IMG/VR virus record: IMGVR_UViG_3300011113_000805
Location: 193,179 to 257,178 of that record
Length of the DNA stretch: 64,000 bases
Reading direction: 5' to 3' (one strand)
Position 1 is the first letter of the stretch, and the number at the start of each line of letters is the position of its first letter. The notes below the pieces were generated by a model that worked only from the letters and a program-made list of their open reading frames with translations, was not told the DNA's origin and searched no databases. Made by a program: the position numbers and the translations under genes. This document shows positions 1-64,000 of the stretch, one piece after another.

Positions 1-114
1 ATATTACGAATCTCGGACTTAAGTTTTGCAATCTCAGGATCAACAGTTGATGATCTTCGAATGTCATCACTGGCAGATTTTATGCTACGCAGTGCTCGAG
101 TTAGCCAGATTTTC

Positions 115-471
115 TCATTCTCTTCCACGAATCTCCTCCTCGGCTTTAATCTTTCTTGTAGCTCTCAGCAATCCTATAGGATCTTCGGTGTCTGGTAAAA
201 ATTCCTCACCTGGATCTTCGTAAGGATTTCGAAAGTAAGTAGAGCGGAGTGAGTATGATGCCTCTGTTAACTCGCGAATTATCTCACGAACTGTGAGTCT
301 TATGATCGACTCCTTAGGACCTTCGATGGCGGCAATCTGGCCTTGCGCCTTCTTCCTCGATGTATGACAATTCGAATGTCTTTTTCCCTTCTTGTCCGTG
401 TAAGAGAGAACGTAGTTGCCACTGTCACCATCTGACTGCTTGCACTTTTGTTTTTTGATCTTGTAGGGCAT
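115..471 (-). CDS. Hypothetical virion-associated protein; basic N-terminus plus internal leader-like motif (IIRLTVREIIRELTE)
   Basis: ORF track; ATACTTA motif just upstream on the minus strand. Confidence 0.6.
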   Translation of the reverse strand: MPYKIKKQKCKQSDGDSGNYVLSYTDKKGKRHSNCHTSRKKAQGQIAAIEGPKESIIRLTVREIIRELTEASYSLRSTYFRNPYEDPGEEFLPDTEDPIGLLRATRKIKAEEEIRGRE

Positions 472-568
472 GAATTTAAGTATGCCTTACGTGGAAGCTT
501 ATTGGTGACTCTTATAGACAAGGAATAGGAAGAAAAGAAGTCAAAACATCGCAGGAATAATTATGCAT

Positions 569-925
569 TTACATCCGCCCCTTGTGATTAGGATTTCCAC
601 CCCATTCGCCAACTTTCTGAGCACCATAAGTGTCCATAGAGATTGTGGTGGTATTACCAATTTGGCATGACTTGCCTTTATTATGTCCTGTGCTGTGTCG
701 CCAAGCTTGCATGTATGCATCTGCTCGCTGTCGATCAGGAAATCGAAGGACTGTGACACCAGCCATCTTGCCTTCACCGGCAGTGACGCCAATGAGGACA
801 GGAGCATGCTCAGTACCAAGTTCCTCTACGCAATCAGGGCACTCGTTAATGCGTCCTCCTACACGCCGCTTATGCGCAGAATCAAGAGAAAACTCAGAGC
901 CGCAGTGCTTACATTCACGAAGCAT
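569..925 (-). CDS. Zn-ribbon hypothetical protein
   Basis: CKHC...CPDC pairs. Confidence 0.6.
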   Translation of the reverse strand: MLRECKHCGSEFSLDSAHKRRVGGRINECPDCVEELGTEHAPVLIGVTAGEGKMAGVTVLRFPDRQRADAYMQAWRHSTGHNKGKSCQIGNTTTISMDTYGAQKVGEWGGNPNHKGRM

Positions 926-928
926 AAA

Positions 929-1141
929 TCACTCATCCCAGTCATAGAGTTCATCGTCAATTTCATTGCGACAGATGAGACGATTCGCCTCTTTTACTCT
1001 GTCCAATTGGACACTTCGAATTCCGCGCCAATCAGAAAGTGACCCACCGGTGGCAAAGTGAAGTTTACGATCATAGCCGCGTTGACGCTTGCTATGCTCA
1101 ATTAGATCGGTAGCATGATTATTTTGATATCGTTTTGACAT
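929..1141 (-). CDS. Hypothetical protein
   Basis: Packed in the minus-strand gene run. Confidence 0.55.
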   Translation of the reverse strand: MSKRYQNNHATDLIEHSKRQRGYDRKLHFATGGSLSDWRGIRSVQLDRVKEANRLICRNEIDDELYDWDE

Positions 1142-1144
1142 GTC

Positions 1145-1375
1145 TCACACCGGAAGTTCGAAGAAATCTTCATACCCGCCGGCAAGAAGACCCTGCTCGA
1201 CCATTTCGGCAAGAAATTCCTGAGTTAGCGTATATGAGTTAGGACCACCAAAGAACGTGGGGAAAATCTCTGCTAGGCGGGACTCTGCATCTTCAACAGT
1301 GAATTCACCACCAAGCTCCTCGGCCATAAGGAGAATTTCATCTTGCATCTGGACATGAATATCAGACATTGACAT
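1145..1375 (-). CDS. Acidic hypothetical protein
   Basis: Packed ORF with GAGG RBS. Confidence 0.6.
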   Translation of the reverse strand: MSMSDIHVQMQDEILLMAEELGGEFTVEDAESRLAEIFPTFFGGPNSYTLTQEFLAEMVEQGLLAGGYEDFFELPV

Positions 1376-1376
1376 G

Positions 1377-1577
1377 TTACACCTCTTTTTCAGTAGGAAC
1401 TAGAATATCGACGTCGACCTGCAATCGACCTTCCTTAAATAGGACTGTCGCCTCTGTCCAATGATCCCTAAAGTCCTCGAAGGCGTCGATGAGGCCTACT
1501 ACCTTTCCAAGGGATCCACTAAGTGGATGACCTGGTAATGAAATGGTGACAGTATCACCAATAGAGATTGCCATCAA
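1377..1577 (-). CDS. Small KOW/SH3-like hypothetical protein
   Basis: IGDTV motif; ATGA overlap with the upstream gene. Confidence 0.55.
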   Translation of the reverse strand: MMAISIGDTVTISLPGHPLSGSLGKVVGLIDAFEDFRDHWTEATVLFKEGRLQVDVDILVPTEKEV

Positions 1578-1801
1578 TTGCTCCGAAGATCAAGGCTTAA
1601 CCAAGTGTCAATCACATTTTCTGAGGCTCGACCATTGATAGCGGCCTGGGCGATAGGAATGTGTTTACAGTTTCGACCAAAAGATCGAAATCCATCACAC
1701 TCGCACTCCCACTCTCGCCGTTGACCACGCCAGTAGCCTACATGATAAACACCGGTGCTACCACGAACAATAACAAGTGCAGTAGGCTCAGATGGAAACA
1801 T
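1574..1801 (-). CDS. SWIM zinc-finger protein
   Basis: WECECDGF...CKHI (CxC-xn-CxH); GGAG RBS; type A promoter upstream. Confidence 0.7.
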   Translation of the reverse strand: MFPSEPTALVIVRGSTGVYHVGYWRGQRREWECECDGFRSFGRNCKHIPIAQAAINGRASENVIDTWLSLDLRSN

Positions 1802-1818
1802 CGTATTCTCCTAATAGG

Positions 1819-1849
1819 AATATAATCCCTTCATAGGAATTTGAACAGG
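1819..1849 (-). promoter_or_regulatory. Type A sigma70-like early promoter (TGTTCA...TATATT)
   Basis: Same motif recurs at about 10711, 20482, 21897, 23352, 28350 and 47653, always just upstream of a minus-strand start. Confidence 0.65.
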
Positions 1850-1873
1850 TCTATGATTAACAAAATTGCAAAA

Positions 1874-2197
1874 TTATACTAGTGGCAGCAGATCACCATC
1901 TTTAATTTCTGCTGTTAGCAACATTCCGTCAATCAAAAGAACGACATAAATCGATTTTCCTGGACGGTACCATCCTGTTGTAGCAGAAACTTTAGGTCTA
2001 TCAAAGATGTCAAACTGATTCGAATTAGTATCTATCAGTAGCACAGGATAACCAATTGGCCATTGACTGCTGCTATCCGTGGTGACCATAGGGCGATTTA
2101 GTGTCACCAATTTTCCTACTAATCGCTTAGTCAGGTGGTCATTATCGCCAAATAGTCTTTCCAAGCAGCTTTTTAGTAGCCCTATTAGTCTTCCCAT
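1874..2197 (-). CDS. Hypothetical protein (SH3-like beta family)
   Basis: Ends VVLLIDG..., as in the 11.3-13.1 kb family. Confidence 0.5.
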   Translation of the reverse strand: MGRLIGLLKSCLERLFGDNDHLTKRLVGKLVTLNRPMVTTDSSSQWPIGYPVLLIDTNSNQFDIFDRPKVSATTGWYRPGKSIYVVLLIDGMLLTAEIKDGDLLPLV

Positions 2198-2334
2198 TCG
2201 GAATGCTCATGCTGAGTGACAGGCGGCCACAGCACAATTCGATCTCCTTCCTGACGTGCAAGTGGCTCATAAAGCCAAGCCTGTTCTGCAACCGCAATAA
2301 GAATTTCAGGATCTAGGTGAGACATTTTTACCTC

Positions 2335-2949
2335 TTAGATGTCATCATCGTTTTTGCTTTCGTGCTGTTCTAGCATCTCCAACATGGAGATCGAGTGCTC
2401 AACAGTTTCAATTGCCCAAGTTTTTTTGGCAATGTTCGTACGATATGATTTTAGGAGTTTTTCAAATTTCTCCATATGCCGCTTATTGAACGCAATCGCC
2501 TTAGGCCATCCACCAACTCCAACACGAGCAAGATGAATCGTGTCATGTGCCCGAGAGCCTAACATTGTTTGTGCGAACATCGTTGCCGTTACAATGTTAG
2601 GTGCAGATACCCAACCAAGCGTCTCAAATAGAGAGACATTTTCAGTCGTATCTACTGGATACGAATTGCCGGCAATGTGCGGATACTTTTCGTTACGGGA
2701 AGCTACGTACATATCCCATGTAACCTTCCACACTGAATTAGGAATATAGTCATGGGGGTCAGGCTTAAGTGTATTACAAACCTGTTTCCAAATAACGTTA
2801 ACCCGACGTGTAATGCCAGTTGGCTGCAATGTTGGCCAACATTTTTCAGCCTGAGCTTTTACAATATCTTTGCTGATTAGGTTATTCTCGTGCAACTCAG
2901 CATAGCTGACTGGTCGCTTCTTCAGGATTTTTTCAAGAATGTTTTCCAT
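2335..2949 (-). CDS. Hypothetical protein
   Basis: 204-aa ORF with AGG RBS. Confidence 0.6.
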   Translation of the reverse strand: MENILEKILKKRPVSYAELHENNLISKDIVKAQAEKCWPTLQPTGITRRVNVIWKQVCNTLKPDPHDYIPNSVWKVTWDMYVASRNEKYPHIAGNSYPVDTTENVSLFETLGWVSAPNIVTATMFAQTMLGSRAHDTIHLARVGVGGWPKAIAFNKRHMEKFEKLLKSYRTNIAKKTWAIETVEHSISMLEMLEQHESKNDDDI

Positions 2950-3145
2950 TATTACACCTATTTACTACCAAAGAAAGCTGTTATCGGCAAAACTAGAAAC
3001 AATCCTACCATCCACCAAAAAATCATACTAGTTTCATTAACAGGGCTATTCAACATATCGATGATATGTTTCATCATCATGATGATCTCCATAATGATCT
3101 ATTATTATGGTTTTTGACAGCTGAACACTAGTTTTTGTCAAATAC

Positions 3146-3421
3146 TTACAAAATTTTTAGACCATCAGGTTTCATACGAAAGTTACGAACATATCCACCT
3201 GATAAAACTTCGAAACTTAGTAAGTCATCATGCGGGCTACATATTTGAGTCCCTGCCGCTAAACCACCAGCTCTCCAATCGCAGCATTTTAGAACTATGA
3301 CAGTAGTTCCTGCAGAAATGACTATTTCTGCAGAGCCATATAGGTGTACATCATACAGAATACTAAATACTTCACCCCTCTTAGAGTTGAAGTATTGAAT
3401 CCATTCCGTGTTTGTTCTCAT
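3146..3421 (-). CDS. Hypothetical protein
   Basis: ORF track. Confidence 0.5.
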   Translation of the reverse strand: MRTNTEWIQYFNSKRGEVFSILYDVHLYGSAEIVISAGTTVIVLKCCDWRAGGLAAGTQICSPHDDLLSFEVLSGGYVRNFRMKPDGLKIL

Positions 3422-3458
3422 AATTCATTATACATGAGAAACCAGAGATTGATAAGTG

Positions 3459-4844
3459 TTAGTGGCCCATTAAGTGACGCAAAAGTGTTTGCGTCTCTAT
3501 GGCGAGATTTTTGCGAAGTTGTTTTGATTCATTAACGACTATAACTTTTGAAAAGTTCTTTCCTTTATGCCACTGAACATACTTGTTGTCTGTGAATCGA
3601 AGCTCGACCCTTAGCACGTCTTCAAAAAGACCATTAGAATTTTGCAGATCTACAAAATAAGCTATACCAAAATTTTTCCCTTCACGTAAAATGACTTTTG
3701 AAGAGTCATTTCCATCAGGAAGGGTTACATTTGGAATATTCTTTCTGTTAAATTGCACAATTGCATACGAAGCAGCACCATCGATAATTCCAAGCCATTC
3801 ACGTGCCTCAAAAAGGAGTGAATTTTCCCAATCCGGATTTTGAGCCATCTTTTCATGCACGGTCACCAATGAAGGTTCAATAGGTGCTCTTCCTTTGATT
3901 GGGTTCTTGTCTCTTCTCCAAGTAATACCGGTATCAGGTTCACGTGAGACAGATTTGAAAATTTCACTCGAGGACTTCAGGCCATTGTTGATTTTCAATC
4001 GAGAACCACCCAATCTTTTTGTGTCACCCCACTTGACAGAAATGTCAACCTTTTCTCCATTTGAAAGAATTGCAATCATGTCAACAACACCACTTCCACC
4101 AGCAGGTGGATTTCCTGTGACATTTGCACCCTCAAGTGCACCTAAATTGCTGGTTAAATTACTTGTCATGACTCTAATTGCATTAATGAAAATTTCACGA
4201 TCATTAATTCTAGAGTTTGCCCATGCATCGGAAATACGTGTATCTTTAACAAAAAGTTTCTCATCTTCCAAAGATGATGAAACAAATTCATCAAATCCTT
4301 CATTACGACCTGTGGGGGTTTGCTCACCACCTAAAGAAAACCAAACCGCCCACTCAGCGGCATATCCCATCATTTTGTCGCTGGTTAGTGTGCTTTTCCC
4401 ACCTTTTCCTAAGATTGGAATAAATGGTACAACATACATTCCTGATGTCAAATCAGGATGTTGTGTGATCGTGATAAGAAGAGACTCATATTTTCCAGAT
4501 CCTACACCAGATTTTGGCGCAGGATTAGTTCCATCCCATTTTTGAATCTCGATTCCTGGGTTTTTTGCAGCATCTTTAAGGCCGGAAAAAGTCTCTTCGA
4601 ATGTATCCCATGCTGAGACTTTTCCTATTTGAACCGGTGATCCAGGACTAAGGTCTGTCTGTAGTCTTCCTCTATTTGCTGTAACAGGAACGACAATGCC
4701 ACCTGAAAGTTCTGATAGTTTTAATACCACCTCTCTGTGTTGCTTGGTTCCTTCAGCATAAACTTTAAAGCCCTGACTATTGGGGTTTATTGAAGACTCA
4801 TTAAGCTGCTTTAAAAGGATCCGGCAAAGCTCGATTTCTTTCAT
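3459..4844 (-). CDS. Putative PD-(D/E)XK nuclease-like protein with leader motif
   Basis: VDMIA...VDISVKWG; N-terminal LCRILLKQLNE. Confidence 0.4.
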   Translation of the reverse strand: MKEIELCRILLKQLNESSINPNSQGFKVYAEGTKQHREVVLKLSELSGGIVVPVTANRGRLQTDLSPGSPVQIGKVSAWDTFEETFSGLKDAAKNPGIEIQKWDGTNPAPKSGVGSGKYESLLITITQHPDLTSGMYVVPFIPILGKGGKSTLTSDKMMGYAAEWAVWFSLGGEQTPTGRNEGFDEFVSSSLEDEKLFVKDTRISDAWANSRINDREIFINAIRVMTSNLTSNLGALEGANVTGNPPAGGSGVVDMIAILSNGEKVDISVKWGDTKRLGGSRLKINNGLKSSSEIFKSVSREPDTGITWRRDKNPIKGRAPIEPSLVTVHEKMAQNPDWENSLLFEAREWLGIIDGAASYAIVQFNRKNIPNVTLPDGNDSSKVILREGKNFGIAYFVDLQNSNGLFEDVLRVELRFTDNKYVQWHKGKNFSKVIVVNESKQLRKNLAIETQTLLRHLMGH

Positions 4845-4915
4845 CTTGTTATCCTAACATATTTGCTAATTATGCATTACCGTAACATACAACAAGCGTG
4901 CACCTTAAAATGATC

Positions 4916-5019
4916 TTCCTGTTGTTCCTGATTAAATCATGTGATATCAGGAACAACAGGAAATAGGTATATCCATTGCTTTGCCACAATTCCCTGATAA
5001 CAACGTTGTTATCAGGGAA
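4916..5019. repeat. 17-bp inverted repeat followed by a 30-bp perfect palindrome
   Basis: 4916-4932 pairs with 4946-4962; ttccctgataacaac|gttgttatcagggaa at 4990-5019. Confidence 0.85.
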
Positions 5020-5021
5020 CC

Positions 5022-5399
5022 TTATCTGTCGTTTCGTCTTGCTGCCTTATATGCTTGACGTGCAGCAGTCTGCAATGATTCTGCATAACCATCATCAGAT
5101 CCGCCATAAACATCGTCAATTAGAACCCACCCAAACTTCCATGGCTTGCTGGCAGAATCCATTCTTGCTTCATCTGCATATGCATTGTCACCATTAATGT
5201 CAAACACAACTGCAGTTGAGTCCAATCCAATTTGATTAAAATCTATTCTCCACACTTTGTCATCAGTGCTATCATATTCCAGGGTTACTTCACCGATGTT
5301 TGGAATATGAACCCTTGTATCTGCGCTCTCTAATACTAATCTCTTTATTTCATTACGCACAATTTCACGAATCTTTGACTCACTAATGAGAACAGACAT
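5022..5399 (-). CDS. Leader-bearing hypothetical protein
   Basis: ISESKIREIVRNEIKRLVLE. Confidence 0.7.
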   Translation of the reverse strand: MSVLISESKIREIVRNEIKRLVLESADTRVHIPNIGEVTLEYDSTDDKVWRIDFNQIGLDSTAVVFDINGDNAYADEARMDSASKPWKFGWVLIDDVYGGSDDGYAESLQTAARQAYKAARRNDR

Positions 5400-5427
5400 T
5401 TTATGTCTCCTTTCATGCTATATAGAC

Positions 5428-6714
5428 TTAACAAGCCTTAATTTCTTCACGAATAAGCAACCGAAGAAGATTCACGGCATTTCGACCCTCAGCAACAGGA
5501 GGCGGTTTTGAGCTTCCTTTACCGTACTTAAAGATCCCTAGGATCATGTTTGCTGCCGCAAAGCTTCCTGTGAATTTATAAGCATTTCCCTTATAAATAA
5601 AGACAACTCCCTCCACAGGTGTTGTCACGTTATCAACAGATCCTAACTTTTCAAGTTGAGACTGAAGAAAACTCATCGATCCAGCATCACCGGCTGCTCT
5701 AATATTTGCGATTGCATTACTGACTTCCTGCCGAAGACGAACAACCTCAGCGTCATTGTCATTGATAAGAGTAGACTTAAGTCCTCTTAGAAGTTCAACA
5801 GCAAATTCATTGATTGCTAATTCAATAGGCCTAACACAGGCCTTAAGAATCTTTGGTGACTCCTTGACAAAATTATTGACTCTTGTATAAACCTCAGGTG
5901 TCAAATTTTTCTTGATATCCGCCAAAGAAGGAGCACCTGGCATCTTTACACAACGTGCAATCACCATTTCTTCCATTCGTGGTTGCAGTGCCAATTGACC
6001 AATCTCGCGCTTAATGCAAGCAGCTAAATATTGTGCCATGGTTGCTGAGTCATCTAATCCTGTAGAAGACAGTGATTGATCAATTACCGATGTTACCCTA
6101 TCTAGGATCCTACCATCAGAGATGGCACGAAGCCTGGCAATTGCAGGTCCCTTTACCTGCCAAGATTTATCAGATACTGTGTCCTGCATCTGATTTACAT
6201 AGCCATCAAGAATATCAACACTTCCATCAGCATCCGGGCCTGCCTCTACTTCACCACCGGAAACATTAAAAACAGGCCAACCGTGAAAGACCAAGGTGTT
6301 CTTGTCATAGTTAATGACATTAGGATTTTTCGTGTAAATGACTTCCATAGAGAACCATCGATCTCCGGATGGGCCAAAAATTCTCGTCCGTTTCTCAGGT
6401 GGGATTACACGAAGTGCCTTGGAAAGAATGCTGAATGCTGAGTCGAAAGCATCCTTAATATTGCCACGACCTTCAAATTTTGCTGCCAATTCCTCAGCAT
6501 TCATTCCGCCACGTTTAATGTCACCACCCGCTCGAGCAACTTTCACATTGCCTTGCTGCTCATCCCAGGTGAAAACAAGGTTCATGCCATCAAGCTTTTC
6601 TGTTGCAGATGTCAGTTTTCCTGACGCAGCGGCAGACAGAATGTCTTTCATCTCCCAAAAGTGAAGATCAGGATTATCATACAAATGCATCAAGTGACCA
6701 ACTGCACCGCCCAT
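5428..6714 (-). CDS. ATP-dependent ligase-superfamily (RNA ligase-like) nucleotidyltransferase
   Basis: Motif I TEKLDG, motif IV EGVVF, motif V YKFTG; C-terminal LLRLLIREE. Confidence 0.6.
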   Translation of the reverse strand: MGGAVGHLMHLYDNPDLHFWEMKDILSAAASGKLTSATEKLDGMNLVFTWDEQQGNVKVARAGGDIKRGGMNAEELAAKFEGRGNIKDAFDSAFSILSKALRVIPPEKRTRIFGPSGDRWFSMEVIYTKNPNVINYDKNTLVFHGWPVFNVSGGEVEAGPDADGSVDILDGYVNQMQDTVSDKSWQVKGPAIARLRAISDGRILDRVTSVIDQSLSSTGLDDSATMAQYLAACIKREIGQLALQPRMEEMVIARCVKMPGAPSLADIKKNLTPEVYTRVNNFVKESPKILKACVRPIELAINEFAVELLRGLKSTLINDNDAEVVRLRQEVSNAIANIRAAGDAGSMSFLQSQLEKLGSVDNVTTPVEGVVFIYKGNAYKFTGSFAAANMILGIFKYGKGSSKPPPVAEGRNAVNLLRLLIREEIKAC

Positions 6715-6763
6715 TTACCTTTACCCTCCAAAATTATATCACGTGATTTACAAATTTCAATAC

Positions 6764-7264
6764 TTAATTTTTCTGCTTAACCAACTGAGTTCCACCATAA
6801 TTTTTCTTGAGCCAATTATTTAACTGCACATCAGCGTCAGGTAAAGTGGCATCATCAGGAAGTGATTCAATATCTTTGCCAAGGTCAATGAGAAACTTGT
6901 CCTCAACACCGTTGTCTAAGATATCAGAAACATCTGGATCAATTGTAAGAAAGTCCCAAAGCGGACTAGATTCTTTCTCTTTTGGTTTTAGATTTTTTAC
7001 AATATCAAGGAGATCCTTAATTTCTGCACCGGCTTCAATTGCATCACTTACAAATGAGGCACCTGGGATAAGAGATAGGGCACCTTTAAGACCTAGAACA
7101 CCTAACTTTTTTGCCGCATGGGCACCGGTATCTTTAAGTTTCTTACCTCTAGCGGCACGAAGCTGATTGCGAAGTTCTCCCACTTGGATGTCTTCCTGCA
7201 TTATTCGCAAAGCTTCATCACGAATTACCTTACGTAGAGCTGCCTCTGTGATTCTCATAGTCAT
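6764..7264 (-). CDS. Leader-bearing hypothetical protein
   Basis: MRITEAALRKVIRDE. Confidence 0.7.
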   Translation of the reverse strand: MTMRITEAALRKVIRDEALRIMQEDIQVGELRNQLRAARGKKLKDTGAHAAKKLGVLGLKGALSLIPGASFVSDAIEAGAEIKDLLDIVKNLKPKEKESSPLWDFLTIDPDVSDILDNGVEDKFLIDLGKDIESLPDDATLPDADVQLNNWLKKNYGGTQLVKQKN

Positions 7265-7881
7265 AACCCCTTTGGCATGTCGCTGCCGGCCTTAATCATT
7301 CCAAGATCCCTTAGCTTAATTATGACCGAGGGATTGTTTTTTAAGTATCGTTTGGAGAGAGGCGAATCTTCCCAGGCAACATCAGCATCGTATTCAGCTG
7401 AATCTTGCTGACAGTTATCTTCATCGGTATCAGGTGTCAGCTCATTTTGTAAGTTGTCAAGCTGACGCTTTTCGATATCACTCCTGCCGGCATATTTTTG
7501 CCAGACATGACGAGCTCTTTGTGACACTTCAGCCCGGTCTGACATGAGACCACCACCCTCAAGTGTCGCAATCTCCATTGCAATGTCGTAGAGGAGAGGA
7601 CCAAGTTTAGGAATCTCCGAGAGTGACCAAGTGACTTCCCAGGCATCATTGCACACACCCTGCTTCTTAGTAGTTTTAGCAATGTTTATGATGGCTTGGC
7701 TGTATGTGCCATGAGTTTTCATGTTGGCTATGATTGACCATTGTGGACGGGAACTAGTGCCAGATGATTTCATTATTCTAAACTCGATACCCATTTCCTG
7801 AGCTAGCTCAGGTGTCACAGCGGTCTCTCGAAGGAGCTCACGTCTTACCATGCGGCGAAGTCTTGTCTCTGTGATTCTCAT
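7261..7881 (-). CDS. Leader-bearing GNAT-like protein (paralog family G)
   Basis: Start moved to MRITETRLRR; KLGPLLYDIAME and LMSDR..VS..A..VW motifs. Confidence 0.6.
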   Translation of the reverse strand: MRITETRLRRMVRRELLRETAVTPELAQEMGIEFRIMKSSGTSSRPQWSIIANMKTHGTYSQAIINIAKTTKKQGVCNDAWEVTWSLSEIPKLGPLLYDIAMEIATLEGGGLMSDRAEVSQRARHVWQKYAGRSDIEKRQLDNLQNELTPDTDEDNCQQDSAEYDADVAWEDSPLSKRYLKNNPSVIIKLRDLGMIKAGSDMPKGL

Positions 7882-8027
7882 ATGACGAAATCTTCCCCTG
7901 CAGCTTGTATGTATGCCAGGTGAGATAAAACGTGTAATGAAAATTGACAATGGGGGATTATAATCCCCCACGTCATAAATCAGAGACTTAGGCTTGTATG
8001 CTTTGTCCCGTTATGAGCTCTTGTGCC

Positions 8028-8282
8028 TCAAAGATATTCCGGGCCGGCGACATCATTGAGGTAACCCTCACACCATCCACGGACTTCATCCTGCATCATG
8101 GCACAAGCATCTTCAGGATCGATCCCTGCCATTGTCATCTGATCCATGTATTCTTCCATTGCATTGGACAGTGCCTCAGTCGCGGCTGCCTGGGATTCAT
8201 TGAGCCGACGTCCTCTCCGGAACTTTCCTGCTTCTTCACGAACAATACGACGAAGTGTCGCCTCAGTAAGCTTAACGGCCAT
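8028..8282 (-). CDS. Leader-bearing hypothetical protein
   Basis: VKLTEATLRRIVREE; GGAG RBS. Confidence 0.7.
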   Translation of the reverse strand: MAVKLTEATLRRIVREEAGKFRRGRRLNESQAAATEALSNAMEEYMDQMTMAGIDPEDACAMMQDEVRGWCEGYLNDVAGPEYL

Positions 8283-8442
8283 TGTATCTCCTTTGGGGGT
8301 CTATATGTTGCCCCAGTTTCTATCTATGCAGCACCCGTAGGAAAGGGCTCAAAAGACCCAAAACTATCCGAGCGCTTGTTGCAAGTGGTGCTTAACAGCT
8401 ACAGCACCTACTCACGTCTGCTCGGATAGTTGATCCCTATCG

Positions 8443-9042
8443 TCAAATCCCGGGTGGCATATCACTGTCGGCAGTGAGCTGACCAGAATTTTTGAGCTGG
8501 ATTAATGCAGAGGGACTCCTTATTATGTATCGGTACCGGTATATACTATCCTTCTCCCAAGGATTGTTCTTGAGCGTGATCTTTTGGGCACCACTTTCAC
8601 CACTCATAAACAGACGCCAAAGATCCTCATCATAGACATCATCGGCATATAAGCCGTGTTCCGCAACGGCTCCTTTACCTACAAGCGATGCAATTTCGAT
8701 TCCAAGCGTCCAGAGGAAGACCCTTAGAGAATGTGGTGCATCGTCATATCCCATGCTCCTAATCTCCCAGGCACCATCAAGGCCCGCAGTATCTGCACTA
8801 CTGTTATCGATAATGATACCGGCTACCATATGAGCACCTAGATGATCGGCGCGCGGGGTCCCGTTGTATACCCTCACGTCATAGTATCCCGGCCACTTTG
8901 TAAAATATTTGATTCGGAATATGTAATTACCCGGCACACCCGCCCCGGTTGTGCTGCCACCTGGCAGCTGCTCGCCTGCCTCTCGAAGGATTTCGCTTCT
9001 TACCATACGACGAAGTACTGCCTCAGTAAGTTTAACTGTCAT
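8443..9042 (-). CDS. Leader-bearing divergent family G (GNAT-like) protein
   Basis: KLTEAVLRRMVRSEILRE; AWEI and C-terminal SDMP shared with 7261..7881. Confidence 0.55.
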   Translation of the reverse strand: MTVKLTEAVLRRMVRSEILREAGEQLPGGSTTGAGVPGNYIFRIKYFTKWPGYYDVRVYNGTPRADHLGAHMVAGIIIDNSSADTAGLDGAWEIRSMGYDDAPHSLRVFLWTLGIEIASLVGKGAVAEHGLYADDVYDEDLWRLFMSGESGAQKITLKNNPWEKDSIYRYRYIIRSPSALIQLKNSGQLTADSDMPPGI

Positions 9043-9133
9043 TTTGCCTCCCTTAAGGGCCCATATGTTGGCCTAGTCTTATATCTATGCAGTCACCGGC
9101 TGTGGTGATCCCAAAAGACCCAAAACTACATTG

Positions 9134-9451
9134 TCACCACGTGCCTTGCCTGGGCATCCACTGATCAATGAATCCGTGCTCGTCGATATCAAGACTAGGA
9201 TGATTTTGTACGGCTTTGATTACGTCATGTGGAGAAACTTTCTTTCCGATTTTCGGAGTCAGAAAATCTGCCATACTTTCAGGAGTCCATGGACCAGGAT
9301 CCCCTTCCATTAATTCGTCTAGAATCATTCCACCAATTTCACCGGTGAATGTGTCATATCCTTCATTACCATATGATGGATCAGCATATGCCTCCTTTAG
9401 AATTTCCTGCCTAACAATCTTTCTTAGATGTGACTCTGTGATTCTCGTCAT
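9134..9451 (-). CDS. Leader-bearing hypothetical protein
   Basis: RITESHLRKIVRQEILKE. Confidence 0.7.
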   Translation of the reverse strand: MTRITESHLRKIVRQEILKEAYADPSYGNEGYDTFTGEIGGMILDELMEGDPGPWTPESMADFLTPKIGKKVSPHDVIKAVQNHPSLDIDEHGFIDQWMPRQGTW

Positions 9452-9783
9452 GCCTCCTTTACTACTAGTGGATCAGCAGAAGTGCCCCAGCAAAAGAGCC
9501 CCTTATGGTAATAAGCTTCCCATTGTTCCCCATTCTCGCTGTCGCGGAACAATAGAACTGTCTGCTGGGCTGGAACGCCTATCCTGGCTTCCTCACCAGA
9601 TTCAGTGAACCAGCCAACAAATTCGTTAACTCCCGTCATTCCTGAGACATGGTATTTGTTTCCAATCTCCAGGTGCACAAAATTCCGTGTGTTGACTTCT
9701 TCTTCCACTTCACCTGTTGATTCATGCAGCTTTCGAATCTCGTTGCGTACGATTCTACGAAGTTGTGACTCTGTGATTCTCAT
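9448..9783 (-). CDS. Leader-bearing hypothetical protein
   Basis: MRITESQLRRIVRNEI. Confidence 0.7.
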   Translation of the reverse strand: MRITESQLRRIVRNEIRKLHESTGEVEEEVNTRNFVHLEIGNKYHVSGMTGVNEFVGWFTESGEEARIGVPAQQTVLLFRDSENGEQWEAYYHKGLFCWGTSADPLVVKEA

Positions 9784-10163
9784 TTAGCTCTCCTATGCAA
9801 GCTTGCAATGTGTCCTAGTCTCTATCTATACTCTTCGCGTGATTCTGTCGGTATCATGGAGAAATATGACTAAAAAAGCCCGGGTTTTATTTTTCAGCAT
9901 GACCCTCCCCACCCAGGCGCGCGCGGAGGAAAATTGGGTTGCGGCAAGGAGAGAGGGCACTTTCGGATTTGGAGTGTACACTGGTAACACGGGTAAACGG
10001 TTTTGGGTCGGCGGGAAGGTACTCGGGAAAAAATTTTACTTGCCTTAGGCCCAGAAGACCCACCCGGGAGCCACTGAATATAGCCCCCAGAGATAGCCCT
10101 CAGAAGGGCCCTCGGAAGGGCCCCCAAAATGGGCCCCTTAGACCGGCCCCGGGGAGAGCCCTG

Positions 10164-10406
10164 TCAGCCGGTCCTGCCAGAACCGCCGGCCCCATTTATC
10201 CTTCGGGCGACAGTATCCGTTGCAACGGCCATTGTGACGGCTAGCCAAACTAGCAATACAAATCCTAGCATCCCCAGCAAGGCACCCAACACCGGAAGAA
10301 ACCCCTTCACCACCCCAGGCGAAATGAGATAAATGAGGGTCTCCCAAAACTGGGCAACAAAATCATTCCAAGAAGCAGCAAGAATCATCACTTTCCGTTC
10401 CTCCAA
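10164..10406 (-). CDS. Small membrane protein
   Basis: Long hydrophobic stretch. Confidence 0.45.
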   Translation of the reverse strand: MEERKVMILAASWNDFVAQFWETLIYLISPGVVKGFLPVLGALLGMLGFVLLVWLAVTMAVATDTVARRINGAGGSGRTG

Positions 10407-10666
10407 CCGCTCACCAGATTCTTCAGTCCCTCTTGCAGGTCGGAGGCGTTCTCCATAACCTGAGACTTTGCTTTCAGGTCAAGAAGTTCGGTCTCCTGAT
10501 CGGCACTCAGAACTTTGCACGCCTGCAAAAAGTTCTGCACGAGACGGAAGGCCTCCCGATTCTTCTTTTTGAGTGCGGAAAGCTCCTTGGAAACCCTCTC
10601 AGGGGGATATTCGTTATAATCGATTCCGTCGAAACCTTGCCAATCGTACGATTCGAAATCCGTCAT
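10388..10666 (-). CDS. Hypothetical coiled-coil protein
   Basis: Start MTDFES after GGAG; type A promoter at about 10711-10743. Confidence 0.6.
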   Translation of the reverse strand: MTDFESYDWQGFDGIDYNEYPPERVSKELSALKKKNREAFRLVQNFLQACKVLSADQETELLDLKAKSQVMENASDLQEGLKNLVSGWRNGK

Positions 10667-10775
10667 CGTCACTCCATCTTGGTTCCCTAGGGAATGTCTC
10701 CCCAACATGAAGAACATAATCACTTTTGGGTCAACCGGACAGGTACCGGGAGCACATTTTGAACTTATTTTCTGA

Positions 10776-11291
10776 TCAAGAACCAGATCGAATGTGACTC
10801 AGAAACCATGTCGACAAGGCTTCCTTGGCATCTAAATATTCTGGAAGGTACACTAAATTGTCGACCAATTGACTAGCTGTGATCTTGGCATTCTCCGGCT
10901 TCATTGTCCCAATGAGCAAATTGCGGATTTTCACCTGGAGCCTGGAGCCTGTAATAGAGCATGCTCCCCGTTCGGGCATGTCCAGGATCCACGCGGCAGA
11001 GATGCTCCCGGGATCTTCTACCCATTGATCGATGAGGGCCAAGTCGTTGCGAGCCTCAGCATCCAACGGAATGCCTGCGCAGCCGGTGTGGGTACATACA
11101 CATTCAGTCATGATCTTATCAATGCACCAGCGTCCAATGAGCACAATGTCACGATGTGTGACGATGCCGACATGGGCTCCCTCGGGGTCGAAGAGCACAT
11201 GACCCGGCCGAGCAAGTCCACCCAAGGCGAGCCTCGTCGATGGAAACTTATCGCCCGTTTCCAGGTTGATGAAATAGTAATCGGTGTGCAT
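10776..11291 (-). CDS. Divergent member of the Ala-rich Imm5-like family (Ala tract replaced)
   Basis: HVGIVTHRDIV..RWC, LIDQWVEDP and WFLSHIRSG match the family core. Confidence 0.7.
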   Translation of the reverse strand: MHTDYYFINLETGDKFPSTRLALGGLARPGHVLFDPEGAHVGIVTHRDIVLIGRWCIDKIMTECVCTHTGCAGIPLDAEARNDLALIDQWVEDPGSISAAWILDMPERGACSITGSRLQVKIRNLLIGTMKPENAKITASQLVDNLVYLPEYLDAKEALSTWFLSHIRSGS

Positions 11292-11296
11292 CTGTC

Positions 11297-11340
11297 CTCC
11301 GTATATGATCTGTTATTATGCCGGCAGTGCTTTGTACAGG
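11297..11340 (-). promoter_or_regulatory. Type B repeated promoter/RBS element
   Basis: Minus strand CCTGTACAAAG-N10-TAATAACAGATC...CGGAG. Other copies at about 12224, 12567, 13733, 14454, 16376 (partial), 16921, 17473, 18025, 18573, 19182, 22448, 23677, 24082, 24665, 25204, 30023, 30581, 31159, 31776, 32334, 33534, 52670. Confidence 0.75.
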
Positions 11341-11359
11341 TCACCGTTGCAAATAGTTG

Positions 11360-11653
11360 CTAATTTTTTGATGTGTCTCGTTCAATGAAAGTAACGTCTT
11401 CCTCAACGATGCATATCCACTGAGGAGTTCCGTTGATGAGAAGATGAGCGTAACGCCGCGACATCGTACGGATGTGGGCCATTCTGGTCCAGGCATTCCA
11501 GAAGATATCTCGGCCTCGGCCAGTATATGCGGCATCCAACAGAAGACAGATACGATCTGTCTCATTGTCCCAGCCTCGATCACGCCAATAAAGCATGCCC
11601 CTGAGCAGGATGAGCTCACCAATATGGTCGTTGAGGCGACTAATGAAAGTCAT
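11360..11653 (-). CDS. SH3-like paralog family H protein
   Basis: H.G.LI.L...LYW...RGWD.ETDRIC.LLD...LLI.G.P.W. Confidence 0.7.
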   Translation of the reverse strand: MTFISRLNDHIGELILLRGMLYWRDRGWDNETDRICLLLDAAYTGRGRDIFWNAWTRMAHIRTMSRRYAHLLINGTPQWICIVEEDVTFIERDTSKN

Positions 11654-11934
11654 TCAGCGTCTCCATCGATGAGTTCTATGTTATCAAGCTTCAAGCATAC
11701 CCACCGAGGGATTCCATCAATGAGAAGATGAGCGTAATAATTGTTGTCTCCACCCGGGGTACTCGCGTCAAAGTCGAAATCGTAACTCGTTTGATCCATA
11801 TGAAGAACATCCAGCAGCACACAGATACGATCTGTCTCATCGTCCCAGCCTCGACCTCCCCACCAGTAAAGCTCGGTATTGAGACGGATGAGGCCGCCGG
11901 CGTGGGCCTTGAACCGGTCAAACCTGTGGGTCAT
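11650..11934 (-). CDS. Paralog family H protein
   Basis: Same motifs; ATGA overlap. Confidence 0.7.
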   Translation of the reverse strand: MTHRFDRFKAHAGGLIRLNTELYWWGGRGWDDETDRICVLLDVLHMDQTSYDFDFDASTPGGDNNYYAHLLIDGIPRWVCLKLDNIELIDGDAE

Positions 11935-12218
11935 TCAGCACCTTCATGGAGGAGCTCGATGTCATCCATGTCATGAATCTGGATCCACCGCGGTGCGTCA
12001 TAGATGAAGATCTTTGCGTACGTAAAGGTACGACTGTTCCCGGCTGCGGTCACAGCCTCGACCAGGCCGGGCATGTTGGAGGTCTCCAACAGGAGACAGA
12101 TCGTATCTGTCTCATTGTCCCAGCCTCGACCTCCCCACCAGAAGATCTTGACGTTGAGGCGAATAAGACCACCGGCGTGCGCCTTCAGATCTGAAAGGCA
12201 GACCGTATTCCGTGCCAT
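11931..12218 (-). CDS. Paralog family H protein
   Basis: Same motifs; degenerate type B element upstream. Confidence 0.7.
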   Translation of the reverse strand: MARNTVCLSDLKAHAGGLIRLNVKIFWWGGRGWDNETDTICLLLETSNMPGLVEAVTAAGNSRTFTYAKIFIYDAPRWIQIHDMDDIELLHEGAE

Positions 12219-12269
12219 GAAATCTCCGTGATGTGATCTGTTATGGCGCGGCGACGTTAACGTACATGT

Positions 12270-12560
12270 TCAAGCCTTCTCCTTCCCCTCCACAGTCTTG
12301 CCAGTGACGGGATTGACATAGGACACGTTGAAGTACACCGTGTCCTCATGGGACCATTCGGCGCCAATGATCGTGGCCCGAATGTTGTGACGGCTCCGGA
12401 TTCCATTGATAGGGTCGATGAGGTTTCTTTCAATCATCATCGTCTTGCCCAGCAATGGGGCAATCTGCTTCCGAAGGATCTTGTTCCGGGCGTTCTCGAG
12501 GTCGACCAGCACCGCGTTGCTGAATTCGTCGATATCAGTATCAGTGATCAAACTGGACAT
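12270..12560 (-). CDS. Hypothetical protein
   Basis: Start MSSLITD after the type B GGAG. Confidence 0.65.
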   Translation of the reverse strand: MSSLITDTDIDEFSNAVLVDLENARNKILRKQIAPLLGKTMMIERNLIDPINGIRSRHNIRATIIGAEWSHEDTVYFNVSYVNPVTGKTVEGKEKA

Positions 12561-12654
12561 GTTTCTCTCCGTGATGTGATCTGTTATTATAGTGCCGGCA
12601 CTTTGTACAGGCACTTTGTGCAAAAAGTGCAAAATTTAGGTCACATCACGTGTC

Positions 12655-12739
12655 ACCAGAATGATCCAGGATGTATCATGCCGGCAACCAATGGTAACAT
12701 ATGGATATCTAGCTATGATACATCCTGGATCATTCTGGT
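12655..12739. repeat. 25-bp perfect inverted repeat (hairpin copy 1)
   Basis: accagaatgatccaggatgtatcat / atgatacatcctggatcattctggt. Confidence 0.85.
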
Positions 12740-12788
12740 ACAACAGTGTGATATTCGTGTATGCCATGAGACATGCGCCTTGAACCGG

Positions 12789-13112
12789 TCAAGACCGAAG
12801 GTCATCAGCACCTTCATGGAGGAGTTCAACATCGCAAAAACGGATCTGGACCCACTTAGGTGCACCATCGATGAGAAGGTGCAAGCAATGGCGTGCGTAG
12901 AAGTCACCATGCTGCGCCGCCCACAGGCAATATCGACCCTCGGCATCGACCAAGACGTCTTGGTCGATGCCGGCGGTGTTCAACAGAACACAGATACGAC
13001 CGTGTTTTCGATCAAAGAAGGAGCCTCCTCGCCAGAAGAGATCGGTGCTGAGCCGGACGAGACCGCCGATATGGGACTTGAGCTGCTCACGATTAGGCGC
13101 ATGATCAGTCAT
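12789..13112 (-). CDS. Paralog family H protein
   Basis: SHIGGLVRL...RICVLL...LLIDGAPKW. Confidence 0.7.
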   Translation of the reverse strand: MTDHAPNREQLKSHIGGLVRLSTDLFWRGGSFFDRKHGRICVLLNTAGIDQDVLVDAEGRYCLWAAQHGDFYARHCLHLLIDGAPKWVQIRFCDVELLHEGADDLRS

Positions 13113-13245
13113 TCAAGGTCTCCTTGAATGAGTTCAGCATCATCTTCATGAAGACGCACCCTTCGAGGCTGCATGACGATCGACCACCAGGAAAGGCGCC
13201 TTGTTGCTCGATATCGAGTCGCTCCAAATACGGAGCTGGCCAGGT

Positions 13246-13524
13246 TCAATCCTCATTGAGGTTATACGATCTGCCAGCATCCGGATCGACCCATGGCACG
13301 TCACAACGCGCCTTGGAGGCGTCGCCGTCCATCTCGGGCGTCCAGTCCTGATGGAGCTGGTGCTGATGCTTCAGAGAGTAGATGATGCTATCCACAACAG
13401 CATCAAACTCCGGCGTGTTGAGCGGAACAGGGATCAGCCGCCGGTTGATGAGATCCCAAGCAATGCGGAGTGCAAGGGTTTCGAAGTGATCCACATGGAC
13501 CACCAGGGTATCGATGTTCTGCAT
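13246..13524 (-). CDS. Hypothetical protein
   Basis: Packed ORF with GGAGG RBS. Confidence 0.55.
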   Translation of the reverse strand: MQNIDTLVVHVDHFETLALRIAWDLINRRLIPVPLNTPEFDAVVDSIIYSLKHQHQLHQDWTPEMDGDASKARCDVPWVDPDAGRSYNLNED

Positions 13525-13725
13525 TTACCACCTCCGCCGAGCTGCACCGCCGGCACGTGCGATGTCGTCGAGAGTACAGGCGATCCCGCCCTCCGCGGAG
13601 GTGGTCCATTCCCGGATCTCTTTATTGAGATCACCCTCGTCGAGGATGATGTTGAGCCGCTCCTTGAGGTCAGTGAGGGCGGCATGGATAGCGGTGAGTT
13701 CGGCTTCGAGCTGGGAGTTCGTCAT
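13525..13725 (-). CDS. Hypothetical protein
   Basis: Start MTNSQLE after a type B element. Confidence 0.6.
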   Translation of the reverse strand: MTNSQLEAELTAIHAALTDLKERLNIILDEGDLNKEIREWTTSAEGGIACTLDDIARAGGAARRRW

Positions 13726-13819
13726 ATTCCTCTCCGTGATGTTATCTGTTATTATGGTGACGTCACTTTGTACAGGCACTTTGTGCAAAAAGCACAAATT
13801 TTTGATCACATCACAGTTA

Positions 13820-13904
13820 ACCAGAATGACCCAGGATAGGTTGCAAATTGCGGCCATGGTAACCTATGGATAGGTGCCTGCAATACATCCTGGGTCATTC
13901 AGGT
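13820..13904. repeat. Hairpin copy 2 (covarying homolog of 12655..12739)
   Basis: gaatgacccaggat / atcctgggtcattc; conserved loop ATGGTAAC.TATGGATA. Confidence 0.8.
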
Positions 13905-14189
13905 GCAACAGCGTTGACTTACATGGCCGACTCAAAGCTTCGGATTATCTATCCCTTCTGGCCCCGGAACAGCACCTCCATGAGGGATCAGGTGATGTTC
14001 GAGTTCTCAGCAGCTCGAGCGGCAGAAAGAAAGCTGAGCAGCCCCAGCGGAATCCAGGCAACATGCCAAGGTGCCGGGGCACCAATGGCGAAAAGGATCG
14101 CTCCGGAGGCGAAGAAGGCGCACATCACAGCATTGATATTCATGAGATTCCACAGAGTGATGAATGTTGTTATCGAGATATGCACGTCA

Positions 14190-14447
14190 TCAATCTGTGA
14201 TGATTGCACGGGCCTCGGCGATCGCCCCGATGACGGGCCAGGGGATGGTGACGGCCGAAGTAGGCGGTCCTTCCCAACCCTTCACCCAGATTCCCGTCTC
14301 CCAGACTTCAACCTCCACACCGTAGTACGAGTACGGTGAGAAGACCTGGATCCGGTTCCACTTACACTCAGGGGACCGGATTCGGACTTCCCATCCCTCG
14401 TGGGTGAAGATCTGAGCGCCATACTCATTGGTGATCCAGTTGGTCAT
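14190..14447 (-). CDS. Hypothetical protein
   Basis: Start MTNWITNE after a type B element. Confidence 0.6.
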   Translation of the reverse strand: MTNWITNEYGAQIFTHEGWEVRIRSPECKWNRIQVFSPYSYYGVEVEVWETGIWVKGWEGPPTSAVTIPWPVIGAIAEARAIITD

Positions 14448-14547
14448 ATTCCTCTCCGTGATGAGATCTGTTATTACGGTGCCGGTCATTTGTACAGGCA
14501 CCGCGAGCAAATAGTCGAAAGTTTTTGTCTCACCACGGGACGAGGTA

Positions 14548-15894
14548 TCAATTGCCAGGAAGGGGCTTCTTCATGTAGATGGCGGTCTCACGAGCATCCG
14601 GCTCACCCCAGGCAAGCTTCTGCCCAGGAACCAGAACCCAGGCCCGCCGGATCCGGGAGGCCGCCGGCTTCGAAGCGCCACCGTCGGTGAGGATGATGTA
14701 CCCCTCACACTTCGTCTTGTGGGCGTGCTTCGTCGGTGCATCGAAGTCGGTGCCTCCACAGCGGGTACGGAGGGTCTTCGGCACCGTGCCACGCTTCCAG
14801 GCCAGGGCGTTCTTCTCGTCCACCTCGGTGTCGAAGTAGTAGAGCATGAAGTTCACCCGATGGGAGAGGTGGGCAAGCTCACCGAAGAGGAGGGCGATGT
14901 CATCGTCGGACATGGAACCCGACTGGTCCAGGTAGACGTTGATGGTCGGGACATAGTCCCGGGTGGTGCCCGGGTGAATGCCCGGGTACTTCTTGTTGAG
15001 GCGGAAGACCGACGTCATCCGGTCGGCCCGCTGGGTGCAACCGACGAACTGCCGGAGGACTGCACGCCAGTCGATCTCCCCGATGACCTTCTTCCGGATC
15101 TCCTCCCGCATGGAGACAGGCACCGACCCCCAGGAGTTCTTGGCATCGGCACGCTCGGTCGCCGACTTCACGATCTGGCGCATCTTCCCGGCGACGAACT
15201 CACGATCCTCGTCACTGAGCTCATCCCATCCCTCATGAGAGTCCATCTCGCCGAGGCCGCCTTCACTCTCGCCGGCGCCAGAAGCCTGAGTGTACTCCTT
15301 GAAGTCGGGGTCCTGCATGAGACGAGCGAAGTACTCCTCGCTGGAGAGGTCACGAGGGAGACTCTGCACCAGAGTGCTTACCCGCTTGAGGAGGTCCTGT
15401 CGCTCCTGGGGGAGGGAGGCCATGTCCTTGGGCATCTTCAGCGCACGACCCGGAAGAAGACCACAGGCCGGCATCTCGTCTGCCGAGAGGGTGCAGTTGA
15501 TGGCGAGATCGGTGGCCCAGTTCCAGGCCAGGTGGGGCTGGTACCGGCGGGTCGTGGTGTGCTCGAGCGCGAGGTGCAACGCCTCGTGCTTCAGGATGCC
15601 TCGAACACCAGCCTCCGAGTAGGCCGCCAGGAAGAGCGGGTTCCACCAGAACCGCATGATGCCCTCCTTGAAGAGGACGCCGGCAGTGGGGATGCCTTCG
15701 GTCGCCTCCTTGTGGAGGCTCCGGACGATGTCGGCGTAGAAGGGCTCACGGAAGAGCAAGGCAACGAGATGGGCATCGATGTCGAACCCCGCCGCATCGG
15801 CCTTGAGGCGCTCGATGCTGCGCTCGGGGAAGTCAGGATGCTCAAAGTTGCCCTTGCGGACGAGGGTTTCAGCGGTGCCGGTGTCGTTGGCCAT
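14548..15894 (-). CDS. DUF2201-type putative metallopeptidase + VWA domain protein
   Basis: HEALH (HExxH), WNWATDLAIN, DQSGS (MIDAS), GGTDF, IILTDG. Confidence 0.85.
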   Translation of the reverse strand: MANDTGTAETLVRKGNFEHPDFPERSIERLKADAAGFDIDAHLVALLFREPFYADIVRSLHKEATEGIPTAGVLFKEGIMRFWWNPLFLAAYSEAGVRGILKHEALHLALEHTTTRRYQPHLAWNWATDLAINCTLSADEMPACGLLPGRALKMPKDMASLPQERQDLLKRVSTLVQSLPRDLSSEEYFARLMQDPDFKEYTQASGAGESEGGLGEMDSHEGWDELSDEDREFVAGKMRQIVKSATERADAKNSWGSVPVSMREEIRKKVIGEIDWRAVLRQFVGCTQRADRMTSVFRLNKKYPGIHPGTTRDYVPTINVYLDQSGSMSDDDIALLFGELAHLSHRVNFMLYYFDTEVDEKNALAWKRGTVPKTLRTRCGGTDFDAPTKHAHKTKCEGYIILTDGGASKPAASRIRRAWVLVPGQKLAWGEPDARETAIYMKKPLPGN

Positions 15895-15986
15895 GTTGCT
15901 TTCCTCTCGGTGATGATATCTATTATTCACTTTTGAGCCCGGAGGACACCCCTCGGCACACCTTTTTTGCAACTATTTTTAGAGGA

Positions 15987-16310
15987 TCAATCACCCAATT
16001 GATGGCCGGGCGGGACAATGCAGGTGTTGCCATTGGCGATGGCTGTGAGCTGCCCACTGTGGTAGAGGGCAATCCGACGGGCCGCGACCAGGTGCTTCCC
16101 GCTGAGCCGGCGGCCGGAACGGACCCACTCGGCATAGTAGGAACCAGACCGGCTGCTCCACCCAGCAAACCCACGACCATTGTGATGGCTGGCCGTCTGG
16201 GCAATCTGCTCATCGGCCGTTTGACGTTCCCAAAGAGCCACCATCGCACGCTCGACCCATCGATCCTGAGTTGAAAGCTTTTCTTCGATAGCTTCGCGGG
16301 TCCACTTCAT
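15987..16310 (-). CDS. Hypothetical phage protein
   Basis: Start MKWTRE after GGAG; RQTADEQ...NGRGF. Confidence 0.65.
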   Translation of the reverse strand: MKWTREAIEEKLSTQDRWVERAMVALWERQTADEQIAQTASHHNGRGFAGWSSRSGSYYAEWVRSGRRLSGKHLVAARRIALYHSGQLTAIANGNTCIVPPGHQLGD

Positions 16311-16421
16311 GTGATGTCTCCTGTGAAGTTGGTTAGATGCGAAAGTCGACCAGGCTTGGTCCTTCATGGAGGCGTCATTAGTATCGGCACTTTGTACAGG
16401 CGCCGAGAGAAAATAGCTGAA

Positions 16422-16913
16422 CTATTTTCCGGACTGGAGGTGTTCAACCAGCCACTTAGCTTGGACTTCGTACGAAGTAGCCTCGGCAGCCCGAGCAGCC
16501 CGAGCAGCAGCTCCAGCAGCACGAGCAGCCTCAGCAGCAGCCCAAGTAGCCCCAGCATCAGCAGCAGCAGCAGCCCAAGCAGCACGAGCAGCCCAAGCAG
16601 CAGCCCGAGCAACACGAGCAGCCCAAGCAGCAGCTTCCAGCTCCTCAGAAGTGATGCTCTTCTCATCCTCCAGCCACCGGTCCACCAAGGACAGGGCATG
16701 TGTCACACTCTGATCCGGCTCACGTCCTGATCGAGCCAGTGCCTCACCGGCACACCATCGGGAAAATGACACCAGGTCCCGATGGGTGATGATACCAATG
16801 TGCTCCCGGCCTTGCAGGAGGATGCAGTTGAGCTGGAGGTTTCGTGTCAGCTCTGCCTCAGACAGAGTCGTCTGCTCACCGGTGACGGGATCAACCAGGA
16901 CGTACTGGGTCAT
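16422..16913 (-). CDS. Ala-rich Imm5-like paralog
   Basis: GIITHRDLV.F.RWCA / VDRWLED / AAW-AAR tract / QA.WLVEHLQSGK. Confidence 0.8.
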   Translation of the reverse strand: MTQYVLVDPVTGEQTTLSEAELTRNLQLNCILLQGREHIGIITHRDLVSFSRWCAGEALARSGREPDQSVTHALSLVDRWLEDEKSITSEELEAAAWAARVARAAAWAARAAWAAAAADAGATWAAAEAARAAGAAARAARAAEATSYEVQAKWLVEHLQSGK

Positions 16914-16920
16914 GAGATAT

Positions 16921-16994
16921 CTCCGTGATGAGATCTGTTATTACGGTGCCGGCACTTTGTACAGGCACCGAGAGAAAATAGCTGAACTATTTTC
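16921..16994 (-). promoter_or_regulatory. Type B element with UP-region inverted repeat GAAAATAG-N5-CTATTTTC containing the upstream stop codon
   Basis: Representative full-length copy; palindromic spacer gtgccggcac. Confidence 0.75.
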
Positions 16995-17466
16995 CGGACT
17001 GGAGGTGCTCCACAAGCCACTTGGCTTGGGTTTCATATGAAGCAGCCTCAACAGCCCAAGCAGCCCGAGCAGCAGACCGAGCAGCCCAAGCAGCATCAGC
17101 AGCCCAAGTAGCATCAGCTGCAGCCCAAGCAGCCCAAGCAACATCAGCAGCATCAGCAGCAGCAGCCTCAGCAGCCCCAGCAGCAGCTTCCAGCTCCTCA
17201 GGAGTAACACTCTGCTGGTCCTCCAGCCATCGATCGACCATGGTCAGAGCATGGATCGACCTCTGATCAGGCTCATCCACCAGCAGCGTCAGCATCTCAC
17301 CGGCACACCACCGAGCAAATGCGACCAAGTCTCGGTGGGTGATGATGCCAATGTGCTCCCGGCCTTGCAGGAGCACGCAATTCTGTCTGAGGTTTCGTAT
17401 CAGTTCGACCTCAGGCAGAATCGACTGCTCACCGGTGACGGGATCGATCAAAGTGTACTGGTGCAT
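16987..17466 (-). CDS. Ala-rich Imm5-like paralog
   Basis: Family motifs; start MHQYTL. Confidence 0.8.
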   Translation of the reverse strand: MHQYTLIDPVTGEQSILPEVELIRNLRQNCVLLQGREHIGIITHRDLVAFARWCAGEMLTLLVDEPDQRSIHALTMVDRWLEDQQSVTPEELEAAAGAAEAAAADAADVAWAAWAAADATWAADAAWAARSAARAAWAVEAASYETQAKWLVEHLQSGK

Positions 17467-17538
17467 GTCGAGCTCCGTGATGAGATCTGTTATTATGGCT
17501 AAGCCACTTTGTACAGGTCCTGGGAGCAAATAGTTGAA

Positions 17539-18018
17539 CTATTTTCCGGACTGGAGGTGTTCAACCAGCCACTGAGTTTGAACTTCATATGAAGTAGCCC
17601 TGGCAGCAGTCTGAGCAGTCCGAGCAGCCCAAACAGCAGCCTCAGCAGCCCGATCAGCAGCCATGGTAGTAGTCCAAGAAGCAGCCTCAGCAGCCCGATC
17701 AGCAGCCATGGTAGCAGTCCGAGCATCATAAGCAGCAGCTACCAGCTCCTCAGAAGTGACGCTCTTCTCGTTCTCCAGCCACCGGTCCACCAAGGACAGG
17801 GCATGTGTCACCTTCAGGTCAGGCTCATCCACCAGCAGCGTCAACGTCTCACCGGCACACCATCGAGCAAAGGCGACCAGGTCCCGGTGGGTGATGATGC
17901 CCAGATGCTCATTCCCTCGAAGAAGGATGCAGCTGAGCTGGAGGTTTCGGGTGAGCTCAAGCTCCGACAGAGTCGTCTGCTCACCGGTGACGGGATCGAT
18001 CAAAGTGTACTGGTGCAT
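17539..18018 (-). CDS. Ala-rich Imm5-like paralog
   Basis: Family motifs; start MHQYTL. Confidence 0.8.
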   Translation of the reverse strand: MHQYTLIDPVTGEQTTLSELELTRNLQLSCILLRGNEHLGIITHRDLVAFARWCAGETLTLLVDEPDLKVTHALSLVDRWLENEKSVTSEELVAAAYDARTATMAADRAAEAASWTTTMAADRAAEAAVWAARTAQTAARATSYEVQTQWLVEHLQSGK

Positions 18019-18090
18019 GTCAAGCTCCGTGATGAGATCTGTTATTATGGCTGAGCCACTTTGTACAGGTCCTGGGAGCAAATAGTTGAA

Positions 18091-18567
18091 CTATTTTCCG
18101 GACTGGAGGTGCTCCACAAGCCACTGAGCTTGAGACTCGTACAAAAGCCCACGACTCCCAGCATCCCAAGCAGCCCCGGCAGCAGCCCAAGCAGCAGCCC
18201 CAGCAGTCCGAGCAGCCTCAGCAGCCTCAGCAGCAGCCCGAGCAGCCCGAGCAGCCTGAGCAGCCCGAGCAGCAGCCCCAGCAGCAGCTTCCAGCTCCTC
18301 AGGTGTAACACTCTGCTGATCCTCAAGCCACTGGTCCACCAAGGACAGGGCATGTGTCACCTTCAGGTCAGGCTCATCCACCAGCAGCGTCAGCGTCTCA
18401 CCGGCACACCATCGAGCAAAGGCGACCAGGTCCCGGTGGGTGATGATGCCCAGATGCTCATTCCCTCGAAGAAGGATGCAGCTGAGCTGGAGGTTTCGGG
18501 TGAGGTCGATCTCAGACAGAAAAGTTTGCTTACCGGTGACAGAATCAACCAAGGTGTACCGGGACAT
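18091..18567 (-). CDS. Ala-rich Imm5-like paralog
   Basis: Family motifs. Confidence 0.8.
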   Translation of the reverse strand: MSRYTLVDSVTGKQTFLSEIDLTRNLQLSCILLRGNEHLGIITHRDLVAFARWCAGETLTLLVDEPDLKVTHALSLVDQWLEDQQSVTPEELEAAAGAAARAAQAARAARAAAEAAEAARTAGAAAWAAAGAAWDAGSRGLLYESQAQWLVEHLQSGK

Positions 18568-18638
18568 GAGAACTCCGTGATGAGATCTGTTATTTCGGCT
18601 GAGTCGCTTTGTACAGGCGCCGACGGAAAATAGCTGAA

Positions 18639-19172
18639 CTATTTTCCGGACTGGAGGTGCTGCTCAAACCACTGAGCTTGGACTTCGTATGAAGTAGCTC
18701 CGGCAGCAGCTCCAGCAGCCCGAGCAGCCCAAACAGCAGCCTCAGCAGCCCGATCAGCAGCCATGGTAGCAGCCCAAGAAGCAGTCTGAGCAGCAGCATG
18801 AGCAGCCCAAGCAGCAGTCTGAGCAGCAATATGAGCAGCCCAAGAAGCCCGAGCAGCAGCCCAAGCAGCCTGAGCAGCTGCTTCAGCAGCGTCTTTCAGC
18901 TCCTCATTGCTGAGGCTCCTCTCATCCTCCAGCCACCGGTCCACCAAGGACAGGGCATGTGTCACCTTCAGGTCAGGCTCATCCACCAGCAGCTTCAGCA
19001 TCTCACCGGCACACCATCGAATGAAGATGACCAGGTCCCGGTGGGTGATGATGCCCAGATGCTCATTCCCTCGAAGAAGGAGGTAGCCAATCTGGAGGTT
19101 TCGGGTGAGCTTAAGCTCCGACAGAGTCCACTGCCGGCCGGTGGCAGGATCAATCAAAGTGTATTTAGGCAT
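18639..19172 (-). CDS. Ala-rich Imm5-like paralog
   Basis: Family motifs. Confidence 0.8.
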   Translation of the reverse strand: MPKYTLIDPATGRQWTLSELKLTRNLQIGYLLLRGNEHLGIITHRDLVIFIRWCAGEMLKLLVDEPDLKVTHALSLVDRWLEDERSLSNEELKDAAEAAAQAAWAAARASWAAHIAAQTAAWAAHAAAQTASWAATMAADRAAEAAVWAARAAGAAAGATSYEVQAQWFEQHLQSGK

Positions 19173-19260
19173 TTCCGAAGCTCCGTGATGAGATCTGTTA
19201 TTATGGCTGAGCCACTTTGTACAGGTCCCGGGAGCACTTTTCTAAAAATGTTTACTCCTT

Positions 19261-19425
19261 CGCTAGTACCGTACGAAGTTTCAACTGTGCATAAAAACCT
19301 CAGTGATGTCTGGATCGCGGTACGAGGTTAGCCTTACCGGTGGTTACCCTCACCGGTGAAAACATTTTCCAGTCAATGTTTTCAATTAAGGTGTCAATCG
19401 GAAACCCGATGACTGGTAACACGAA
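19261..19425 (-). ncRNA. Candidate structured non-coding RNA
   Basis: ORF-free 165 nt with four stems and two loop-bulge pairings; strand inferred from context. Confidence 0.35.
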
Positions 19426-19427
19426 GC

Positions 19428-19613
19428 TCAGCTAGCTGATACTCCGGAGGCCTTGATCTTCAGAAGGAGGGCAGCGTTGGCTGCAATGATGCCACCAACA
19501 ATCGGCAGCAGTACCGGTGCTGAAGGGAGAAGAAGTTGGATGAAACACCACCAACCAAAACCTGCGCCGGTGCCAATGAGGGTGCCAAGAATATGCGACT
19601 TCAGCGTTTCCAT
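19428..19613 (-). CDS. Small two-TM membrane protein
   Basis: Start METLKSH after GGAG; two hydrophobic segments. Confidence 0.55.
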   Translation of the reverse strand: METLKSHILGTLIGTGAGFGWWCFIQLLLPSAPVLLPIVGGIIAANAALLLKIKASGVSAS

Positions 19614-19628
19614 GCTCTCTCCTTTGAA

Positions 19629-19713
19629 TGGTAGCCCCAGCCGGACTCGAACCGGCACGCTCAATGAACAAGAGATTTTGAGTCTCTCGCGTCTTCCGTT
19701 CCGCCATGGGGCC
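19629..19713 (-). tRNA. trnL: tRNA-Leu(CAA)
   Basis: Cloverleaf, long variable arm, CT-CAA-AA loop, GTTCGA, CCA. Confidence 0.92.
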
Positions 19714-19720
19714 AATGAAG

Positions 19721-19795
19721 TGGTGGGTCATCCGAGACTCGAACTCGGAACTAACGGATTAAGAGTCCGCTACTCTACCATTGAGTTAATGACCC
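19721..19795 (-). tRNA. trnK: tRNA-Lys(CTT)
   Basis: CT-CTT-AA loop, T arm, CCA. Confidence 0.95.
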
Positions 19796-19800
19796 GAAGA

Positions 19801-19876
19801 TGGTGGGTTGTCTGGGGCTTGAACCCAGGGCCTACGGATTAAAAGTCCGCTGCTCTACCGACTGAGCTAACAACCC
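19801..19876 (-). tRNA. trnK: tRNA-Lys(TTT)
   Basis: CT-TTT-AA loop, CCA. Confidence 0.95.
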
Positions 19877-19880
19877 ATAA

Positions 19881-19968
19881 TGGAGGAAGCGGTGGGATTC
19901 GAACCCACGATCCCTTTCAGGATGCCGGTTTTCAAGACCGGAGCCTTAAACCGCTCGGCCACGCTTCC
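19881..19968 (-). tRNA. trnS: tRNA-Ser(TGA)
   Basis: CT-TGA-AA loop, long variable arm, CCA. Confidence 0.95.
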
Positions 19969-19972
19969 AAGA

Positions 19973-20047
19973 TGGTACTCCCAACGGGAATCGAACCCGT
20001 GTTACCGGAGTGAAAATCCGGTGTCCTGACCGTTAGACGATGGGAGC
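19973..20047 (-). tRNA. trnE: tRNA-Glu(TTC)
   Basis: TT-TTC-AC loop, CCA. Confidence 0.95.
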
Positions 20048-20050
20048 GAA

Positions 20051-20124
20051 TGGTTGGGGTGGTAGGATTCGAACCCACATAGCCTGATCCAAAGTCAGGC
20101 GTCCTGCCGTTGGACGACACCCCA
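20051..20124 (-). tRNA. trnQ: tRNA-Gln(TTG)
   Basis: CT-TTG-GA loop, U1-A72, CCA. Confidence 0.95.
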
Positions 20125-20141
20125 GTAATGAAAGAATGAAG

Positions 20142-20218
20142 TGGTGCTGAAGGTGGGAATCGAACCCACGGCCTGCGGTTTACAAGACCGCTGCTCTGGC
20201 CAACTGAGCTACTTCAGC
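20142..20218 (-). tRNA. trnT: tRNA-Thr(TGT)
   Basis: CT-TGT-AA loop, CCA. Confidence 0.95.
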
Positions 20219-20460
20219 ATTTTCTCGGCCGTCGCCAGCGACTCATTCACATGAACCCAGCTGCCCTCCCGCAGGAGGATGACACAACCTCCGATAGGCC
20301 AATCCAACAGGGTCGGCGGCAACATGTTCCAGCTGCTCACCCCTGGAGGAAGAGGGTAAGGAATGCAGGTGAGGATCTCATCCCGAGTAAAGACCCGTTC
20401 GGGATAAGTCCACCCGCCGCCGGGGCCAGGGGTAACAATGCTGAAGGTGAGCTCTTCCAC
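20209..20460 (-). CDS. Hypothetical protein inside the tRNA cluster
   Basis: GTG start after GAGG; type A promoter at about 20482-20510; stop lies within tRNA-Thr. Confidence 0.5.
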   Translation of the reverse strand: MEELTFSIVTPGPGGGWTYPERVFTRDEILTCIPYPLPPGVSSWNMLPPTLLDWPIGGCVILLREGSWVHVNESLATAEKMLK

Positions 20461-20542
20461 GTCGACGTCCTCAGGATTAGAATATAATCACTTTGGTGAT
20501 TTTGAACAGGCGGTGCCTGCACTTTCTTCAACTTTTCTTGAG

Positions 20543-20618
20543 TGGCTCCGGCAACAGGACTCGAACCTGTGACCCGCGGATTAACAGTCCGCTGCTCTAC
20601 CGACTGAGCTATGCCGGA
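20543..20618 (-). tRNA. trnN: tRNA-Asn(GTT)
   Basis: CT-GTT-AA loop, CCA. Confidence 0.95.
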
Positions 20619-20623
20619 ATAAG

Positions 20624-20700
20624 TGGTCTCCTCGACAGGACTTGAACCTGTGACCCCCGCGTTAGGAATGCGGTGCTCTATCCAACTGAGCTACGAGGAG
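20624..20700 (-). tRNA. trnR: tRNA-Arg(CCT)
   Basis: TT-CCT-AA loop, A31-C39 mismatch, CCA. Confidence 0.9.
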
Positions 20701-20740
20701 GGGTCGACCACCACCAGGCCCGGTGGTCATGGGCCACGAC

Positions 20741-21835
20741 TCACTTCTTCTTGTCGTTGATGGCCTGGGCGGCCTGGATGACGCTCATGATCTGGTCCTT
20801 CACCAGACCGTGAAACATCTTGATGTTGTTGCTGTTGCCGCTGCTCATGACACCGCTGTGCAGCGCCATCTTGCACTCACCGGTGAGGATGTCGAAGAAC
20901 TTCTTGAGGTTCCCCGCCTGGGCCAGGGTCCACTTGTTCTCCTTCGAGTGGTCCTTGATCTTTTCGATGATCGCCATCTTGCGCTCGGTGCTGAGCTCAC
21001 CGATACGGGCCTCCACCTTGGACCACCGGTTGAGGACGTCCTCCGCCGTGATGACGCTGCTGTAGTTCTTGACAAAGTCGACCAGGGCCGCGGAGGCCTC
21101 GACACCAACGAACCCCAGGGAGAGGGGGTAGAGGATGGCAGGAGGATTGCCACCGCATTCGGTGAGCTCGATGGCGGCCGCCTTCAGAGCACGGTCGAGC
21201 ATCGCCCAGGAGCGCTGGCTGGGAGCCACCTTGCCGGGCTCCACGGCCTTGGTGGGGCGGAGGTGAGCAGGCTGCAGCCGAATGAAGTCGATCAGCAGTT
21301 CATTGATGTCGCCCTCGGTCTTCGCCCAAACGAGCCAGTCCTCCACCGAGGGCTTGAACTCGACCACCCAGAACCGGCTCAGGAGGGCCGGGTCCATCTC
21401 GGAGACGGTGTAGTCACCGCCCCAGTTCACTGCCGCAACCACCTGGGTGCCCGGGTGCAGGCGCTTGGGCTTGCCGTCGGGACCGGACCCGAGCTCACGA
21501 TCCAGGACGATCTGGAACATGCTGTTCAGCACGCCGGGCAGGCCGCGGTTGAGCTCATCGAGGAAGAGGACGCAGGGCTCGTTGCAGGCCCGAACGTACC
21601 ACGACGGCAGCGCGAAGGAGGCGACACCGGTTTCCTTCGTACGCTCGAGGTCGGGGTAGCCGACGACATCACCTTCGGACATCGTGGAGGCACGCACGTC
21701 GATGAGCTCGAGGCCGCGGCGGTGGGCGAGCTGGTGAACGAGCTGGGACTTGCCAACACCGTGGTCGCCGCGGATGAGCACAGCCTGTGCGGCCGGGAGT
21801 GCATTGAGGCAGGTGACGAGGGTCTTCGCGTCCAT
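20741..21835 (-). CDS. MoxR-like AAA+ ATPase
   Basis: Walker A GDHGVGKS, Walker B LFLDELNR, MDPALLSRF. Confidence 0.88.
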   Translation of the reverse strand: MDAKTLVTCLNALPAAQAVLIRGDHGVGKSQLVHQLAHRRGLELIDVRASTMSEGDVVGYPDLERTKETGVASFALPSWYVRACNEPCVLFLDELNRGLPGVLNSMFQIVLDRELGSGPDGKPKRLHPGTQVVAAVNWGGDYTVSEMDPALLSRFWVVEFKPSVEDWLVWAKTEGDINELLIDFIRLQPAHLRPTKAVEPGKVAPSQRSWAMLDRALKAAAIELTECGGNPPAILYPLSLGFVGVEASAALVDFVKNYSSVITAEDVLNRWSKVEARIGELSTERKMAIIEKIKDHSKENKWTLAQAGNLKKFFDILTGECKMALHSGVMSSGNSNNIKMFHGLVKDQIMSVIQAAQAINDKKK

Positions 21836-21947
21836 GATGACGTCCTTTTCCTGAGGGTTTGTGGGGTTTCGGAACCATTCCGCCCCAACAAGATGAATAT
21901 AATCACTTTCGGTCAAGTTGAACAGGTACCGGAGCACCTTTTTGCAA

Positions 21948-22250
21948 CTATTTTCCGATCAACTTGAAATGCCTGATGTGCAACTCGAGGATCTCGCCCT
22001 CGTACATGACCTTCACATACACGTTGCGGAGGGCAAGGTTATCGGTGGCCACCATCCCCAGCCCGAAGATCCAGACCGTCGGCCCTTCGACAATGACGCC
22101 AATGGCGCCGCGACCCATGTGGGGAATCGAAACCAACGCGCCGGGAACCCAGGCTTTGTTGGTGATCGTCCGGTTCTGTCCAGGACCCTTCTGGTGAACC
22201 ACCCGTTTCTTGGGCTGAATGGGCTTTTCACTCAGTGTGCGACGCTTCAT
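21948..22250 (-). CDS. Hypothetical protein
   Basis: ORF whose TAG lies in the UP element of the next promoter. Confidence 0.55.
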   Translation of the reverse strand: MKRRTLSEKPIQPKKRVVHQKGPGQNRTITNKAWVPGALVSIPHMGRGAIGVIVEGPTVWIFGLGMVATDNLALRNVYVKVMYEGEILELHIRHFKLIGK

Positions 22251-22441
22251 CAGGGGCTCCTCGAATAGAAACGTATGCGATTTTTCGTCAGAGAGCAGGA
22301 CATCTTGTGTCCACCGCGCGGATATTGTTCAGATGCTCCCTCGCGCCGACCAGGACATCCTGGGCAGTCTTCGTGCTCAGGCCAGTCCTTGCCATCCGCC
22401 TGCCGGGTGGCCTTGTTGTCGAAGTCATCTTCGTCGTTCAT
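22250..22441 (-). CDS. Small hypothetical protein
   Basis: Type B element upstream. Confidence 0.5.
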   Translation of the reverse strand: MNDEDDFDNKATRQADGKDWPEHEDCPGCPGRREGASEQYPRGGHKMSCSLTKNRIRFYSRSP

Positions 22442-22538
22442 ATTCCTCTCCGCGATGATATCTGTTATTATGGTCGGAGGGTTTTGTACAGGTCCGGGGA
22501 CACCTTTTTTGAAGGAATTTTCCCCGGACCTGCACCGG

Positions 22539-23288
22539 TCAGGACTCCTCGGAAGCCGCCACCTCGAAGCCGTGACGGCCCAGGCTCAGCCAGCTGGTCC
22601 GACCGGTACCGCCGAAGCGGTTCTTGGTCACCTCGAACTTGCGATGACCGATGAGGGTCTTGTCCTTCTTCTCCCAGCCGAGGTGGATGTGGCAGTCGAT
22701 CATGTGCTTCATCTTGTTGCTGCCGGCGAAGGTGCCGCCCTTCGTCACCTGGCCGATGGTGATGACGTTGGTGAAGTTCTCCTTCGCCCAGGTGGTGAGC
22801 TTCTCCAGGGAGCGCTCGGCGGTCCAGCAGGTGATCCGGCCGGTGTCGAACTTGCCATCATCCAGGCACTGGAGGGAGTCGACCATGAGGAAGAAGGGCT
22901 TGCCCTTGTTCTCGGGACGATTGCGGATGGCGTCCGCCGCCTCGATGAGCTTGTCGACGTGGGTCTCACCGCCGACGAGGAAGTTGGGGTCGATGCCGAG
23001 GCGGTCCACGGTGCGCTTCACCTGGAAGAGGCTCTCCTCCGCCGTGTTGAAGAGGACCACGCTGCCGTTCTCGGTGAGGCCGGAGGCCATCGTCAGGAGG
23101 GCCGTGGTCTTGCCGGCGCCGGGCTCGCCGGTGAACATCGTCACCATCGACGGGGTGAACCCCTCGCCACCGAGGCCCTCATCGATCCACTCGATGCCGG
23201 AGAGGTGACGCTTCAGGAGCTCCATCGGCACGCGAACGTCGTTGATGTTGGTACCAACCGCGAAGGTGTCGGAGAACGAGATACGCAT
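22539..23288 (-). CDS. radA: RadA/Sms-like RecA-fold ATPase (no Zn finger, no Lon-like domain)
   Basis: GEPGAGKT, AEES, VDSLQ, GQVTKGG.FAG, KNRFG signature. Confidence 0.8.
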   Translation of the reverse strand: MRISFSDTFAVGTNINDVRVPMELLKRHLSGIEWIDEGLGGEGFTPSMVTMFTGEPGAGKTTALLTMASGLTENGSVVLFNTAEESLFQVKRTVDRLGIDPNFLVGGETHVDKLIEAADAIRNRPENKGKPFFLMVDSLQCLDDGKFDTGRITCWTAERSLEKLTTWAKENFTNVITIGQVTKGGTFAGSNKMKHMIDCHIHLGWEKKDKTLIGHRKFEVTKNRFGGTGRTSWLSLGRHGFEVAASEES

Positions 23289-23434
23289 GTGTATGATGTC
23301 CTTTTCCTGAGGGTTTGTGGGGTTCCGGAACCATTCCGCCCCAACAAGATGAATATAATCACTTTCGGGTCAGTGGGACAGGTCTCCGGAGCACCTTTTT
23401 GCACATTTTTGTGCAGTGCTCCGGAGATAGCGTG

Positions 23435-23638
23435 TCACCGCCGGCGCCCGACAGAACCGGCAGAGGCATTGAGAATGGACTCGTACTCCCGATCATCATC
23501 GTCCTGGAGCGCTCGAAGCGCGGAGATAATGCGATCGAGGTCCCCGCTTTCGAGGTGGCCATCAGTCGACAGACTGACATAGCCTTCCTTGTCACGATCG
23601 ATGTACACAATCACAGAACCAATGGGCATGTTCTTCAT
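23435..23638 (-). CDS. Hypothetical protein
   Basis: Start MKNMPIG after GGAG. Confidence 0.55.
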   Translation of the reverse strand: MKNMPIGSVIVYIDRDKEGYVSLSTDGHLESGDLDRIISALRALQDDDDREYESILNASAGSVGRRR

Positions 23639-23784
23639 GAGACGCTCCGGCGCAGGGAGGAACCATTCCGCCCCAACATGTACTGTTATTTCGGTGGGTG
23701 CACTTTGTACAGGTCTCCGGAGCACCTTTTTGCACATTTTTGTGCAATGCTCCGGAGATAGCATGTCACCGACGACGCCCTATG

Positions 23785-24045
23785 TTAGTAGAGCTGCTTG
23801 ACCGTGCCGTCGTCATCGAGCTTGAGGAGGATCGACATGGTGCCATCCATGCACCAGTCCGATCCGAAGGCGAGACCCCGCCCGACGAGGAGGGCGGTCA
23901 TGGGATGAACAGCCTCGTCCAGTTCGAACTTGAAGGTGCTCGCATTGTGGTGCTCCAGCGCGCCGGTCTGGAAGGCTTCGTAGAGGTCGTCATTATGATC
24001 GAGGCTGCCGTCGAGGGCGGCGATAACGAAGATGTACTTCTGCAT
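23785..24045 (-). CDS. Hypothetical protein
   Basis: Start MQKYIF after GGAG; type B element upstream. Confidence 0.6.
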   Translation of the reverse strand: MQKYIFVIAALDGSLDHNDDLYEAFQTGALEHHNASTFKFELDEAVHPMTALLVGRGLAFGSDWCMDGTMSILLKLDDDGTVKQLY

Positions 24046-24140
24046 TGCTGACTCCGTATGTGAGAGGAAACCATCAACCAACATGATCTGTTATTATGGT
24101 GTCGGCACTTTGTACAGGCACCGTGAGCAAATAGTTGAAA

Positions 24141-24659
24141 CTATTTTCCGGACTGGAGATGCTCGACCCACCACTGGGCCTGGGCTTCATATGAAGTGTA
24201 ATCCCGAGAAACCTGAGAAGTAGCCATGGCTGCATTTGAAGCCCCGTCACCATACACAGCTGCACGCTGCGCGGCAGCCTGGGCAGTCCAAGTGGCAGTT
24301 CGGGCAGCAACAAAAGCAACCAGTGGCGCAGCATCAGTAATAGCAGGAGCAGCAGCCCAAGCAGCAGCACGAGCAGCCGCTTCCAGCTCCTCAGAAGTGA
24401 CGCTCTTCTCATCTTCAAGCCACCGGTCCACCAAGGACAATGCATGGGCCACCCTCTGATTAGGCTCGCCTTTCAATCGAGCCAGCGTCTCATTGGTGCA
24501 CCATCGAGCGAAGAGAACTAAGTCTCGGTGAGTGACGATACCGAGGTGCTCCTGGTCTCGGAAGAGAATACAGTTGAGCCTGATATTTTGGGTAAGCTCA
24601 AGCTCCGACAGCGTGTGCTGCTCGCCGGTGACAGGATCGATCAGGGTGTACCGGGCCAT
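24141..24659 (-). CDS. Ala-rich Imm5-like paralog
   Basis: Family motifs; start MARYTL. Confidence 0.8.
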   Translation of the reverse strand: MARYTLIDPVTGEQHTLSELELTQNIRLNCILFRDQEHLGIVTHRDLVLFARWCTNETLARLKGEPNQRVAHALSLVDRWLEDEKSVTSEELEAAARAAAWAAAPAITDAAPLVAFVAARTATWTAQAAAQRAAVYGDGASNAAMATSQVSRDYTSYEAQAQWWVEHLQSGK

Positions 24660-24733
24660 GAGAACTCCGTGATGAGATCTGTTATTATGGTGCCCGCACT
24701 TTGTACAGGCTCCGGAGCACCTTTTTGCAAAAA

Positions 24734-25198
24734 TTATTGAGCCGACCTCAGGTGCTCCACCAGCCATTGGGCTTGGGCTTCGAAGGAAACACCGGCAGAG
24801 TTATTAGCAGCCCATGCAGCAGACCCAGCAACATCAGCAGCGCCGGCAGCACTAGAAGCAGCCCAAGCAGCCCGCGCAGCAACAGCACCAGGGCAAGCAA
24901 CATCAGCAGCGGCAGCAGCCTGTTTCAGCTCCTCACTGGAGGCAGAACCCGGGTCGATCAGCCACTTGTCGACCAGGCCCAGCGCAGTATAGACTTCAGG
25001 GGGAACCGTGTGACACTGAGCAAGAGTCTTCTCAACACACCACCGACAGAAGGAGACAACATCGCGATGTGTGATGACGCCGATGTGTTCATCCCCACGA
25101 AGGAGGATATGATTGACCCGCATATGATGTGTCAGTTCCGACGCAGCTACCGTCGACGTGCCACCGGTGAATGGATTCAGGAGGGTATACCGGGTCAT
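24734..25198 (-). CDS. Ala-rich Imm5-like paralog
   Basis: Family motifs; start MTRYTL; TAA stop. Confidence 0.8.
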   Translation of the reverse strand: MTRYTLLNPFTGGTSTVAASELTHHMRVNHILLRGDEHIGVITHRDVVSFCRWCVEKTLAQCHTVPPEVYTALGLVDKWLIDPGSASSEELKQAAAAADVACPGAVAARAAWAASSAAGAADVAGSAAWAANNSAGVSFEAQAQWLVEHLRSAQ

Positions 25199-25316
25199 GA
25201 GGGCTCCGTGATGAGATCTGTTATTACGGTGCCGGCACTTTGCACAGGTCCCTGTGCAACTTTTTTGTGAAAATAGTTGCAGGCCTCCCGTGCGCGCGTA
25301 ATAGGAGATTGCCGTC

Positions 25317-25682
25317 CTAGGGCCCTGCCGGCTCATGGACTAGCTGGTCACGACGAATCCACATGTGAATGGGCCGGTCCCACATGAAGAGGCACACCCC
25401 GACGCTAGGGCCGGCCCATCCACCCAGACTGACGACATAGTTGTCAGCAACAACTACAGGCAGAGACTGTGTTTCAGGATGAAAGACCTCCAGAAGAATG
25501 CATGCGATCTGTGACTCCGGAGCTAGTAAGAGGCCGCCGGCGCCAGCAGAGGTCAGGGGCCCCTTAACGAATATGACATCACCCCTCTTTCTTATCAGCT
25601 CTGAATAAAATGATTCCCTCTTCTGAAGACTCACAGCTCGTCCCTTGCCCTGGACATGATGGGGCCCTTTATTTTGTTCCAT
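25317..25682 (-). CDS. Hypothetical protein (distant family H)
   Basis: G.VI.V.GPL...ACILL pattern. Confidence 0.5.
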   Translation of the reverse strand: MEQNKGPHHVQGKGRAVSLQKRESFYSELIRKRGDVIFVKGPLTSAGAGGLLLAPESQIACILLEVFHPETQSLPVVVADNYVVSLGGWAGPSVGVCLFMWDRPIHMWIRRDQLVHEPAGP

Positions 25683-25995
25683 TTTTGAGCTCCAAAATGT
25701 CGCGATGTGTGACCCTAGCTAGCATCACAGAGCCATCTAATACTATGTTAATGTAAAAGGAGCGTATCCACGCAGAGACACAGCTATTGCTCAAGACATG
25801 CACGTCTCCGACGTCTTTGAGATCACGATCATTTTGATGGTAAGACACAAGGATGACATGTGTATGCGCATCTCGATGACCAAGCCACTTTCTCTGCTTA
25901 ACGAGATATAGGGGCCCTACCAATGTGATGACATTCCCCAACATTGACGTCAATGTCAGCAAATGTTTGTCTTTGTTATCCGTCCTATCCGTCAT
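25669..25995 (-). CDS. Hypothetical protein (distant family H)
   Basis: LGNVITL.GPLY...IVLDG. Confidence 0.5.
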   Translation of the reverse strand: MTDRTDNKDKHLLTLTSMLGNVITLVGPLYLVKQRKWLGHRDAHTHVILVSYHQNDRDLKDVGDVHVLSNSCVSAWIRSFYINIVLDGSVMLARVTHRDILELKNGTK

Positions 25996-26043
25996 CGAAT
26001 GCTTCCTATCGACTCTTTATGCCCCCGTGTGTACGCATGCACA

Positions 26044-26185
26044 CGGGCCCCCTATGCATAGTGTCACATACACCCGGGCCCCCTGGTCATATGCACGGGC
26101 CCCCTGGTCATATGCACGGGCCCCCTGACTGTACGCGGGCCCCCTAGGGGCACACGGCCCCCTGTATATGCTTGGGCGCCCTAGG
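26044..26185. repeat. GGGCCCCCT-cored direct repeats (21-bp period at 26075, 26096, 26117)
   Basis: cgggccccctggtcatatgca twice, plus degenerate copies. Confidence 0.85.
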
Positions 26186-26242
26186 TGCATGTGAAGGTCA
26201 AAGAAGATGCATGGGGGCCCGGAAATAATCATCTTGCAAGGG

Positions 26243-26542
26243 TTAATCAAAGAATATGACGCTGCTAGCGTATACCTCAGCTGAATGAATCTTTCCGTCA
26301 TGCATGAACTGGATTATGCATGCCTCTTCTGAGGACTTATCGATCGACAAGATGAAATCAATCGGTGAGCACTCATGGGCATGCTTAGCAACACCGGTGA
26401 GGACGCATGTAAAATCCGGTATACATTTCAAAGTATGCCAACTCACCAACTCACGAAGTGTGATCACGTTTCCAATATTCTCTCGGAGACGATCAGCAAA
26501 TGGGCCGTCAAATTGAATATTCGGTACCGGGAATTTCGACAT
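26243..26542 (-). CDS. Hypothetical protein (distant family H)
   Basis: IGNVITL...FMHDG. Confidence 0.55.
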   Translation of the reverse strand: MSKFPVPNIQFDGPFADRLRENIGNVITLRELVSWHTLKCIPDFTCVLTGVAKHAHECSPIDFILSIDKSSEEACIIQFMHDGKIHSAEVYASSVIFFD

Positions 26543-26551
26543 ATGCCTTGC

Positions 26552-26872
26552 TCACAGGGGGCTCAGGTTACCGGATGATGTATAGAATCTGTATAGCCTA
26601 TCACGCAAGAAGCCAATCAGCATAATATAGCGATCGCGTAGGTTTGCGTAAGAATTCTTAGTGTACAACAGGGGAATATGACGCTCCTCTTCACTGCTGC
26701 ATAGGGGAGATATTCCAACCACGTGGGTGGAATTTCCACCCACACCTACGACAAGAATGATGTGCTGCTCTTCATTTGTGAATTCTTCAAAATTGGCAAT
26801 GCTAGGCCTGTCGGCACAAAGACCACCGGTGTGCACAACCATGTCTCCAACCTTGATGTCATATGCATGCAT
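26552..26872 (-). CDS. Hypothetical protein
   Basis: IKVGDMV motif. Confidence 0.5.
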   Translation of the reverse strand: MHAYDIKVGDMVVHTGGLCADRPSIANFEEFTNEEQHIILVVGVGGNSTHVVGISPLCSSEEERHIPLLYTKNSYANLRDRYIMLIGFLRDRLYRFYTSSGNLSPL

Positions 26873-26895
26873 GTGTGGATTAGACCTCTAGAGCG

Positions 26896-27366
26896 TTATG
26901 CGATATTTTCAGCACTTTCGATGTACGACTCGCGAGTGAAGATGCGATAGACACCAGACCCAATAAGCGCAGTCACAATGATCTCCCGGTCGGCTGGTTC
27001 ATAAGGCTCATATGAGTCATAGGAATCGTCACTGTATGAATTCGTGCTTGAGACGAGTGAGTCATCGATAATGTAGGTAAAGGCGTCATAACATTCATTG
27101 ATGTCGGTATGTTTAACAGCATCCAAGATGACAATGAGATGAGGGCTGAAATCCTCGGTGTCGACGATTGGGATGTTCCGGCGAGGGTTTCTAGTGCCAG
27201 GCTCAAGCCAGAGAAGGGCGCCCTTAAGGAAGAAAAGGCCACCGGGGTTCTGTTTAATGGCTTCAAGCATCATTTGGGTATCGCATCCTTTAAAGGATCT
27301 ATCCAGAGCGGGGGTCGAAGTCAATGATTTTTCTATCCCGCCGAGTAGGTTATCATCAGTGATCAC
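26896..27366 (-). CDS. Hypothetical protein (start uncertain)
   Basis: ORF track; 5' end overlaps the tandem repeat. Confidence 0.5.
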   Translation of the reverse strand: MITDDNLLGGIEKSLTSTPALDRSFKGCDTQMMLEAIKQNPGGLFFLKGALLWLEPGTRNPRRNIPIVDTEDFSPHLIVILDAVKHTDINECYDAFTYIIDDSLVSSTNSYSDDSYDSYEPYEPADREIIVTALIGSGVYRIFTRESYIESAENIA

Positions 27367-27530
27367 TGTGTCACATTGTGCCGGATCGAATGAAAGTATC
27401 TATCCAGAGCGGGGGTCGGAGTCAATGATTTTTCTATCCCGGGGGCCCTAGGATTCTGGTGGATCGCTGTGTCACATTGTGCCGGATCGAATGAAAGTAT
27501 CTATCCGGAGCGGGGGTCGGAGTCAATCAT
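27297..27530. repeat. 101-bp-period tandem repeat (about 2.3 copies)
   Basis: atctatccRgagcgggggtcgRagtcaat at 27297, 27398, 27499. Confidence 0.85.
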
Positions 27531-27873
27531 CCTCTGAAGGGAGCTCCCGGATATCATTGGCATCGATAAGAAGGTATCGGGGCGCGCCATCAACCATTAC
27601 CCATGCTTTAATTCCTGGCATGGGAGTACTCCCGGGTGGCATGCCCATTGCTGATGTGAATGTTTCTCCATGGGCCTGAGATCTCAATGGTGGATGATTC
27701 TGTCTTTCAGGTGTATCTTCACCTAGCCATATGGCATACCGGCTCACAGTATCATCAAATCCGCCATTGGGCCAGAACCAGAAGATCTGACCTCGAATCT
27801 CGAAAACGTCACCGGTCTTAAGATTTGCAAGGGGGCTCGGGCTCTTGTTCTTGTGCATGATCTTATCGGCCAT
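27523..27873 (-). CDS. Hypothetical protein (distant family H)
   Basis: FWFWP.GGFD...VMVDGAPRY. Confidence 0.55.
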   Translation of the reverse strand: MADKIMHKNKSPSPLANLKTGDVFEIRGQIFWFWPNGGFDDTVSRYAIWLGEDTPERQNHPPLRSQAHGETFTSAMGMPPGSTPMPGIKAWVMVDGAPRYLLIDANDIRELPSEDD

Positions 27874-27907
27874 TGTTCATCCTTGCACATCATTGAACAT
27901 TTTTAGC

Positions 27908-28087
27908 GTTCCCTATAGCTATCCACAACCACCTTGTCAATTTGTCAGTTGTGTAATATCAAATTACACATTTGCTTTTAATACTGACATAATTTCGGAC
28001 GTTGACAGAGTGCCAAAATAGGCGGTTCCCTATAGCTATCCACAACCACCTTGCTGGTTTGTCAGTTGTGTAATATCAAATTACACA
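27908..28087. repeat. 63-bp direct repeat pair with DnaA-box-like CTATCCACA and an 8-bp inverted repeat
   Basis: 27908-27970 and 28025-28087. Confidence 0.85.
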
Positions 28088-28323
28088 GTTCCTGGAGAAA
28101 CCCATGCACTTGGAAGATTCGTGATGATGAGCTCGGCATGAACCGGGATAACAGGCTCGAGCCATGAGATATCACGAACCTCACCGGAGGCGAGATCGAG
28201 CACTTCGAGATTATTGATCTTCATGCAAACGGCGCCTCCGAAGTCAGGCACCAGGAAAATGTCACCGATGACGAAGTCCTCGAACTTGTGGGTGTTGAAA
28301 ACGGTACGATTTGTGATCTTCAT
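28081..28323 (-). CDS. Hypothetical protein (paralog of 44504..44701)
   Basis: MKI...F.D...G..F...MKI..V.L.SG; GGAGG RBS; type A promoter. Confidence 0.65.
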   Translation of the reverse strand: MKITNRTVFNTHKFEDFVIGDIFLVPDFGGAVCMKINNLEVLDLASGEVRDISWLEPVIPVHAELIITNLPSAWVSPGTV

Positions 28324-28863
28324 GGGTCATTTCCTCCATTGTTGTCTGTAATATAATCACTCTGTGACAGGATGAACAGGTGACGGGAGCACTTTTGTGA
28401 AAGATTTTTAGGGGGCCCTAGGGGACTTGGGCGCCCGCCAACTATAGTCAACTTCCGCCAACTTTATTCTCACACACGCCGCGGCAAAATGTTCAAAAAG
28501 AAACCCCTAAATCTCCCATCCCATGGGAAAAATGTTTCACCTGATTCAACCAGTACCCATTTAAAAGTTCTCCGGAGAGACATGGTGGAATGCCGCCTGG
28601 ACCCCGGGCATGCCCACAGAATGAGCGGCCCTATGCCTAAAGAGAGTCTCCTGAAGCCTCGTCACATGTACAAAGATACATGCAAGTGGCAAGAAAATGT
28701 GTCACAGGAGTCAACTAATGACGAGACATAGCAAGAATTTGCATGGCCAGGAAGGGTCTTTCCCGGGGGCCCTAGGGTCTTCCTCGGGGGCCCTATGCGC
28801 TGCCGGCGCCGGTGACAGGGTTCCTTTAAAGGGTGGAATCTATTGGGACAGATGGAGTCTTAT

Positions 28864-29259
28864 TTAATCCACTCCAGTCCTGATGTATTTTCCGACAAAC
28901 TCTTTTAAAGCTTCTTCCATTTCATCTTCATTAATGATATCATCCCATGGGACACCATCAGGACCAAGATAGCCATAGCGACTAGTGAATTCTTCTTCGC
29001 CCAGGTTTTGATTGATCAAGACTGAAGAGTGAGCACGGTTAATCACAATCTTAAGGCTATTAATTAGTTCTGCTGTAATCATAGACGGCCAATTAGATCG
29101 CACAATCTCATGGATTTCTGAAAGTGCATCAAAACCAAAGTAATGAAGAATCGCCAGATGGCCTACACCAATATTTTCGATTAGATTGGTCGTCTCTCCG
29201 TCTTCGTATATCGAAAAATAAACATTGCTTGTCACAGACACTTTGCCTCGCTTTTCCAA
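28864..29259 (-). CDS. Acidic hypothetical protein
   Basis: ORF track. Confidence 0.55.
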   Translation of the reverse strand: MEKRGKVSVTSNVYFSIYEDGETTNLIENIGVGHLAILHYFGFDALSEIHEIVRSNWPSMITAELINSLKIVINRAHSSVLINQNLGEEEFTSRYGYLGPDGVPWDDIINEDEMEEALKEFVGKYIRTGVD

Positions 29260-29529
29260 GCAGCATATTCTTCTTCATTCAGATAAATAGAGCTTTCTTC
29301 TTCTAGCATAAGACTCTTTATAAAGTCTGGCACTTCTGCATAAGTCCAGTTTTGTGCTTCGATTCTGCTCTGGAGCGGTGCATTTTCTAAGAAATAATGG
29401 AGTCTTGAGGAGTGGCTGAGACATTCAATGCATTCTTCATTTAGTTTTGCGCCACACTCATTGCAAGGACAAAAGCATTGACTGGATTATTCAGCATCAA
29501 TCCTGCTCCGGAGAGTACATTTTGCATCT
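29232..29529 (-). pseudogene. 5'-disrupted Cys-rich (Zn-finger-like) gene remnant
   Basis: Open frame CPCNECGAKLNEEC...WKSEAKCL preceded by an in-frame TAA and no start. Confidence 0.4.
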
Positions 29530-30015
29530 TTATTGACCGGACTGGAGGTGTTCAACCAGCCACTGAGCTTGGGCTTCATATGAAACAGCCCAAGTAGCAC
29601 GAGCAGCCCAAGTAGCATGAACAGTAGCCCGAGCAACATCAGAAGCAGCCCAAGCAGCCCGAGCAGCAGCCCAAGCAGTAGCCCGAGCAGCAGCCCGAGC
29701 AGTAGCCCCAGCATCCCAAGCATCAAAAGCAGCAGCTACCAGCTCCTCAGAAGTGATGCTCTTCTCATTCTCCAGCCACCGGTCCACCAAGGACAGGGCA
29801 TGTGTCACAGTGTGATCCGGTTCACATTTCAGTCGAGCCAAAATCTTACCAGCGCACCACCGAGTGAAGATGACTAGGTCCCGGTGGGTGATGATTCCCA
29901 AATGCTCCCGGCCTTGAAGAAGAACGCAATTGAGCTGAAGGTTTTGGGTGAGCTCTGCCTCAAACAGAGTCGTCTGCCGGCCGGTGACCGGATCAATCAA
30001 TGTGTATTGGGCCAC
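29530..30015 (-). CDS. Ala-rich Imm5-like paralog
   Basis: Family motifs; GTG start. Confidence 0.8.
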   Translation of the reverse strand: MAQYTLIDPVTGRQTTLFEAELTQNLQLNCVLLQGREHLGIITHRDLVIFTRWCAGKILARLKCEPDHTVTHALSLVDRWLENEKSITSEELVAAAFDAWDAGATARAAARATAWAAARAAWAASDVARATVHATWAARATWAVSYEAQAQWLVEHLQSGQ

Positions 30016-30088
30016 GTCAAATCTCCGTGATGAGATCTGTTATTTCAGCACCGGCACTTTGTACAAGCGCCGAGAGAAAATAGCTGAA

Positions 30089-30574
30089 CTATTTTCCGGA
30101 CTGAAGGTGTTCAACCAGCCACTGAGCCTGAGACTTGTAAGAAAGCCCACGATCCTCAGCAGACCGAGCAACATCAGCAGCAACCCAAATAGCCCGAGCA
30201 GCCCGAGCAGCAGCCCAAGCAGCATCAGCAGCAGCCCAAATAGCCCGAGCAGCGTCAGCAGCATCAACAGCAGCCCAAGCAACCTCAGCGACGGCTTCCA
30301 GCTCCTCAGGAGTAACTCTCTTTTCATCCTCCAGCCACCGATCGACCAGGGTCAAGGCATACTGTGCCTCAGGAGTCGATGTGCCCTTCGCTCGAGCAAT
30401 TGCCTCCATGGCACACCACCGAGCAAAGGCGACCAAGTCTCGGTGGGTGATGATACCAATGTGCTCCCGGCCTTGCAGGAGGATGTAGTTAGGAGCGAGG
30501 TTTTGTGTCAGCTCGACCTCAGACAGAGTCGTCTGCTGGCCGGTAATAGGATCGATCAGTGTGTACAGGTGCAT
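30089..30574 (-). CDS. Ala-rich Imm5-like paralog
   Basis: Family motifs; start MHLYTL. Confidence 0.8.
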   Translation of the reverse strand: MHLYTLIDPITGQQTTLSEVELTQNLAPNYILLQGREHIGIITHRDLVAFARWCAMEAIARAKGTSTPEAQYALTLVDRWLEDEKRVTPEELEAVAEVAWAAVDAADAARAIWAAADAAWAAARAARAIWVAADVARSAEDRGLSYKSQAQWLVEHLQSGK

Positions 30575-30647
30575 GTCGAGCTCCGTAATGAGATCTGTTA
30601 TTACAGTGCCGGCACTTTGTACAGGCACCGCGAGCAAATAGTCGAAA

Positions 30648-31151
30648 CTATTTTTCGGACCGCAGATGCTCCACCAGCCACTGAGCTTGGACTTCGTACG
30701 AAGCAGTCTGAGTAGCCCGAGTAACCCAAGCAGTCCGAGCAGCAGCCCGAGTAGCCCAAGCAACAGCCTCAGCAGCAGCCCAAGCAGCCCCAGCAACAGC
30801 CTCAGTAGTAGCTCCAGCAGCCCAAGCAACAGCCTCAGCAGCCTGAGCAGCCCCAGCAGCCCGAGCAGCAGCTTCCAGCTCCTCAGGAGTAACACTCTGC
30901 TGGTCCTCCAGCCACCGGTCCACCAAGGACAGGGCATGTGTCACCTTCAGGTCAGGCTCATCCACCAGTCGAGCCAGCATCTTACCAGCGCACCACCGAG
31001 CAAAGGCGACCAAGTCTCGGCGGGTGATGATGCCAATGTGCTTCCTATCTTGAAGAAGAATGCAATTGAGCTGAAGGTTTCGTGTCAGCTCTGCCTCAGA
31101 CAGAGTCGTCTGCTGGCCGGTGGCAGGATCGATCAGTGTGTATTGGGCCAT
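30648..31151 (-). CDS. Ala-rich Imm5-like paralog
   Basis: Family motifs. Confidence 0.8.
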   Translation of the reverse strand: MAQYTLIDPATGQQTTLSEAELTRNLQLNCILLQDRKHIGIITRRDLVAFARWCAGKMLARLVDEPDLKVTHALSLVDRWLEDQQSVTPEELEAAARAAGAAQAAEAVAWAAGATTEAVAGAAWAAAEAVAWATRAAARTAWVTRATQTASYEVQAQWLVEHLRSEK

Positions 31152-31225
31152 GTCAAATCTCCGTGATGAGACCTGTTATTTCAGTACCGGCACTTTGTAC
31201 AGGTCCTGGGAGCAAATAGTCGAAA

Positions 31226-31768
31226 CTATTTTCCGGACTGGAGGTGTTCAACCAGCCAACATGCTTGGGCTTCATATGAAGCAATCTCAGTAGCCTCAGC
31301 AGCCCAAGCAGCCCGAGCAGCAGCCCAAGCAGCCTGAGCAGCAAACCGAGCAGCCTCAGCAGCAGCCCAAGCAGCCTCAACAGCCCAAGCAGCCCGAGCA
31401 GCAGCCCAAGCAGCCCCAGCAACAGCCTGAGCGGCAGTCCAAGCAGCAGCCTCAGCAGTCCGAGCAGCCCAAGCAGCATCAGCAGCAGCTTTCAGCTCCT
31501 CAGGAGTAACACTCTGCTGATCCTCCAGCCACTGGTCGACCATGGTCAGAGTATGTGTCACCTTCAGGTCAGGCTCATCCACCAGTCGAGCCAGCATCTT
31601 ACCAGCGCACCACCGAGCAAAGGCGACCAAGTCTCGATGGGTGATGATGCCAATGTGCTCCCCATCTCGAAGGAGGATGCAGCCAATCTGGAGGTTTCGG
31701 GTGAGCTCTACCTCAGACAGAGTCGTCTGCCGGCCGGTGGCAGGATCGATCAGTGTGTATTGGGCCAT
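31226..31768 (-). CDS. Ala-rich Imm5-like paralog
   Basis: Family motifs. Confidence 0.8.
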   Translation of the reverse strand: MAQYTLIDPATGRQTTLSEVELTRNLQIGCILLRDGEHIGIITHRDLVAFARWCAGKMLARLVDEPDLKVTHTLTMVDQWLEDQQSVTPEELKAAADAAWAARTAEAAAWTAAQAVAGAAWAAARAAWAVEAAWAAAEAARFAAQAAWAAARAAWAAEATEIASYEAQACWLVEHLQSGK

Positions 31769-31841
31769 GTCAAATCTCCGTGATGAGACCTGTTATTTCA
31801 GTACCGGCACTTTGTACAGGTCCCGGGAGCAAATAGCTGAA

Positions 31842-32327
31842 CTATTTTCCGGACTGGAGGTGCTCAACAAACGTTTGTGCTTGAGCTTCATAAGTGATGA
31901 TAGCATGATAATCAAGTGACCAGGCTATTTCAGCAATAATCTCCAAGGCCCAATTAGCATTGGCAATAACCCGCACCGGAGAAGCAATAATCCAATCCGG
32001 TGACCATATAGAAGTCTCACCATTGGTGATCACATATCCTGCAATGAAGTCAAGTTGTTCACAGGACAGGCTATTTGGATCCTCTAACCATTGATCGGCT
32101 AGCTGTATAGCATACAAAGAATCTGGTTCCGGTAGTTCGATCATCCGATTCTTTATCACATCTGCACACCGTCGAGCGAAGACGACCAAGTCTCTATATG
32201 TAACGACACCAATATGGTTATTCCCTTGAAGAAGAATGCAATTAAGCATAAGATTTTGCAATAGCTCGGTTTTAGGTACAGTTTTGCTAAAGCCTGTGAA
32301 AGGATTGATTAGAGTGTAATGGATCAT
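31842..32327 (-). CDS. Divergent Imm5-like paralog (non-repetitive middle)
   Basis: Family N- and C-termini; Ala tract replaced by AT-rich sequence. Confidence 0.75.
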   Translation of the reverse strand: MIHYTLINPFTGFSKTVPKTELLQNLMLNCILLQGNNHIGVVTYRDLVVFARRCADVIKNRMIELPEPDSLYAIQLADQWLEDPNSLSCEQLDFIAGYVITNGETSIWSPDWIIASPVRVIANANWALEIIAEIAWSLDYHAIITYEAQAQTFVEHLQSGK

Positions 32328-32399
32328 AGGAATTCCATGATGAGATCTGTTATTACAGTGCCGGCACTTTGTACAGGCACCGCGAGCAAATAGTCGAAA

Positions 32400-32525
32400 C
32401 TATTTTTCGGACCGCAGATGCTCCACCAGCCACTGAGCTTGAGACTTGTTGTGCTCCTCATCTCGAAGGAGGATGCAATCCTGCCTGAGGTTTCGTGTCA
32501 GCTCGACCTTGGACAGGTCGCCCAC
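32400..32525 (-). pseudogene. In-frame deletion remnant of an Imm5-like paralog
   Basis: LSKVELTRNLRQDCILLRDEEH fused to KSQAQWLVEHLRSEK*. Confidence 0.7.
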
Positions 32526-32533
32526 CGGCCGGG

Positions 32534-32959
32534 TCAGGCCACCCTCTTCGATCCGCCCTTCTTGGGGGCAACCGGGCCGCGGAAGACCAGGGTGTTGACC
32601 ACTCCCAAGTACCCGATCGGCTCCCCCTCAGCAGCCTTCTGCATCGCCTCGGAGGCTACCTCGTCGAGGCCTTCGGACCCTGGCACGGAGAATGCCACGT
32701 CCACGTCAGAGTCGTCACGGAACCTGTTCCTCTCAAGAACGGAGCCGATGATCCACACGGACACCTCCTCCGCTGGGAGGTCGAGGACCTCCGCGGCCAG
32801 TTCCTTGAGGGAGGGTGCGGCGCCGGCCACGGCGCGGATGGCATCCTTTCTGTACGCGTCGAGGTCGGGGTCTTGGGAGGCAAGGACCTCGTTGAGGGAA
32901 TGTGTCACTTCTTCACGGATGATAGACTTGAGCTTGGATAACTTTATCTTCATGGGCAA
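32534..32959 (-). CDS. Leader-bearing minimal nucleotidyltransferase (Pol-beta/MNT fold)
   Basis: IIGSVL...DSDVDV; leader LSKLKSIIREEV...LNE. Confidence 0.75.
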   Translation of the reverse strand: MPMKIKLSKLKSIIREEVTHSLNEVLASQDPDLDAYRKDAIRAVAGAAPSLKELAAEVLDLPAEEVSVWIIGSVLERNRFRDDSDVDVAFSVPGSEGLDEVASEAMQKAAEGEPIGYLGVVNTLVFRGPVAPKKGGSKRVA

Positions 32960-33042
32960 TAAGTATGTCTGCCGCCGAGAAACCCATTAAAGAATAAAAG
33001 CGGGTCAAGTCGTGCGGGCTGTTTGGAGCAACTTTTGTATCT

Positions 33043-33525
33043 TTATTGACCAGACTTCAGGTGTTCCACAAACCACTGTGCCTGAGACTTGTAAGAAAGC
33101 CCACGATCCTCAGCAGACCGAGCAACATCAGCAGCAGCCTCAGCAGCGTCAGCAGCATCAACAGCAGCCCAAATAGCCTCAGCAGCAGCCCAAGCAGCCC
33201 GAGCAGCAGCCTCAGCACCAGCCCGAGCAGCAGCCTTAGCAGCGTCTTTCAACTCCTCAGAAGTGATGCTTAGCTCATCATCCAGCCACTGGTCGACCAT
33301 GGTCAGAGCATGCGTCACCTTCAGGTCAGGCTCATCCACCAGTCGAGCCAGCATCTTACCAGCGCACCACCTAGCAAAGGCGACCAAGTCTCGGTGGGTG
33401 ATGATGCCAATGTGCTCCCCATCTCGAAGAAGGATGCAGTTGAGCTGGAGGTTTCGTGTCAGCTCGACCTCAGACAGAGTCGTCTGCCAGCCGGTGGCAG
33501 GATCAATCAAAACATAGTCAGGCAT
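33043..33525 (-). CDS. Ala-rich Imm5-like paralog
   Basis: Family motifs. Confidence 0.8.
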   Translation of the reverse strand: MPDYVLIDPATGWQTTLSEVELTRNLQLNCILLRDGEHIGIITHRDLVAFARWCAGKMLARLVDEPDLKVTHALTMVDQWLDDELSITSEELKDAAKAAARAGAEAAARAAWAAAEAIWAAVDAADAAEAAADVARSAEDRGLSYKSQAQWFVEHLKSGQ

Positions 33526-33600
33526 GTCCAGGACTCCGTGATGAGATCTGTTATTTCGGCTGAGTCGCTTTGTACAGGCACCGCGAGCAAATAGTCGAAA

Positions 33601-34092
33601 CTATTTTTCGGACCGCAGATGCTCCACCAGCCAACGTGCTTGGGCTTCATATGAAGCAATCTCAGCAGCAATCTCGACAGCAGCCCAAGTAGCATGAGCA
33701 GCGGCCTGAGCAGCCGTGGTAGCAGCCCAAGCAGCCCGAGCAGCAGCCCAAGCAGTAGCCCGAGCAGCAGCCCGAGCAGCAGCCCCAGCATCCCAAGCAT
33801 CAAAAGCAGCAGCTTCCAGCTCCTCATTGCTGACGCTCTGTTGGTCCTCCAACCACCGGTCGACCAGGATCAAGGCATACTGCGTCTCAGGAGCAGGTGT
33901 GCCCTTCACTCGAGCCAGTGTCTCAACTGCTAGCCATCGAACAAAGACAACCAGATCCCTATGGGTAACAATGCCAATATGCTCATTCTCTCGAGCAAGA
34001 ATGTCATTGCTGGCTATTTTTCGTGTTAGATCATGCTCTTGTACAATTTTGTTCATTCCCGTAATGGGATTAATTAGTGTATACTCTGTCAT
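33601..34092 (-). CDS. Ala-rich Imm5-like paralog
   Basis: Family motifs. Confidence 0.8.
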   Translation of the reverse strand: MTEYTLINPITGMNKIVQEHDLTRKIASNDILARENEHIGIVTHRDLVVFVRWLAVETLARVKGTPAPETQYALILVDRWLEDQQSVSNEELEAAAFDAWDAGAAARAAARATAWAAARAAWAATTAAQAAAHATWAAVEIAAEIASYEAQARWLVEHLRSEK

Positions 34093-34158
34093 GGCATTTT
34101 CCTTAAAGGATTATACCAATCAAGGTCTCACATTTACAAATTTGAACACCTAACGCTT

Positions 34159-34755
34159 TCACTCGAACTTAATCAATCCCAAACCGGTGAGAGCATCGAT
34201 GGTTGGTGTTCCTTTCTTTCTATAAACTTTGGAAAGTGGTGATCCCTGCCACGTTTCGCCAGGCTGTAGTTTCGCATTAGATGACCTTTGAATACAGTCA
34301 TCCTCTTCTATGTCAGGTGTGATTGTGCCTGGCTTTGAATCAAGCTGTTGATAATGAACATCCGAACGATTGTCATAGTAATACTGCCATACCCTTTTTG
34401 CATCAGGTGAAATAATTTTTCTGTCAGACATCAAGCCAGCAGGACCGGCCAGCTCCATAGCTATATCATAGAGGAGTGGACCCAGCCCGCGGATTCTTGT
34501 GTCAGAAGTGTTAACTTCGTATGCACCTAAGCAATTCCCGTAGTCTGGCATAGGACGAGCCATTGACAAGGTTCCAACTGAATTGTAGGCATCTTCGAAT
34601 TTCTCAGCTATAATACGATACCCGCCTAGTCCAAATTTTGTTTTTGTTACTTTAAAATGTATTCCAAGTTCTGCAGCTTTCTTCGGGGTTAGTGCTGCCT
34701 CGACAAGAAGGGTCTCACGGATGAGCTGTCGAAGCCTATGCTCAGTGATTCTCAT
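34159..34755 (-). CDS. Leader-bearing GNAT-like protein (family G)
   Basis: MRITEHRLRQLIRE; RGLGPLLYDIAME. Confidence 0.6.
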   Translation of the reverse strand: MRITEHRLRQLIRETLLVEAALTPKKAAELGIHFKVTKTKFGLGGYRIIAEKFEDAYNSVGTLSMARPMPDYGNCLGAYEVNTSDTRIRGLGPLLYDIAMELAGPAGLMSDRKIISPDAKRVWQYYYDNRSDVHYQQLDSKPGTITPDIEEDDCIQRSSNAKLQPGETWQGSPLSKVYRKKGTPTIDALTGLGLIKFE

Positions 34756-35849
34756 GATACACTCACAATTTCCATCCAGTCGGCCCAAATTGTTCCAAGA
34801 CCGATGACTTCCTTTTCACTTGAGAAGTCTTCAAATTCATCAAGGTCCACACCGTAGAAACCCTCAGCATCGAGGAATTTACCAGGATTATTCGCTTTGC
34901 TGGCAGCAAAGACTACGGCATACAAATTCTTTCCTCTCCTATGCCTATTACGTAATGAGAATTCCTTGGCAATCTCATATGAGGATGACCATGAGGAGGA
35001 AAATCTGTCTTCAAGTGGCTTAATCTCGAATTTCCCCTTCATCTCCTGCGTCTTGATGCTTGAATCAATTTTCGTGATATCAATCCCCATTCTTTCAAGA
35101 TCATCGATGTTGAGCAACATTCCTCGATAGTAGGTACCAGAAGGAGGTTCCATGAAGATGTCTGGGTAGAGGTTGTCCTTTATAAAGCTCATGGCAAGTT
35201 GTGATTGCTGGCGAGAAAGGGAACGTTTTCCTAAGAAGTGATTACGGATTGAACGAAGAAGGGCGTTCTCAATACTAGTGTTCTTCTCCATTGGAGGAGG
35301 ACGGGCATTCATCATCTGTCTTTGCGGTGAGAATGCATACTTGCCAAGTGGGGATTCAGGTGGTGCCTTGGGCTCATATGCAGCCTCATACTCGGCAGCT
35401 CTACGACTCTCATCATCAGCTTCGCGACTTCTCTTCTCCTTTGTGATGGAGTCCGCATCCTTCCGGAGACGGTTTCCCACCCTCTTGATTCCCCTGGAAG
35501 CTCTCAGGTTCTTCCTATCATCGTTGTTGATGAACCTGACAAGCTGTCGGTAGATCCTAGCTAGGAATTTCCCGCCCGGTGTCTCTTTAAGAACGCTGTC
35601 GATGACATCATCAGGAGACTCATTGGCACCGTAGTCGAACCTGAAACCGGGTACAGACTCCTCGATGATACCAGCAAACTCACCATATGTCGGCCATCGA
35701 CCGTTGATCACCTCGAAGCTGGATCGAATCGTGAACTTCCAATAGTCAAAGACGCCATGGATGGAGTCACCGTCAGAATAGTTGATCCTCGCCTCCGTTA
35801 GTAACGTCTCGCGGACGAGCTGTCGAAGCCTAGACTCAGTGATTCTCAT
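34752..35849 (-). CDS. Leader-bearing R-S-E ADP-ribosyltransferase
   Basis: YYRG / SSSWS / EKEV. Confidence 0.7.
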   Translation of the reverse strand: MRITESRLRQLVRETLLTEARINYSDGDSIHGVFDYWKFTIRSSFEVINGRWPTYGEFAGIIEESVPGFRFDYGANESPDDVIDSVLKETPGGKFLARIYRQLVRFINNDDRKNLRASRGIKRVGNRLRKDADSITKEKRSREADDESRRAAEYEAAYEPKAPPESPLGKYAFSPQRQMMNARPPPMEKNTSIENALLRSIRNHFLGKRSLSRQQSQLAMSFIKDNLYPDIFMEPPSGTYYRGMLLNIDDLERMGIDITKIDSSIKTQEMKGKFEIKPLEDRFSSSWSSSYEIAKEFSLRNRHRRGKNLYAVVFAASKANNPGKFLDAEGFYGVDLDEFEDFSSEKEVIGLGTIWADWMEIVSVS

Positions 35850-36325
35850 GGCAGCTCTCCCTTGTAATAATGACTTCCTTTATCTTCCGGAAGTTCACTG
35901 AGATCTCGTCTCTCACCCTCTCGGAAGCCAGCAGCAATAAAGGCTCTTTGCGACTCTTTGTTTATATCTGCAATCCAAACCCTTGCTGGTAAATGCGAAG
36001 GATCGTTAAAGAACTCACTGATTGCCTTTCTTGCATAGCCTTTGCCTCTTGCCGATGGATCGACGTAAATTGCCCCAGCACGCCAATAGCCTCTATCAAA
36101 TCTAGGAGTCATAAATCCTACAGGGTTACCGGAATCATCAAGTATTACGAAACGCGCTGCATCCTTTTCAGGCCCCTTTACGAGGTTCAATCCGGCAAAC
36201 TCAGGATGCCTGTCTGCATCATTAAGGAGACTGTTGAGACGTTCTATGCCTTGATTACCAAGTGATGCTGGTTTAGTCAGTTCCTCCCTAATAAGCTGTC
36301 GAAGGAGCGTTTCTATGATGTGCAT
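35846..36325 (-). CDS. Leader-bearing GNAT acetyltransferase
   Basis: IYVDPSARGKGYA (motif A), N..S..AF..AGF. Confidence 0.8.
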   Translation of the reverse strand: MHIIETLLRQLIREELTKPASLGNQGIERLNSLLNDADRHPEFAGLNLVKGPEKDAARFVILDDSGNPVGFMTPRFDRGYWRAGAIYVDPSARGKGYARKAISEFFNDPSHLPARVWIADINKESQRAFIAAGFREGERRDLSELPEDKGSHYYKGELP

Positions 36326-36326
36326 T

Positions 36327-36851
36327 CTAATCATTGTCCTTAAATGATAGACTCCTGGTAACACTTGGCATTGTACTTGTCGCTTTCCTGAAAGCATTCA
36401 TGTATTCTTTTGATGTTACATTGTGCCGTCTATTTTTGTAATCAGGGAAGCCTTCATCTGCCATCACCCGTTCCATATGAGACTCATCCTCACCGGCCTC
36501 CAAGCGAACCTTGTTAAGATGCTCAATTGTTCCAGTGTATGGACTATATCGACTACTAAATCCAACAAGACTCTTTGTTAGTGTTTGTGCAGGTTCCTGA
36601 ATCCACTCATCATCACGTTTAATGTATTGTTCATAAACTACCCGACCACCGTCATCAGCATTGTCATCCCGTTGCATCTCAATTACACGCGCAATCTGAC
36701 CTGCATCACCCGAGAATATGAATAAGTCTGAAAAGTGCGGTGTGAGAGTCTTTCGAGAACGCTTTAACTTAAAGTCGACTGGAACAACATCACCTTCATG
36801 GATGAGCTCTTCCCTAACAATGCGTCTTAAGATTTTTTCTGAAATTATCAT
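36327..36851 (-). CDS. Leader-bearing hypothetical protein
   Basis: ISEKILRRIVREELIHE. Confidence 0.65.
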   Translation of the reverse strand: MIISEKILRRIVREELIHEGDVVPVDFKLKRSRKTLTPHFSDLFIFSGDAGQIARVIEMQRDDNADDGGRVVYEQYIKRDDEWIQEPAQTLTKSLVGFSSRYSPYTGTIEHLNKVRLEAGEDESHMERVMADEGFPDYKNRRHNVTSKEYMNAFRKATSTMPSVTRSLSFKDND

Positions 36852-36884
36852 AGCTACCCTCCTCGAAAATTTATGTCACTATAT

Positions 36885-37514
36885 CTATGCATAAACGATT
36901 AGATCAAGCTCGAGCAACGCATCAAGGGTAGATGTTTGTCCATCAGCACGTTTGTAAGCTTTAGACAAAGACGACTCAGGCCACATTTCTTCGGTACCAT
37001 ACATGTCATCTGACCATATTCTTGCGCTGGATTGCACACAGTCGTCTTCTGGGTCTTTTGTCCGAGGTGCCTCTATATCATCGAGTTGTTGTGACCTGAT
37101 ATCAGGCCTTTTGGCATGATAATAATCCCAGACACGATGTGCGTTATGAGATACATTTACACGGTCCGAGGTAAGTGGGTCAGGATTGACAAGGTCAATC
37201 ATAAGGTCATACATAAGTGGACCAAGACCATCAATGTATACATAAGATCCATCAATTGACCAAGCACCTAAACATGGATCATTTTCCTTGTGACAAGATA
37301 AAAATCCGGCTGTGGTATTATCATTTCGATAATATGCTCGGATTTCAATATACTCTGCCTGACGTCTATCTTTGATCTTAAATTTTATGCCTTTTCTTTG
37401 TGCATCACTTGGACTTAAAGCAGCCTCGGTTAGAAGATAAAACTCACGAATGAGTTGACGCAGTTTACGCTCTGCTAGTTTGATGTTGCATCTCAAGTTA
37501 GGGATATTTCTCAT
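36885..37514 (-). CDS. Leader-bearing GNAT-like protein (family G)
   Basis: ERKLRQLIRE..LLTE; GLGPLMYDLM. Confidence 0.6.
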   Translation of the reverse strand: MRNIPNLRCNIKLAERKLRQLIREFYLLTEAALSPSDAQRKGIKFKIKDRRQAEYIEIRAYYRNDNTTAGFLSCHKENDPCLGAWSIDGSYVYIDGLGPLMYDLMIDLVNPDPLTSDRVNVSHNAHRVWDYYHAKRPDIRSQQLDDIEAPRTKDPEDDCVQSSARIWSDDMYGTEEMWPESSLSKAYKRADGQTSTLDALLELDLIVYA

Positions 37515-37664
37515 GACTATTTTCCCTTGCCTGTAGTTTGAATAGCTTTTGTTTCTCAAACGTGGGATCTGTCGCATCTGAAGTGTACTGAAGCTCTTGT
37601 GTTCTTTTCGCAAATCCCGCAAAGTCCTCAAGTAGAATTTCATGAATCAGATTTCTAATAGTGT

Positions 37665-38444
37665 TCATGTGATTCTCACAATATACATGTGATCTAGCTT
37701 GATAGATCCAATGCTAATAACTTCTTGCTCACGTGTATAAATGCCTCCTATGCCACCAATGCCATACAATGACTTAGCATCTAAAAACTTATAACGGTTA
37801 TCAGCAGGTGATGCACAAAGAATTACGTTATACAAATGCTTTGAACCTGCAGGCATAGACCAATATCCTCTATTTGCAAATTCGGTGGCAATTTTAGCGC
37901 TGATTGTCCATGAAGACACAGGGCGATTATCCTTATTTGTGATCACGGTATTGGTGTCATATCGTTCAGCAATTTTTCTCAAATCTTCTGTGGTCTCGAT
38001 TTCAAATGAATCTTTTGCTTCAAGAGTCTCGACATCAGAAAACAGATTAGGTGGAAGCATTTTTCTTAATGTGTCGATTGATAGCAAAACACCTCTATAG
38101 ACAACGTCTTCCTCAGGTTCCTTAAAAACGTCTGAGTATTTTCCTTTTTTCAAGAAATCAGAAACGATGTTGGCATATTCAGAATTTTTTGTAAATGATT
38201 GGCTGCTTTCCGGATCGGAGAAGTGCATATACAAAGACCAAAAGAGTTTTTGTTCGAAATCCGTATTTGGTTCTTGCGGAGGACGTGGTAGAGGTGCCGG
38301 GGGCCCTTGACGCTGTGGAGAAAAAGCGTACCTCCCTAGTGGCTCATCAGCTGTCATATTGGCAAGAGCCTTTTCGTCTGATTCACTCTCAGCCAATAGG
38401 ATCTGACGTATAATATGACGAATGTTTTTCTCACTCATCATCAT
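37665..38444 (-). CDS. Leader-bearing R-S-E ADP-ribosyltransferase
   Basis: VYRG / SSWT / EQEV. Confidence 0.7.
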   Translation of the reverse strand: MMMSEKNIRHIIRQILLAESESDEKALANMTADEPLGRYAFSPQRQGPPAPLPRPPQEPNTDFEQKLFWSLYMHFSDPESSQSFTKNSEYANIVSDFLKKGKYSDVFKEPEEDVVYRGVLLSIDTLRKMLPPNLFSDVETLEAKDSFEIETTEDLRKIAERYDTNTVITNKDNRPVSSWTISAKIATEFANRGYWSMPAGSKHLYNVILCASPADNRYKFLDAKSLYGIGGIGGIYTREQEVISIGSIKLDHMYIVRIT

Positions 38445-39198
38445 AAGACTCCTCCTTTATTCTGCAGGCCAAAACACTATTGACCTGAATTGTTCCTGTC
38501 CCAATGACTTCTTCTTCATAATCATAGGAACTAATCTCTCTAAGACGATAAAGTCCTTCACAGTCTATAAATTTTCCTGGATTGTTTTCGATTTTGGCAC
38601 AGAAAACAATGCAAATATCATCTTCAACTGCATTCTTTAGGGAAAATTTGACTGCTGTAGAAAGCGCTTTAGTCCAAGATGTTGTATATTTCCCACCCCT
38701 GTTTGTGATATCAATTTTCATGTTAAGCTTTTTCATTCTCTTGCCAATGGCATCAAAATCACCATCGTAATTCATGCCACCAATTGTATTGGGTATGTTG
38801 ACAAAAGGAATTTTTTCAATGTCAATATTTGGCAAAACGCTCTTTATGCTTGAAGAACCTTCGAAATGAATTCCACGGTAAATTGTAGCTGCAGGTGGCT
38901 CCGCAAAGATATCAGAATAGAGGCCGACTCTAATGAATTCCTTGATTTGATTAACAGTTTCCTGAGGTATTGGCAAATTATTTCGAAAATGAGAAACTAA
39001 CTGTAAACGTAAGCCCTCTTCATCTGTCGTGTTTTGCTCATAGGGAGGTAATGGTGATCGTGCCCAATGACGATTCGATGCATCGGCAAATGCATACTTT
39101 CCAAGTGGGGCATCAATAGGTGCCTCTGGTTTGTAAGAGTCAACAGCTTCGGTCAAAAGAATATGACGTATAAGCTGTAGGATTGTGGAATCATTCAT
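38431..39198 (-). CDS. Leader-bearing R-S-E ADP-ribosyltransferase
   Basis: IYRG / TSWT / EEEV. Confidence 0.7.
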   Translation of the reverse strand: MNDSTILQLIRHILLTEAVDSYKPEAPIDAPLGKYAFADASNRHWARSPLPPYEQNTTDEEGLRLQLVSHFRNNLPIPQETVNQIKEFIRVGLYSDIFAEPPAATIYRGIHFEGSSSIKSVLPNIDIEKIPFVNIPNTIGGMNYDGDFDAIGKRMKKLNMKIDITNRGGKYTTSWTKALSTAVKFSLKNAVEDDICIVFCAKIENNPGKFIDCEGLYRLREISSYDYEEEVIGTGTIQVNSVLACRIKEESYDDE

Positions 39199-39223
39199 CG
39201 CATGTTTCCTTTTAATGGCTTGT

Positions 39224-39964
39224 TCATGAACTAATAATTTTCTTCGTGACAAATATCTTGTTCACTCGAATCGTATCTACGCCAATAATTTCCCGTTCAT
39301 CCTTAAATGGTTCGAAATCTCGAAGCCAATACAGGGGTGACATGTCAATAAACTTTAAAGGGTTCTCTTCCACATCAGCACACAAAATAACCGCATAACC
39401 ACTTTCACCTTGCGCCAAATTTAGTTTGTCTAAGTTTCGAATGGCAAATTTCTCAGCTATCTGCTTGCTTTTTGACCATGAGGACGAATATCTGGCTTCT
39501 GTATTTGTAATGTCAATATTGACATCAATTTCTATTTCTTTGTGAGGTGGCATGTTAAGTATTTGAGATGACTCTACATCAGCCGGCATCCATTTCATCA
39601 ATGAATTGCTGCTCACGGCTATACCTCGATGTGCTATGACAAATATTGAAGGTTCCGCAAAAATATCAGAATAGAGCCCATTACGAATGAACTCCATAAT
39701 TTGATTAGCGTATTGATAAGGAAGTGCATGTTTTCCAACTTCTGTGTGCAATTGCAATGCCCCCAATAGCTTCAATTCTGCGGCATTGTTTCTTTCCCAT
39801 GGTGGTTTAGGTCTTTGCAGTCTTTGGTGTAATCCACTGGGCAGATGTGTACCAGCAAATGCATATTTCCCAAGAGGTGCATCAGCAGATTCCTCAGGAT
39901 CATAAGGCGTAGCAGATTCAGCCAAAAGGATTTGATGCACAAGAGAACGGAGGTACGTCTTCAT
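39224..39964 (-). CDS. Leader-bearing R-S-E ADP-ribosyltransferase
   Basis: MKTYLRSLVHQILLAE; HRG / SSWS / EREI. Confidence 0.7.
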   Translation of the reverse strand: MKTYLRSLVHQILLAESATPYDPEESADAPLGKYAFAGTHLPSGLHQRLQRPKPPWERNNAAELKLLGALQLHTEVGKHALPYQYANQIMEFIRNGLYSDIFAEPSIFVIAHRGIAVSSNSLMKWMPADVESSQILNMPPHKEIEIDVNIDITNTEARYSSSWSKSKQIAEKFAIRNLDKLNLAQGESGYAVILCADVEENPLKFIDMSPLYWLRDFEPFKDEREIIGVDTIRVNKIFVTKKIISS

Positions 39965-40669
39965 TTAGACGACCCTTCTTACCGTAACAGCACTTGCTCG
40001 AATAGGTCCCAGACCGATCACTTCACTCTCAGATCGAAATTCTTCTTCAAAGTCAGCATCGAAATTGAGAATATAAAGTGGTTCTGCATCAATAAATCTG
40101 CCAGGGTTATCTACCGATTGCGCCTCAAAAACGACTGAATACATAGGGCCCCATCGGGATTTATGCTTCTCGGAAAACACGGATGCATCAATGGATGAGA
40201 ATCTATCAGTCACACTTCTTATCTGCGACCAAGACGATGCAAACCTATCCTTAAGCGGGGCAATGAGATAATTGCCGGTTCCTTTCCATGTCTCACCAAC
40301 ATCTAATGATGGCAGGTCAGGAACCATGCTCAATAGTTCGGGTGTGATTAGGCGCATTCCACGATAACAAGTTCCTTCAAAAGGATGAAAGACATCTTTG
40401 TAGATGCCTTTCTTAACAAAGTCAACGATTGCTTCACCATAAGCTTTCGTAAGAGGTCTCATTCCAAAAAAATGATCACGAATTGCACGTAAAAATGCAC
40501 TTTCCTTAGGATTGTTTTTCTCTAAAGGAGGTGGTTTCTGAATGCCTTGTCTCTGGGGTGAGAATGCATATTTGTCAAGAAGGGATCCCGCAGGAGCAGC
40601 TTCAATGTCACTCTCTAGAGACTCACATAAGATCTCCTTTATCAAAAGCCTTAAATCTCTTTCATTCAT
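39965..40669 (-). CDS. Leader-bearing R-S-E ADP-ribosyltransferase
   Basis: CYRG / SSWS / ESEV. Confidence 0.7.
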   Translation of the reverse strand: MNERDLRLLIKEILCESLESDIEAAPAGSLLDKYAFSPQRQGIQKPPPLEKNNPKESAFLRAIRDHFFGMRPLTKAYGEAIVDFVKKGIYKDVFHPFEGTCYRGMRLITPELLSMVPDLPSLDVGETWKGTGNYLIAPLKDRFASSWSQIRSVTDRFSSIDASVFSEKHKSRWGPMYSVVFEAQSVDNPGRFIDAEPLYILNFDADFEEEFRSESEVIGLGPIRASAVTVRRVV

Positions 40670-40756
40670 TATTGAACTATGCATATGCAACAACCCTTAG
40701 GCTTTACTATTTAGGTGGTGGCATGCAAAGCATTTAAAGATTGTGCCGAATGTAAA

Positions 40757-40915
40757 TTATCCGGAAATTCTACTACAAATGGCACATGAGTATTCGGTGG
40801 AACCAATCACAGGAATGATAGCATTCCACCCGCACTTATCACAATATTCCAAAGAACGCTGTTGCAAAAGAAGGTACTGCTTAAGCAATTGCTTGTACTT
40901 TTTCTTCCACTTCAT
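40757..40915 (-). CDS. Small Zn-ribbon protein (52 aa, below track cutoff)
   Basis: Hand translation: CDKCG...CAIC; ATGA overlap. Confidence 0.5.
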   Translation of the reverse strand: MKWKKKYKQLLKQYLLLQQRSLEYCDKCGWNAIIPVIGSTEYSCAICSRISG

Positions 40916-41370
40916 TCAAGATCACCATCATTTGAGGTATATGTTTCCATGCTCCATGGACCATTCCAATCTGGACCCATTTCAAAAATGGAATTAAATC
41001 GTGCCTTTTCGTCAAGAAATGATGGAGACTTGTACTTGTCGTTCATAGTATTGCACCACCACAAGTCGATATCATAGAAACAATATCCATCGGCGGTATT
41101 AATGATCGGCAAAGACAAGTACCTTCCAATAAAACGACCTTTTCTACCAGAATTAATGTTTGTCCATCGGTGCTTGAATGAGGAAATTGTGGTCCACGTA
41201 TCACGATAAACATTGTAGAATGGATCACCAATATTCAACATTCGAATATGCTTCATAAGCATATCATATGTCCTGTTGCTATAGGTGCATCCATCAACAT
41301 GATGGAATTTTACATACTTGTTAAGTTTATGAAGAGGTTGATCAGACCACCAAGCTTTACTAGTAGGCAT
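40912..41370 (-). CDS. Hypothetical protein
   Basis: ORF track. Confidence 0.55.
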   Translation of the reverse strand: MPTSKAWWSDQPLHKLNKYVKFHHVDGCTYSNRTYDMLMKHIRMLNIGDPFYNVYRDTWTTISSFKHRWTNINSGRKGRFIGRYLSLPIINTADGYCFYDIDLWWCNTMNDKYKSPSFLDEKARFNSIFEMGPDWNGPWSMETYTSNDGDLE

Positions 41371-41419
41371 TTATTCGTCCTGCCATATGTTCGTGGTTTC
41401 TCCTTAATTGTGCGAGTTC

Positions 41420-41689
41420 CTAAATGTTCTTTAGCAATTTCCTTGCTTCAGCGGAAGTTTGAAAACTTCCAACTGGTGTATCGACATATCCATAAACTGC
41501 CAGGATTTCCCCTCGCTTAGCGTAATGTGTAAGAGTCTTATTCTTTACACGATAAATAACACCATCTATCGAGTAGATCCCATCAGCTTTGGTTTTTGCC
41601 TTTTCGGCAAGTTTATCACGAATTTTATCTTCCTTAAGAAGATTCTCAACTTCTTCCTTAACTAAAGTTCTTAGTACAGATTCATTCAT
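41420..41689 (-). CDS. Leader-bearing hypothetical protein
   Basis: MNESVLRTLVKEEV..LLKE. Confidence 0.65.
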   Translation of the reverse strand: MNESVLRTLVKEEVENLLKEDKIRDKLAEKAKTKADGIYSIDGVIYRVKNKTLTHYAKRGEILAVYGYVDTPVGSFQTSAEARKLLKNI

Positions 41690-41730
41690 GTGCTTACCTC
41701 TCTCTGCATTATACTTATCATCATCAGGAT

Positions 41731-41904
41731 TTATAAGGGGCGAAGCTCGTGAAGTGGAATGTATAGGATCTTCCCGTCGACGAGAGTCGGGAATCGTGTG
41801 GTCGACCATGATGGGATGGGTCCCACGATCATGCCGATCTGTGGTGGTCCGGAAGAGTAGTATCCGCCGTGATCGATGATCTCGGCGAGGTCACCGGGCT
41901 TCAC
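41731..41904 (-). CDS. KPGDL-family small protein (57 aa)
   Basis: Hand translation: VKPGDLAEII...LVDG. Confidence 0.55.
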   Translation of the reverse strand: MKPGDLAEIIDHGGYYSSGPPQIGMIVGPIPSWSTTRFPTLVDGKILYIPLHELRPL

Positions 41905-42100
41905 TGATCACCTCCAACCGGTCCTCAGGCATGCGCCAGTGGGGACTCCCATTGACCATCAACCAGAAGTACCTCACATTTAGGTCGTTGAAGTCGTACG
42001 GTTCACGCGCCTCTCTGAGGATCAGGCCCACAAGTCCATCATAGCGATCGGGCTCATCATCCTCATCGGGAATCAGGCGGACGAGATCACCCGGCTTCAT
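41891..42100 (-). CDS. KPGDLV (KOW/SH3-like) small protein
   Basis: MKPGDLVRL. Confidence 0.65.
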   Translation of the reverse strand: MKPGDLVRLIPDEDDEPDRYDGLVGLILREAREPYDFNDLNVRYFWLMVNGSPHWRMPEDRLEVISEAR

Positions 42101-42371
42101 CGATCACCTCCACATTAGCCTCGTCCACCCAGACCCAGCGAGGTAAACCGTCGATCAGGAGGAGGGCAGCGTCCACGGACGGCTCGTTGGCGGCGGGAAG
42201 GGCGGAGGCGGTGGCTCGTAGACGGGCACTGGGGAAGTCGGCGGCGGAGTCCAAGATGAGGCAGATCCGACCTGGGCTCTTGTCCCAGCCTCTGCCATCA
42301 TACCAGAAGAGCTGGGATTTGATTTGAAGCAGGCCGCCCTTGTGGGCTTGAAGGGTCTCAAGAAGGGTCAT
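42087..42371 (-). CDS. Paralog family H protein
   Basis: AHKGGLL...RGWD...RICLILD...LLIDGLPRW. Confidence 0.7.
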   Translation of the reverse strand: MTLLETLQAHKGGLLQIKSQLFWYDGRGWDKSPGRICLILDSAADFPSARLRATASALPAANEPSVDAALLLIDGLPRWVWVDEANVEVIDEAG

Positions 42372-42762
42372 GTCCCATCCCTGCGAGGCACCCCTTCAAC
42401 CAAGAAAGCCATTCCGTTTCGCACCCGATGTGATCCGCTGGATTGATGATCGATGGGAATCCGGCCGACTGAAGGGTGGCCAGCATCTCCTCACGGACAC
42501 CCTCGAGGCCTGTGGTGGAGGTGATGATGACAGGAGTCCCGGAATACCACTCTTCAGCGACCCAGCGTGCCCACATCCTTCCGTCCTGATGAGGCATATC
42601 GTGATCGAGAAGGATCCCATCGAACTGTGTGCGGCCTTCGAGGATGAATGTTTCAGCAAACTCCGGGTCGCAGGTGATGATCCACCGGTGCTTCTCCCGG
42701 TCCAGCATTTGGGTGAACTCGTCATAGCGGGATGGACAATCATCGATGATAAGAAAACGCAT
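42358..42762 (-). CDS. Stand-alone receiver-like domain protein
   Basis: FLIIDD...ILLDHDMP..DG...PVIITS. Confidence 0.7.
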   Translation of the reverse strand: MRFLIIDDCPSRYDEFTQMLDREKHRWIITCDPEFAETFILEGRTQFDGILLDHDMPHQDGRMWARWVAEEWYSGTPVIITSTTGLEGVREEMLATLQSAGFPSIINPADHIGCETEWLSWLKGCLAGMGHDPS

Positions 42763-42814
42763 GTTAGGTCCTTTGTGTTTTACTATACCACATGGGCGGA
42801 TGGGTTGCATAGGT

Positions 42815-43048
42815 TCACGAGATCACCTCCGAGAAATCCTCGAGCTCTGCGTCGGTTCGCTCATCAATCAACCCATCCCGAAGGATCGACCAGAGGCGAA
42901 CATGTGATCCTCCATGAAGTCCCAACTGGATCGGCGTGACCATCCTGTGATCGAGGATGAGAAACACCTTTCCGTCCAACGATGAAAGACGCTTGTTCCA
43001 TCGGCGAAGCTGGCCCTTCTCGATCACTTTCCCTCCATCATTACACAC
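42815..43048 (-). CDS. Hypothetical protein
   Basis: IEKGQLRRW. Confidence 0.55.
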   Translation of the reverse strand: MCNDGGKVIEKGQLRRWNKRLSSLDGKVFLILDHRMVTPIQLGLHGGSHVRLWSILRDGLIDERTDAELEDFSEVIS

Positions 43049-43481
43049 AACTTGGGCAGTAATGCCACTCGAGCTAATCAGCTCCGTGTTCGCAGTGCGT
43101 TCCTTTCTTTATCCATCCCGACTGGGAGATCTAGGGGTGGTTTGATGCGGGCATCGCAAGAGTTGCATTGGATCTCGACCAAGATTCGCTTTTTGTTGTC
43201 TTCACGAACCGCATAGATTTTCACTTTCCCTCCATCTCAGCCTTCCGCTCCAGGATCCTCTCCCGCTTCTTCTTGAGTGACCGGATGTTGGAGCGGCACT
43301 CCTTCACATTGAGGAGGGCGCACCTCAGTCGGGATTCCTCCTCCCTCAAGTCGGCCTCGCAGACCTTCAGCATCGTGTTGATCTGCCAGGCATCGAGCGG
43401 GACCTTCCTCGAGGGAATTGTGGAATCGGAGGCTTGTTCCTAACGCCAGTTCTCGATGGTCTCCTGGTCAAAGTTGGGCAT
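43041..43481 (-). pseudogene. Two adjacent decayed genes (coiled-coil gene with in-frame TAG; Zn-ribbon gene with frameshift and TAG)
   Basis: Hand translation of 43221..43481 and 43041..43224. Confidence 0.5.
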
Positions 43482-43795
43482 TACTCCTCCAACCCGAGTA
43501 CCCGCATTGCCCGGCGCTTTCCACGAAGCCAGAACTCATTCGTCTCCTCCCAGTCGCCGCCCTCGTTGGTGTCATCGTTCTCGACGTACCAGCGGAGGCA
43601 CTCATTGATCTTCTTGAGCTCCTTGTCCCGCTCGTTCAGGAGGACATTGAGTCGACCGATCTCGGCGTAAAGTGAGGCCCATGCGGATTGTTCGGGCATC
43701 GGGATCGAATCGGGCAGGGGATTGATGCCCCAGTAAGTGTGATTCGGGCAGCTGACATTGTTTCCGGCGATTCCGCAACTGGGACAGGTGGTCAT
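43481..43795 (-). CDS. Hypothetical protein with Cys motif and coiled coil
   Basis: GGAG RBS; CPSC. Confidence 0.6.
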   Translation of the reverse strand: MTTCPSCGIAGNNVSCPNHTYWGINPLPDSIPMPEQSAWASLYAEIGRLNVLLNERDKELKKINECLRWYVENDDTNEGGDWEETNEFWLRGKRRAMRVLGLEE

Positions 43796-43804
43796 GGGTT
43801 CTCC

Positions 43805-44092
43805 TTAGTATCCAAAGATTCCAAAGATCAGATTCAATTGGCCAATCGAGCAGTCCTTATCGTGACCCTGATTGGTGTACCCCGAACAGCAGAAGTATGG
43901 ATCGTAGATTCGACCGTAACCCCCATCACGATTGTACTCGATGAAGGAAGGCATGTCACCAACGAGGACCTCGATCCTCTTAAGGAGTTCACGACACTGG
44001 GAATCGGTGAGGTCATCAATCTTCACGTTGTAGAACTCGGTGGTCATTCTTCCTCCTTTCCGTTGTCCAGGATTTCCAGGTCCTTCTCCCAT
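43805..44092 (-). CDS. Hypothetical protein
   Basis: ORF track; likely start MTTEF. Confidence 0.55.
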   Translation of the reverse strand: MGEGPGNPGQRKGGRMTTEFYNVKIDDLTDSQCRELLKRIEVLVGDMPSFIEYNRDGGYGRIYDPYFCCSGYTNQGHDKDCSIGQLNLIFGIFGY

Positions 44093-44304
44093 CCCCAGAA
44101 CGTGAAGTGCTCAAGCTCACCAGGTTCGAGGTAGTACTTTTCTACAGTGAGAAGCTCAATCTCGATCGATCCATGATTTTCCGGTGAAAGTGGACCGTCA
44201 TCCTCCCAGAGGCTGATGTCTCGAACGATGCCGGTCCAGCGGTCTCCCCTCTTGTAGAAGTAAGAACCCTTCTTCGGGGCGACAGTGTCTCCGACCTTGA
44301 TCAT
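44044..44304 (-). CDS. KOW/SH3-like small protein
   Basis: MIKVGDTV. Confidence 0.6.
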   Translation of the reverse strand: MIKVGDTVAPKKGSYFYKRGDRWTGIVRDISLWEDDGPLSPENHGSIEIELLTVEKYYLEPGELEHFTFWGWEKDLEILDNGKEEE

Positions 44305-44507
44305 TCCTCCTCCTTTACGACCTTGATCTCATTCTTGGGAACATTCAGGACCAGGCGCATGTACTTCTGTGCATCCTCGAGGTCGTAGAACATGGCGCGG
44401 GCGGTCGGTCCGTCCTCATCCTCGGTGATGATCCAGTAGACATCGGAGTCATCGCAGTTGTACACATCGACCGGGGCGCACTCGATGTAGGGATTCGTCA
44501 TCCTCAC
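44301..44507 (-). CDS. Hypothetical protein
   Basis: Coupled ORF. Confidence 0.55.
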   Translation of the reverse strand: MRMTNPYIECAPVDVYNCDDSDVYWIITEDEDGPTARAMFYDLEDAQKYMRLVLNVPKNEIKVVKEEE

Positions 44508-44701
44508 TCCAATTTCAGGGAGGCGTTAGGAAGGTGATGGACAAGGGTGTCCTTGGGGAAATGATGTAGGTTGCCGGACTGGAGGTTCACGGCGGTGTCC
44601 TCGGCATCGACCTTCATGAATGGGCCACCAAAGTTGAACACCTCACCAACCTCCAGGTCCACGAAACGGGTCTCACCGGTTTCCTTGCGATTGATCTTCA
44701 T
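44504..44701 (-). CDS. Hypothetical protein (paralog of 28081..28323)
   Basis: Motif similarity. Confidence 0.6.
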   Translation of the reverse strand: MKINRKETGETRFVDLEVGEVFNFGGPFMKVDAEDTAVNLQSGNLHHFPKDTLVHHLPNASLKLE

Positions 44702-47034
44702 TCATTCTCCTTTGTGTTATCATACCCACCGTCATCGGGATTTACAACCTGCAGGTTCTCCTTCGCCCAGGGCTGGAGTTCCCCGTCGATCAGGACCCAC
44801 CAGTCGCACCAGGAGTTGATGGGATGGCCATCCTCAAGGGAAACAGGTTCCATGATAATGCCATAGAGGCCTAGAATGCCTGCGTCGATCTCATAGCCTT
44901 CCTTAGCATTTACCGTGACAACAAGATCACCTGGTTTCATCAAAGACATTGATCACATCAATTAAGGTTATTGGAAAATAGGGATGACTTAAGACATAAT
45001 TCGGAAACTTGATTTTGATATCAAAGAATTCTATTGTGCCGCCGCGCTGATTACAAGAGATAACAATTCCAAATTGACCTTGAACATCATATGCTCTATC
45101 TGGACCGGGTACAAGACGAACAAGATCTCCAACATTTACCTTCATAGGGTTTCACCTTTAGCAAGGAGAGTAATAATCAGATACCGGTTTTCCTTGAACA
45201 TCTAACAACCAATCTGTTGGTGTCCACATGAGTTTGTCATGCATAAAAATTTGGGACCATTTGACCATTTGAAGACCGGATCCAGTAAAATATCGCTGTA
45301 CTTCAATGACCAGCATGGATTCTTGAGCATTACATGAATGCATCATTATTGAACCATCTTCAATGTCCAATTCATCATAGAGTGGTGTGCCCTTAACTAG
45401 AGTTACTAGGTCACATAGCTCCATCAATAATCTCCAAATGACGGTCATAAATGTCATATGACACACCATTAAACATTACAGTTGATCCCATTACATCTAT
45501 GCCTGGCGATATAAATGACTTCCAGCCACCGATAACGATTCCAATGGTATCTCGTTCTGGACTATCTGTTAGTAGTCGAAACTTATGCGGTCTATACCAG
45601 AATTTGTAATCCTCATTGGGGGCTGGCCTGAACCTAACAAGAGTCCCAACGGGAAGATGGCCTTTGATGAACCTATAGAGCCAATAATAGATTTCATGAA
45701 AAATTTTCATTGATAGTCGCTAAGTATTCCTCATCAACCCAGCCAATTTGCCCATTATGCAGGACTTGCACCATTTCATTGACCGCGTCCCACCCTTTAA
45801 GTAGAATACCAATCTCGCCGCGCTCCCAGCTCTTCTTTTGCTTAGCATACAATCCTGTCGGGATTCGATCATAAATGTAGACAGAAGTGATAGGAACCCT
45901 ATAGGTGATGTTCCACTTGCGGATTGTAACAAGATCGCCGGGTTTCATGTGATTGCCTTCGAATCTTTGCAAAAAGGCATAGACAAAATTCAATTTTCAT
46001 TGGCACGCTATGAAAGCGTAAGGCTCCATTCACATTTTATGCAATCACTTCGAAATTTTCATAAACTAATAGCACACCTAAACAACCATTAACACTAAGC
46101 CTTCCATGTCTTGTTAACTCAGGCTTGGCTGGGAAATAGAAAAATCCACGACCTGTGATACGCATACCATTGGGCATCACAATTCCATCCGGATAATCAT
46201 GATGATCCCAATCAATATCCATAAGAATTGCGAAATCATCTTTGACTATTCCCATATGTTCTAAATCATCAACAATAACTCTGACAAGATCGCCGGGTTT
46301 CATAGTGGTTCATGCTCGTCACTGTATACCCAATGAATAGCACCATTCACAAGAATTTGAGACCGGTCTCTCTTCGTAAATCCGCCAGATATTGAGCCCA
46401 TGAAAACTGCGACAGTTCCGATTGGAACCCAATTCTTGTGAAAGGAAGGTTCGAATTGACCCAATAAAACCTTGTCTTGGTTTTTGTAGGATACTAATTT
46501 GATAAGATCACCAGGTTTCATGAAACCACTCTAGAGCTGATGGGCTGATATCAAAAATTTCTCCGTTAATAACACAAGAAATAAGACCAAGTTCGGAATT
46601 AAACATATCACTTGAACGGCCTAATACAAGACAGATTGTTCCTGATTTTGTGCCTCGCACACCTAATGGATAACGAAGTGTAACCAGGTCACCAGCTCTT
46701 ACAGGCTGTGTGCAACCATATTGGGATTCAGTGGTCCAAAAGATAATCGGCGCATCGCTCATGTGATCACCTTAACACGACAATCAAATTTCCTAACTTT
46801 CCACCTGGGAATGCAATCAATCAAATTATTGTCAACTAGAACTGTGTAATAACGTCTTAACGACGAACCAGTGATTTTGATTATAAGTCCTGGAAACCAA
46901 TCTTGTTCTTCTGTAACCCAAACCCAGCAAATATCACCAGGGCTGATGTCTGTTTCATGATTGATTACATTCAAACTAAATGTGCTCGAGATGGTATTCA
47001 GATACCCAGATAATCTCACCTGTAGTAAAATCAA
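44698..47034 (-). other. Run of overlapping small KPGDLV/KOW-SH3-like genes (44698, 44927, 45158, 45411, 45694, 46037, 46300, 46508, 46759)
   Basis: Repeated (K/V/S)(P/V)GDL(V/I) motifs and a C-terminal hydrophobic-NG/DG turn. Confidence 0.6.
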
Positions 47035-47326
47035 AAATCTCTACAGCGGATGATGTGGAAAAACCATGAGGAGCACGAATTCGACCCTTCATAACACAAT
47101 AGACACGGTCGCGGAACACTTCAACTGATTTTGTCCTGGGAGGTAGATGAGTCTCACCGGCATCATCATGTGGAAGGATTTTGCCTGTCAGAATGTCTTT
47201 GCGTAGTTTCTCGCGCCAATATTCAATCTCACTATCGGTAAGGGCTTTCCAACCAATAAATCCCGAATGAAAGTTTGGGATGGGCCTAACAAGATCATTC
47301 TTATGAAATTTGAACCGTTTCCCCAT
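46976..47326 (-). CDS. Hypothetical protein
   Basis: ORF track; GAGG RBS. Confidence 0.55.
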   Translation of the reverse strand: MGKRFKFHKNDLVRPIPNFHSGFIGWKALTDSEIEYWREKLRKDILTGKILPHDDAGETHLPPRTKSVEVFRDRVYCVMKGRIRAPHGFSTSSAVEIFDFTTGEIIWVSEYHLEHI

Positions 47327-47362
47327 TGTATAAATCCTCAGGAGTTAATTCATATAGCGAAA

Positions 47363-47638
47363 CTATAGTTCTTCAAGATTTTCAATCTTTGCAAGGAAGA
47401 TCTTCCCATTGCAAATGACAGCAATTGGATCACTGCGTTCCCTTGACTTCCATGGAATGATCATGCAAATGTCATTTTCCCTTGGAAATGTTGCTGAGTC
47501 GATTGATTGCTGAATCTGCTCAATAAGAGTTCCGGAATAGAAGTACTTGACGAGTGTTCCAGGCGGATATGTTCCATACACAAGAAGGTATGCATGCCTC
47601 TGCACTTGGACAACAAGTCTATGAAAGAATTCTTTCAT
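47363..47638 (-). CDS. Hypothetical protein
   Basis: GGAGG RBS; type A promoter at about 47653-47682. Confidence 0.6.
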   Translation of the reverse strand: MKEFFHRLVVQVQRHAYLLVYGTYPPGTLVKYFYSGTLIEQIQQSIDSATFPRENDICMIIPWKSRERSDPIAVICNGKIFLAKIENLEEL

Positions 47639-47696
47639 AACTGCCTCCTAAATAATATAATCACCTCAGAACAGGTTGAACACTATTTTGAAGCAA

Positions 47697-47966
47697 TTAA
47701 GATACCACCCTCAGCATATCGGATGTCAGGTAGTGTTTTCCTAAGATATGGGTTTCGCGATAATAATGCAACAATGTGAATATGGCAACAAGATCATTCT
47801 TTTCATTGCAATATTGGTCTGGAGCTTGCTTGACATTCAACACCATGGAAAGGCAACTTCCAGAGGAAACAAACTTTCCTCCAATACTGATGCTGACCAA
47901 TACCTCGCAAATTTGTCCCAAGAATTGTTCCCTGATTTCTTCAAATTTAAGCATGGTAATTACCAT
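47697..47966 (-). CDS. Hypothetical protein
   Basis: ORF track. Confidence 0.45.
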   Translation of the reverse strand: MVITMLKFEEIREQFLGQICEVLVSISIGGKFVSSGSCLSMVLNVKQAPDQYCNEKNDLVAIFTLLHYYRETHILGKHYLTSDMLRVVS

Positions 47967-48026
47967 TTATACGCAAATGAAGTATCATCTAGATCATTCT
48001 GGTGTTCTGGCAGACTACACGGTGCC

Positions 48027-48347
48027 TTAGTCTAGGTCATCACTGTCAGATGTAGGAGTTGGATTTCGATTGGGACCTGACTTTACCTTTTGAATGCATT
48101 TTGCTGGTAGAAAATACCACTCGAGACCGTTCTTGCCAACAACATGAACCCAAAACCATGGTTGATTTGGGAATTTCGCGGCTGAAATTGGAAAGCTATC
48201 AGGCATTCTGGCTTCATGAGGTGGCATGGCTCCTTGAGCCTTAACGTCAATCAATATAACATGGCCTAACGTTGGGATCTTGACAAGCTCACCGATAAAA
48301 TTAAGAAGCCGCTTTCTTGCAGCATCCCTCTCATTTTGAGTAGGCAT
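48027..48347 (-). CDS. Hypothetical protein
   Basis: ORF track. Confidence 0.55.
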   Translation of the reverse strand: MPTQNERDAARKRLLNFIGELVKIPTLGHVILIDVKAQGAMPPHEARMPDSFPISAAKFPNQPWFWVHVVGKNGLEWYFLPAKCIQKVKSGPNRNPTPTSDSDDLD

Positions 48348-48352
48348 AGCGC

Positions 48353-48622
48353 TTACCTGGGCATACTTCGAAGTTTTCCCATCGATGGCGGCTTCAGTGC
48401 AAAACTTTCCAAGTTTTCATTTGTGAGATACGGAAGATAAGCCTTTAGCATCATGTTGAAGCTTGATTCCGGAACTTGTCTATGTGAGAGACTATTGCTC
48501 TGTTGGTAAGATGCCAAGGCCTGATTAATCGTGTAAAGTCCATTCCCTTGCAACACCATTTTGTAAATGATGAGACGCTCGGCAGGAGACCAATTTCTTC
48601 CACGAGGTAGGCGTTTACTCAT
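48353..48622 (-). CDS. Possible helix-turn-helix protein
   Basis: RNWSPAER...G...INQAL. Confidence 0.4.
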   Translation of the reverse strand: MSKRLPRGRNWSPAERLIIYKMVLQGNGLYTINQALASYQQSNSLSHRQVPESSFNMMLKAYLPYLTNENLESFALKPPSMGKLRSMPR

Positions 48623-48820
48623 TGTTCTTCTTCCTCAGGTGGTCCTAAAACCAATTCAAGTCCTTGATAAACAGCATCGAGAATATCCTCCTCAGGAATT
48701 CCCTCGGCTGCAGCCTGAATAACTAGCTCATTGATCTTGTTAAGTAAGTCATTTGAGAATGTCATCAATTTGGCTCCTCCTGATTATAGGACACTGTGCA
48801 CAGTGTACAACTATTTACCA

Positions 48821-49555
48821 TCAACGTTGATATACTTCATCAAAGATACACGCCAACTGTTTTCCCATCAATCTAGGCATTCTATCAATAGGAAATCCCA
48901 TTTTGCTTAATGCGACGCGGGCTTCATTGTGCCTTGCTTCAAGTTGGGACAAACCGTTAGGTTCAGTCTTAATTTTGTATTTGTAATTAAGCCATTGTCG
49001 ATCTTGCAATTTGCAGTCATCTTCGATTGGAGGGGTTTGAGGATCCTCATAATTGTCAAACTCTAGTGCCTCTATTTCACCACTCTTTGCGCGATTATTA
49101 TAGTTCTTCCAAATTTTGGCAGCTGAGTCACTCGTTTCGCTTCTATCTGATGTGAGTCCGCCATAGTACCACATTGCAGCTTCATATGCAGCAGGTCCCA
49201 TTCCTGTTCCTGGCCACGCAGCTGAGAACTCAACATAGTAAGAACCTAAACACTCAGCATTCCAACTCAATTTATTCACTTTTCTAACAAAAACACCTGA
49301 TTTGACAATGGGATTACCTAATTCTAAAGACTCCTCAATAGCAAAAGGTATTGCCTCTGTGGCCCTGGCATATCTCACACTTTCGATTAGCAGATTTGGA
49401 TCATAGATTGCAACCCCCTCCAGCTCGTTTTTATGGCCGCGATGCATGATATCGCAAATTGCATATCCCATACTAACAGCACGTGAAATCGGCGATGTTG
49501 ATTCAGTCAGCATCATGTGAAGTATTGTTTCTCGAATAAATTCCCTTAGGATCAT
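48821..49555 (-). CDS. Leader-bearing GNAT-like protein (family G)
   Basis: MILREFIRE..LTE; GTGMGPAAYE, LTSDR..TS..A.KIW. Confidence 0.6.
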   Translation of the reverse strand: MILREFIRETILHMMLTESTSPISRAVSMGYAICDIMHRGHKNELEGVAIYDPNLLIESVRYARATEAIPFAIEESLELGNPIVKSGVFVRKVNKLSWNAECLGSYYVEFSAAWPGTGMGPAAYEAAMWYYGGLTSDRSETSDSAAKIWKNYNNRAKSGEIEALEFDNYEDPQTPPIEDDCKLQDRQWLNYKYKIKTEPNGLSQLEARHNEARVALSKMGFPIDRMPRLMGKQLACIFDEVYQR

Positions 49556-50265
49556 GTGATTTTTACACCTCTAACTGTGATGGGAAGCACCAATGACCAA
49601 TTGCCGCTAGCGGCTAGTTGCAGCATTGCATCAGGCCTATAGACCGTCTTTCGAACCAAGCTATTTTTGCTTCTTAAAAGCCAGTCTTTGCGAGCCCTAA
49701 GATAAGCAGTCACCCAGGCTTTTTCATCACCTCCATTTCTTGGGGAAGCTTCTGGAAACGCTGCTCGATGTGTTGCTACCCTACCAGGACCACTGTGAAT
49801 GCAGGTATCGTAGATCGCTAAAACACCTAGCGCAGTCGATATACCAGCGCTCGCTGCATGATTAAGAGCCGGCTGGAAGTAGTCCTCATCAAAGACTTCA
49901 TCCTGGGCACGCCACATAATGGGATCAGGCCCTGCTTCACGAAGAAGCCTGATCAACTGTATCACTTCATCTCCCCAAGGACCCTTAGGTGGGACACGCG
50001 TTGAGGTATTCGAGCCAAGAGCAGGAAGAAAAGCTGCCAGTTCATTTGAAAGTTTTCCACCCAATCGGATGTAAGTTCGAACCACTCTATCTAAAGATCC
50101 AGATCGATCTGTAGACTGATGCTTTCCATATGAGATACCGGCTCCATCTGCAAGTATTGTGCAAGTCGAATACGAGCTAGGGCTCGGGATTCTGCCTGTT
50201 TCGAAAATAGAAAGAACGGAGTCAATAACACGCTTTTGTTCTGTGGTAAGCACTGGTAATGTCAT
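49552..50265 (-). CDS. Chitosanase (GH46)/lysozyme-fold hydrolase, putative endolysin
   Basis: SIFETG, DGAGISYG.HQ.T, YDTCIHSG. Confidence 0.65.
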   Translation of the reverse strand: MTLPVLTTEQKRVIDSVLSIFETGRIPSPSSYSTCTILADGAGISYGKHQSTDRSGSLDRVVRTYIRLGGKLSNELAAFLPALGSNTSTRVPPKGPWGDEVIQLIRLLREAGPDPIMWRAQDEVFDEDYFQPALNHAASAGISTALGVLAIYDTCIHSGPGRVATHRAAFPEASPRNGGDEKAWVTAYLRARKDWLLRSKNSLVRKTVYRPDAMLQLAASGNWSLVLPITVRGVKIT

Positions 50266-50927
50266 GCAGTCATTCCTGCAGCTTCTGCAAGAGCTATTAC
50301 GTGATCTTCACGAACTTTAAACACAACCTGATGATTGACACGTTCAACCCATCCTACATTAAAAAATCTGGGAATTCCGTTCTCTTTTGTGATCCAATGC
50401 TCATTTGAAAGTTTCTGATCGGGAACACAATTTTCTATTGCGGTCCATCGATCGCTATCCGACCACCCAATTTCATCACCATATTCATCAAATTCTGTGT
50501 TGTGTTCCTCATATGCCTTCCAGCTGAAGTCTGGGCCGTAAGGATTGCGAGGGGAGTTTGGGCACCACCACCCAATTGGCTTGAATAATTTCGCATCCTT
50601 TGCGGCATAAACATAATGTCTCGAATACACATCTTCTTCATTTAACCCTTTAAGGCAACCTTGAATTGTTGGGGCGACAGACATTCTGGGAGTTGTTTCA
50701 TCCTCAATCACATTTCCATGCATGTCCTCGTATGGAGAACTTGGCACTTGTAGTCGTGGCATAAATGAATCACCAAGCCATTTAGTGGTTAGGTGAAATG
50801 CATTAAACCTCTTCTCAAATTTTGCAATCTTCCTAGGTTGACGCATGCGTCTCTTTGTGTACAGAGGAATTTCAGTCTCTTCAAGATTGAGGGTTTCAAC
50901 TAATGACAATATTCTTGAATTTCTCAT
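50262..50927 (-). CDS. Hypothetical protein, possible ART-like fold
   Basis: FHLT...ED.TTPR..VAPTI.GCL...VPD....EHW. Confidence 0.4.
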   Translation of the reverse strand: MRNSRILSLVETLNLEETEIPLYTKRRMRQPRKIAKFEKRFNAFHLTTKWLGDSFMPRLQVPSSPYEDMHGNVIEDETTPRMSVAPTIQGCLKGLNEEDVYSRHYVYAAKDAKLFKPIGWWCPNSPRNPYGPDFSWKAYEEHNTEFDEYGDEIGWSDSDRWTAIENCVPDQKLSNEHWITKENGIPRFFNVGWVERVNHQVVFKVREDHVIALAEAAGMTA

Positions 50928-51733
50928 GTATCCCCCGTCCATTTATGAACAAGTTGCTTCCATTCATTCTGCGCCATTGTTTGCATTGTGCTGTTGAAAA
51001 CTGGTAATCCTGTTTTTTCAATTAATTCGATTATGTGCAGAGGGTCATGTCTATGCAAGCTTGTATCGCGTCTATTCCAATCTTCAATAATAATTCCTAT
51101 AGGACTCCAGTTATCTACAATGAGTTCATTCGATCCATGCATGTTTTCATCGAACGTTTCCTTGCCAAGGATATAGTAATCGGCTGTCTCATCAAATCCT
51201 CCTGCAGGATCAGATAAAAAAATGTTTGGTCGTTTTGGCAAGCCAGATGAAGCATACTTTGCAAAGTTTAAAGGCTTGACATGCTTATGATACCCAGAAA
51301 CAACTGCGTCCATATCATTGGCGGCCAGCGTTGTTCTTCCTTGAATGACAATTCCAATGGGACCCCACCCACTCATGCGGGTAAGAATCTTTTTTCCAGG
51401 AAGATAAGCCATAGTTGACACCTCGTTCTTCCTGCTCATGGAGAGAAATCTTCCTATATCAGCAGGCTTAACCCAGTGAACTTTAACAAGGGACTTCATA
51501 AATTCATGGTCAGCCTCAGCATTCCAAGCTCTCTTCACATCTTTGGCACCCTTTTTCAACCAAGAGGGACTTGTATCAAAAAAAGGATCATTTATCCAAT
51601 AATCAGGTTCTGATTCCTGATCTATGAATGAGCTTGCATAGACTCTATTATAATTGATGTTACTAGTTCTAGATTTGAAGCCCTGACGATCTTCAGCTAA
51701 GAACTCACGTATAAGTGTAAGCACAGTCTTCAT
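50924..51733 (-). CDS. Leader-bearing hypothetical protein
   Basis: MKTVLTLIREFLAE. Confidence 0.6.
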   Translation of the reverse strand: MKTVLTLIREFLAEDRQGFKSRTSNINYNRVYASSFIDQESEPDYWINDPFFDTSPSWLKKGAKDVKRAWNAEADHEFMKSLVKVHWVKPADIGRFLSMSRKNEVSTMAYLPGKKILTRMSGWGPIGIVIQGRTTLAANDMDAVVSGYHKHVKPLNFAKYASSGLPKRPNIFLSDPAGGFDETADYYILGKETFDENMHGSNELIVDNWSPIGIIIEDWNRRDTSLHRHDPLHIIELIEKTGLPVFNSTMQTMAQNEWKQLVHKWTGDT

Positions 51734-51776
51734 TCTTGGCAGCACCTTGCTATGTACTACATAGGCATTACATGTG

Positions 51777-52367
51777 TCAGTCTTCATCAAGCAAGGTGTA
51801 TGTAAATGACTTGAAGCCGTTCACGGCAACTTGTCGCTTGCAAAGCTTCATGAACTCTTCGAAGTCCTTGTCCATTGCCCAAACCTGACATCCTGCGCTC
51901 CATTTATCGACATTTGTAGAGTTACGACCGGCACGATGCAAATTGATGCCGTAAAGACCCTCTGTAATAGTTTTAGGATCTAGATTAAGGACATCATCCT
52001 TGTTGTTGTCACGATAAGTCTTTACTGGCTTTACCTGCCTAAGGGCTTCCTTTCCGCTATGAAGACCAATTTCCCAGCCACCACGATACTGACCAGGAAC
52101 CAACGCAGCGCACCCTTTGGAGTTCATGGTTGTCTTCATCCAATAAAGACCTGGGTCGGTAGTCGCTACCCAGCTCCAGAGCCTCATTGCACCGGTATCA
52201 TCCTTGCATGCAACAAAGATGCGATCATCGAACTTGTTAACGGTGCCAGTTTTCCTTCGAACACCAACAATATTCAGGTCCCAACTCTTTGTTTCAAAGG
52301 TGACATAACCCTTTGACTTTACCCAATCAAGTAGCTGTTGTGGTGTTTTTATGTCTTCAATTTTCAT
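51777..52367 (-). CDS. L,D-transpeptidase-like cell-wall enzyme
   Basis: GINLHRAG...WSAGCQV (His/Cys dyad motif). Confidence 0.6.
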   Translation of the reverse strand: MKIEDIKTPQQLLDWVKSKGYVTFETKSWDLNIVGVRRKTGTVNKFDDRIFVACKDDTGAMRLWSWVATTDPGLYWMKTTMNSKGCAALVPGQYRGGWEIGLHSGKEALRQVKPVKTYRDNNKDDVLNLDPKTITEGLYGINLHRAGRNSTNVDKWSAGCQVWAMDKDFEEFMKLCKRQVAVNGFKSFTYTLLDED

Positions 52368-52385
52368 CTTTATGAATCCTTAGTG

Positions 52386-52658
52386 CTATGTATCACTTTC
52401 GTAAGGAAATGGCATCAAATATTTCTCTGAAGCCCACGTGAAAGTATGATCTTCAATGCCGTACACAAGGTATTCGTTGGCAAGTTGATACTTTTCAATA
52501 AAGATAGAATTGTTATCCCTTGCACTGCAAATGTGTGATCCACCACAATGATCAAGCCTGACATTCAAAATCATAACTACTGGCGGATTACGAACAAGGT
52601 CAGAGATTGAATATCGACAAGAAAACACTGCCAGATCACCTTTAGAGAACCTGGACAC
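52386..52658 (-). CDS. Hypothetical protein
   Basis: FSKGDL; degenerate type B element upstream. Confidence 0.55.
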   Translation of the reverse strand: MSRFSKGDLAVFSCRYSISDLVRNPPVVMILNVRLDHCGGSHICSARDNNSIFIEKYQLANEYLVYGIEDHTFTWASEKYLMPFPYESDT

Positions 52659-52732
52659 TGCGTCCTCCCTATGATATGATCTGTTACTATAGCACTAGCA
52701 TTTAGTACAGGACAAAGATAAACTTTTGCTAA

Positions 52733-53497
52733 TTATTTATTTCCAGAAAGTTTTCTAATTCTTCTTATAGATTGCCCCTGTTTTCGAAGTTCACGAGCAC
52801 GATTTACTCTATCCTTTGCATCTGATGACTCATCACCGGTGATGCTATTGATCACAGTAATTTTTGTGATAGGTGTTACGACTCGTTTCACTTCATCAAG
52901 ATTTCTAATGTCATCATCATAGAAGTAAATTTCATCGTACACATGCGCTGGAATTCCGCCATTGATAAAGGCTTTTCCTTTGCTTCGATGTGTTGAATCA
53001 CCCCAGCCTCCAACGCAAATAATTCTGGCAATTGGAACTTTGACACCGGCATGCTGAAGAATAAAACTGGCAATTCCACTTTCGTCCCCTGACTTTCTCC
53101 CTGTGAGAACCCAAATGTCACTGCCGGTCTGACTGGCATCCTGCAAGTGTCGAATACCATTAGCAATGGGCTTTGCAGACGTGTGATCAACATGCACGAT
53201 GTCGCTGAAGTCTAGGGCAACAACATGTCCATCGATGAGATCACCGCCATGCTGGATTGATTTGACACCATGCGAGTCCATTGCCTGCGAGAGATCTGCA
53301 AACTCTCGGCTAGTGAGAGAATATCGAAGAGCATTTGGCAAATATTCCAGGCGAGAATGACGAGTTTTCTCAAGGCCTGGAATACGATGAATCTCTACGG
53401 GATCTCCCTGAAAGTAGGGGTGTGCATAAATCATCGCATCCGAGTGCGACAGGGTGTCATCAAAGTCAAAGACATGTGCAGTTTTCATTGCCGGCAT
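52733..53497 (-). CDS. HAD-superfamily phosphatase (RNA-repair type)
   Basis: FDFDDTL, LTGR, K, FYDDD..N. Confidence 0.75.
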   Translation of the reverse strand: MPAMKTAHVFDFDDTLSHSDAMIYAHPYFQGDPVEIHRIPGLEKTRHSRLEYLPNALRYSLTSREFADLSQAMDSHGVKSIQHGGDLIDGHVVALDFSDIVHVDHTSAKPIANGIRHLQDASQTGSDIWVLTGRKSGDESGIASFILQHAGVKVPIARIICVGGWGDSTHRSKGKAFINGGIPAHVYDEIYFYDDDIRNLDEVKRVVTPITKITVINSITGDESSDAKDRVNRARELRKQGQSIRRIRKLSGNK

Positions 53498-53516
53498 CGC
53501 TCATTGCATTAAGTAT

Positions 53517-53732
53517 TCACTCACATCGCATGGTCTCATCTGCCGGAACTTGAATTAGGGATCCATCCCTGTCAAGCCGAATGGTTGCCCACATTCTTTG
53601 CTGCGCTGCTCCACCAACGAGATGCATATCTGTCTGATGAAATGTGAGCTCCACAACTGTTCCAACTTGGTTCATGTTGAAAACTGGGTGAACCCTATCA
53701 TTGATTTTTACCATCTTTCTTCTCCGAAACAA
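53517..53732 (-). CDS. KOW/SH3-like small protein
   Basis: KINDRV...GTVV. Confidence 0.5.
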   Translation of the reverse strand: MFRRRKMVKINDRVHPVFNMNQVGTVVELTFHQTDMHLVGGAAQQRMWATIRLDRDGSLIQVPADETMRCE

Positions 53733-53827
53733 TATTTTACTTTTGCTATTTAATAGGATATGGCGATTTTTAACAATGTTTAGCTTAAACTCTCACAAAT
53801 GATACATAGACTTATAGGAGTTTTGTC

Positions 53828-54166
53828 ATGTTGGACTACACCGAAGTCATTGTTGGTGCACTAACTACCGCAGGAACAGTTCTTGGAAGCTCAGCTGCCT
53901 GGAAGTTCTGGGAGAAGAGAGCTGGTGAGAAGGCAAAACAAGCTGAGATGGATCGAAAGGATGATAACCTCTTCAGAGATGATCTTCGTGAAAGGGTCGC
54001 AGCTCTAGAGGCAAAGCTTGAGAAGTCAGACAAAGAGAAGCAAAGTCTCCAGAAAGAAGTCATCAAGCTTGTGGAGAAAATCGCAATGCTATCTGTTGAA
54101 GTAGATTTCCTAAGAAAGGAAAACACAGAGTTGCGTGAAAAATTAGGCTATGCAGGAAATGATTAA
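53828..54166 (+). CDS. N-terminal TM + coiled-coil protein (holin-like candidate)
   Basis: Hydrophobic N-terminus, heptad tail; AGGAG RBS; ATACATA upstream. Confidence 0.55.
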   Translation: MLDYTEVIVGALTTAGTVLGSSAAWKFWEKRAGEKAKQAEMDRKDDNLFRDDLRERVAALEAKLEKSDKEKQSLQKEVIKLVEKIAMLSVEVDFLRKENTELREKLGYAGND

Positions 54167-54196
54167 CCATTTCATTCCTTGCAAGATTAAGATCAT

Positions 54197-55321
54197 TCAC
54201 CTTGTTAGGTAACCGGTACCAACCAGCTTATAGCTAATTTTTTCGTTTAGCTGTAGGCCTGGAGAAATTTCAATTGGATAATCACCTCGAATTACAATTC
54301 CTTCCCTCACGTGATTTGCGCCTGGGATATGGGTGGATCCTTCACTAAGGCTAATAATTTCAGAAGGAATTCCCTTCTCGGTGTTCCATGTTGTTTCAGA
54401 CAAAATCGGCACCATGGGAATGTCAAGTTCATTGCAAAAATTTACAAGCTCGGCAAAGGTTAGCCATGTTTTGCTATTTGAATTCCAGCAATCGAAAGCC
54501 CTAAATTCGGCGCCCTCTTCAACACCATATTTTAGGTCTTGCACTTGCCCATACACTTCACCATATAGAAGGTAGCCGGGCTTTGACTTAAGCTTTTCTT
54601 TAAGATTAAACTTTTCTGCCACATCCCACCACAAACCACCAGAGCTTCCTTCTTCAGGCTCCTTCTTAAACAAGGTTCGAGATCGGACCCAAAACTTCAA
54701 ATCACCATGATGGCTAAGCCAGCCATATGATGAATTTGCTCCATGGATCTTCTCGGTTACCCATACCTGAGTTCCATTTGGAATGTTTTTCCAATTTTTG
54801 CTAAGAGAGTCAACATCATATTTTTCACAAGGCAATAGACCGACTGGACCGGAAACGGCTAGTCCTGGCTTAAATTTGCCACCTGCCTTGCCGGCATGCA
54901 TGTTTAGTTCATGCTTTTTGATTTGGAGTGCATCTGAAATTTCTTTATTTGTTTTTCCGATGTACGCAGAATCAAACGGAACAATAAGCCCCCTGCTCAT
55001 AATTCCACGAAGCTTCATTGCTTTAATTTTTGCATAACCATCGGACTTTGCATTTTTTGCAAGAAATGCAAATAGTGGATTAGAAACAGGCACCATAGGC
55101 TCGTTGACAGAATCCAGCCACAGTGCAATGTCACCCTTTTTGAAGGTACCACTCTTCACAATGGCAAAATTAACATTCGAACCATCAGGAGACACCAAAT
55201 CCAGTGCATCAGCGTTTGGATGCTTAAAGACATCTTCAATTGAAATAATCTCTACCAAAGGATTTGCTTCAGAAAAGGAGGGGATTTCATCAACAGGTTC
55301 ATCATTTACATGCGGATTCAT
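54197..55321 (-). CDS. RNA ligase, DRB0094 family
   Basis: HPNADAL OB-fold N-terminus, LRGIMSRGL, TEKIHG, YGE, FRAFD, REGIVI. Confidence 0.85.
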   Translation of the reverse strand: MNPHVNDEPVDEIPSFSEANPLVEIISIEDVFKHPNADALDLVSPDGSNVNFAIVKSGTFKKGDIALWLDSVNEPMVPVSNPLFAFLAKNAKSDGYAKIKAMKLRGIMSRGLIVPFDSAYIGKTNKEISDALQIKKHELNMHAGKAGGKFKPGLAVSGPVGLLPCEKYDVDSLSKNWKNIPNGTQVWVTEKIHGANSSYGWLSHHGDLKFWVRSRTLFKKEPEEGSSGGLWWDVAEKFNLKEKLKSKPGYLLYGEVYGQVQDLKYGVEEGAEFRAFDCWNSNSKTWLTFAELVNFCNELDIPMVPILSETTWNTEKGIPSEIISLSEGSTHIPGANHVREGIVIRGDYPIEISPGLQLNEKISYKLVGTGYLTR

Positions 55322-55425
55322 TTTAACTTATCCTCTTGATTAATTGGTGTGTATTCTAATGATAACCTGGCAACTGCAAATTTAATACGAAATTCCTAAC
55401 CAACATCTTCAAGCTGAAAATGCAA

Positions 55426-55992
55426 TCATAATGAAGCCGGCTTCCACCATGATGGTTCAGGTCCGTGTCGCCACTTCGCAAATCTCACCTTAGATCCCAG
55501 GTAGTAATTACGATAACTTTGGACAGGATCACCTGGCACTTTGTATTCTTCAGGCATTGCCAAGGCAAATGATGTAAGACCACTACCTGTTGATGCCCAT
55601 GCCGGTGGCTGTGTGTCAATCGCCCATTGAGTGACAGATTCAGATTTGATAATCTTTCCATATCGTGCAGTATATTCGTGACAAAGTCCTAATCCGTGCT
55701 TTGCTAACCAAGCATAATTCTCAGGTGTTTGTCGGGCCCAAACAGAGCAAGGATGATTTACATGTGTCATACTATAGGGTGGAACAAGATCAGGATCTGG
55801 AATATTGATAGCTAGCCACTCCTTTAGCTTCTTGCCGCGAAGCTCAACAGGCGGTGACAGCATCTTTTGCCAGCCTACCCAATGAACTGAGCATAAAACT
55901 TGGCAAGTTTCAAGTGACATTTTGCAAATATGCTTATCACATAGATCTTTTGCAGCTAGAATCGGATCCAGGTTGGTCACAAAGATATTCAT
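55426..55992 (-). CDS. Pyrimidine-dimer DNA glycosylase-like (DenV superfamily) protein
   Basis: MNIF..DP..AA..LCDKH..KM.LE..Q.L; NHPCSVW; EYT.RYGK. Confidence 0.75.
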   Translation of the reverse strand: MNIFVTNLDPILAAKDLCDKHICKMSLETCQVLCSVHWVGWQKMLSPPVELRGKKLKEWLAINIPDPDLVPPYSMTHVNHPCSVWARQTPENYAWLAKHGLGLCHEYTARYGKIIKSESVTQWAIDTQPPAWASTGSGLTSFALAMPEEYKVPGDPVQSYRNYYLGSKVRFAKWRHGPEPSWWKPASL

Positions 55993-56049
55993 TCATTCCT
56001 CTATGAGTATGTGATATCGAATTGTATTCATCCGATAGAATAATTTCAA

Positions 56050-56961
56050 TCAAGTGGTAGGAACAAACTTCTTGATATAATCCATCACAGCAAGCTCCTT
56101 TGCCTTTGCCTCGATGACAACATCAATATCGGCATTAAGATGCCGATAAGGACTATGAATATAGTCACTGTGAGCCGAGGGGGCAACAGATTTACCCTCA
56201 GTATTTCGGGCTGAGTTGGAGAGGTGAAAGACGGGCCGAATACCGCTAGGCCAGGTACTCATTGCAAGGCGAAATGCTTCCTCGTATGAGGTGTCACCGT
56301 GATTGTTGGCCACCTCAAAGTGATGAGAGTCGAAGACGATGGGAACCCCAAGGCGCTGATGGACAATGGCAAGATCATTGACGCTGTAGAGGGAGCCCTT
56401 GTCATCGTTTTCAAGGGTGATTCGTGCTTTCACGGATTCGGGCAAGAGATCCCAGTTCTTGCACCATCGGTCAATTGCTGATGCTTTGTCACCGAACGAG
56501 CCACCCATATGAATGTTGATCTTGGATTCACGAGACCGAGGAAGGCCCATTGCATCCATGATCTCACCATGAATGCGAAGGTCGCGAACACAATTGAGAA
56601 CAACTTTCTCACGAGGAGAGGTGAGGCAATTAAACTGCCCTGGATGAAAGGTGAGACGCTGGCCACCGCGCTTCGCAATGGCCGCGGCACGTTCCAGGTT
56701 GGAACGAATCGTTCGCCAATCAGGAAGATTCTCAAGCTCATATTCGGAAGCCCAAGGAAGGATCTCAGAACTCATTCGATAGAGCTTGATGCCATTCCGA
56801 TTATTCCAGTCAATGATCTTGCAGAGGTTCTCGGTATTTTCCACCCCAAGGCGTGAGGCCCAGGAGATACCCTCACGTTCCCAGGTTCGCTTGATCATAT
56901 GCCTGAAACCGCCCTGACGACCCAAGGTAAGATTGAGACAGGCGTAACCGAAGCGAATCAT
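56050..56961 (-). CDS. uvsE: UV DNA damage endonuclease
   Basis: FGYAC, YRMSS, HPGQF..L.S, INIH.GG, LENDD, FDSHH, AHSDYI, EAKAKE. Confidence 0.92.
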   Translation of the reverse strand: MIRFGYACLNLTLGRQGGFRHMIKRTWEREGISWASRLGVENTENLCKIIDWNNRNGIKLYRMSSEILPWASEYELENLPDWRTIRSNLERAAAIAKRGGQRLTFHPGQFNCLTSPREKVVLNCVRDLRIHGEIMDAMGLPRSRESKINIHMGGSFGDKASAIDRWCKNWDLLPESVKARITLENDDKGSLYSVNDLAIVHQRLGVPIVFDSHHFEVANNHGDTSYEEAFRLAMSTWPSGIRPVFHLSNSARNTEGKSVAPSAHSDYIHSPYRHLNADIDVVIEAKAKELAVMDYIKKFVPTT

Positions 56962-57007
56962 TTGAACCTCCTGAAAAATTATACCACAGGTGAGTGCCTA
57001 TTTACAA

Positions 57008-57763
57008 ATGAGGTGTAAATTGACGGCAAAAAGAAATCCTGCATATCATAAGGGACTCTCAAAATCGACACAGGACAAGCGTCAGCATCAATTCAACAAG
57101 CAAGCAAAAAAGCACTGGGATGATCCATCGGCTTACAAGAAGGCGCCAGGTGATTCTAAAAAGACAAAGCCCTCAAAGTGGAACGAGAAGTTCAAGAAGA
57201 TGTATGGTGAATCGGATGGTATCGATGAGATGCTTGGAAATCCTCCAGGTGGAAATTTTACAGGAGAGAGTGAAATGAGAGAAGATGATTGCTACGAGTG
57301 TGGAATGTCAGAGGCGGAATTCGAAGAGTCTGACTTCACCTGGGCTGCCGCAAATGCTGCAGTGGCTGGAAAGAAAACGTTTACATTTGGCGGTGAGGAA
57401 CATCCTGTCAAGATGTCTGTAGGAAGGGCGAAGGAGATCCTGGGTGAGCTTGATGAGCTACGTGAGGCCATCGCCCTGGTCTCTGAAATGCTGGATGAGG
57501 ATGAGGCACTCGAAGAGGCACTGTCGGCAAAGACGAGAAAGGCTCTAAAGAACAAGGCTGAGAAGGCAAGGGCTCCAATGGGTGCCTTGACAACCGTCTA
57601 TAATAAGGGCCTAGCCGCCTGGAGAACCGGACACAGGCCAGGAGCGAGTCAGCACGCCTGGGCAATGGCAAGAGTAAATAGTTTCCTTGCCGGCGGTCCA
57701 GCCCGAAAGGTGGATGCCACCCAGTGGAAGCAAGTTCAGAAGCACAGGAAAAAGAAGAAGTAG
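57008..57763 (+). CDS. DUF5824-like protein with basic ends and acidic core (start uncertain)
   Basis: VYNKGLAAWRTGHRPGASQHAWAMARVNSF. Confidence 0.6.
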   Translation: MRCKLTAKRNPAYHKGLSKSTQDKRQHQFNKQAKKHWDDPSAYKKAPGDSKKTKPSKWNEKFKKMYGESDGIDEMLGNPPGGNFTGESEMREDDCYECGMSEAEFEESDFTWAAANAAVAGKKTFTFGGEEHPVKMSVGRAKEILGELDELREAIALVSEMLDEDEALEEALSAKTRKALKNKAEKARAPMGALTTVYNKGLAAWRTGHRPGASQHAWAMARVNSFLAGGPARKVDATQWKQVQKHRKKKK

Positions 57764-57793
57764 TTCCTTGCAATTTCTGTAAACAAATCTAGC

Positions 57794-58438
57794 TTAGATC
57801 ATGTTAAAGTCACCAAATGTATACGAGCTTAGTTTAAACTTGCTATAGCGAACTAATCCAAAACTTTCAAGTTTATCGAGAGCAGGTGTGCCTCCTCCCT
57901 TTCTACGATAAGCTCTAGACAGTGAGCTTCCCCACCAATTTTCTTCATTATAGTCCATCGATGACTCTTGCCTGCAGTTATCGTCAAGTGCAGGTGTCTT
58001 TTCATTTTTCATATTATCAAGCAGCACAGATTCGACATCTGGGCGAGACCTCAGATAGAAGTCCCAGATTCGCAGGGCATCCGGCTTGACATCAAATCTG
58101 TCACATGTCAGCGGATCTGGCGACACAAGGTCCATCATCAAGTCGTACACAAGCGGTCCTAATCCTTTCAATTTTGGACTCATATTTGCCCATGTTACCG
58201 ACCAAGCAGCTGAGCATGGACCGTCACTTTCTGAATCCCTTCTTGCCGAAAATTCACCAGCTATTTCTGGAGGCATGTCTTCACTAATAGACATAACTCG
58301 TATAGCAATTTGTCCTTCTTCTTTATTGTTAACAATAAATTGCACACCTTTTTCGTCGGCCATTTCAGGTGTCCAAGCGGCCTCTCGAAGGATCTCACTG
58401 CGAACAAGGGATCTTAATCTAGATTCAGTAATTCTCAT
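57794..58438 (-). CDS. Leader-bearing GNAT-like protein (family G)
   Basis: MRITESRLRSLVRSEILRE; KGLGPLVYDLM. Confidence 0.6.
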   Translation of the reverse strand: MRITESRLRSLVRSEILREAAWTPEMADEKGVQFIVNNKEEGQIAIRVMSISEDMPPEIAGEFSARRDSESDGPCSAAWSVTWANMSPKLKGLGPLVYDLMMDLVSPDPLTCDRFDVKPDALRIWDFYLRSRPDVESVLLDNMKNEKTPALDDNCRQESSMDYNEENWWGSSLSRAYRRKGGGTPALDKLESFGLVRYSKFKLSSYTFGDFNMI

Positions 58439-58447
58439 TGCAGTGTC

Positions 58448-59293
58448 TCAAGAAAGATTGTTCATGAATTCTACGTTATTGACAATTGACTCATGCCTCT
58501 TACGAAGCTTTGATGCAATTGTCTGAAGTTCCACTGTCCACTGATTCAATAGTTTCCCCATTCTGCGATCATCTAGCTCACCAGATACCTCATCATCACA
58601 CTGATTAATGAGAGCCTCAATTTTGTTCCATGGAACACTCATGAAATTTTTAGCAGCGACCTTAAGGTCAGAATGGATAAAAACATATCCTGCGTCAGTT
58701 CCTGGCGTGAGCATTGTTCTCATCTCGCTTGGTTCATCCGAGAATCGTGATCCTTTGCGACTTCCTTGAGCGCGAAATGTCAAGGCGCCACCAGGATCGA
58801 TCCTCACAGGACGACCTGATGGATTAATGATAACATTCCCAGGACCAACAACATCCCAGTTGGCAAGAAAAATATCCACATAGACACCGGCAGACATCGC
58901 TCGAGCAAGTTCTGTAGGTTTTATTGTGAAAGATTTTCCTCCATCAACTCCTAAGGTGGCTAATCCAACTCTCTTCTTGGTCCTGTCATAGACAAGTTCA
59001 ATCTTTCCTGGCAGATCAACGTCGGGGTAGAGCGAGTAAATCTTATATGCTAGCCACTCAACGAGGATCTGAAGTGATGGGTCAATGCCAGGATCGTAGA
59101 GTTCTGTATCCGAGAACTTGAGATAGAACTTGTCACCTCCAATATAGCAGGTGTTCATCACGTGTGTTGAGCCACGTGTCATACATACACCTTGAAGATC
59201 TTCATAATCGACTTCATTTAGAAGTGACTCATAAAGTAGCTCATTTATAACATGACGAAGAAAATCTGTGGCTTTCGTCATGGATCGATTCAC
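58448..59293 (-). CDS. Leader-bearing kinase-like protein (HipA/PI3-4K-like)
   Basis: FYLKF, VEWLA, DIFLANWD...GN, RIDPG. Confidence 0.55.
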   Translation of the reverse strand: MNRSMTKATDFLRHVINELLYESLLNEVDYEDLQGVCMTRGSTHVMNTCYIGGDKFYLKFSDTELYDPGIDPSLQILVEWLAYKIYSLYPDVDLPGKIELVYDRTKKRVGLATLGVDGGKSFTIKPTELARAMSAGVYVDIFLANWDVVGPGNVIINPSGRPVRIDPGGALTFRAQGSRKGSRFSDEPSEMRTMLTPGTDAGYVFIHSDLKVAAKNFMSVPWNKIEALINQCDDEVSGELDDRRMGKLLNQWTVELQTIASKLRKRHESIVNNVEFMNNLS

Positions 59294-59814
59294 CTGATAT
59301 CAGGATGCATTTCAGCAAGTTCTGCCAGAGTTAGCCTAACAGCATGGTCAGGTGTATTGGTAGTTTCACGCTTTGCAAGGTAAAGCTCCAAAACTGTCTC
59401 AGCTCCAAGTGCTTCAATATACTTTGTGAGCTCGCCATCTTGCATGTATGATCCTGAACGATAGCCTAGTTGAGCTTCTTTAAGAACTTCTTTGCGAATC
59501 ATGTTTCTCAAGTTGCGATTCGTGATTCTCATTTTACCTTTCTCCTCTGTGATTTCTATTTTAAGTTTACCATCACCACGAATGACCCTGTGCCATTTTC
59601 GTGCAGGTATATTGTATGTATGCCCTTCAACGAGTTCTAGTGGCAATCCCACATCCATTTGCAAACACCACCCACCAGATTCAATAACTCTTACTTTACG
59701 ATATCTTAGATCTTGGTGCCAAACAAGTTCATCATTAGGAACAGTTGGTAAAAATTCCCTAATGAGTGTATTTCGATTAATTCTTATTTGTGTATAAGGT
59801 TTTGAACTTAACAT
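59290..59814 (-). CDS. Cupin-like domain plus internal leader-bearing C-terminal part
   Basis: VWHQD...IP..KWHRVI; MRITNRNLRNMIRKE at 59532. Confidence 0.6.
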   Translation of the reverse strand: MLSSKPYTQIRINRNTLIREFLPTVPNDELVWHQDLRYRKVRVIESGGWCLQMDVGLPLELVEGHTYNIPARKWHRVIRGDGKLKIEITEEKGKMRITNRNLRNMIRKEVLKEAQLGYRSGSYMQDGELTKYIEALGAETVLELYLAKRETTNTPDHAVRLTLAELAEMHPDIR

Positions 59815-59909
59815 AATCTATTGCTCACTGATAATATGTATGACAGTGATCAGCCACTGTGAGCTTTTCCAGAAGGAGTGTTTATGAACAAGAGATCGAA
59901 GAAGAGGTA

Positions 59910-60920
59910 TCACATTAGTTTATACCTAAGATGCTTAGGTACTTTGTCCCAATATTTGTGATTGAAACCGTAGATCTCATATTCCACCTGTAAATCATCT
60001 GGAAGGGAGGTGATGCCTGTGCCGGTGAGGTAGAGACTGCCACCTACCTTGAGCCCTTTAGGAAGAGAGATGATAATAGGATTGTAGGAGAGAACGAGAC
60101 TACCCTTCACGTGAAGCCCTTCAGGAAGGGAGGCAATAGAAGTCTTCTCAAGGTCTAGATCACAATCCGCTACTCTTTGGTCTTTTGGCAAATTCTTAAG
60201 TCGTTCTATTAATTCTGTGTTAAGTAAAGATGTAATATCTCTGGACAACCTAATCATAACTTCACTAACCCGAATTGTGCCGGCAGCAACAACTTCATTT
60301 TCATCCTTAAAATCATCAATGCCTTCCAATTCATAAAGTCCCTCACAGTCAATCCATTTTCCAGGACTGTCTTCTACTGCGGCACAGAGAATAATAGCAA
60401 AATCAGAAGAATCATCGCCAGCAAACCCCTTAGCCTTTTTAAGGCTCTTTGTCCAAGATGCTGTGTATCTTTCATTTATGTTTGTCAAGTCAAGCTGTGT
60501 TTTGAAACTAGCAAAATCTTCACCTGTCTCTATAATCTGTCTCCAGGCATCATTAAATGCGCTTCCCTTTGGTAGAAATTTCTTCGCAACGCTCTCAGAA
60601 GAGATGGCTAACCCCCGATAGAGGGTGCCTGGTGGCGGTGCCCTGAAGATATCGGCATAGAGCCCCTGATCGATAAAGTCTAAAACTTGATCAGTGATCT
60701 CTTTCGAGAGTGGCCTATTACCATTAAAATGAGAGAATAATGCTCTATACAGCGCATTCTCAACCTGAGTATCTTCCTCCGGAGGCGGTTTGGGTGAACC
60801 TAGCCGAACGTTAGCAAAGGCATACTTTCCCAAAGGGGCATCGGCCGGGGCTTCTGGCTTATAGGCACCATTAGACTCGAGAAGAACTTGATGAATGAGT
60901 GAGCGGAGAAGGTGAGTCAT
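59910..60920 (-). CDS. Leader-bearing R-S-E ADP-ribosyltransferase + 3 LRR-like repeats
   Basis: LYRG / ASWT / ENEV; I.SLP.GL.V.G.L.L. Confidence 0.7.
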   Translation of the reverse strand: MTHLLRSLIHQVLLESNGAYKPEAPADAPLGKYAFANVRLGSPKPPPEEDTQVENALYRALFSHFNGNRPLSKEITDQVLDFIDQGLYADIFRAPPPGTLYRGLAISSESVAKKFLPKGSAFNDAWRQIIETGEDFASFKTQLDLTNINERYTASWTKSLKKAKGFAGDDSSDFAIILCAAVEDSPGKWIDCEGLYELEGIDDFKDENEVVAAGTIRVSEVMIRLSRDITSLLNTELIERLKNLPKDQRVADCDLDLEKTSIASLPEGLHVKGSLVLSYNPIIISLPKGLKVGGSLYLTGTGITSLPDDLQVEYEIYGFNHKYWDKVPKHLRYKLM

Positions 60921-62182
60921 CTTAGTTTATCCTTGAGATGTTCTGGAACATCCTCCCAGTATTTGCGATCGAGGCCGTAGATAACACCGCGCACCTGGAG
61001 GTCTGTTGGAAGGGAGGTGATACCCGTGCTGCCGAGGACGAGATCGCCACCCACGTGGAGGCCTGTCGGGAGGGAGGTGATGGGAGTTCGAGTGAGGAAG
61101 AGATCACCGCCCACATGGAGTCCTGTTGGAAGGGAGGTGATGGGAGTGAAGGAGAGGTAGAGTCTGCCGCCCACTCGGAGGCCTGTCGGGAGGGAGGTGA
61201 TGCGTGAGAAGCTGAGGTCGAGATATCCGCCCACTCGGAGGCCTGTCGGGAGGGAGGTGACAGGAGTGCTGTCGAGGTTGAGGTCTCCGTTCACCTGGAG
61301 TCCTTCTGGGAGTTTAATGAGTCTTTTGTTGCCGCCGAGCAAGAGAGATCCATTCACGTGGAGACCTGCTGGGAGGGAGGTGATGTCCGTGCCGGTGAGG
61401 TCGAGATCCCCCTTCACGACCCTCTGGTCTTTGGGCAGACGTTCGAGACTCTTCAGAATCTTCAGATTCACTGGATTCCACTTCCCAGCCTCGAAGTCAC
61501 CCGCTGCCGATCGACGGAGGGCTGACTGCTGCATGGGTCGACCCTCTCTGTCGCTGACATCAGGACGCTCAAGAGGTGTGAGAAGCTTCGATCTGTCGAC
61601 GGGTGTCCAGGGCTCAGTGACGGGGTCCCCGTTGCGAGCGACCCGCTTCCACGCCATCGGGACCGCTGTCGTCGGGTCGTAAACAACGGCTACATGGCCA
61701 TCATTCCTGCCCGTGAAGACGATACCCTTCACTTCGCGCTGGAGAGACTCGTAGACGCTCAGCGCCGAATCTGAAGTGAACGCGTCTCCCCTCGGTGGTT
61801 TAACCCCCTCCAGCACCTTGATGACTGTCTCACTGTAGCCGACTTCCTGGGCTTGCCCAGCAGGTGTGAGCGGGTGCTTATAGACCTTCAGGGCGATCTC
61901 AGGATCAAAGATGATGTACCCGTAGAGGTTCACTTTGAGCTTGATGACGTGGTCACCGTAGTAACCTCTTTCAGTCTTCGTATCTTTAAGGTCGTAGACT
62001 GTGTAGAGGCCCTTTCCGTACATTGCACCGGCACCGGCACCTGGTGTGAACTTGTCCTGCAACAGAGCGTCGATGAGAGCTTGAGGGTTAGCTCCTGTTC
62101 CATGGTAGACGACAGCCTGAGCACCGTAGACTTCCTCCAGGAGCAGGTTTTCACGAATGAGAGAGCGAAGGAGATGTGTCAT
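60917..62182 (-). CDS. Leader-bearing H-Y-type ADP-ribosyltransferase + 7 LRR-like repeats
   Basis: VYHGT...MYGKGLY...AVVYDP; 22-aa repeats. Confidence 0.7.
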   Translation of the reverse strand: MTHLLRSLIRENLLLEEVYGAQAVVYHGTGANPQALIDALLQDKFTPGAGAGAMYGKGLYTVYDLKDTKTERGYYGDHVIKLKVNLYGYIIFDPEIALKVYKHPLTPAGQAQEVGYSETVIKVLEGVKPPRGDAFTSDSALSVYESLQREVKGIVFTGRNDGHVAVVYDPTTAVPMAWKRVARNGDPVTEPWTPVDRSKLLTPLERPDVSDREGRPMQQSALRRSAAGDFEAGKWNPVNLKILKSLERLPKDQRVVKGDLDLTGTDITSLPAGLHVNGSLLLGGNKRLIKLPEGLQVNGDLNLDSTPVTSLPTGLRVGGYLDLSFSRITSLPTGLRVGGRLYLSFTPITSLPTGLHVGGDLFLTRTPITSLPTGLHVGGDLVLGSTGITSLPTDLQVRGVIYGLDRKYWEDVPEHLKDKLR

Positions 62183-63297
62183 CTTAGTTTATCCTTGAGG
62201 TGCTGAGGGACACCTGCCCAGTACTTGCGATCGAAGCCGTAGATAGCACCGCGAACCTGGAGATCTGCTGGGAGGGAGGTGATGGGAGTGCCTGTGAGAT
62301 TGAGATATCCACCCACGTGGAGTCCTGCCGGGAGGGAGGTGATGCCTGTGCGGTTGAGGTAGAGACTGCCACCTACCTTGAGATCTGTAGGAAGGGAGGT
62401 GATGCCTGTGTCGGAGAGGTCGAGACTGCCGTCCACCTTGAGACCTGACGGGAGTTCAATGAGGCTTTTGCTGCCATTGAGGAAGAGAGCGCCGGTCACG
62501 TGAAGACCTACTGGAAGGGAGGTGATACCTGTGTTACTGAGGTCGAGATTGCCCTTCACGATCCTCTGATCTTCAGGCAGGCGCTCTAGACGTTTGATGT
62601 TCATCAACAGGCTCCACTTCCCAGCTTCAAAGTCACCCATTGCCGAACGACGAAGAGCCGATTGCTTCACAGGTCGACCCTCTCTGTCACTGACATCAGG
62701 ACGGTCAATGGGTGCGAGAAGAGCTGCTCTGTCAACGGGTGTCCAGGATTTAGAATCAACCCGCTTCCACGCCATTGGGACCGCGGTCGTTGGGTCATAA
62801 ACGACGGCGACCCTGCCGTCGCGCCTACCGGTGAAGACAATGCCCTTTACTTCGTACTGAAGGGCCTTGCTGGCCCTCAAAGCGGTGTCAGAAGTGAATC
62901 TACCTGTCGGCACTCTCATAGAGCGCAACACCTTAATGGCATCTTCATTGTACCCAACTTCCTGGGCTTGCTCAGCAGGTGTGAGCGGTTTCTTGTAGAC
63001 TTTTAGAGCAACATCAGGGTCAAAAATGATGTACCCGTAGAGATTCACTTTCAATTTGATGACGTGTTTGCCATAGTCACCCTTTTCCGTCTTCGTGCCC
63101 TTAAGATCGTAGACTGTGTAGAGGCCCTTTCCGTACATTGCGCCGGCACCGGAACCTGGTGTGAACTTGTCCTGCAGCAGAGCGTCGATGAGAGCCTGAG
63201 GGTTAGCTTCCGTTCCATGGTAGACGACAGCCTGGGCGCCGTAGACTTCCTCCAGGAGTAGGGTTTCACGAATGAGAGAGCGAAGAAGGTGAGTCAT
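62179..63297 (-). CDS. Leader-bearing H-Y-type ADP-ribosyltransferase + 5 LRR-like repeats
   Basis: Same motifs as 60917..62182. Confidence 0.7.
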   Translation of the reverse strand: MTHLLRSLIRETLLLEEVYGAQAVVYHGTEANPQALIDALLQDKFTPGSGAGAMYGKGLYTVYDLKGTKTEKGDYGKHVIKLKVNLYGYIIFDPDVALKVYKKPLTPAEQAQEVGYNEDAIKVLRSMRVPTGRFTSDTALRASKALQYEVKGIVFTGRRDGRVAVVYDPTTAVPMAWKRVDSKSWTPVDRAALLAPIDRPDVSDREGRPVKQSALRRSAMGDFEAGKWSLLMNIKRLERLPEDQRIVKGNLDLSNTGITSLPVGLHVTGALFLNGSKSLIELPSGLKVDGSLDLSDTGITSLPTDLKVGGSLYLNRTGITSLPAGLHVGGYLNLTGTPITSLPADLQVRGAIYGFDRKYWAGVPQHLKDKLR

Positions 63298-64000
63298 TCT
63301 AGCTTGTTTTTGAGGTGTTTGGGAACATTCGCCAAATACTTGCGATCAAAGCCACTGATATACCTACCTACACTGAGGTCTGCTGGAAGGGAGGTGATGC
63401 CGCGGCCGAGAAAGAGATCGATGCCCACCTTGAGATCTGTTGGGAGGGAGGTGATGCCTGTGCCGGTGAGATAGAGAATGCCATCTACCTTGAGACCTGC
63501 TGGAAGGGAGGTGATGCGTGTGAAGCTGAGGTCAAGCTTGCCGGTCACATGATGGAAACCTGCCGGGAGGGAGGTGATACCTGTGAAGCTGAGGTCGAGA
63601 TCGCCACCTACACTGAGATCTGCCGGGAGGGAGGTGATGCCTGTGCCGCCGAGAAAGAGACCGCCACCTACCTTGAGACCTGCCGGGAGGGAGGTGATGC
63701 CTGTGCTACCAAGGCTAAGATCGCCACCTACCTTGAGACCTGCCGGGAGGGAGGTGATGCCTGTTTCGGTGAGGTCGAGCCAGCCGTCCACCTTGAGACC
63801 TGATGGGAGTTTAATAAGGCTTTTGTTGCCGCCGAGCAAGAGAGATCCATTCACGTGGAGACCTGCTGGGAGGGAGGTGATGCCTGAGTAGGTGAGGTCG
63901 AGATCACCCTTCACGATCCTCTGATCTTTAGGTAAGCGCTTTAGACGTTTGAGAATCATTATCGGGTCACACTTCCCAGTTTCGAAATCGCCCATTGCCT
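63294..64000 (-). CDS. Third paralog, 5' end outside the window; 9 LRR-like repeats
   Basis: MGDFE.GK linker matches the neighbours; 66-bp DNA repeats. Confidence 0.7.
   Translation of the reverse strand, partial: AMGDFETGKCDPIMILKRLKRLPKDQRIVKGDLDLTYSGITSLPAGLHVNGSLLLGGNKSLIKLPSGLKVDGWLDLTETGITSLPAGLKVGGDLSLGSTGITSLPAGLKVGGGLFLGGTGITSLPADLSVGGDLDLSFTGITSLPAGFHHVTGKLDLSFTRITSLPAGLKVDGILYLTGTGITSLPTDLKVGIDLFLGRGITSLPADLSVGRYISGFDRKYLANVPKHLKNKLE

What the first reader, a model, noticed from the sequence alone, without database searches (positions are those of the whole stretch)
16422..34092. Fifteen-member, individually promoted Ala-rich (Imm5-like) paralog array with a hypervariable tract
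Seen: three arrays (5 at 16.4-19.2 kb, 2 at 24.1-25.2 kb, 7 plus a remnant at 29.5-34.1 kb) and one at 10.8 kb. Conserved N-domain and C-cap surround a tract of AAx triplets (x = W, R, E, D, Q, G) built from GCT-rich 9-nt units, which differs in length and order in every copy. The RDL..FA.WCA / AL..V.RWL / EL.AA pattern recalls Imm5-like helical proteins (from memory, not searched). Inference: a diversifying binder library (anti-defence, superinfection exclusion or antitoxin) expressed strongly and early.
Basis: partly seen in the sequence, partly recalled or inferred. Interest (0 to 1): 0.85.

Follow-up and report, generated by a model that had tools for sequence, protein, structure and literature searches.

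The report
Phage array of hypervariable Imm5-like proteins
A 257-kb uncultured phage carries 15 copies of a small protein distantly related to bacterial anti-toxin "immunity" proteins; each copy has its own conserved expression cassette and an alanine-rich repeat stretch that mutates very fast, which suggests a library of binding proteins, though what they bind has not been tested.

Summary
The minus strand carries 15 intact paralogs, arranged 5 + 2 + 7 plus one divergent copy at 10.8 kb. There is also a truncated remnant at 32403-32510.

A profile-profile match to proteins carrying Pfam PF21805 gives 97.9% probability and E 5e-13, and the best viral structural match is an Imm-5-like protein. 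No copy reaches Pfam's own threshold, and each has an extra N-terminal beta domain.

The conserved parts are under purifying selection (dN/dS about 0.25, dS about 0.8). Several copies have one-to-one orthologs in a related 252-kb phage.

The Ala tract is built from 9- and 12-nt units. Its third codon positions are nearly frozen (GCT is 94% of Ala codons) while positions 1 and 2 vary. Between orthologs the tract is 62% identical with many indels, against 95% for the flanks. The one copy without repeats is stable. Repeat instability therefore drives the variation.

Fourteen copies carry a 45-nt cassette that is not sigma-70-like. It also precedes unrelated genes and is more conserved than the coding sequence.

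The function (a binder or polyimmunity-like library) and early expression are inferences only. An unexpected linkage to a MoxR-ATPase/DUF2201 peptidase gene pair suggests a rival role.

The parts
33601..34092 (-). Paralog, first gene of array 3 (163 aa)
   Evidence: HMM E 1.5e-68. Ortholog of L003:7598 in the related phage. The only copy without the cassette.
34110..34139 (-). Sigma-70-like promoter candidate (TTGTAA-18-TATAAT, with TG before the -10) ahead of the first paralog
   Evidence: Best match of the consensus scan, 10 of 12. Sequence read. Consensus match only.
33043..33525 (-). Paralog (160 aa); the copy that was modelled
   Evidence: AF2 pLDDT 91, pTM 0.87: four-strand beta domain followed by six helices.
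32403..32510 (-). Remnant copy, 5'-truncated with an internal deletion
   Evidence: HMM positions 17-38 and 149-163 only. Translation and DNA read.
31842..32327 (-). Ala-poor paralog (161 aa; tract 15% Ala, not repetitive)
   Evidence: BLASTP E 4e-30 to copy 33043. Its tract is 95% nt identical, with no gaps, to its ortholog L003:9415.
31226..31768 (-). Paralog (180 aa; longest tract, 71 aa)
30648..31151 (-). Paralog (167 aa)
30089..30574 (-). Paralog (161 aa; the 282-aa ORF call is an upstream read-through)
   Evidence: The start codon lies after the cassette. Ortholog L003:11970.
29530..30015 (-). Paralog (161 aa, GTG start), last gene of array 3
24734..25198 (-). Paralog (154 aa), array 2
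   Evidence: Weak DUF6931 hit, E 0.02.
24141..24659 (-). Paralog (172 aa), array 2
18639..19172 (-). Paralog (177 aa), first gene of array 1
   Evidence: Weak Imm5_like hit, E 0.19.
18091..18567 (-). Paralog (158 aa)
17539..18018 (-). Paralog (159 aa)
16987..17466 (-). Paralog (159 aa)
16422..16913 (-). Paralog (163 aa), last gene of array 1
10776..11291 (-). Divergent family member (171 aa) without an Ala tract; cassette at 11297-11340
   Evidence: BLASTP E 8e-13. Upstream sequence read.
16921..16965 (-). Representative 45-nt expression cassette: CCTGTACAAAGTG, 11-nt variable spacer, WAATAACAGATCTCATCACGGAG, then 5-8 nt to the ATG. Before paralogs it also lies at 17473-17517, 18025-18069, 18573-18617, 19181-19225, 24665-24709, 25204-25248, 30023-30067, 30581-30625, 31159-31203, 31776-31820, 32333-32377, 33534-33578. 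Before unrelated genes it lies at 12567-12611, 13732-13776, 14454-14498; partial copies lie at 12224-12246, 22448-22470, 23685-23713, 24090-24118.
   Evidence: 18 matches against 0 expected for each half. ORFs downstream listed. 96% identity outside the spacer, against 65% at four-fold sites. Not sigma-70-like.
16914..16945 (-). Region between the 16422-16913 start codon and the cassette. The stop-codon hairpin of the upstream copy (GGAAAATAG-loop-CTATTTTCC) lies at about 16970-16995. It recurs after most copies.
   Evidence: Sequences. RNA folds with a 7-11 bp stem in 4 of 4 tested junctions. Function not tested.
14548..15894 (-). DUF2201 protein (HExxH metallopeptidase-like plus VWA-like), one ORF downstream of array 1; possible functional partner
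   Evidence: Pfam DUF2201_N E 4.5e-17, DUF2201 E 3.5e-8. The neighbourhood recurs in a second phage clade.
20741..21937 (-). MoxR-type AAA+ ATPase (AAA_5), the usual partner of DUF2201
   Evidence: Pfam AAA_5 E 1.7e-14. Paired with DUF2201 in all 12 loci fetched.
19629..20700 (-). Array of nine tRNA genes between arrays 1 and 2 (context)
   Evidence: ARAGORN and Rfam. No tRNA for Ala, Trp or CGG-Arg.

Best explanation
**Shown**
- The window comes from an uncultured 257-kb phage contig. It carries a 15-member family of small cytoplasmic proteins.
- Each protein has a family-specific N-terminal four-strand beta domain fused to an all-helical domain. The helical domain belongs to the Imm5_like/DUF6931 superfamily.
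- The conserved framework is under purifying selection, and individual paralogs are kept as orthologs in a related phage.
- The central helices are encoded by GCT-based 9- and 12-nt repeats. These repeats expand, contract and recombine in frame. As a result, the length of the tract and the order of its large or charged residues (W, R, E, D, Q, G, T, V) change far faster than the rest of the gene.
- Nearly every copy has the same highly constrained 45-nt upstream cassette with a GGAG ribosome-binding site. The cassette is shared with other small genes of this 12-34 kb region.

**Inferred**
- The proteins are a repertoire of binders. The constant scaffold presents a fast-evolving helical surface.
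- By analogy with Imm5-type immunity proteins and bacterial polyimmunity loci, each copy sequesters a different variable host or competitor effector (a toxin or defence protein) in the infected cell.
- The repeat-based tract acts as a built-in generator of new specificities, and the copies are expressed as separate units.
For: - **Family and layout:**
- **Superfamily link:** hhalign 97.9%, E 4.9e-13 over residues 34-159. Among the 119 proteins of alignment A2 (the window copies, their relatives and distant hits of the family profile), 21 match Imm5_like and 25 match DUF6931, and no other family recurs. BFVD top hit is an Imm-5-like protein, TM 0.53, probability 1.0. Atlas neighbours are viral Imm5_like clusters.
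- **Confident fold:** pLDDT 91 overall, with the tract forming three helices at pLDDT 76-79.
- **Purifying selection outside the tract:** median dN/dS 0.25 at dS 0.8.
- **Orthologous pairs across two phages:**
- **Tract hypervariable between orthologs:** 62% nt identity with 50 gap columns, against 95% and no gaps in the flanks. The non-repetitive tract of copy 31842 is 95% identical with no gaps.
- **Clean 150-nt in-frame tract indel** between two samples of the related phage.
- **Frozen third positions:** GCT 364/388, CGG 40/50, ACT 36/41, against mixed usage in the flanks.
- **Excess of non-synonymous one-step neighbours of GCT:** 108 against 24 synonymous, p 1.4e-4.
- **Same codon monotony in distant Imm5_like/DUF6931 genes:** GCT+NAT or GCC+NAC.
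- **Cassette:** 18 against 0 expected matches, 96% against 65% identity, and present before unrelated genes.
- **Imm5 and polyimmunity loci** as defined in PMC3482391.
- **Residue repertoire:** W, R, Y, D, S and G are typical of protein-binding hot spots (general knowledge, not tested here).
Against: - No copy reaches Pfam's Imm5_like cut-off (best 12.1 against 25 bits).
- The immunity function of Imm5 itself is a genomic prediction, and no experimental paper on Imm5_like was found.
- No toxin or recognisable defence-related partner lies near the arrays.
- No relatives were found in 185,579 species genomes, so there is no host and no cellular toxin context.
- The fast change of the tract can be explained by repeat instability alone.
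- The dN>dS signal counts duplicated units as if they were independent.
- Whether the x residues are exposed could not be measured, because no coordinates were returned.
- Expression level and timing are unknown.
- Linkage to the MoxR/DUF2201 pair points to a possibly different role.
Confidence: 0.45

Rival explanations
1. The proteins are accessory factors (adaptors, regulators or inhibitors) of the phage's MoxR-type AAA+ ATPase and DUF2201 VWA/metallopeptidase pair. The variable tract would select which proteins are handed to, or protected from, that machine. Alternatively it simply regulates the peptidase.
For: - In a second, distant phage clade a single DUF6931/Imm5-like gene directly follows DUF2201 and overlaps it, in the order AAA_5 - DUF2201 - DUF6931 (L015, L021/L025, L018). 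L020/L033 has a rearranged order.
- Starting from DUF2201 as query, 5 of 9 non-redundant foreign loci have a family member within 2.5 kb.
- In the window, array 1 is one ORF away from DUF2201, and the ATPase lies at 20741-21937.
- In the related phage, copies flank DUF2201 on both sides.
Against: - The association is limited to two DUF2201 clades. Four more divergent DUF2201 loci have no family member within 5 kb.
- Imm5_like clusters in other phages (L009, L010, L022) have no DUF2201 within 6-10 kb.
- Conserved synteny in phage modules can persist without any functional coupling.
- Most of the 15 copies lie 8-18 kb away from DUF2201.
Confidence: 0.2
2. The copies share one conserved function unrelated to variable binding, and are kept in many copies for dosage or as a structural or regulatory factor working through the N-terminal domain. 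The tract variability is a neutral by-product of unstable GCT repeats in a tolerant helical spacer.
For: - Hypervariability tracks repetitiveness. The non-repetitive copy is stable.
- Codon monotony is the signature of unit expansion.
- pLDDT is lower in the tract.
- Two family members do without the Ala tract altogether.
Against: - Distinct paralogs are retained as orthologs across phages instead of being homogenised.
- Among one-step neighbours of GCT, amino-acid-changing codons outnumber synonymous ones 108 to 24.
- Every one of 14 tracts stays in frame and helical.
- The Ala-x pattern is conserved across very distant relatives.
Confidence: 0.2
3. The proteins act in competition between phages (superinfection exclusion), or are antitoxins for toxins encoded by the phage itself.
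For: Only the general analogy with immunity and antitoxin proteins and the location among small accessory genes.
Against: - No toxin-like gene was detected next to any copy.
- The proteins have no membrane or secretion signals visible in the sequences.
- Nothing specific supports exclusion.
Confidence: 0.08
4. The variation is written by a diversity-generating retroelement or another targeted mutator.
For: Variation concentrates in codon positions 1-2 of the x codons while the third base is fixed.
Against: - No reverse-transcriptase-like ORF in the window.
- The x codons are restricted to NGG/NAG instead of covering all NNG.
- Indels in multiples of 9 and 12 nt dominate.
- There are 15 targets and no template repeat.
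- The rest of the 257-kb genome was not examined.
Confidence: 0.02
5. Assembly artefact or decaying pseudogenes.
For: The related 252-kb scaffold ends inside an array, and one scaffold has an N gap inside a cassette. Exact copy number and order could therefore be affected by assembly.
Against: - The copies differ by dS 0.8 and are under purifying selection.
- All 15 are intact.
- The same family and layout appear in IMG/VR, several ENA samples and an NCBI assembly.
Confidence: 0.02

Closest known systems
Pfam PF21805 Imm5_like and PF22011 DUF6931 (uncharacterised, mostly phage-encoded; related to Imm5, PF14423)
   Same: - Same helical core motifs: V.FA.(F/W)CA; (I/V)..(R/K/E)WL.(D/G)..(S/A).(T/S).EE(L/C)..AA; and a C-terminal Q..(W/Y)(L/Y).(E)(H/L)L.
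- Same Ala-rich tract of variable length with one non-Ala residue every 3-4 positions.
- Same single-codon monotony in the tract.
- Found in small-gene regions of phages, sometimes 3-4 copies together.
   Different: - Scores below Pfam's thresholds.
- Has an extra N-terminal beta domain of about 43 residues.
- The x residues are W/R/E/D/G, encoded NGG/NAG, where relatives have Y/N/D/H encoded NAT/NAC.
- 15 copies with individual cassettes, against 1-4 copies elsewhere.
Homogeneous polyimmunity loci of bacteria (Zhang et al. 2012, PMC3482391)
   Same: - Tandem, same-orientation paralogs of one predicted immunity family.
- No toxin genes interspersed.
- Short intergenic distances.
- Content differs between close strains.
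   Different: - Encoded by a lytic-type jumbo phage, not by a bacterium.
- Split into three arrays.
- Each gene appears to be its own expression unit, not part of a polycistron.
- Imm5 was not listed among the families that form such loci.
- No recombinase seen nearby.
- No toxin context at all.
Repeat-driven contingency genes (in-frame tandem repeats that vary by slippage or unequal recombination; general knowledge)
   Same: - Variation arises from unstable in-frame repeats.
- Length polymorphism between populations.
- Stability once the repeats are lost.
   Different: - The repeats encode a folded helical domain of a cytoplasmic phage protein, where classical cases encode a surface-protein spacer or an on/off switch.
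- Unit shuffling changes the pattern of exposed side chains.
Diversity-generating retroelements of phages
   Same: A phage-encoded way of diversifying a binding protein on a constant scaffold.
   Different: No reverse transcriptase or template repeat seen, no adenine-specific pattern, and many targets.
Multigene families of large eukaryotic DNA viruses (for example poxvirus ankyrin/F-box families and 'genomic accordions'; general knowledge)
   Same: Tandem expansion of a helical-repeat binder family in a large viral genome, presumably under an arms race.
   Different: A bacterial virus, an unrelated fold, and no known link to a degradation pathway beyond the DUF2201/MoxR neighbourhood.

Membership tests
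Pfam PF21805 Imm5_like | Score at or above Pfam's gathering cut-off (25 bits) | tested here: not met
   Best window copy scores 12.1 bits, E 0.19. The modelled copy has no hit at E 0.1.
Pfam PF21805 Imm5_like | Profile-level homology to proteins that carry the domain | tested here: met
   hhalign of A1 (15 window copies) against A3 (32 proteins with precomputed PF21805): probability 97.9%, E 4.9e-13, 120 aligned columns including the non-Ala motifs. The Ala-rich composition may inflate the score.
Pfam PF21805 Imm5_like | Shared architecture: conserved helices, then a variable Ala-x tract, then a conserved C-terminal helix | tested here: met
   Alignments. Codon monotony shared.
Pfam PF21805 Imm5_like | Similar predicted fold | tested here: inconclusive
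   BFVD top hit A0A6J5RNF9, an Imm-5-like domain protein: TM 0.53, probability 1.0, but E 0.019. No PDB relative exists.
Imm5 immunity proteins sensu Zhang et al. 2012 (PF14423) | Encoded next to a DYW-deaminase or CdiA-CT toxin that it neutralises | tested here: not met
   No toxin domain in any neighbouring ORF scanned. No relatives in cellular genomes.
Imm5 immunity proteins sensu Zhang et al. 2012 (PF14423) | Toxin-neutralising activity | not testable with these tools
   Needs co-expression or binding assays.
Homogeneous polyimmunity locus | Four or more tandem same-strand paralogs of one immunity family, uninterrupted by toxin genes | tested here: met
   Arrays of 5 and 7. The only interruption is an MNT-like ORF plus the remnant.
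Homogeneous polyimmunity locus | Content varies between close strains | tested here: met
   A 150-nt tract indel and a 290-bp conversion-like patch between samples of the related phage.
Homogeneous polyimmunity locus | Resides in a bacterial genome exposed to polymorphic toxins | tested here: not met
   The contig is IMG/VR UViG 3300011113_000805, 257 kb, phage-like.
DGR variable protein | Nearby reverse transcriptase and template repeat with adenine-specific substitutions | tested here: not met
   No RT-like ORF in the window. The x codons are NGG/NAG only. The rest of the genome was not seen.
CBS domain (N-terminal 45 residues) | Pfam CBS score above cut-off, or CBS fold | tested here: not met
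   Only a motif-level resemblance (iLL..EHiGIITHRDLV): Pfam E 0.22 and 0.025. Seven of the ten best PDB sequence hits are CBS proteins, but the best E is 0.015. The AF2 model of the domain (pLDDT 94.5) finds no CBS structure.

The most novel reading that the evidence does not exclude
The Ala-x tract is an evolved diversity generator that needs no reverse transcriptase and is common to the whole phage Imm5_like/DUF6931 superfamily. A single-codon repeat scaffold (GCT or GCC) keeps slippage and unit shuffling in frame and helical. Phages can therefore continually produce new binding surfaces. In this jumbo phage the system has been expanded into a 15-gene, separately expressed repertoire that neutralises variable host defence or toxin effectors, or delivers them to the MoxR/VWA-peptidase machine. 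It would be a phage counterpart of an innate binder repertoire.
Probability: 0.2. Interest if true: 0.85.

Novelty: new variant of a known kind. Interest (0 to 1): 0.62.

Why it matters
Phage counter-defence is mostly known as single dedicated inhibitors. A large repertoire of one scaffold that varies itself would be a different strategy. It would also give a function to a widespread but unstudied phage protein superfamily (Imm5_like/DUF6931).

The family-wide frozen-codon repeat tract is a simple sequence signature. It could be used to find such genes, and to follow their evolution in time-series metagenomes.

The conserved 45-nt cassette defines a transcription or translation class in an uncultured jumbo phage.

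The recurrent linkage to a MoxR ATPase and a VWA-metallopeptidase pair offers a concrete, testable partner for both gene sets, neither of which has a known role in phages.

Tried and rejected
- **GenBank phages:** no DNA or protein match to the family.
- **PDB:** no sequence or structural relative of the whole protein.
- **PADLOC:** no hit for the family.
- **Literature:** nothing on Imm5-like, PF21805 or DUF6931 in phages, and nothing useful on DUF2201.
- **CBS-domain idea for the N-terminal domain:** the motif-level hits are consistent but sub-threshold. The fold search found no CBS structure. It is kept only as a resemblance.
- **Sigma-70 reading of the cassette:** the spacing between TGTACA and the TAAT-like element is about 12-14 nt, and the scan does not call it.
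- **Conserved RNA or DNA hairpin in the cassette spacer:** some copies are palindromic (GTGCCGGCAC, GTGACGTCAC), others are not. Folds are inconsistent.
- **DGR:** rejected.
- **Host identification through prophage relatives:** two scans of species genomes found nothing.
- **Genome-wide alignment of L003 against L005:** failed because of an offset. Replaced by BLAST pieces and a direct gene comparison.
- **Surface mapping of the x residues:** not possible, because model coordinates are not returned.

Full report
**1. What is in the sequence**

The minus strand between 10.8 and 34.1 kb carries 15 intact members of one protein family and one remnant.
- Array 1 has five genes (16422-19172).
- Array 2 has two genes (24141-25198).
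- Array 3 has seven genes (29530-34092).
- A divergent member lies at 10776-11291 (BLASTP E 8e-13 to a typical copy).
- The remnant at 32403-32510 keeps only HMM positions 17-38 and 149-163. It abuts a small ORF with a nucleotidyltransferase-like GS...DxD motif.
- The 14 close copies score 1e-63 to 1e-75 against the family HMM.

The window belongs to IMG/VR contig UViG_3300011113_000805, 257,178 bp. That contig also carries:
- nine tRNA genes;
- a MoxR-type AAA_5 ATPase, and a DUF2201 metallopeptidase/VWA protein;
- a KaiC/RecA-like ATPase;
- an RNA ligase.

The region holding the family is richer in G+C (0.48-0.60) than its flanks (about 0.40-0.45).

**2. Anatomy of the proteins**

Each protein has 92 conserved N-terminal residues, a tract of 46-71 residues, and a 17-residue C-terminal cap (SYE.QAQWLVEHLQSGK).

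AlphaFold2 with a 119-sequence alignment gives a confident model (pLDDT 91, pTM 0.87). It shows a small four-strand beta unit with one short helix (residues 4-41) followed by six helices. The tract forms three helices at pLDDT 76-79.

In the tract, Ala makes up 41-65% of residues in 13 copies. Large or charged residues recur every 3 (78 cases) or 4 (61 cases) positions, which is a heptad-like pattern. Copy 31842-32327 has a non-repetitive tract with 15% Ala, and the 10.8-kb copy has no Ala tract.

**3. The tract at the DNA level**

TRF finds periods of 9, 12, 21 and 30-45 nt in every Ala-rich copy.

Third codon positions are almost frozen in the tract, while the flanks of the same genes use mixed codons:

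| Codon family | Tract | Flanks of the same genes |
|---|---|---|
| Ala | GCT 364 of 388 | GCC 39 of 88 is the commonest |
| Thr | ACT 36 of 41 | mixed |
| Val | GTT 27 of 32 | mixed |
| Ser (TCN) | TCT 12 of 13 | mixed |
| Arg (CGN) | CGG 40 of 50 | CGA 37 of 74 is the commonest |
| Gly | GGG 16 of 25 | mixed |

The tract is therefore built from two codon types. One is GCT and its one-step derivatives (ACT, GTT, TCT, GAT). The other is an NGG/NAG class (TGG, CGG, GGG, GAG, CAG).

Among one-step neighbours of GCT, amino-acid-changing codons outnumber synonymous ones 108 to 24. The binomial p is 1.4e-4 against a one-third synonymous share. The units are not independent, so this result is only suggestive.

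**4. The same property in distant relatives**

Distant relatives from unrelated phage contigs show the same codon monotony, but the founder units differ by lineage:
- GCT with NAT codons: L009, L010, L014, L016.
- GCC with NAC/TCC codons: L015, L018.

The monotony is therefore a family-wide consequence of unit expansion. It is not a requirement for one particular codon.

**5. Evolution**

Outside the tract, 13 copies give a median dN/dS of 0.25 at dS 0.8. The duplicates are therefore old and constrained.

A related 252,691-bp scaffold (ENA GROS21-1 samples) has at least 15 copies in a similar multi-array layout and the same cassette.

A tree of the non-tract residues interleaves the two phages' copies. 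It recovers orthologous pairs: W_33601 with L003_7598, W_31842 with L003_9415 (support 100/98), and W_30089 with L003_11970.

These pairs were compared part by part:

| Pair | Part | nt identity | Gap columns |
|---|---|---|---|
| W_33601 / L003_7598 | flanks | 95% | 0 |
| W_33601 / L003_7598 | tract (54 vs 70 residues) | 62% | 50 |
| W_31842 / L003_9415 (Ala-poor copy) | tract | 95% | 0 |

This internal control ties the hypervariability to the repeats themselves.

Between samples of the related phage, one copy differs by a clean 150-nt in-frame indel inside the tract, with identical flanks. Another differs by a 290-bp patch of clustered substitutions that looks like conversion from a paralog. 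Assembly collapse cannot be excluded for these two observations: one scaffold ends in an array, and another has an N gap in a cassette.

**6. Expression signals**

Fourteen of the 15 copies are preceded by a 45-nt cassette: CCTGTACAAAGTG, an 11-nt variable spacer, WAATAACAGATCTCATCACGGAG, then 5-8 nt to the start codon.
- Each half matches 18 times in the window against 0 expected, always on the minus strand and only between 12.2 and 33.6 kb.
- The cassette also precedes unrelated small genes, with ORFs at 11931-12218, 12270-12560, 13525-13725, 14190-14447 and 22250-22441.
- Outside the spacer it is 96% identical among the paralogs' upstream regions. Four-fold degenerate sites are 65% identical, and codon positions 1+2 are 80% identical. 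It is therefore under its own constraint and is not merely dragged along by duplication.
- It does not fit sigma-70 geometry.
- Only the first gene of array 3 has a sigma-70-like site, TTGTAA-18-TATAAT at 34110-34139.
- The stop codon of most copies sits in a hairpin, GGAAAATAG-loop-CTATTTTCC.

That each gene is its own expression unit is a reasonable inference. Timing and strength were not testable.

**7. What family it is**

Pfam gives only sub-threshold hits: Imm5_like E 0.19 and DUF6931 E 0.02. PHROG 18326, of unknown function, matches at 4e-7.

An exhaustive profile search found 212 representatives. The distant ones align to positions 44-150 of the profile, and several pass Pfam's cut-offs for DUF6931 or Imm5_like. 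Alignment A2 holds 119 proteins: the window copies, their relatives and distant hits of the family profile. Of these, 25 match DUF6931 and 21 match Imm5_like, and no other family recurs.

hhalign of the 15 window copies against 32 proteins annotated PF21805 gives probability 97.9%, E 4.9e-13. The alignment covers the HRDLV.FARWCA, LVDRWLED..S.T.EEL..AA and Q.QWLVEHL motifs as well as the tract.

The best BFVD structural match is an Imm-5-like domain protein of an uncultured phage (TM 0.53). The nearest ESM Atlas clusters are viral and carry Imm5_like. There is no solved structure.

Two caveats apply: the Pfam threshold is not met, and the N-terminal beta domain is specific to this subfamily.

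That N-terminal domain shares a sequence motif with the beta2-beta3-alpha2 part of CBS domains. Its confident model retrieves no CBS structure, so I do not call it CBS.

**8. What is known about the family**

Imm5 was defined by comparative genomics as a mostly helical predicted immunity protein of DYW-deaminase and CdiA-CT toxins. Tandem arrays of immunity paralogs without toxins were named polyimmunity loci, and were proposed to pre-empt a changing set of toxins (PMC3482391).

I found no experimental or descriptive paper on Imm5_like or DUF6931 in phages.

The phage-type members have no relatives in 185,579 species genomes at the sensitivity used. They have none in GenBank phages either.

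**9. Mechanism proposed**

The shown and inferred parts of the proposal are set out under the best explanation. The inferred part rests on three things:
- the remote Imm5 relationship;
- the polyimmunity-like layout;
- the retention of distinct paralogs and the binder-like residue repertoire.

It stands at roughly 45% confidence.

**10. A lead that points elsewhere**

In a second, distant phage clade a single DUF6931/Imm5-like gene directly follows the DUF2201 gene, usually overlapping it, and DUF2201 in turn follows the AAA_5 ATPase gene. This is seen in L015, L021/L025 and L018, with a rearranged order in L020/L033.

Starting from DUF2201 as the query, 5 of 9 non-redundant foreign loci have a family member within 2.5 kb. 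The four more divergent DUF2201 loci have none within 5 kb.

In the window, array 1 lies one ORF from DUF2201. In the related phage, copies flank DUF2201 on both sides.

This could mean the proteins are adaptors or regulators of that ATPase/peptidase pair. It could equally be inherited synteny. Imm5_like clusters in other phages lack such neighbours.

**11. Rejected readings**

- *Assembly artefact or pseudogenes:* contradicted by the divergence between copies, purifying selection, and independent assemblies.
- *DGR:* no reverse-transcriptase-like ORF in the window, the wrong codon spectrum, and indel-dominated change.
- *The phage tRNAs serve the tract codons:* the nine tRNAs include none for Ala, Trp or CGG.

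**12. Verdict**

The main new facts are:
- repeat-driven hypervariability, with an internal control;
- the family-wide frozen-codon signature;
- orthologous retention of paralogs;
- a constrained cassette that is not sigma-70-like;
- the DUF2201/MoxR linkage.

Function remains inferred. I rate this a new variant of a known kind (a phage-borne, repeat-diversified, polyimmunity-like array of Imm5_like proteins), with interest about 0.6.

Noticed in passing
window 12224-14498 and 22448-24118 (minus strand): The same 45-nt cassette, or half of it, precedes unrelated small ORFs (11931-12218, 12270-12560, 13525-13725, 14190-14447, 22250-22441, and sites at 23685 and 24090). A degenerate version precedes the DUF2201 gene. 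It defines a regulatory class confined to about 12-34 kb of the window.
   Followed up: partly
window 14548-15894 and 20741-21937; loci L015, L018, L020/L033, L021/L025, L028-L030, L034: A DUF2201 (HExxH peptidase-like plus VWA) gene and an AAA_5 MoxR ATPase gene are always paired. In two phage clades they are next to Imm5-like/DUF6931 genes, and in one clade the reading frames overlap.
   Followed up: partly
window 32534-32950 (minus strand): A 138-aa ORF with a minimal nucleotidyltransferase motif (GS...DSDVDV; weak NTP_transf_2, E 0.024) sits inside array 3, directly upstream of the truncated paralog remnant. It looks as if its insertion destroyed a copy.
   Followed up: partly
window 19629-20700 (minus strand): Nine tRNA genes lie in a tight array between arrays 1 and 2: Leu-CAA, Lys-CTT, Lys-TTT, Ser-TGA, Glu-TTC, Gln-TTG, Thr-TGT, Asn-GTT, Arg-CCT. 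None reads the tract's dominant codons.
   Followed up: yes
window 10000-34000 compared with its flanks: G+C is 0.48-0.60 across the region holding the family, the tRNAs and the ATPase/peptidase genes, against about 0.40-0.45 on either side. Further G+C-rich patches lie at 42-44 kb and 60-64 kb.
   Followed up: no
window 27292-27527 and 26075-26127: A 101-nt tandem repeat (2.3 copies, 88% matches) and a perfect 21-nt repeat (2.5 copies) lie in the gene-poor stretch between arrays 2 and 3.
   Followed up: no
window 22539-23288 (minus strand): A KaiC/RecA-like P-loop ATPase (Pfam ATPase E 3.9e-11; weak PADLOC mad8 hit) lies between the tRNA array and array 2. A homologous 249-aa gene is present or absent between samples of the related phage (L004, L007 and L008 against L003 and L006).
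   Followed up: no
L001/L006 end of the 252,691-bp scaffold; L004 6384-6483: The related phage's scaffold ends inside a paralog array, and another sample's scaffold has a 100-N gap inside a cassette. The arrays break short-read assemblies, so copy numbers are lower bounds.
   Followed up: partly
L006 14588-14873 against L007: Nearly all differences between two samples over 18.6 kb cluster in a 290-bp patch covering the cassette and N-terminal domain of one copy. This looks like gene conversion from a paralog, or a chimeric assembly.
   Followed up: partly
window 54197-55321 and 56050-56961 (minus strand): An RNA ligase with an OB-fold domain (Pfam E 8e-23) and a PHROG 8420 endonuclease (E 1e-48). 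Most other large ORFs of the window have no Pfam or PHROG match.
   Followed up: no

What the first reader, a model, noticed from the sequence alone, without database searches (positions are those of the whole stretch)
16987..34092. Paralogs are segmental mosaics of each other
Identical blocks are shared in conflicting patterns. MHQYTLIDPVTGEQ: 16987 and 17539. LSCILLRGNEHL..GETLTLLVDEPDLK: 17539 and 18091. TMAADRAAEAAVWAAR: 17539 and 18639. AAFDAWDAGA: 29530 and 33601. ADVARSAEDRGLSYKS: 30089 and 33043. AR.KGT..PE.QYAL: 30089 and 33601. EIASYEAQA: 31226 and 33601. This points to combinatorial diversification by gene conversion.
Basis: seen in the sequence. Interest (0 to 1): 0.7.

Follow-up and report, generated by a model that had tools for sequence, protein, structure and literature searches.

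The report
Recombining gene-cassette family in a phage
A T4-like freshwater jumbo phage carries 14 copies of one small gene, and recombination has shuffled them into patchworks of each other, so the set differs almost completely between otherwise near-identical phages.

Summary
All eight shared peptide blocks are exact. They are also exact at the DNA level, synonymous sites included: 50-172 nt tracts sit inside copies that are otherwise 58-91% identical.

One tree does not fit. Segment-specific topologies gain 72 lnL units, against 3.5±2.7 in 48 single-tree simulations. The same result holds in 15 copies from an independently assembled relative.

There are 14 intact ones, a decayed remnant and a distant member, in three clusters on the minus strand.

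The window is a variable region of a T4-like phage that encodes a RecA/UvsX-type recombinase. Each copy is a cassette behind a conserved ~45-nt leader element. Cassette gains and losses between related phages are bounded exactly by that element, as with T4-type PeSL shuffling.

Flanking DNA is 91-98% identical between two phages, but the copies have no one-to-one orthologues. The exceptions are the two most divergent copies.

The protein has a small beta domain and a divergent DUF6931/Imm5-like helical domain. Its function is untested.

No long reads were available, so the linkage of blocks in this particular contig is unverified.

The parts
16422..16913 (-). Copy A (163 aa)
16987..17466 (-). 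Copy B (159 aa; real ATG at 17466, not the TTG at 17529)
17539..18018 (-). Copy C (159 aa; real ATG at 18018). Its 5' end is B-like, its middle is D-identical, and one repeat block is E-identical.
18091..18567 (-). Copy D (158 aa)
18639..19172 (-). Copy E (177 aa)
24141..24659 (-). Copy F (172 aa from the ATG at 24659)
24734..25198 (-). Copy G (154 aa; divergent)
29530..30015 (-). Copy H (161 aa; GTG start)
30089..30574 (-). Copy I (161 aa; real ATG at 30574)
30648..31151 (-). Copy J (167 aa; the modelled copy)
31226..31768 (-). Copy K (180 aa)
31842..32327 (-). Copy L (161 aa). It is the most divergent copy and has no Ala-rich repeats. It is 99% identical to R4 of the relative, so it has stayed orthologous.
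32400..32530 (-). Decayed remnant copy. N-domain residues ~9-37 are joined directly to the C-tail. Its 5' part is replaced by the inserted ORF 32534-32959.
32534..32959 (-). Nucleotidyltransferase-like ORF inserted within the array (weak Pfam hits only)
33043..33525 (-). Copy M (160 aa)
33601..34092 (-). Copy N (163 aa). Its N-domain is orthologous to R1 (93%). CDS 271-372 (window 33721-33822) is H-like.
10776..11291 (-). Distant family member O (171 aa), preceded by the same upstream element
17784..17955 (-). Conversion tract in C, identical to D 18333-18504 (172 nt, 1 mismatch)
29644..29749 (-). Conversion tract in H, matching N 33721-33826 (106 nt, 2 mismatches). The N-domains of the two copies are 60% identical.
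30126..30182 (-). Tract in I, identical to M 33080-33136 (57 nt, 0 mismatches)
31524..31682 (-). Tract in K, matching M 33281-33439 (159 nt, 5 mismatches)
16921..16965 (-). Upstream element of A: CCTGTACAAAG-N10-WWAATAACAGATCTCATCACGGAG, then 5-8 nt to the ATG. The same element has its first base at 17517 (B), 18069 (C), 18617 (D), 19225 (E), 24709 (F), 25248 (G), 30067 (H), 30625 (I), 31203 (J), 31820 (K), 32377 (L) and 33578 (M).
22448..22492 (-). Element before a non-family gene. It stands as a single copy here. In the relative, two direct copies bracket the R11 cassette.
14454..14498 (-). Element before a non-family gene. It stands as a single copy here. In the relative, two copies bracket the R14-R15 cassettes.
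16356..16400 (-). Partial element downstream of copy A (first box only). It marks the low-coordinate edge of cluster A-E. Further elements have their first base at 11340, 12611, 13776, 23713 and 24118.
20741..21937 (-). MoxR-type AAA_5 ATPase, on one side of cluster A-E
14548..15972 (-). DUF2201 metallopeptidase/VWA-like protein, on the other side of cluster A-E

Best explanation
The window is a hyperplastic (variable) region of a T4-like freshwater jumbo phage.

It holds 14 intact copies, one decayed copy and one distant copy of a 154-180 aa gene. The protein has three parts:
- a small N-terminal beta domain;
- a helical domain that is a divergent relative of DUF6931/Imm5-like proteins, whose middle is built from degenerate Ala/Trp-rich repeats (DNA periods 9, 12, 21 and 30 nt);
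- a conserved C-terminal tail.

Each copy is a cassette that follows a conserved ~45-nt element ending in a GGAG ribosome-binding site.

Homologous recombination acts at three levels. It is presumably driven by the phage's own RecA/UvsX-type recombinase.
1. Exchange between direct copies of the element adds, deletes and relocates whole cassettes.
2. Short tracts of about 50-250 nt are copied between coding regions. This re-assorts a limited set of segment variants into mosaic genes.
3. Slippage or unequal exchange in the repeat DNA changes protein length.

Shown: the mosaicism, its statistical significance, its recurrence in two other phages, element-bounded cassette indels, and purifying selection on the N-domain.

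Inferred: which enzyme does it; that the element is a promoter or leader; and that the proteins form a repertoire of binders or inhibitors aimed at variable host targets.
For: Mosaicism:
- Conflicting nearest neighbours per segment.
- Exact shared DNA tracts.
- PHI-type test p = 0.001; run test; AU tests.
- Parametric bootstrap: 72.0 against 3.5±2.7, 0/48. N-domain only, window: 56.1 against 4.7±3.0, 0/40. Relative: 69.5 against 4.8±2.9, 0/40. Both together: 210 against 12.8, 0/24.

Not assembler noise:
- Four independent samples assemble the relative's arrays at 99.98-100% identity.
- A different study using MEGAHIT gives 99.5-99.8%.

Turnover:
- Flanks are 91-98% identical between window and relative, but the best cross-genome N-domain match is 73-88%. 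The exceptions are L-R4 (99%) and N-R1 (93%).
- Perfect tracts of 117-255 nt occur only within a genome.
- The N/R1/H event is dated by the outgroup.

Cassettes:
- The element occurs 19-22 times, all on the minus strand, only at window 11.3-33.6 kb, and also before non-family genes.
- The R11 and R14-R15 cassettes of the relative are bracketed by two element copies where the window has one.
- Synteny blocks with a third phage start and end at elements.

Machinery and phage type:
- RecA family match, E 2.3e-63.
- Gp23 capsid match, E 1.6e-63.

Protein:
- AF2 model, pLDDT 78, pTM 0.73.
- AFDB hits to Imm-5-like domain proteins.
- The family profile reaches proteins that pass the Pfam cut-offs for DUF6931 and Imm5_like.
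- Median dN/dS is 0.30.
Against: - No long reads. No Nanopore run was listed.
- Logan contigs of the probable source run confirm every local 31-mer but break into pieces of 130-730 nt across the arrays. The linkage of blocks in this contig therefore rests on the original assembler.
- In the second cluster the variable copies have contig depth 21-30, against 40-43 for copy L and the flank. This suggests a mix of strains, so part of the contig could be a path through more than one strain.
- The element matches no sigma-70 consensus, and no conserved RNA structure was found. Its promoter role is unproven.
- Window proteins do not reach the Pfam gathering scores for Imm5_like or DUF6931.
- No toxin partner, expression data or target is known.
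- Exchange between co-infecting phages may account for the older shared modules.
Confidence: 0.8

Rival explanations
1. Assembly artefact. The mosaics are chimeric paths taken by a short-read metagenome assembler through near-identical repeats or through a mix of strains.
For: - Logan unitigs of the probable source run break at each shared block.
- Alternative joints and loose ends occur in the arrays.
- Depth is 21-30 in the variable copies against 40-43 in the flanks.
- No long reads were available.
Against: - An assembler can mis-pair flanks at a shared block, but it cannot create the shared block. Every 31-mer of the window is present in the run.
- The same kind of mosaic, equally significant, occurs in a relative whose arrays were assembled identically from four separate samples and nearly identically by another study and assembler.
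- It also occurs in a third phage.
- The longest exact repeat in the window family is 111 nt.
Confidence: 0.06
2. The mosaics come mainly from recombination between different co-infecting phages (inter-genomic exchange of cassettes and segments), not from intragenomic gene conversion.
For: - Segment variants are shared between the window and the relative. For example, K and D match R12/R13 at 94-95% in the last quarter of the N-domain, and F matches R14 at 90% in the first quarter.
- Cassette content differs between three phages.
- Several strains seem to coexist in one sample.
Against: - The longest perfect tracts are all within one genome: R9-R15 255 nt, R14-R15 159 nt, C-D 172 nt with 1 mismatch.
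- Non-orthologous cross-genome tracts are at most 99 nt with 3-4 mismatches, which is the background divergence.
Confidence: 0.12
3. No recombination. Selection for a few allowed peptide variants at each position, or mutational convergence in low-complexity Ala-rich sequence, produces the shared blocks.
For: - The C-terminal half is low-complexity, repetitive DNA.
- The N-domain is under purifying selection.
Against: - Shared tracts are identical at synonymous sites over 50-255 nt.
- The strongest tree conflict lies in the non-repetitive N-domain.
- Simulations on one tree with the fitted rate heterogeneity never approach the observed conflict.
Confidence: 0.01
4. Targeted diversification by a dedicated element: a diversity-generating retroelement, an integron, or a silent-cassette antigenic-variation system.
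For: There is a tandem array of variable cassettes separated by a conserved repeat.
Against: - No reverse transcriptase in the 257-kb record.
- No tyrosine integrase.
- Every copy is a full ORF with its own start codon, GGAG and upstream element, so none is a silent donor.
Confidence: 0.01

Closest known systems
PeSL (promoter-early stem-loop) regulatory cassettes that mediate modular shuffling in hyperplastic regions of T4-type phages (Arbiol et al. 2010, PMC2839356; Comeau et al. 2014, PMC4122927)
   Same: - The phage is T4-like: Gp23 capsid and RecA/UvsX-type gene.
- A short conserved intergenic element is repeated before many small genes in one variable region, all in one orientation.
- Insertions and deletions between close relatives are bracketed by direct copies of it.
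- A hairpin precedes the motif.
   Different: - The motif does not match a sigma-70 promoter.
- Most of the hairpins are weak and AT-rich.
- Most of the cargo is one recombining paralogue family rather than unrelated ORFans, so exchange also happens inside the genes.
- Promoter and terminator activity and mini-circles were not tested.
Imm5 / Imm5_like (PF21805) and DUF6931 (PF22011) helical proteins, and the polyimmunity loci of bacterial polymorphic toxin systems (Zhang et al. 2012, PMC3482391)
   Same: - All-helical domain of similar size.
- The family profile reaches members of both Pfam families.
- AFDB fold hits are named Imm-5-like.
- The nearest ESM Atlas clusters are phage proteins with PF21805.
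- The genes are arranged in tandem arrays.
   Different: - The window proteins fall below both gathering scores.
- They carry an extra N-terminal beta domain and an Ala/Trp-rich repeat core.
- They are encoded by a lytic-type phage, and no toxin gene was seen nearby.
- An immunity function is not shown for them.
Contingency or antigenic-variation gene families that diversify by segmental gene conversion, such as Neisseria pilE/pilS, Borrelia vlsE and Plasmodium var (named from general knowledge, not tested here)
   Same: Short conversion tracts re-assort segment variants among many paralogues and give combinatorial mosaics.
   Different: - Here every copy appears expressible. There is no single expression site and there are no silent cassettes.
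- The carrier is a phage.
- The change is seen between lineages that are about 2-9% diverged, not within a clone. Strains 0.2-0.5% apart differ by only one repeat-length change.

Membership tests
Multigene family evolving by ectopic gene conversion / unequal crossing-over | Different segments of the paralogues support significantly different trees | tested here: met
   - AU tests.
- Parametric bootstrap: 0/48, 0/40, 0/40 and 0/24 simulations reach the observed value.
Multigene family evolving by ectopic gene conversion / unequal crossing-over | Tracts identical at synonymous sites, flanked by divergent sequence | tested here: met
   Tracts of 50-172 nt in the window and up to 255 nt in the relative. 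An outgroup-dated tract lies in copy N.
Multigene family evolving by ectopic gene conversion / unequal crossing-over | Mosaic linkage confirmed on single molecules | not testable with these tools
   Only k=31 contigs of short-read runs were served, and no Nanopore run was listed.
PeSL-type regulatory cassettes of T4-type phages | Conserved intergenic element repeated in a variable region of a T4-like phage | tested here: met
   19-22 copies, one strand, window 11.3-33.6 kb only. Gp23 capsid match.
PeSL-type regulatory cassettes of T4-type phages | Indels between close relatives are bounded by the element | tested here: met
   The R11 and R14-R15 junctions were read base by base. Block ends against the third phage fall at elements.
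PeSL-type regulatory cassettes of T4-type phages | Strong sigma-70-like early promoter | tested here: not met
   The consensus scan finds no site at the elements. The two boxes are closer together than a -35/-10 pair.
PeSL-type regulatory cassettes of T4-type phages | Stem-loop that terminates transcription | tested here: inconclusive
   Five of the six units folded give weak hairpins or none: -5.6 to -11.5 kcal/mol, z +1.2 to -2.5, the best of them AT-rich. One is strong, at -28.4 kcal/mol. The scan finds no intrinsic terminator at these sites.
Pfam PF21805 Imm5_like / PF22011 DUF6931 | Score at or above the Pfam gathering cut-off | tested here: not met
   No hits for window proteins at E <= 0.1. 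Among 29 family members the best E is 0.0025 for Imm5_like and 2.4e-4 for DUF6931.
Pfam PF21805 Imm5_like / PF22011 DUF6931 | Homology detectable through intermediate sequences | tested here: met
   Hits to the family profile at E about 1e-8 to 1e-12. Of 10 such hits scanned, 4 pass the DUF6931 cut-off and 1 passes the Imm5_like cut-off.
Pfam PF21805 Imm5_like / PF22011 DUF6931 | Same fold | tested here: inconclusive
   - AFDB: Foldseek probability 1.0 but TM 0.43-0.59, over residues 42-165.
- No PDB match.
Polymorphic-toxin immunity protein | Adjacent cognate toxin gene | not tested
   The Pfam scans of neighbouring ORFs showed no toxin domain, but the whole window was not scanned.
Diversity-generating retroelement | Reverse transcriptase | tested here: not met
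   No PF00078 match in the 257-kb record. The record is about 76% complete.
Integron cassette array | Tyrosine integrase | tested here: not met
   No PF00589 match.
Silent-cassette antigenic variation (pilE/pilS type) | One expression locus plus promoterless partial donors | tested here: not met
   All 14 copies are full ORFs. Thirteen have the same upstream element and GGAG; copy N, first in its array, has a different upstream.

The most novel reading that the evidence does not exclude
The array is a phage-encoded, recombination-generated repertoire of DUF6931/Imm5-like binding proteins. Cassette shuffling at a dedicated leader element, together with segmental gene conversion, continually creates new specificities against variable host toxins or defence effectors. 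This would be a viral counterpart of bacterial polyimmunity loci and of antigenic-variation families.
Probability: 0.25. Interest if true: 0.75.

Novelty: new variant of a known kind. Interest (0 to 1): 0.55.

Why it matters
Variable regions of T4-like phages are known to swap unrelated small genes at regulatory cassettes. Here the same kind of region is mostly filled with one family, and the family also recombines inside its coding sequence.

The result is a 14-15-member repertoire that is almost completely reshuffled between phages whose surrounding DNA is 91-98% identical. That rate contrast is the signature of a locus under conflict-driven or recombination-driven turnover.

It singles out an uncharacterised family for functional work: about 370 clusters at 50% identity in 1.84 billion proteins, with no literature found.

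It also offers a natural system for measuring tract lengths, homology thresholds and element-mediated cassette exchange in phage recombination. The two most divergent copies stay orthologous, although one of them (N) has still taken an H-like tract in its repeat region.

Tried and rejected
- **Diversity-generating retroelement:** no reverse transcriptase.
- **Integron:** no tyrosine integrase.
- **Sigma-70 promoters and intrinsic terminators at the intergenic element:** none found.
- **Conserved RNA structure in the element:** RNAalifold gives 4 invariant pairs, -0.5 kcal/mol and no covariation.
- **Related loci in IMG/VR:** the family alignment found none. Relatives came from ENA and NCBI contigs instead.
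- **Searching the relative's whole record:** not held.
- **Verifying block linkage with public runs:** only k=31 contigs were served, and they break at the repeats. No Nanopore run was listed.
- **Scaffolds L004 and L005:** they suggested other cassette orders, but they contain N gaps and were set aside.
- **PDB fold search:** nothing significant.
- **Literature:** no papers for PF21805 or 'Imm5-like'. The Imm5 passages of Zhang 2012 gave no phage-specific information.
- **GC-biased gene conversion as the cause of the high GC:** not supported. N-domain GC3 is high (0.60-0.74), but the equally recombining Ala-rich part has GC3 of about 0.3, and the divergent copies G and O also have high GC3.
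- **The first GENECONV-like test:** site permutation is confounded by clustering of conserved sites (66 of 91 pairs 'significant'). I therefore relied on the tree-based parametric bootstrap.

Full report
**Where the window lies.** The window is the last 64 kb of a 257,178-bp IMG/VR virus record that CheckV rates 76% complete. The record encodes a T4 Gp23-type major capsid protein (E 1.6e-63) and a RecA/UvsX-family recombinase (E 2.3e-63). It is therefore a T4-like jumbo phage. Runs holding its sequence are viral, riverine, lake and freshwater metagenomes.

**The family.** A search of the phage's own genome with one copy finds 16 places, all inside the window and all on the minus strand. After correcting start codons there are 14 intact copies:
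- A-E at 16422-19172;
- F and G at 24141-25198;
- H-L at 29530-32327;
- M and N at 33043-34092.

There is also a decayed remnant at about 32400-32530, with N-domain residues ~9-37 fused directly to the C-tail. Its 5' part is replaced by a nucleotidyltransferase-like ORF. A distant member lies at 10776-11291.

Three of its ORFs are over-extended through the conserved intergenic sequence or a neighbouring gene.

**Checking the observation.** At DNA level the blocks are exact or nearly exact, including synonymous sites:

| Pair | Length | Mismatches |
|---|---|---|
| C-D | 172 nt | 1 |
| B-C | 117 nt | 2 |
| H-N | 106 nt | 2 |
| K-M | 159 nt | 5 |
| I-M | 57 nt | 0 |
| C-E | 50 nt | 0 |

The N-domains of H and N are only 60% identical. 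Nearest neighbours change from segment to segment. Copy C, for example, is 97% like B upstream, 99% like D in codons 33-64, and closest to H and J in codons 65-97.

**Formal tests.**
- My PHI-type test gives p = 0.001.
- A GENECONV-type run test gives global P <= 0.001 for C-D and J-K. Because it is confounded by clustered conserved sites, I did not rely on it.
- ML trees for three a-priori segments reject one another. The concatenated tree is rejected by two segments, p-AU 0.0024 and 0.00016.
- In a parametric bootstrap, alignments were simulated on the single best tree with the fitted GTR+G model. Segment-specific topologies then gain 3.5±2.7 lnL units (maximum 9.9), against 72.0 observed, 0 of 48 as high.

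**Independent replication.** ENA metagenome scaffolds hold a close relative, here called REL, with 15 copies (R1-R15). NCBI assembly GCA_006365115.1 holds a third phage with arrays.
- The N-domain bootstrap gives 56.1 against 4.7±3.0 for the window, 69.5 against 4.8±2.9 for REL, and 210 against 12.8±3.9 for both together. No simulation reaches the observed value.
- REL's arrays are assembled at 99.98-100% identity from four separate samples. Another study and assembler gives 99.5-99.8%. The one clear difference is a 150-nt length change in the Ala-rich repeats of R2.
- The protein alignment shows a few discrete variants per segment, combined almost freely. Residues ~53-70 come as LVDEPDLKVTH, SGREPDQ or KGTPAPETQY types. 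Residues 78-88 come as QQSVTP, EKS(V/I)TS, ERSLSN or ELNITS types.

**Rate and direction.** Single-copy DNA around the arrays is 91-98% identical between window and REL. The best cross-genome N-domain match of most copies is only 73-88%, and copy number and position differ.
- The exceptions are the two most divergent copies, L-R4 (99%) and N-R1 (93%). This is what homology-dependent exchange predicts, since copies too different to pair stay orthologous.
- Perfect tracts of 117-255 nt (R9-R15, R14-R15, R9-R14, R12-R14) occur only within a genome. Non-orthologous cross-genome tracts are at most 99 nt with 3-4 mismatches. The recent events are therefore intragenomic and post-date the split.
- Copy N gives a dated example. 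It is 91-98% like R1 over CDS 1-270, then 96-100% like H over 271-372.

**Cassettes and the intergenic element.** Thirteen of the 14 copies are preceded by the element CCTGTACAAAG-N10-WWAATAACAGATCTCATCACGGAG, followed 5-8 nt later by the start codon.
- The element occurs 19-22 times in the genome, always on the minus strand and only between window 11.3 and 33.6 kb. It also stands before non-family genes.
- It does not match a sigma-70 promoter, and no conserved RNA structure was found.
- In the paralogue units folded, a weak hairpin overlapping the upstream stop codon precedes it.
- Read base by base, REL's R11 cassette and its R14-R15 cassettes are each bracketed by two direct copies of the element, where the window has a single copy joining the same flanks.
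- Homology blocks with the third phage begin and end at elements. That phage has no copies between the AAA_5 and DUF2201 genes, where the window has five and REL two.
- This is the signature described for PeSL regulatory cassettes in T4-type phages (PMC2839356, PMC4122927). The motif differs, and here the cargo is itself a recombining family.

**What the protein is.**
- Pfam finds nothing for the window proteins and only sub-threshold Imm5_like and DUF6931 hits across 29 members.
- An AlphaFold2 model (pLDDT 78, pTM 0.73) shows a four-stranded beta unit (residues 1-41) followed by a helical bundle (44-164). The Ala/Trp-rich helices are modelled with low confidence.
- AFDB fold hits over residues 42-165 include Imm-5-like domain proteins (probability 1.0, TM 0.43-0.59). 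PDB gives nothing.
- The nearest ESM Atlas clusters are phage proteins with PF21805.
- A profile search of 1.84 billion representatives finds 370 clusters at E <= 1e-3, 55 at <= 1e-10 and 22 at <= 1e-30. Remote hits themselves pass the Pfam cut-offs for DUF6931 (4 of 10) or Imm5_like (1 of 10).
- The helical domain is therefore a divergent member of that superfamily, but the proteins cannot be filed in either Pfam family.
- The Ala-rich part is degenerate tandem-repeat DNA with periods 9, 12, 21 and 30 nt.
- Median dN/dS in the N-domain is 0.30, so the copies are functional genes.
- I found no literature on this family.

**Assembly caveat.** Logan contigs of the probable source run (X1) cover both clusters without differences, so all local 31-mers exist. 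They come in pieces of 130-730 nt that end at the shared blocks.
- In cluster 2 the variable copies have depth 21-30, against 40-43 for copy L and the flank. There are also loose ends leading into unlike sequence. This suggests that more than one strain is present.
- No Nanopore run was listed.
- An assembler can mis-pair the flanks of a shared block but cannot invent the block, and REL shows the same pattern reproducibly. The phenomenon therefore stands. The exact linkage in this contig is not verified.

**Alternatives excluded.** There is no reverse transcriptase and no tyrosine integrase. There are no silent donors, since all copies are full ORFs with their own leader. Convergence is ruled out by the synonymous-site identity.

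**Verdict.** Two things are added. Whole-cassette exchange occurs at a PeSL-like element, and an outgroup comparison shows that the repertoire is reshuffled much faster than the surrounding genome diverges.

The mechanism is of a known kind. The family, the element and the two-level shuffling in a phage are new variants of it. That the proteins form a binder or inhibitor repertoire is an inference, at about 0.25-0.35 probability.

Noticed in passing
window 14548-15972 (-) and 20741-21937 (-): A DUF2201 metallopeptidase/VWA-like gene and a MoxR-type AAA_5 ATPase gene have GC3 of 0.81 and 0.85, against about 0.35 for backbone genes. This suggests recent acquisition from a high-GC organism. The pair is separated by five family copies here, by two in the ENA relative and by none in the NCBI relative.
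   Followed up: partly
window 18061-18633 (+), 20723-21967 (+), 22275-23582 (+), 29948-30715 (+): Long antisense ORFs, Ser/Pro-rich, are by-products of GC-rich or Ala-rich genes on the minus strand. In the ENA record the gene caller placed a 411-aa gene on the strand opposite to the AAA_5 match. In the NCBI relative the AAA_5 gene is called on the same strand as the family.
   Followed up: partly
window 22539-23288 (-): A 249-aa protein matches the KaiC/RecA-superfamily ATPase family (PF06745, E 3.9e-11) inside the variable region. It is conserved in both relatives. Whether it takes part in recombination is unknown.
   Followed up: no
window 27292-27527: Tandem repeat of a 101-nt unit, 2.3 copies, 88% matches, in a region without an obvious gene. 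A shorter perfect 21-nt repeat (2.5 copies) lies at 26075-26127.
   Followed up: no
window 34159-34788 (-) and 34752-35849 (-): Two adjacent ORFs share an N-terminal motif, MRITE(H/S)RLRQL(I/V)RETLL. The stretch from about 34790 to 37500, which includes a GNAT acetyltransferase at 35846-36397, has no counterpart in the ENA relative. There the flanks are joined.
   Followed up: partly
window 23714-23758 (-): A very stable hairpin (-28.4 kcal/mol, z -8.4) lies directly upstream of one copy of the conserved element. It is much stronger than the hairpins before the family copies.
   Followed up: no
family copies A-N: Within the same genes, N-domain GC3 is 0.60-0.74 (0.39 in L, 0.46 in N), but the Ala-rich half has GC3 of only 0.27-0.42, with GCT and GCA codons preferred. 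No explanation fits both.
   Followed up: partly
window 29450-34150, run X1: Contig depth is 21-30 for copies H, I, J and M and for the inserted ORF. It is 40-43 for copy L and the flank beyond N. Loose ends at 30817 and 31459 lead into unlike sequence. A second strain with a different cluster may be present in the sample.
   Followed up: partly
window 54197-55321 (-): An RNA ligase (PHROG 968, E 1.2e-33) lies in the low-GC part of the window, consistent with a T4-like phage.
   Followed up: no

What the first reader, a model, noticed from the sequence alone, without database searches (positions are those of the whole stretch)
16974..16994. Stop codon of each cassette is supplied by an inverted repeat in the next promoter
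AAATAG-N5/6-CTATTT overlaps the gene end, so paralogs end SGK* or SEK* within it. The unrelated gene 21948..22250 also ends IGK* in the equivalent sequence. Copies not followed by the IR (24734, 29530, 33043) end SAQ* or SGQ* with TAA. This marks a precise cassette junction and a possible recombinase or repressor site.
Basis: seen in the sequence. Interest (0 to 1): 0.6.

Follow-up and report, generated by a model that had tools for sequence, protein, structure and literature searches.

The report
Stop-codon hairpin in phage promoter cassettes
In the variable region of a large T4-like phage, a short AT-rich inverted repeat that holds the stop codon of each copy of a repeated gene belongs to a recurring stem-loop-plus-promoter spacer of a kind already described in T4-like phages, so it is real but fairly ordinary.

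Summary
AAATAG-N5/6-CTATTT occurs 12 times in the window (0.03 expected) and nowhere else in the 257-kb phage record. Each copy holds the TAG stop of a paralogous ~160-aa gene in its 5' arm. It lies 10 nt upstream of a conserved box (CCTGTACAAAG), a -10-like motif, an SD and the next ATG.

The phage is T4-like (Gp23 capsid), and the region is a hyperplastic island of ORFans and tRNAs. The same promoter-like module precedes about 22 genes, many of them unrelated, and some carry other AT-rich upstream elements.

The closest known thing is the PeSL (promoter-early stem-loop) cassette of T4-like phages. Its published description already includes upstream stop codons lying in the AT-rich region, and a subclass with the stem-loop in that region.

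- The stop sits at the same alignment column in every paralog, with or without the repeat.
- Some relatives carry their own stop followed by a complete separate repeat.
- Blocks of identity run straight through the repeat.
- Exchange points also lie at the box, the -10-like motif and the SD.
- No recombinase gene was found.

One natural two-gene indel against a relative shows homologous recombination between modules. Whether the repeat acts as an RNA hairpin or as a protein-binding site is unresolved, because covariation evidence is weak.

The parts
16976..16992 (-). Focal inverted repeat. In gene direction: 5' arm AAATAG at 16992-16987 (last codon AAA plus stop TAG at 16989-16987), loop TTCAG at 16986-16982, 3' arm CTATTT at 16981-16976.
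16987..17466 (-). Paralog P4, whose stop lies in the focal repeat (ends ..EHLQSGK*).
16955..16965 (-). Conserved box CCTGTACAAAG, 10 nt downstream of the repeat. Putative promoter element of the next gene; the assignment is inferred.
   Evidence: mean pairwise identity 0.98
16935..16943 (-). Conserved -10-like motif TAATAACAG. It is followed by the conserved leader, SD GGAG (16921-16924) and ATG (16911-16913).
16422..16913 (-). Paralog P5, the gene served by the focal module. Its own stop lies in the repeat at 16411-16427.
16411..16427 (-). Repeat copy after P5. It is followed by a truncated module and the unrelated 126-aa gene 15987-16367 (phrog_21015).
17528..17544 (-). Repeat copy (loop TTCAA) between paralogs P3 and P4.
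18080..18096 (-). Repeat copy (loop TTCAA) between paralogs P2 and P3.
18628..18644 (-). Repeat copy (loop TTCAG) between paralogs P1 and P2.
24129..24146 (-). Repeat copy (loop TTTCAA) after paralog 24141-24659. It is followed by an unrelated 99-aa gene with a chimeric leader.
30078..30094 (-). Repeat copy (loop TTCAG) in array C.
30636..30653 (-). Repeat copy (loop TTTCGA, SEK*) in array C.
31214..31231 (-). Repeat copy (loop TTTCGA) in array C. Its loop and spacer combination is mosaic.
31831..31847 (-). Repeat copy (loop TTCAG) in array C.
32388..32405 (-). Repeat copy after an internally deleted paralog remnant (about 32403-32520).
33589..33606 (-). Repeat copy (loop TTTCGA, SEK*). Its module is chimeric at the box: the left half matches 30636, the right half matches 18628.
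14454..14526 (-). Module after the DUF2201 gene. The loop and 3' arm are present, but the 5' arm reads AAAAAC. It is the product, or the empty site, of a two-paralog indel relative to L017 and L005.
21926..21950 (-). End of the unrelated gene 21948-22250 (IGK*). The first arm only, joined to an A-tract type upstream element of a class-2 promoter.

Best explanation
The repeat is the stem-loop part of a composite intergenic cassette of the PeSL type, in the hyperplastic region of a T4-like jumbo phage.

Each cassette runs from the stop codon of the upstream gene to the start of the next gene. In order it holds an AT-rich element, a GC-rich 10-nt spacer, the box CCTGTACAAAG, a -10-like AATAACAG, a conserved short leader with GGAG, and the ATG.

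In the variant that follows the paralogs, the distal AT-rich part (AAATAG, which is Lys plus stop) is matched by a complementary proximal part (CTATTT). The transcript, or single-stranded DNA, can therefore form a 6-8 bp hairpin.

I infer three things:
- The hairpin acts as a weak attenuator, insulator or 3'-end structure for transcription coming from the upstream copy.
- The AT-rich tract serves the downstream promoter.
- The stop codon lies in the arm simply because coding and regulatory sequence are packed together.

The many near-identical cassettes give short patches of homology. The phage's general recombination system can use these to duplicate, delete and reshuffle genes. That is how the 14-copy family and the copy-number differences from relatives arose.

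Shown here: the anatomy, the conservation, the T4-like setting, the mosaicism and one homologous-recombination indel. Inferred: promoter activity, hairpin function and the timing of expression.
For: - T4-like setting: a Gp23 major capsid hit, E 1.6e-63.
- Hyperplastic region: ORFans without Pfam families, a 9-tRNA array, and many indels against relatives.
- Recurring module: it precedes about 22 genes between window 11.3 and 33.6 kb, all on the minus strand and including unrelated genes.
- Conserved islands: arms, box and -10-like motif have mean pairwise identity 0.97-0.98. They lie in variable sequence: loop 0.66, spacer 0.61, segment before the -10-like motif 0.61, synonymous third positions 0.67.
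- Hairpin strength: -3.2 to -7.9 kcal/mol for repeat variants against -0.1 to -2.6 for variants without the repeat. In context the z-scores range from -1.0 to -3.2.
- Signs of pairing rather than a fixed-spacing site: the loop varies in length (N4-N6) and in sequence while the arms stay fixed. One junction has a compensated pair, AATTAG/CTAATT. The first and last loop bases are always T..A or T..G, which pair only on the sense strand.
- The repeat is kept where it is not needed for the stop: L019 has its own TAG or TAA followed by a complete repeat.
- A natural indel: relatives L017 and L005 carry two paralogs between DUF2201 and the next gene. The window carries one chimeric module, with the crossover somewhere in a shared 33-nt stretch.
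- Published PeSL description: upstream stop codons lie in the AT-rich region, one subclass has the stem-loop in that region, and recombination between PeSLs was in one case mapped to the loop (PMC2839356).
Against: - The class-1 module does not match a sigma-70 consensus, and the repeat is not called as an intrinsic terminator because the stem is AT-rich with one G-C pair. Promoter and terminator functions therefore rest on position and conservation only.
- Covariation is thin: 1 compensated pair out of 8, a value reached by 32 of 500 shuffles. The invariant arms fit a sequence-specific protein site equally well.
- Several modules work, presumably, without the repeat: 24709, 19225, and L007:589 with AAAGTT. 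So the repeat is dispensable for the promoter.
- No RNA or read data could be obtained.
Confidence: 0.55

Rival explanations
1. The repeat is a double-stranded operator for a dimeric phage or host regulator, either a repressor or an upstream activator. The regulator would sit at about -46 to -62 of each paralog promoter and co-regulate the family.
For: - Two 6-bp half-sites are almost invariant in 24 of 30 distinct junctions, while the loop and the spacer vary.
- Covariation is too weak to prove pairing.
- The position upstream of a promoter-like box is constant at 10 nt.
Against: - Half-site spacing varies between N4, N5 and N6, and N5 and N6 are about equally common. That is unusual for a rigid dimer.
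- One junction changes both arms in a compensating way.
- About 30 ORFs of the window were scanned and none has a DNA-binding domain.
- Promoters of the same class lack the repeat.
Confidence: 0.15
2. The repeat has no function of its own. It is a relic carried along by tandem duplication and gene conversion of a unit that happened to contain a Lys-stop codon pair and a complementary AT-rich tract.
For: - All copies lie in paralogous units.
- The first arm is constrained by coding (Lys plus stop), and any promoter-upstream tract would be AT-rich.
- Several junctions have replaced the second arm wholesale with AAAGTT and still keep the box.
Against: - The non-coding second arm is far better conserved (0.97) than the loop and the spacer that flank it (0.61-0.66) and than synonymous sites (0.67). 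This holds across contigs whose paralogs are only 50-70% identical.
- One pair is compensated.
- L019 keeps a complete repeat separate from the stop.
Confidence: 0.2
3. The repeat is a site-specific recombination site, like an integron attC, that marks exact cassette boundaries.
For: - Some homology breaks fall in or next to the loop: L006:2971 keeps the arm and loop and then diverges; window 14498 keeps the loop and second arm only; AAATAGTTTCAA|AAAGTT hybrids exist.
- All four combinations of two loop types and two spacer types exist.
Against: - No tyrosine or serine recombinase was found in the 257-kb record, although the record is only 76% complete.
- Identity blocks run through the repeat.
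- Haplotype excess is as high across the box (16 against 11) and the -10-like motif (21 against 16) as across the second arm (16 against 10).
- Another indel ends in SD microhomology.
- Every cassette has its own promoter-like module, unlike integron cassettes.
Confidence: 0.04

Closest known systems
PeSL (promoter-early stem-loop) cassettes of T4-like myoviruses (Arbiol et al. 2010, PMC2839356; Comeau et al. 2014, PMC4122927)
   Same: - It is a repeated intergenic composite motif in the hyperplastic region of a T4-like phage, next to ORFans.
- It starts at the upstream stop codon in an AT-rich tract, then has promoter boxes, and ends with the SD and ATG.
[quoted passage not shown]
- Indels against close relatives are explained by recombination between motifs.
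   Different: - The stem is AT-rich and weak (-3 to -8 kcal/mol), not the GGGG..CCCC type shown to terminate transcription.
- The main promoter class does not match the sigma-70 consensus: the box sits about 12 nt upstream of a -10-like AATAACAG.
- The stop codon is inside the stem itself, and the motif flanks a 14-copy paralog family rather than single ORFans.
- No functional data and no mini-circle data exist.
Integron attC sites and gene cassettes
   Same: An imperfect inverted repeat lies at the 3' end of each gene of an array, and gene content of the array is variable.
   Different: - No integrase was found.
- Each gene has its own promoter-like module.
- Exchange points are not confined to the repeat.
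- The arms are only 6-8 bp long.
Intrinsic (Rho-independent) terminators
   Same: A hairpin directly after the coding end, followed in some copies by TTTTCTCTC.
   Different: The stem has only one G-C pair, the consensus scan does not call it, and the T-run is part of the stem.
UP elements and the AT-rich upstream regions of T4 early promoters
   Same: AT-rich tracts upstream of the promoter box. Variants without the repeat carry an A-tract (GCAAAAAGG) at the same place.
   Different: The tracts lie about 5 nt further upstream than canonical UP subsites, and a GC-rich spacer separates them from the box. These positions depend on a transcription start that is only inferred.

Membership tests
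PeSL cassettes of T4-like phages | The genome is a T4-like myovirus. | tested here: met
   PF07068 (Gp23) matches with E 1.6e-63 in an open 642-aa frame at G000:C1:82694-84352.
PeSL cassettes of T4-like phages | Motifs are concentrated in a hyperplastic region rich in ORFans. | tested here: met
   All class-1 modules lie at window 11.3-33.6 kb. The genes there have no Pfam family apart from MoxR, DUF2201 and a KaiC-like ATPase. There are many indels against relatives.
PeSL cassettes of T4-like phages | A composite motif running from the upstream stop codon in an AT-rich tract through promoter boxes to the SD and ATG. | tested here: met
   The stop lies 24-27 nt upstream of the box in 17 of 25 modules.
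PeSL cassettes of T4-like phages | A promoter matching the host sigma-70 consensus (early promoter). | tested here: inconclusive
   Class 2 has TGTTCA-N17-TATATT. Class 1, which is the class next to the repeat, is not called by the consensus scan. The host is unknown.
PeSL cassettes of T4-like phages | A stable stem-loop that terminates or attenuates transcription. | tested here: inconclusive
   A hairpin is present but weak, -3.2 to -7.9 kcal/mol. It is not terminator-like by the scan. Function is not testable here.
PeSL cassettes of T4-like phages | Recombination between motifs explains indels between close relatives. | tested here: met
   A two-paralog indel has its crossover inside a 33-nt stretch shared by the flanking modules. 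Chimeric modules also exist.
PeSL cassettes of T4-like phages | Formation of mini-circles. | not testable with these tools
   This needs inverse PCR or reads.
Integron attC / cassette | A linked IntI-type tyrosine recombinase. | tested here: not met
   PF00589 has no match in the record although the controls rang. PF00239 also has no match. The record is 76% complete.
Integron attC / cassette | Exchange confined to one point of the repeat. | tested here: not met
   breaks occur at the box, at the -10-like motif, at the SD and within the gene.
Dimeric-regulator operator | Palindromic half-sites at a fixed spacing. | tested here: not met
   Spacing is N4, N5 or N6. Among the 25 distinct junctions that have both arms, N6 occurs 15 times and N5 10 times. 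N4 occurs in L005.
Dimeric-regulator operator | A cognate DNA-binding protein is encoded nearby. | tested here: inconclusive
   No HTH or other DNA-binding family was found in about 30 scanned ORFs. Most of these are ORFans, so a novel binder cannot be excluded.
Intrinsic terminator | A G+C-rich stem followed by a T-run. | tested here: not met
   None of the repeats is among the terminator-like sites. The stem has one G-C pair.

The most novel reading that the evidence does not exclude
The hairpin that contains the stop codon could be a translation-sensing switch. A ribosome terminating at the TAG in the 5' arm would cover the whole 17-nt repeat and keep it unfolded. Attenuation, processing or the 3'-end structure would then form only on untranslated transcripts.

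In addition or instead, the hairpin could be a preferred entry point for the phage recombination machinery. That would drive rapid diversification of a 14-copy family, faintly Imm5-like, with a hypervariable Ala/Trp repeat.
Probability: 0.1. Interest if true: 0.6.

Novelty: new member of a known kind. Interest (0 to 1): 0.3.

Why it matters
It extends the PeSL idea to an uncultured freshwater T4-like jumbo phage. PeSL cassettes are small terminator/promoter units that both regulate and shuffle accessory genes. Here the cassettes have multiplied one gene family to 14 copies, and the stem-loop is an AT-rich hairpin built partly from the last codon and the stop codon.

That is useful for annotating such phages: gene ends, promoters and hot regions for indels. 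It also gives a clean natural example of module-to-module recombination. It does not reveal a new mechanism.

Tried and rejected
- Protein-guided scan of IMG/VR: no relatives beyond the window's own record.
- Exact scan of IMG/VR for box plus -10-like motif: four isolated chance hits with no similar context. The module is specific to this clade.
- GenBank phages: only a tRNA/attP match.
- Rfam: only the nine tRNAs.
- Sigma-70 and terminator scan: calls neither the module nor the repeat.
- MotA and AsiA families: no match, but the controls were silent, so this is uninformative.
- The paralog family: no Pfam family at 0.01. There is a faint Imm5_like hit, E 0.0056, in 2 of 15 members. The PDB gave no match by sequence or by fold, despite a fair model.
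- Site-specific recombination site: considered and rejected. There is no recombinase, and the breaks are scattered.
- Canonical terminator: considered and rejected.
- Stop codon created by fusion to the next cassette: considered and rejected, because the stop is at the same column in all paralogs.
- Costly searches left unused: I ran no further search on the 100-aa gene 21948-22250 to see how distant homologues end.

Full report
**What is there.** The window is the last 64 kb of a 257,178-bp linear virus record, estimated 76% complete. The record encodes a T4-type major capsid protein (PF07068, E 1.6e-63), so it is a T4-like jumbo phage. Window positions of about 10-34 kb form an island of 55-60% G+C in a genome of 40-45%. 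The island holds:
- a 9-tRNA array;
- a MoxR-type AAA ATPase, a DUF2201 VWA/metallopeptidase protein and a KaiC-like ATPase;
- many small ORFs with no family;
- 14 full copies of a ~155-180-aa paralog family, one divergent copy and one internally deleted remnant, all on the minus strand.

**The observation.** AAATAG-N5/6-CTATTT occurs 12 times in the window, against 0.03 expected from shuffles, and nowhere else in the record. In gene direction every copy reads ..TCC GGA (or GAA) AAA TAG, then a loop, then CTATTT. The last sense codon and the TAG therefore form the 5' arm.

Eleven copies follow full paralogs and one follows the remnant at 32403-32520. Ten are followed by another paralog and two by unrelated genes (16411 and 24129).

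The three paralogs ending at 24734, 29530 and 33043 end SAQ*/SGQ* with TAA and lack the repeat. The unrelated gene 21948-22250 ends IGK* in GGAAAATAGTT but has only the first arm. The caveat is that the 12 copies are paralogous, not independent.

**The module around it.** Ten nucleotides after the repeat comes an almost invariant box, CCTGTACAAAG. A variable 11-14 nt follows, often a short GC-rich palindrome. Then come AATAACAG, a conserved leader ending in GGAG, and the ATG.

The same box/-10-like/leader unit precedes about 22 genes between 11.3 and 33.6 kb, always on the minus strand, and many of them are not paralogs. A second class, CCTGTTCAA-N14-GATTATATT, has a sigma-70-like -10 and a long conserved leader. 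Chimeras of the two classes exist (23713, 24118).

Upstream of the box these modules carry different AT-rich elements:
- the repeat;
- an A-tract type (..TTGCAAAAAGGTGCTCC);
- other palindromes such as TTTGTGC-N5-GCACAAA and TTGCACA-N4-TGTGCAA.

In 17 of 25 modules the upstream stop codon lies 24-27 nt before the box, at the 5' edge of the AT-rich element. The same edge, AAAATAGTTGCAAAAA, lies 9 nt after the own TGA of the 126-aa gene 15987-16367. So it belongs to the module, not to any one gene.

**Conservation.** I collected relatives from freshwater metagenome contigs by protein search and contig look-up. The 30 distinct TAG-type junctions followed by the box divide as follows:

| Junction type | Count |
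|---|---|
| Perfect 6-bp arms (one compensated, AATTAG/CTAATT with SGN*) | 24 |
| One mismatch | 2 |
| Complete repeat 2 nt after the gene's own stop | 1 |
| Second arm replaced by AAAGTT | 3 |

Mean pairwise identity by segment is:

| Segment | Identity |
|---|---|
| Arms | 0.97 |
| Box | 0.98 |
| -10-like motif | 0.98 |
| Loop | 0.66 |
| Spacer | 0.61 |
| Segment before the -10-like motif | 0.61 |
| Synonymous third positions of the last 11 codons | 0.67 |

The sample for these identity values was chosen with a pattern that allowed little arm variation, so one search is the unbiased count.

Loop length is N4-N6. The first loop base is always T and the last is A or G, giving a seventh U-A or U.G pair on the sense strand only.

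Hairpins alone fold at -3.2 to -7.9 kcal/mol, against -0.1 to -2.6 for variants without the repeat. In context, z-scores against shuffles range from -1.0 to -3.2.

Formal covariation is weak. One of eight pairs has a double change, a value reached by 32 of 500 shuffles.

**Is the stop 'supplied' by the next promoter?** Partly. The stop is embedded in a module element that also ends unrelated genes: 21948, and probably 11360-11653, whose TAG lies in an imperfect AAATTAG-CAA-CTATTT. But three facts limit the claim:
- The stop is at the same alignment column in all 15 paralogs, whether they end K-TAG, Q-TAA or S-TGA.
- More distant homologues have longer tails, but the whole clade near this phage ends three residues after EHLx.
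- In L019, seen on six contigs, the genes end with their own TAG or TAA and a complete repeat follows 2 nt later. In L007 a TGA two codons earlier ends the gene.

The overlap is therefore a packing arrangement, not a junction that creates the stop.

**Is it a precise cassette junction?** No. Pairwise high-identity blocks among the 13 junctions of the window mostly run from about -30, through the repeat, promoter and N-terminal half of the next gene, to +250. The variable part is the Ala/Trp-rich repeat inside the gene.

Blocks that do end near the module end at the box (+23, or +34 to +44), after the -10-like motif (+57), or before the SD (+61 to +63).

Haplotype excess between neighbouring variable segments is similar across three islands:

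| Interval | Haplotypes observed | Minimum needed |
|---|---|---|
| Across the second arm | 16 | 10 |
| Across the box | 16 | 11 |
| Across the -10-like motif | 21 | 16 |

Two natural indels against relatives are informative.
- L017 and L005 carry two paralogs between DUF2201 and the next gene. The window has a single chimeric module there. The crossover lies somewhere in a 33-nt stretch shared by the flanking modules (loop, second arm, spacer and box).
- A 445-nt indel ends in GGAGGTG microhomology at two SD sites.

No tyrosine or serine recombinase was found. Some homology breaks do fall at the loop (L006:2971, window 14498, the AAAGTT hybrids). This echoes the one PeSL crossover mapped to a loop in RB49, but they are a minority.

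**Comparison with what is known.** PeSL cassettes of T4-like phages are repeated intergenic motifs in hyperplastic regions, next to ORFans. [quoted passage not shown] They end with the SD and the start codon.

[quoted passage not shown] Recombination between PeSLs explains indels and forms mini-circles (PMC2839356; also PMC4122927).

The present modules meet the tested structural and evolutionary criteria. They differ in the weak AT-rich stem, in a main promoter class that does not fit sigma-70, and in flanking a large paralog family. I file this as a new member of a known kind.

**What remains open.**
- Whether the repeat acts as an RNA or single-strand hairpin (my preference, on loop-length variation, the compensated pair, the sense-strand wobble and the separate repeat in L019), as a protein site, or not at all.
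- Whether the box/-10-like unit is really a promoter, and of which temporal class.
- What the paralogs do. There is only a faint Imm5_like signal and no structural match.

Noticed in passing
window 19629-20700 (-): An array of nine tRNA genes (Leu-CAA, Lys-CTT, Lys-TTT, Ser-TGA, Glu-TTC, Gln-TTG, Thr-TGT, Asn-GTT, Arg-CCT). It lies between paralog array A and the MoxR-like ATPase gene. Part of one tRNA-Lys matches the Haemophilus phage HP1 attP/tRNA region.
   Followed up: partly
window 16422-19172, 24141-25198, 29530-34092, 10776-11291 (-): A paralog family of 14 full copies and one divergent copy. It has a well-folded N-terminal domain (pLDDT above 85), a hypervariable Ala/Trp-rich repeat (pLDDT below 50) and a conserved C-terminal helix. 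It has no Pfam family, only a faint Imm5_like hit (E 0.0056 in 2 of 15), and no PDB fold match. Copy number differs between related contigs: 5 copies against 2 next to the tRNAs, and 0 against 2 after DUF2201.
   Followed up: partly
window 32403-32520 (-): An internally deleted paralog remnant. An N-terminal piece (..ELTRNLRQDCILLRDEEH) is fused in frame to the C-terminal piece (NKSQAQWLVEHLRSEK*). It still carries the repeat and a full module.
   Followed up: partly
window about 10000-34000: An island of 52-60% G+C in a phage genome of about 40-45% G+C. All class-1 modules and all paralogs lie in it.
   Followed up: no
window 1849, 10743, 20510, 21926, 23382, 28380 (-): A second promoter-like class, CCTGTTCAA-N14-GATTATATT, with a sigma-70-like -10. 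Several copies have a long conserved leader that contains a GGGG..CCCC-type hairpin. Chimeras of the class-1 box with the class-2 leader lie at 23713 and 24118.
   Followed up: partly
window 16944-16954 and the equivalent place in the other modules: A short GC-rich palindrome between the box and the -10-like motif (GTGCC|GGCAC). Its variants keep complementarity, partly through G.T pairs: TGGCTnAGCCA, GTACC|GGTGC, GTGTT|GATGC. This may be a second stem of the PeSL 'between -35 and -10' type.
   Followed up: no
window about 13540-13980 against L017:4632: A 445-nt segment holding one module and one small gene is present in the window and absent from the relative. Both end points lie in GGAGGTG (SD) microhomology.
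   Followed up: yes
L019:1199-1232 and L019:1750-1790: A relative in which the gene end GGAAAATAG (or ..TAA) is followed by TG and then a complete AAAATAG-N5/6-CTATTT(T). The first arm is in effect duplicated. Seen on six contigs.
   Followed up: partly
window 14548-15897 and 20741-21937 (-): A DUF2201 (VWA-like plus putative metallopeptidase) gene and a MoxR-type AAA ATPase gene are usually partners. Here they are separated by about 5 kb holding the paralog array and the tRNA array.
   Followed up: no
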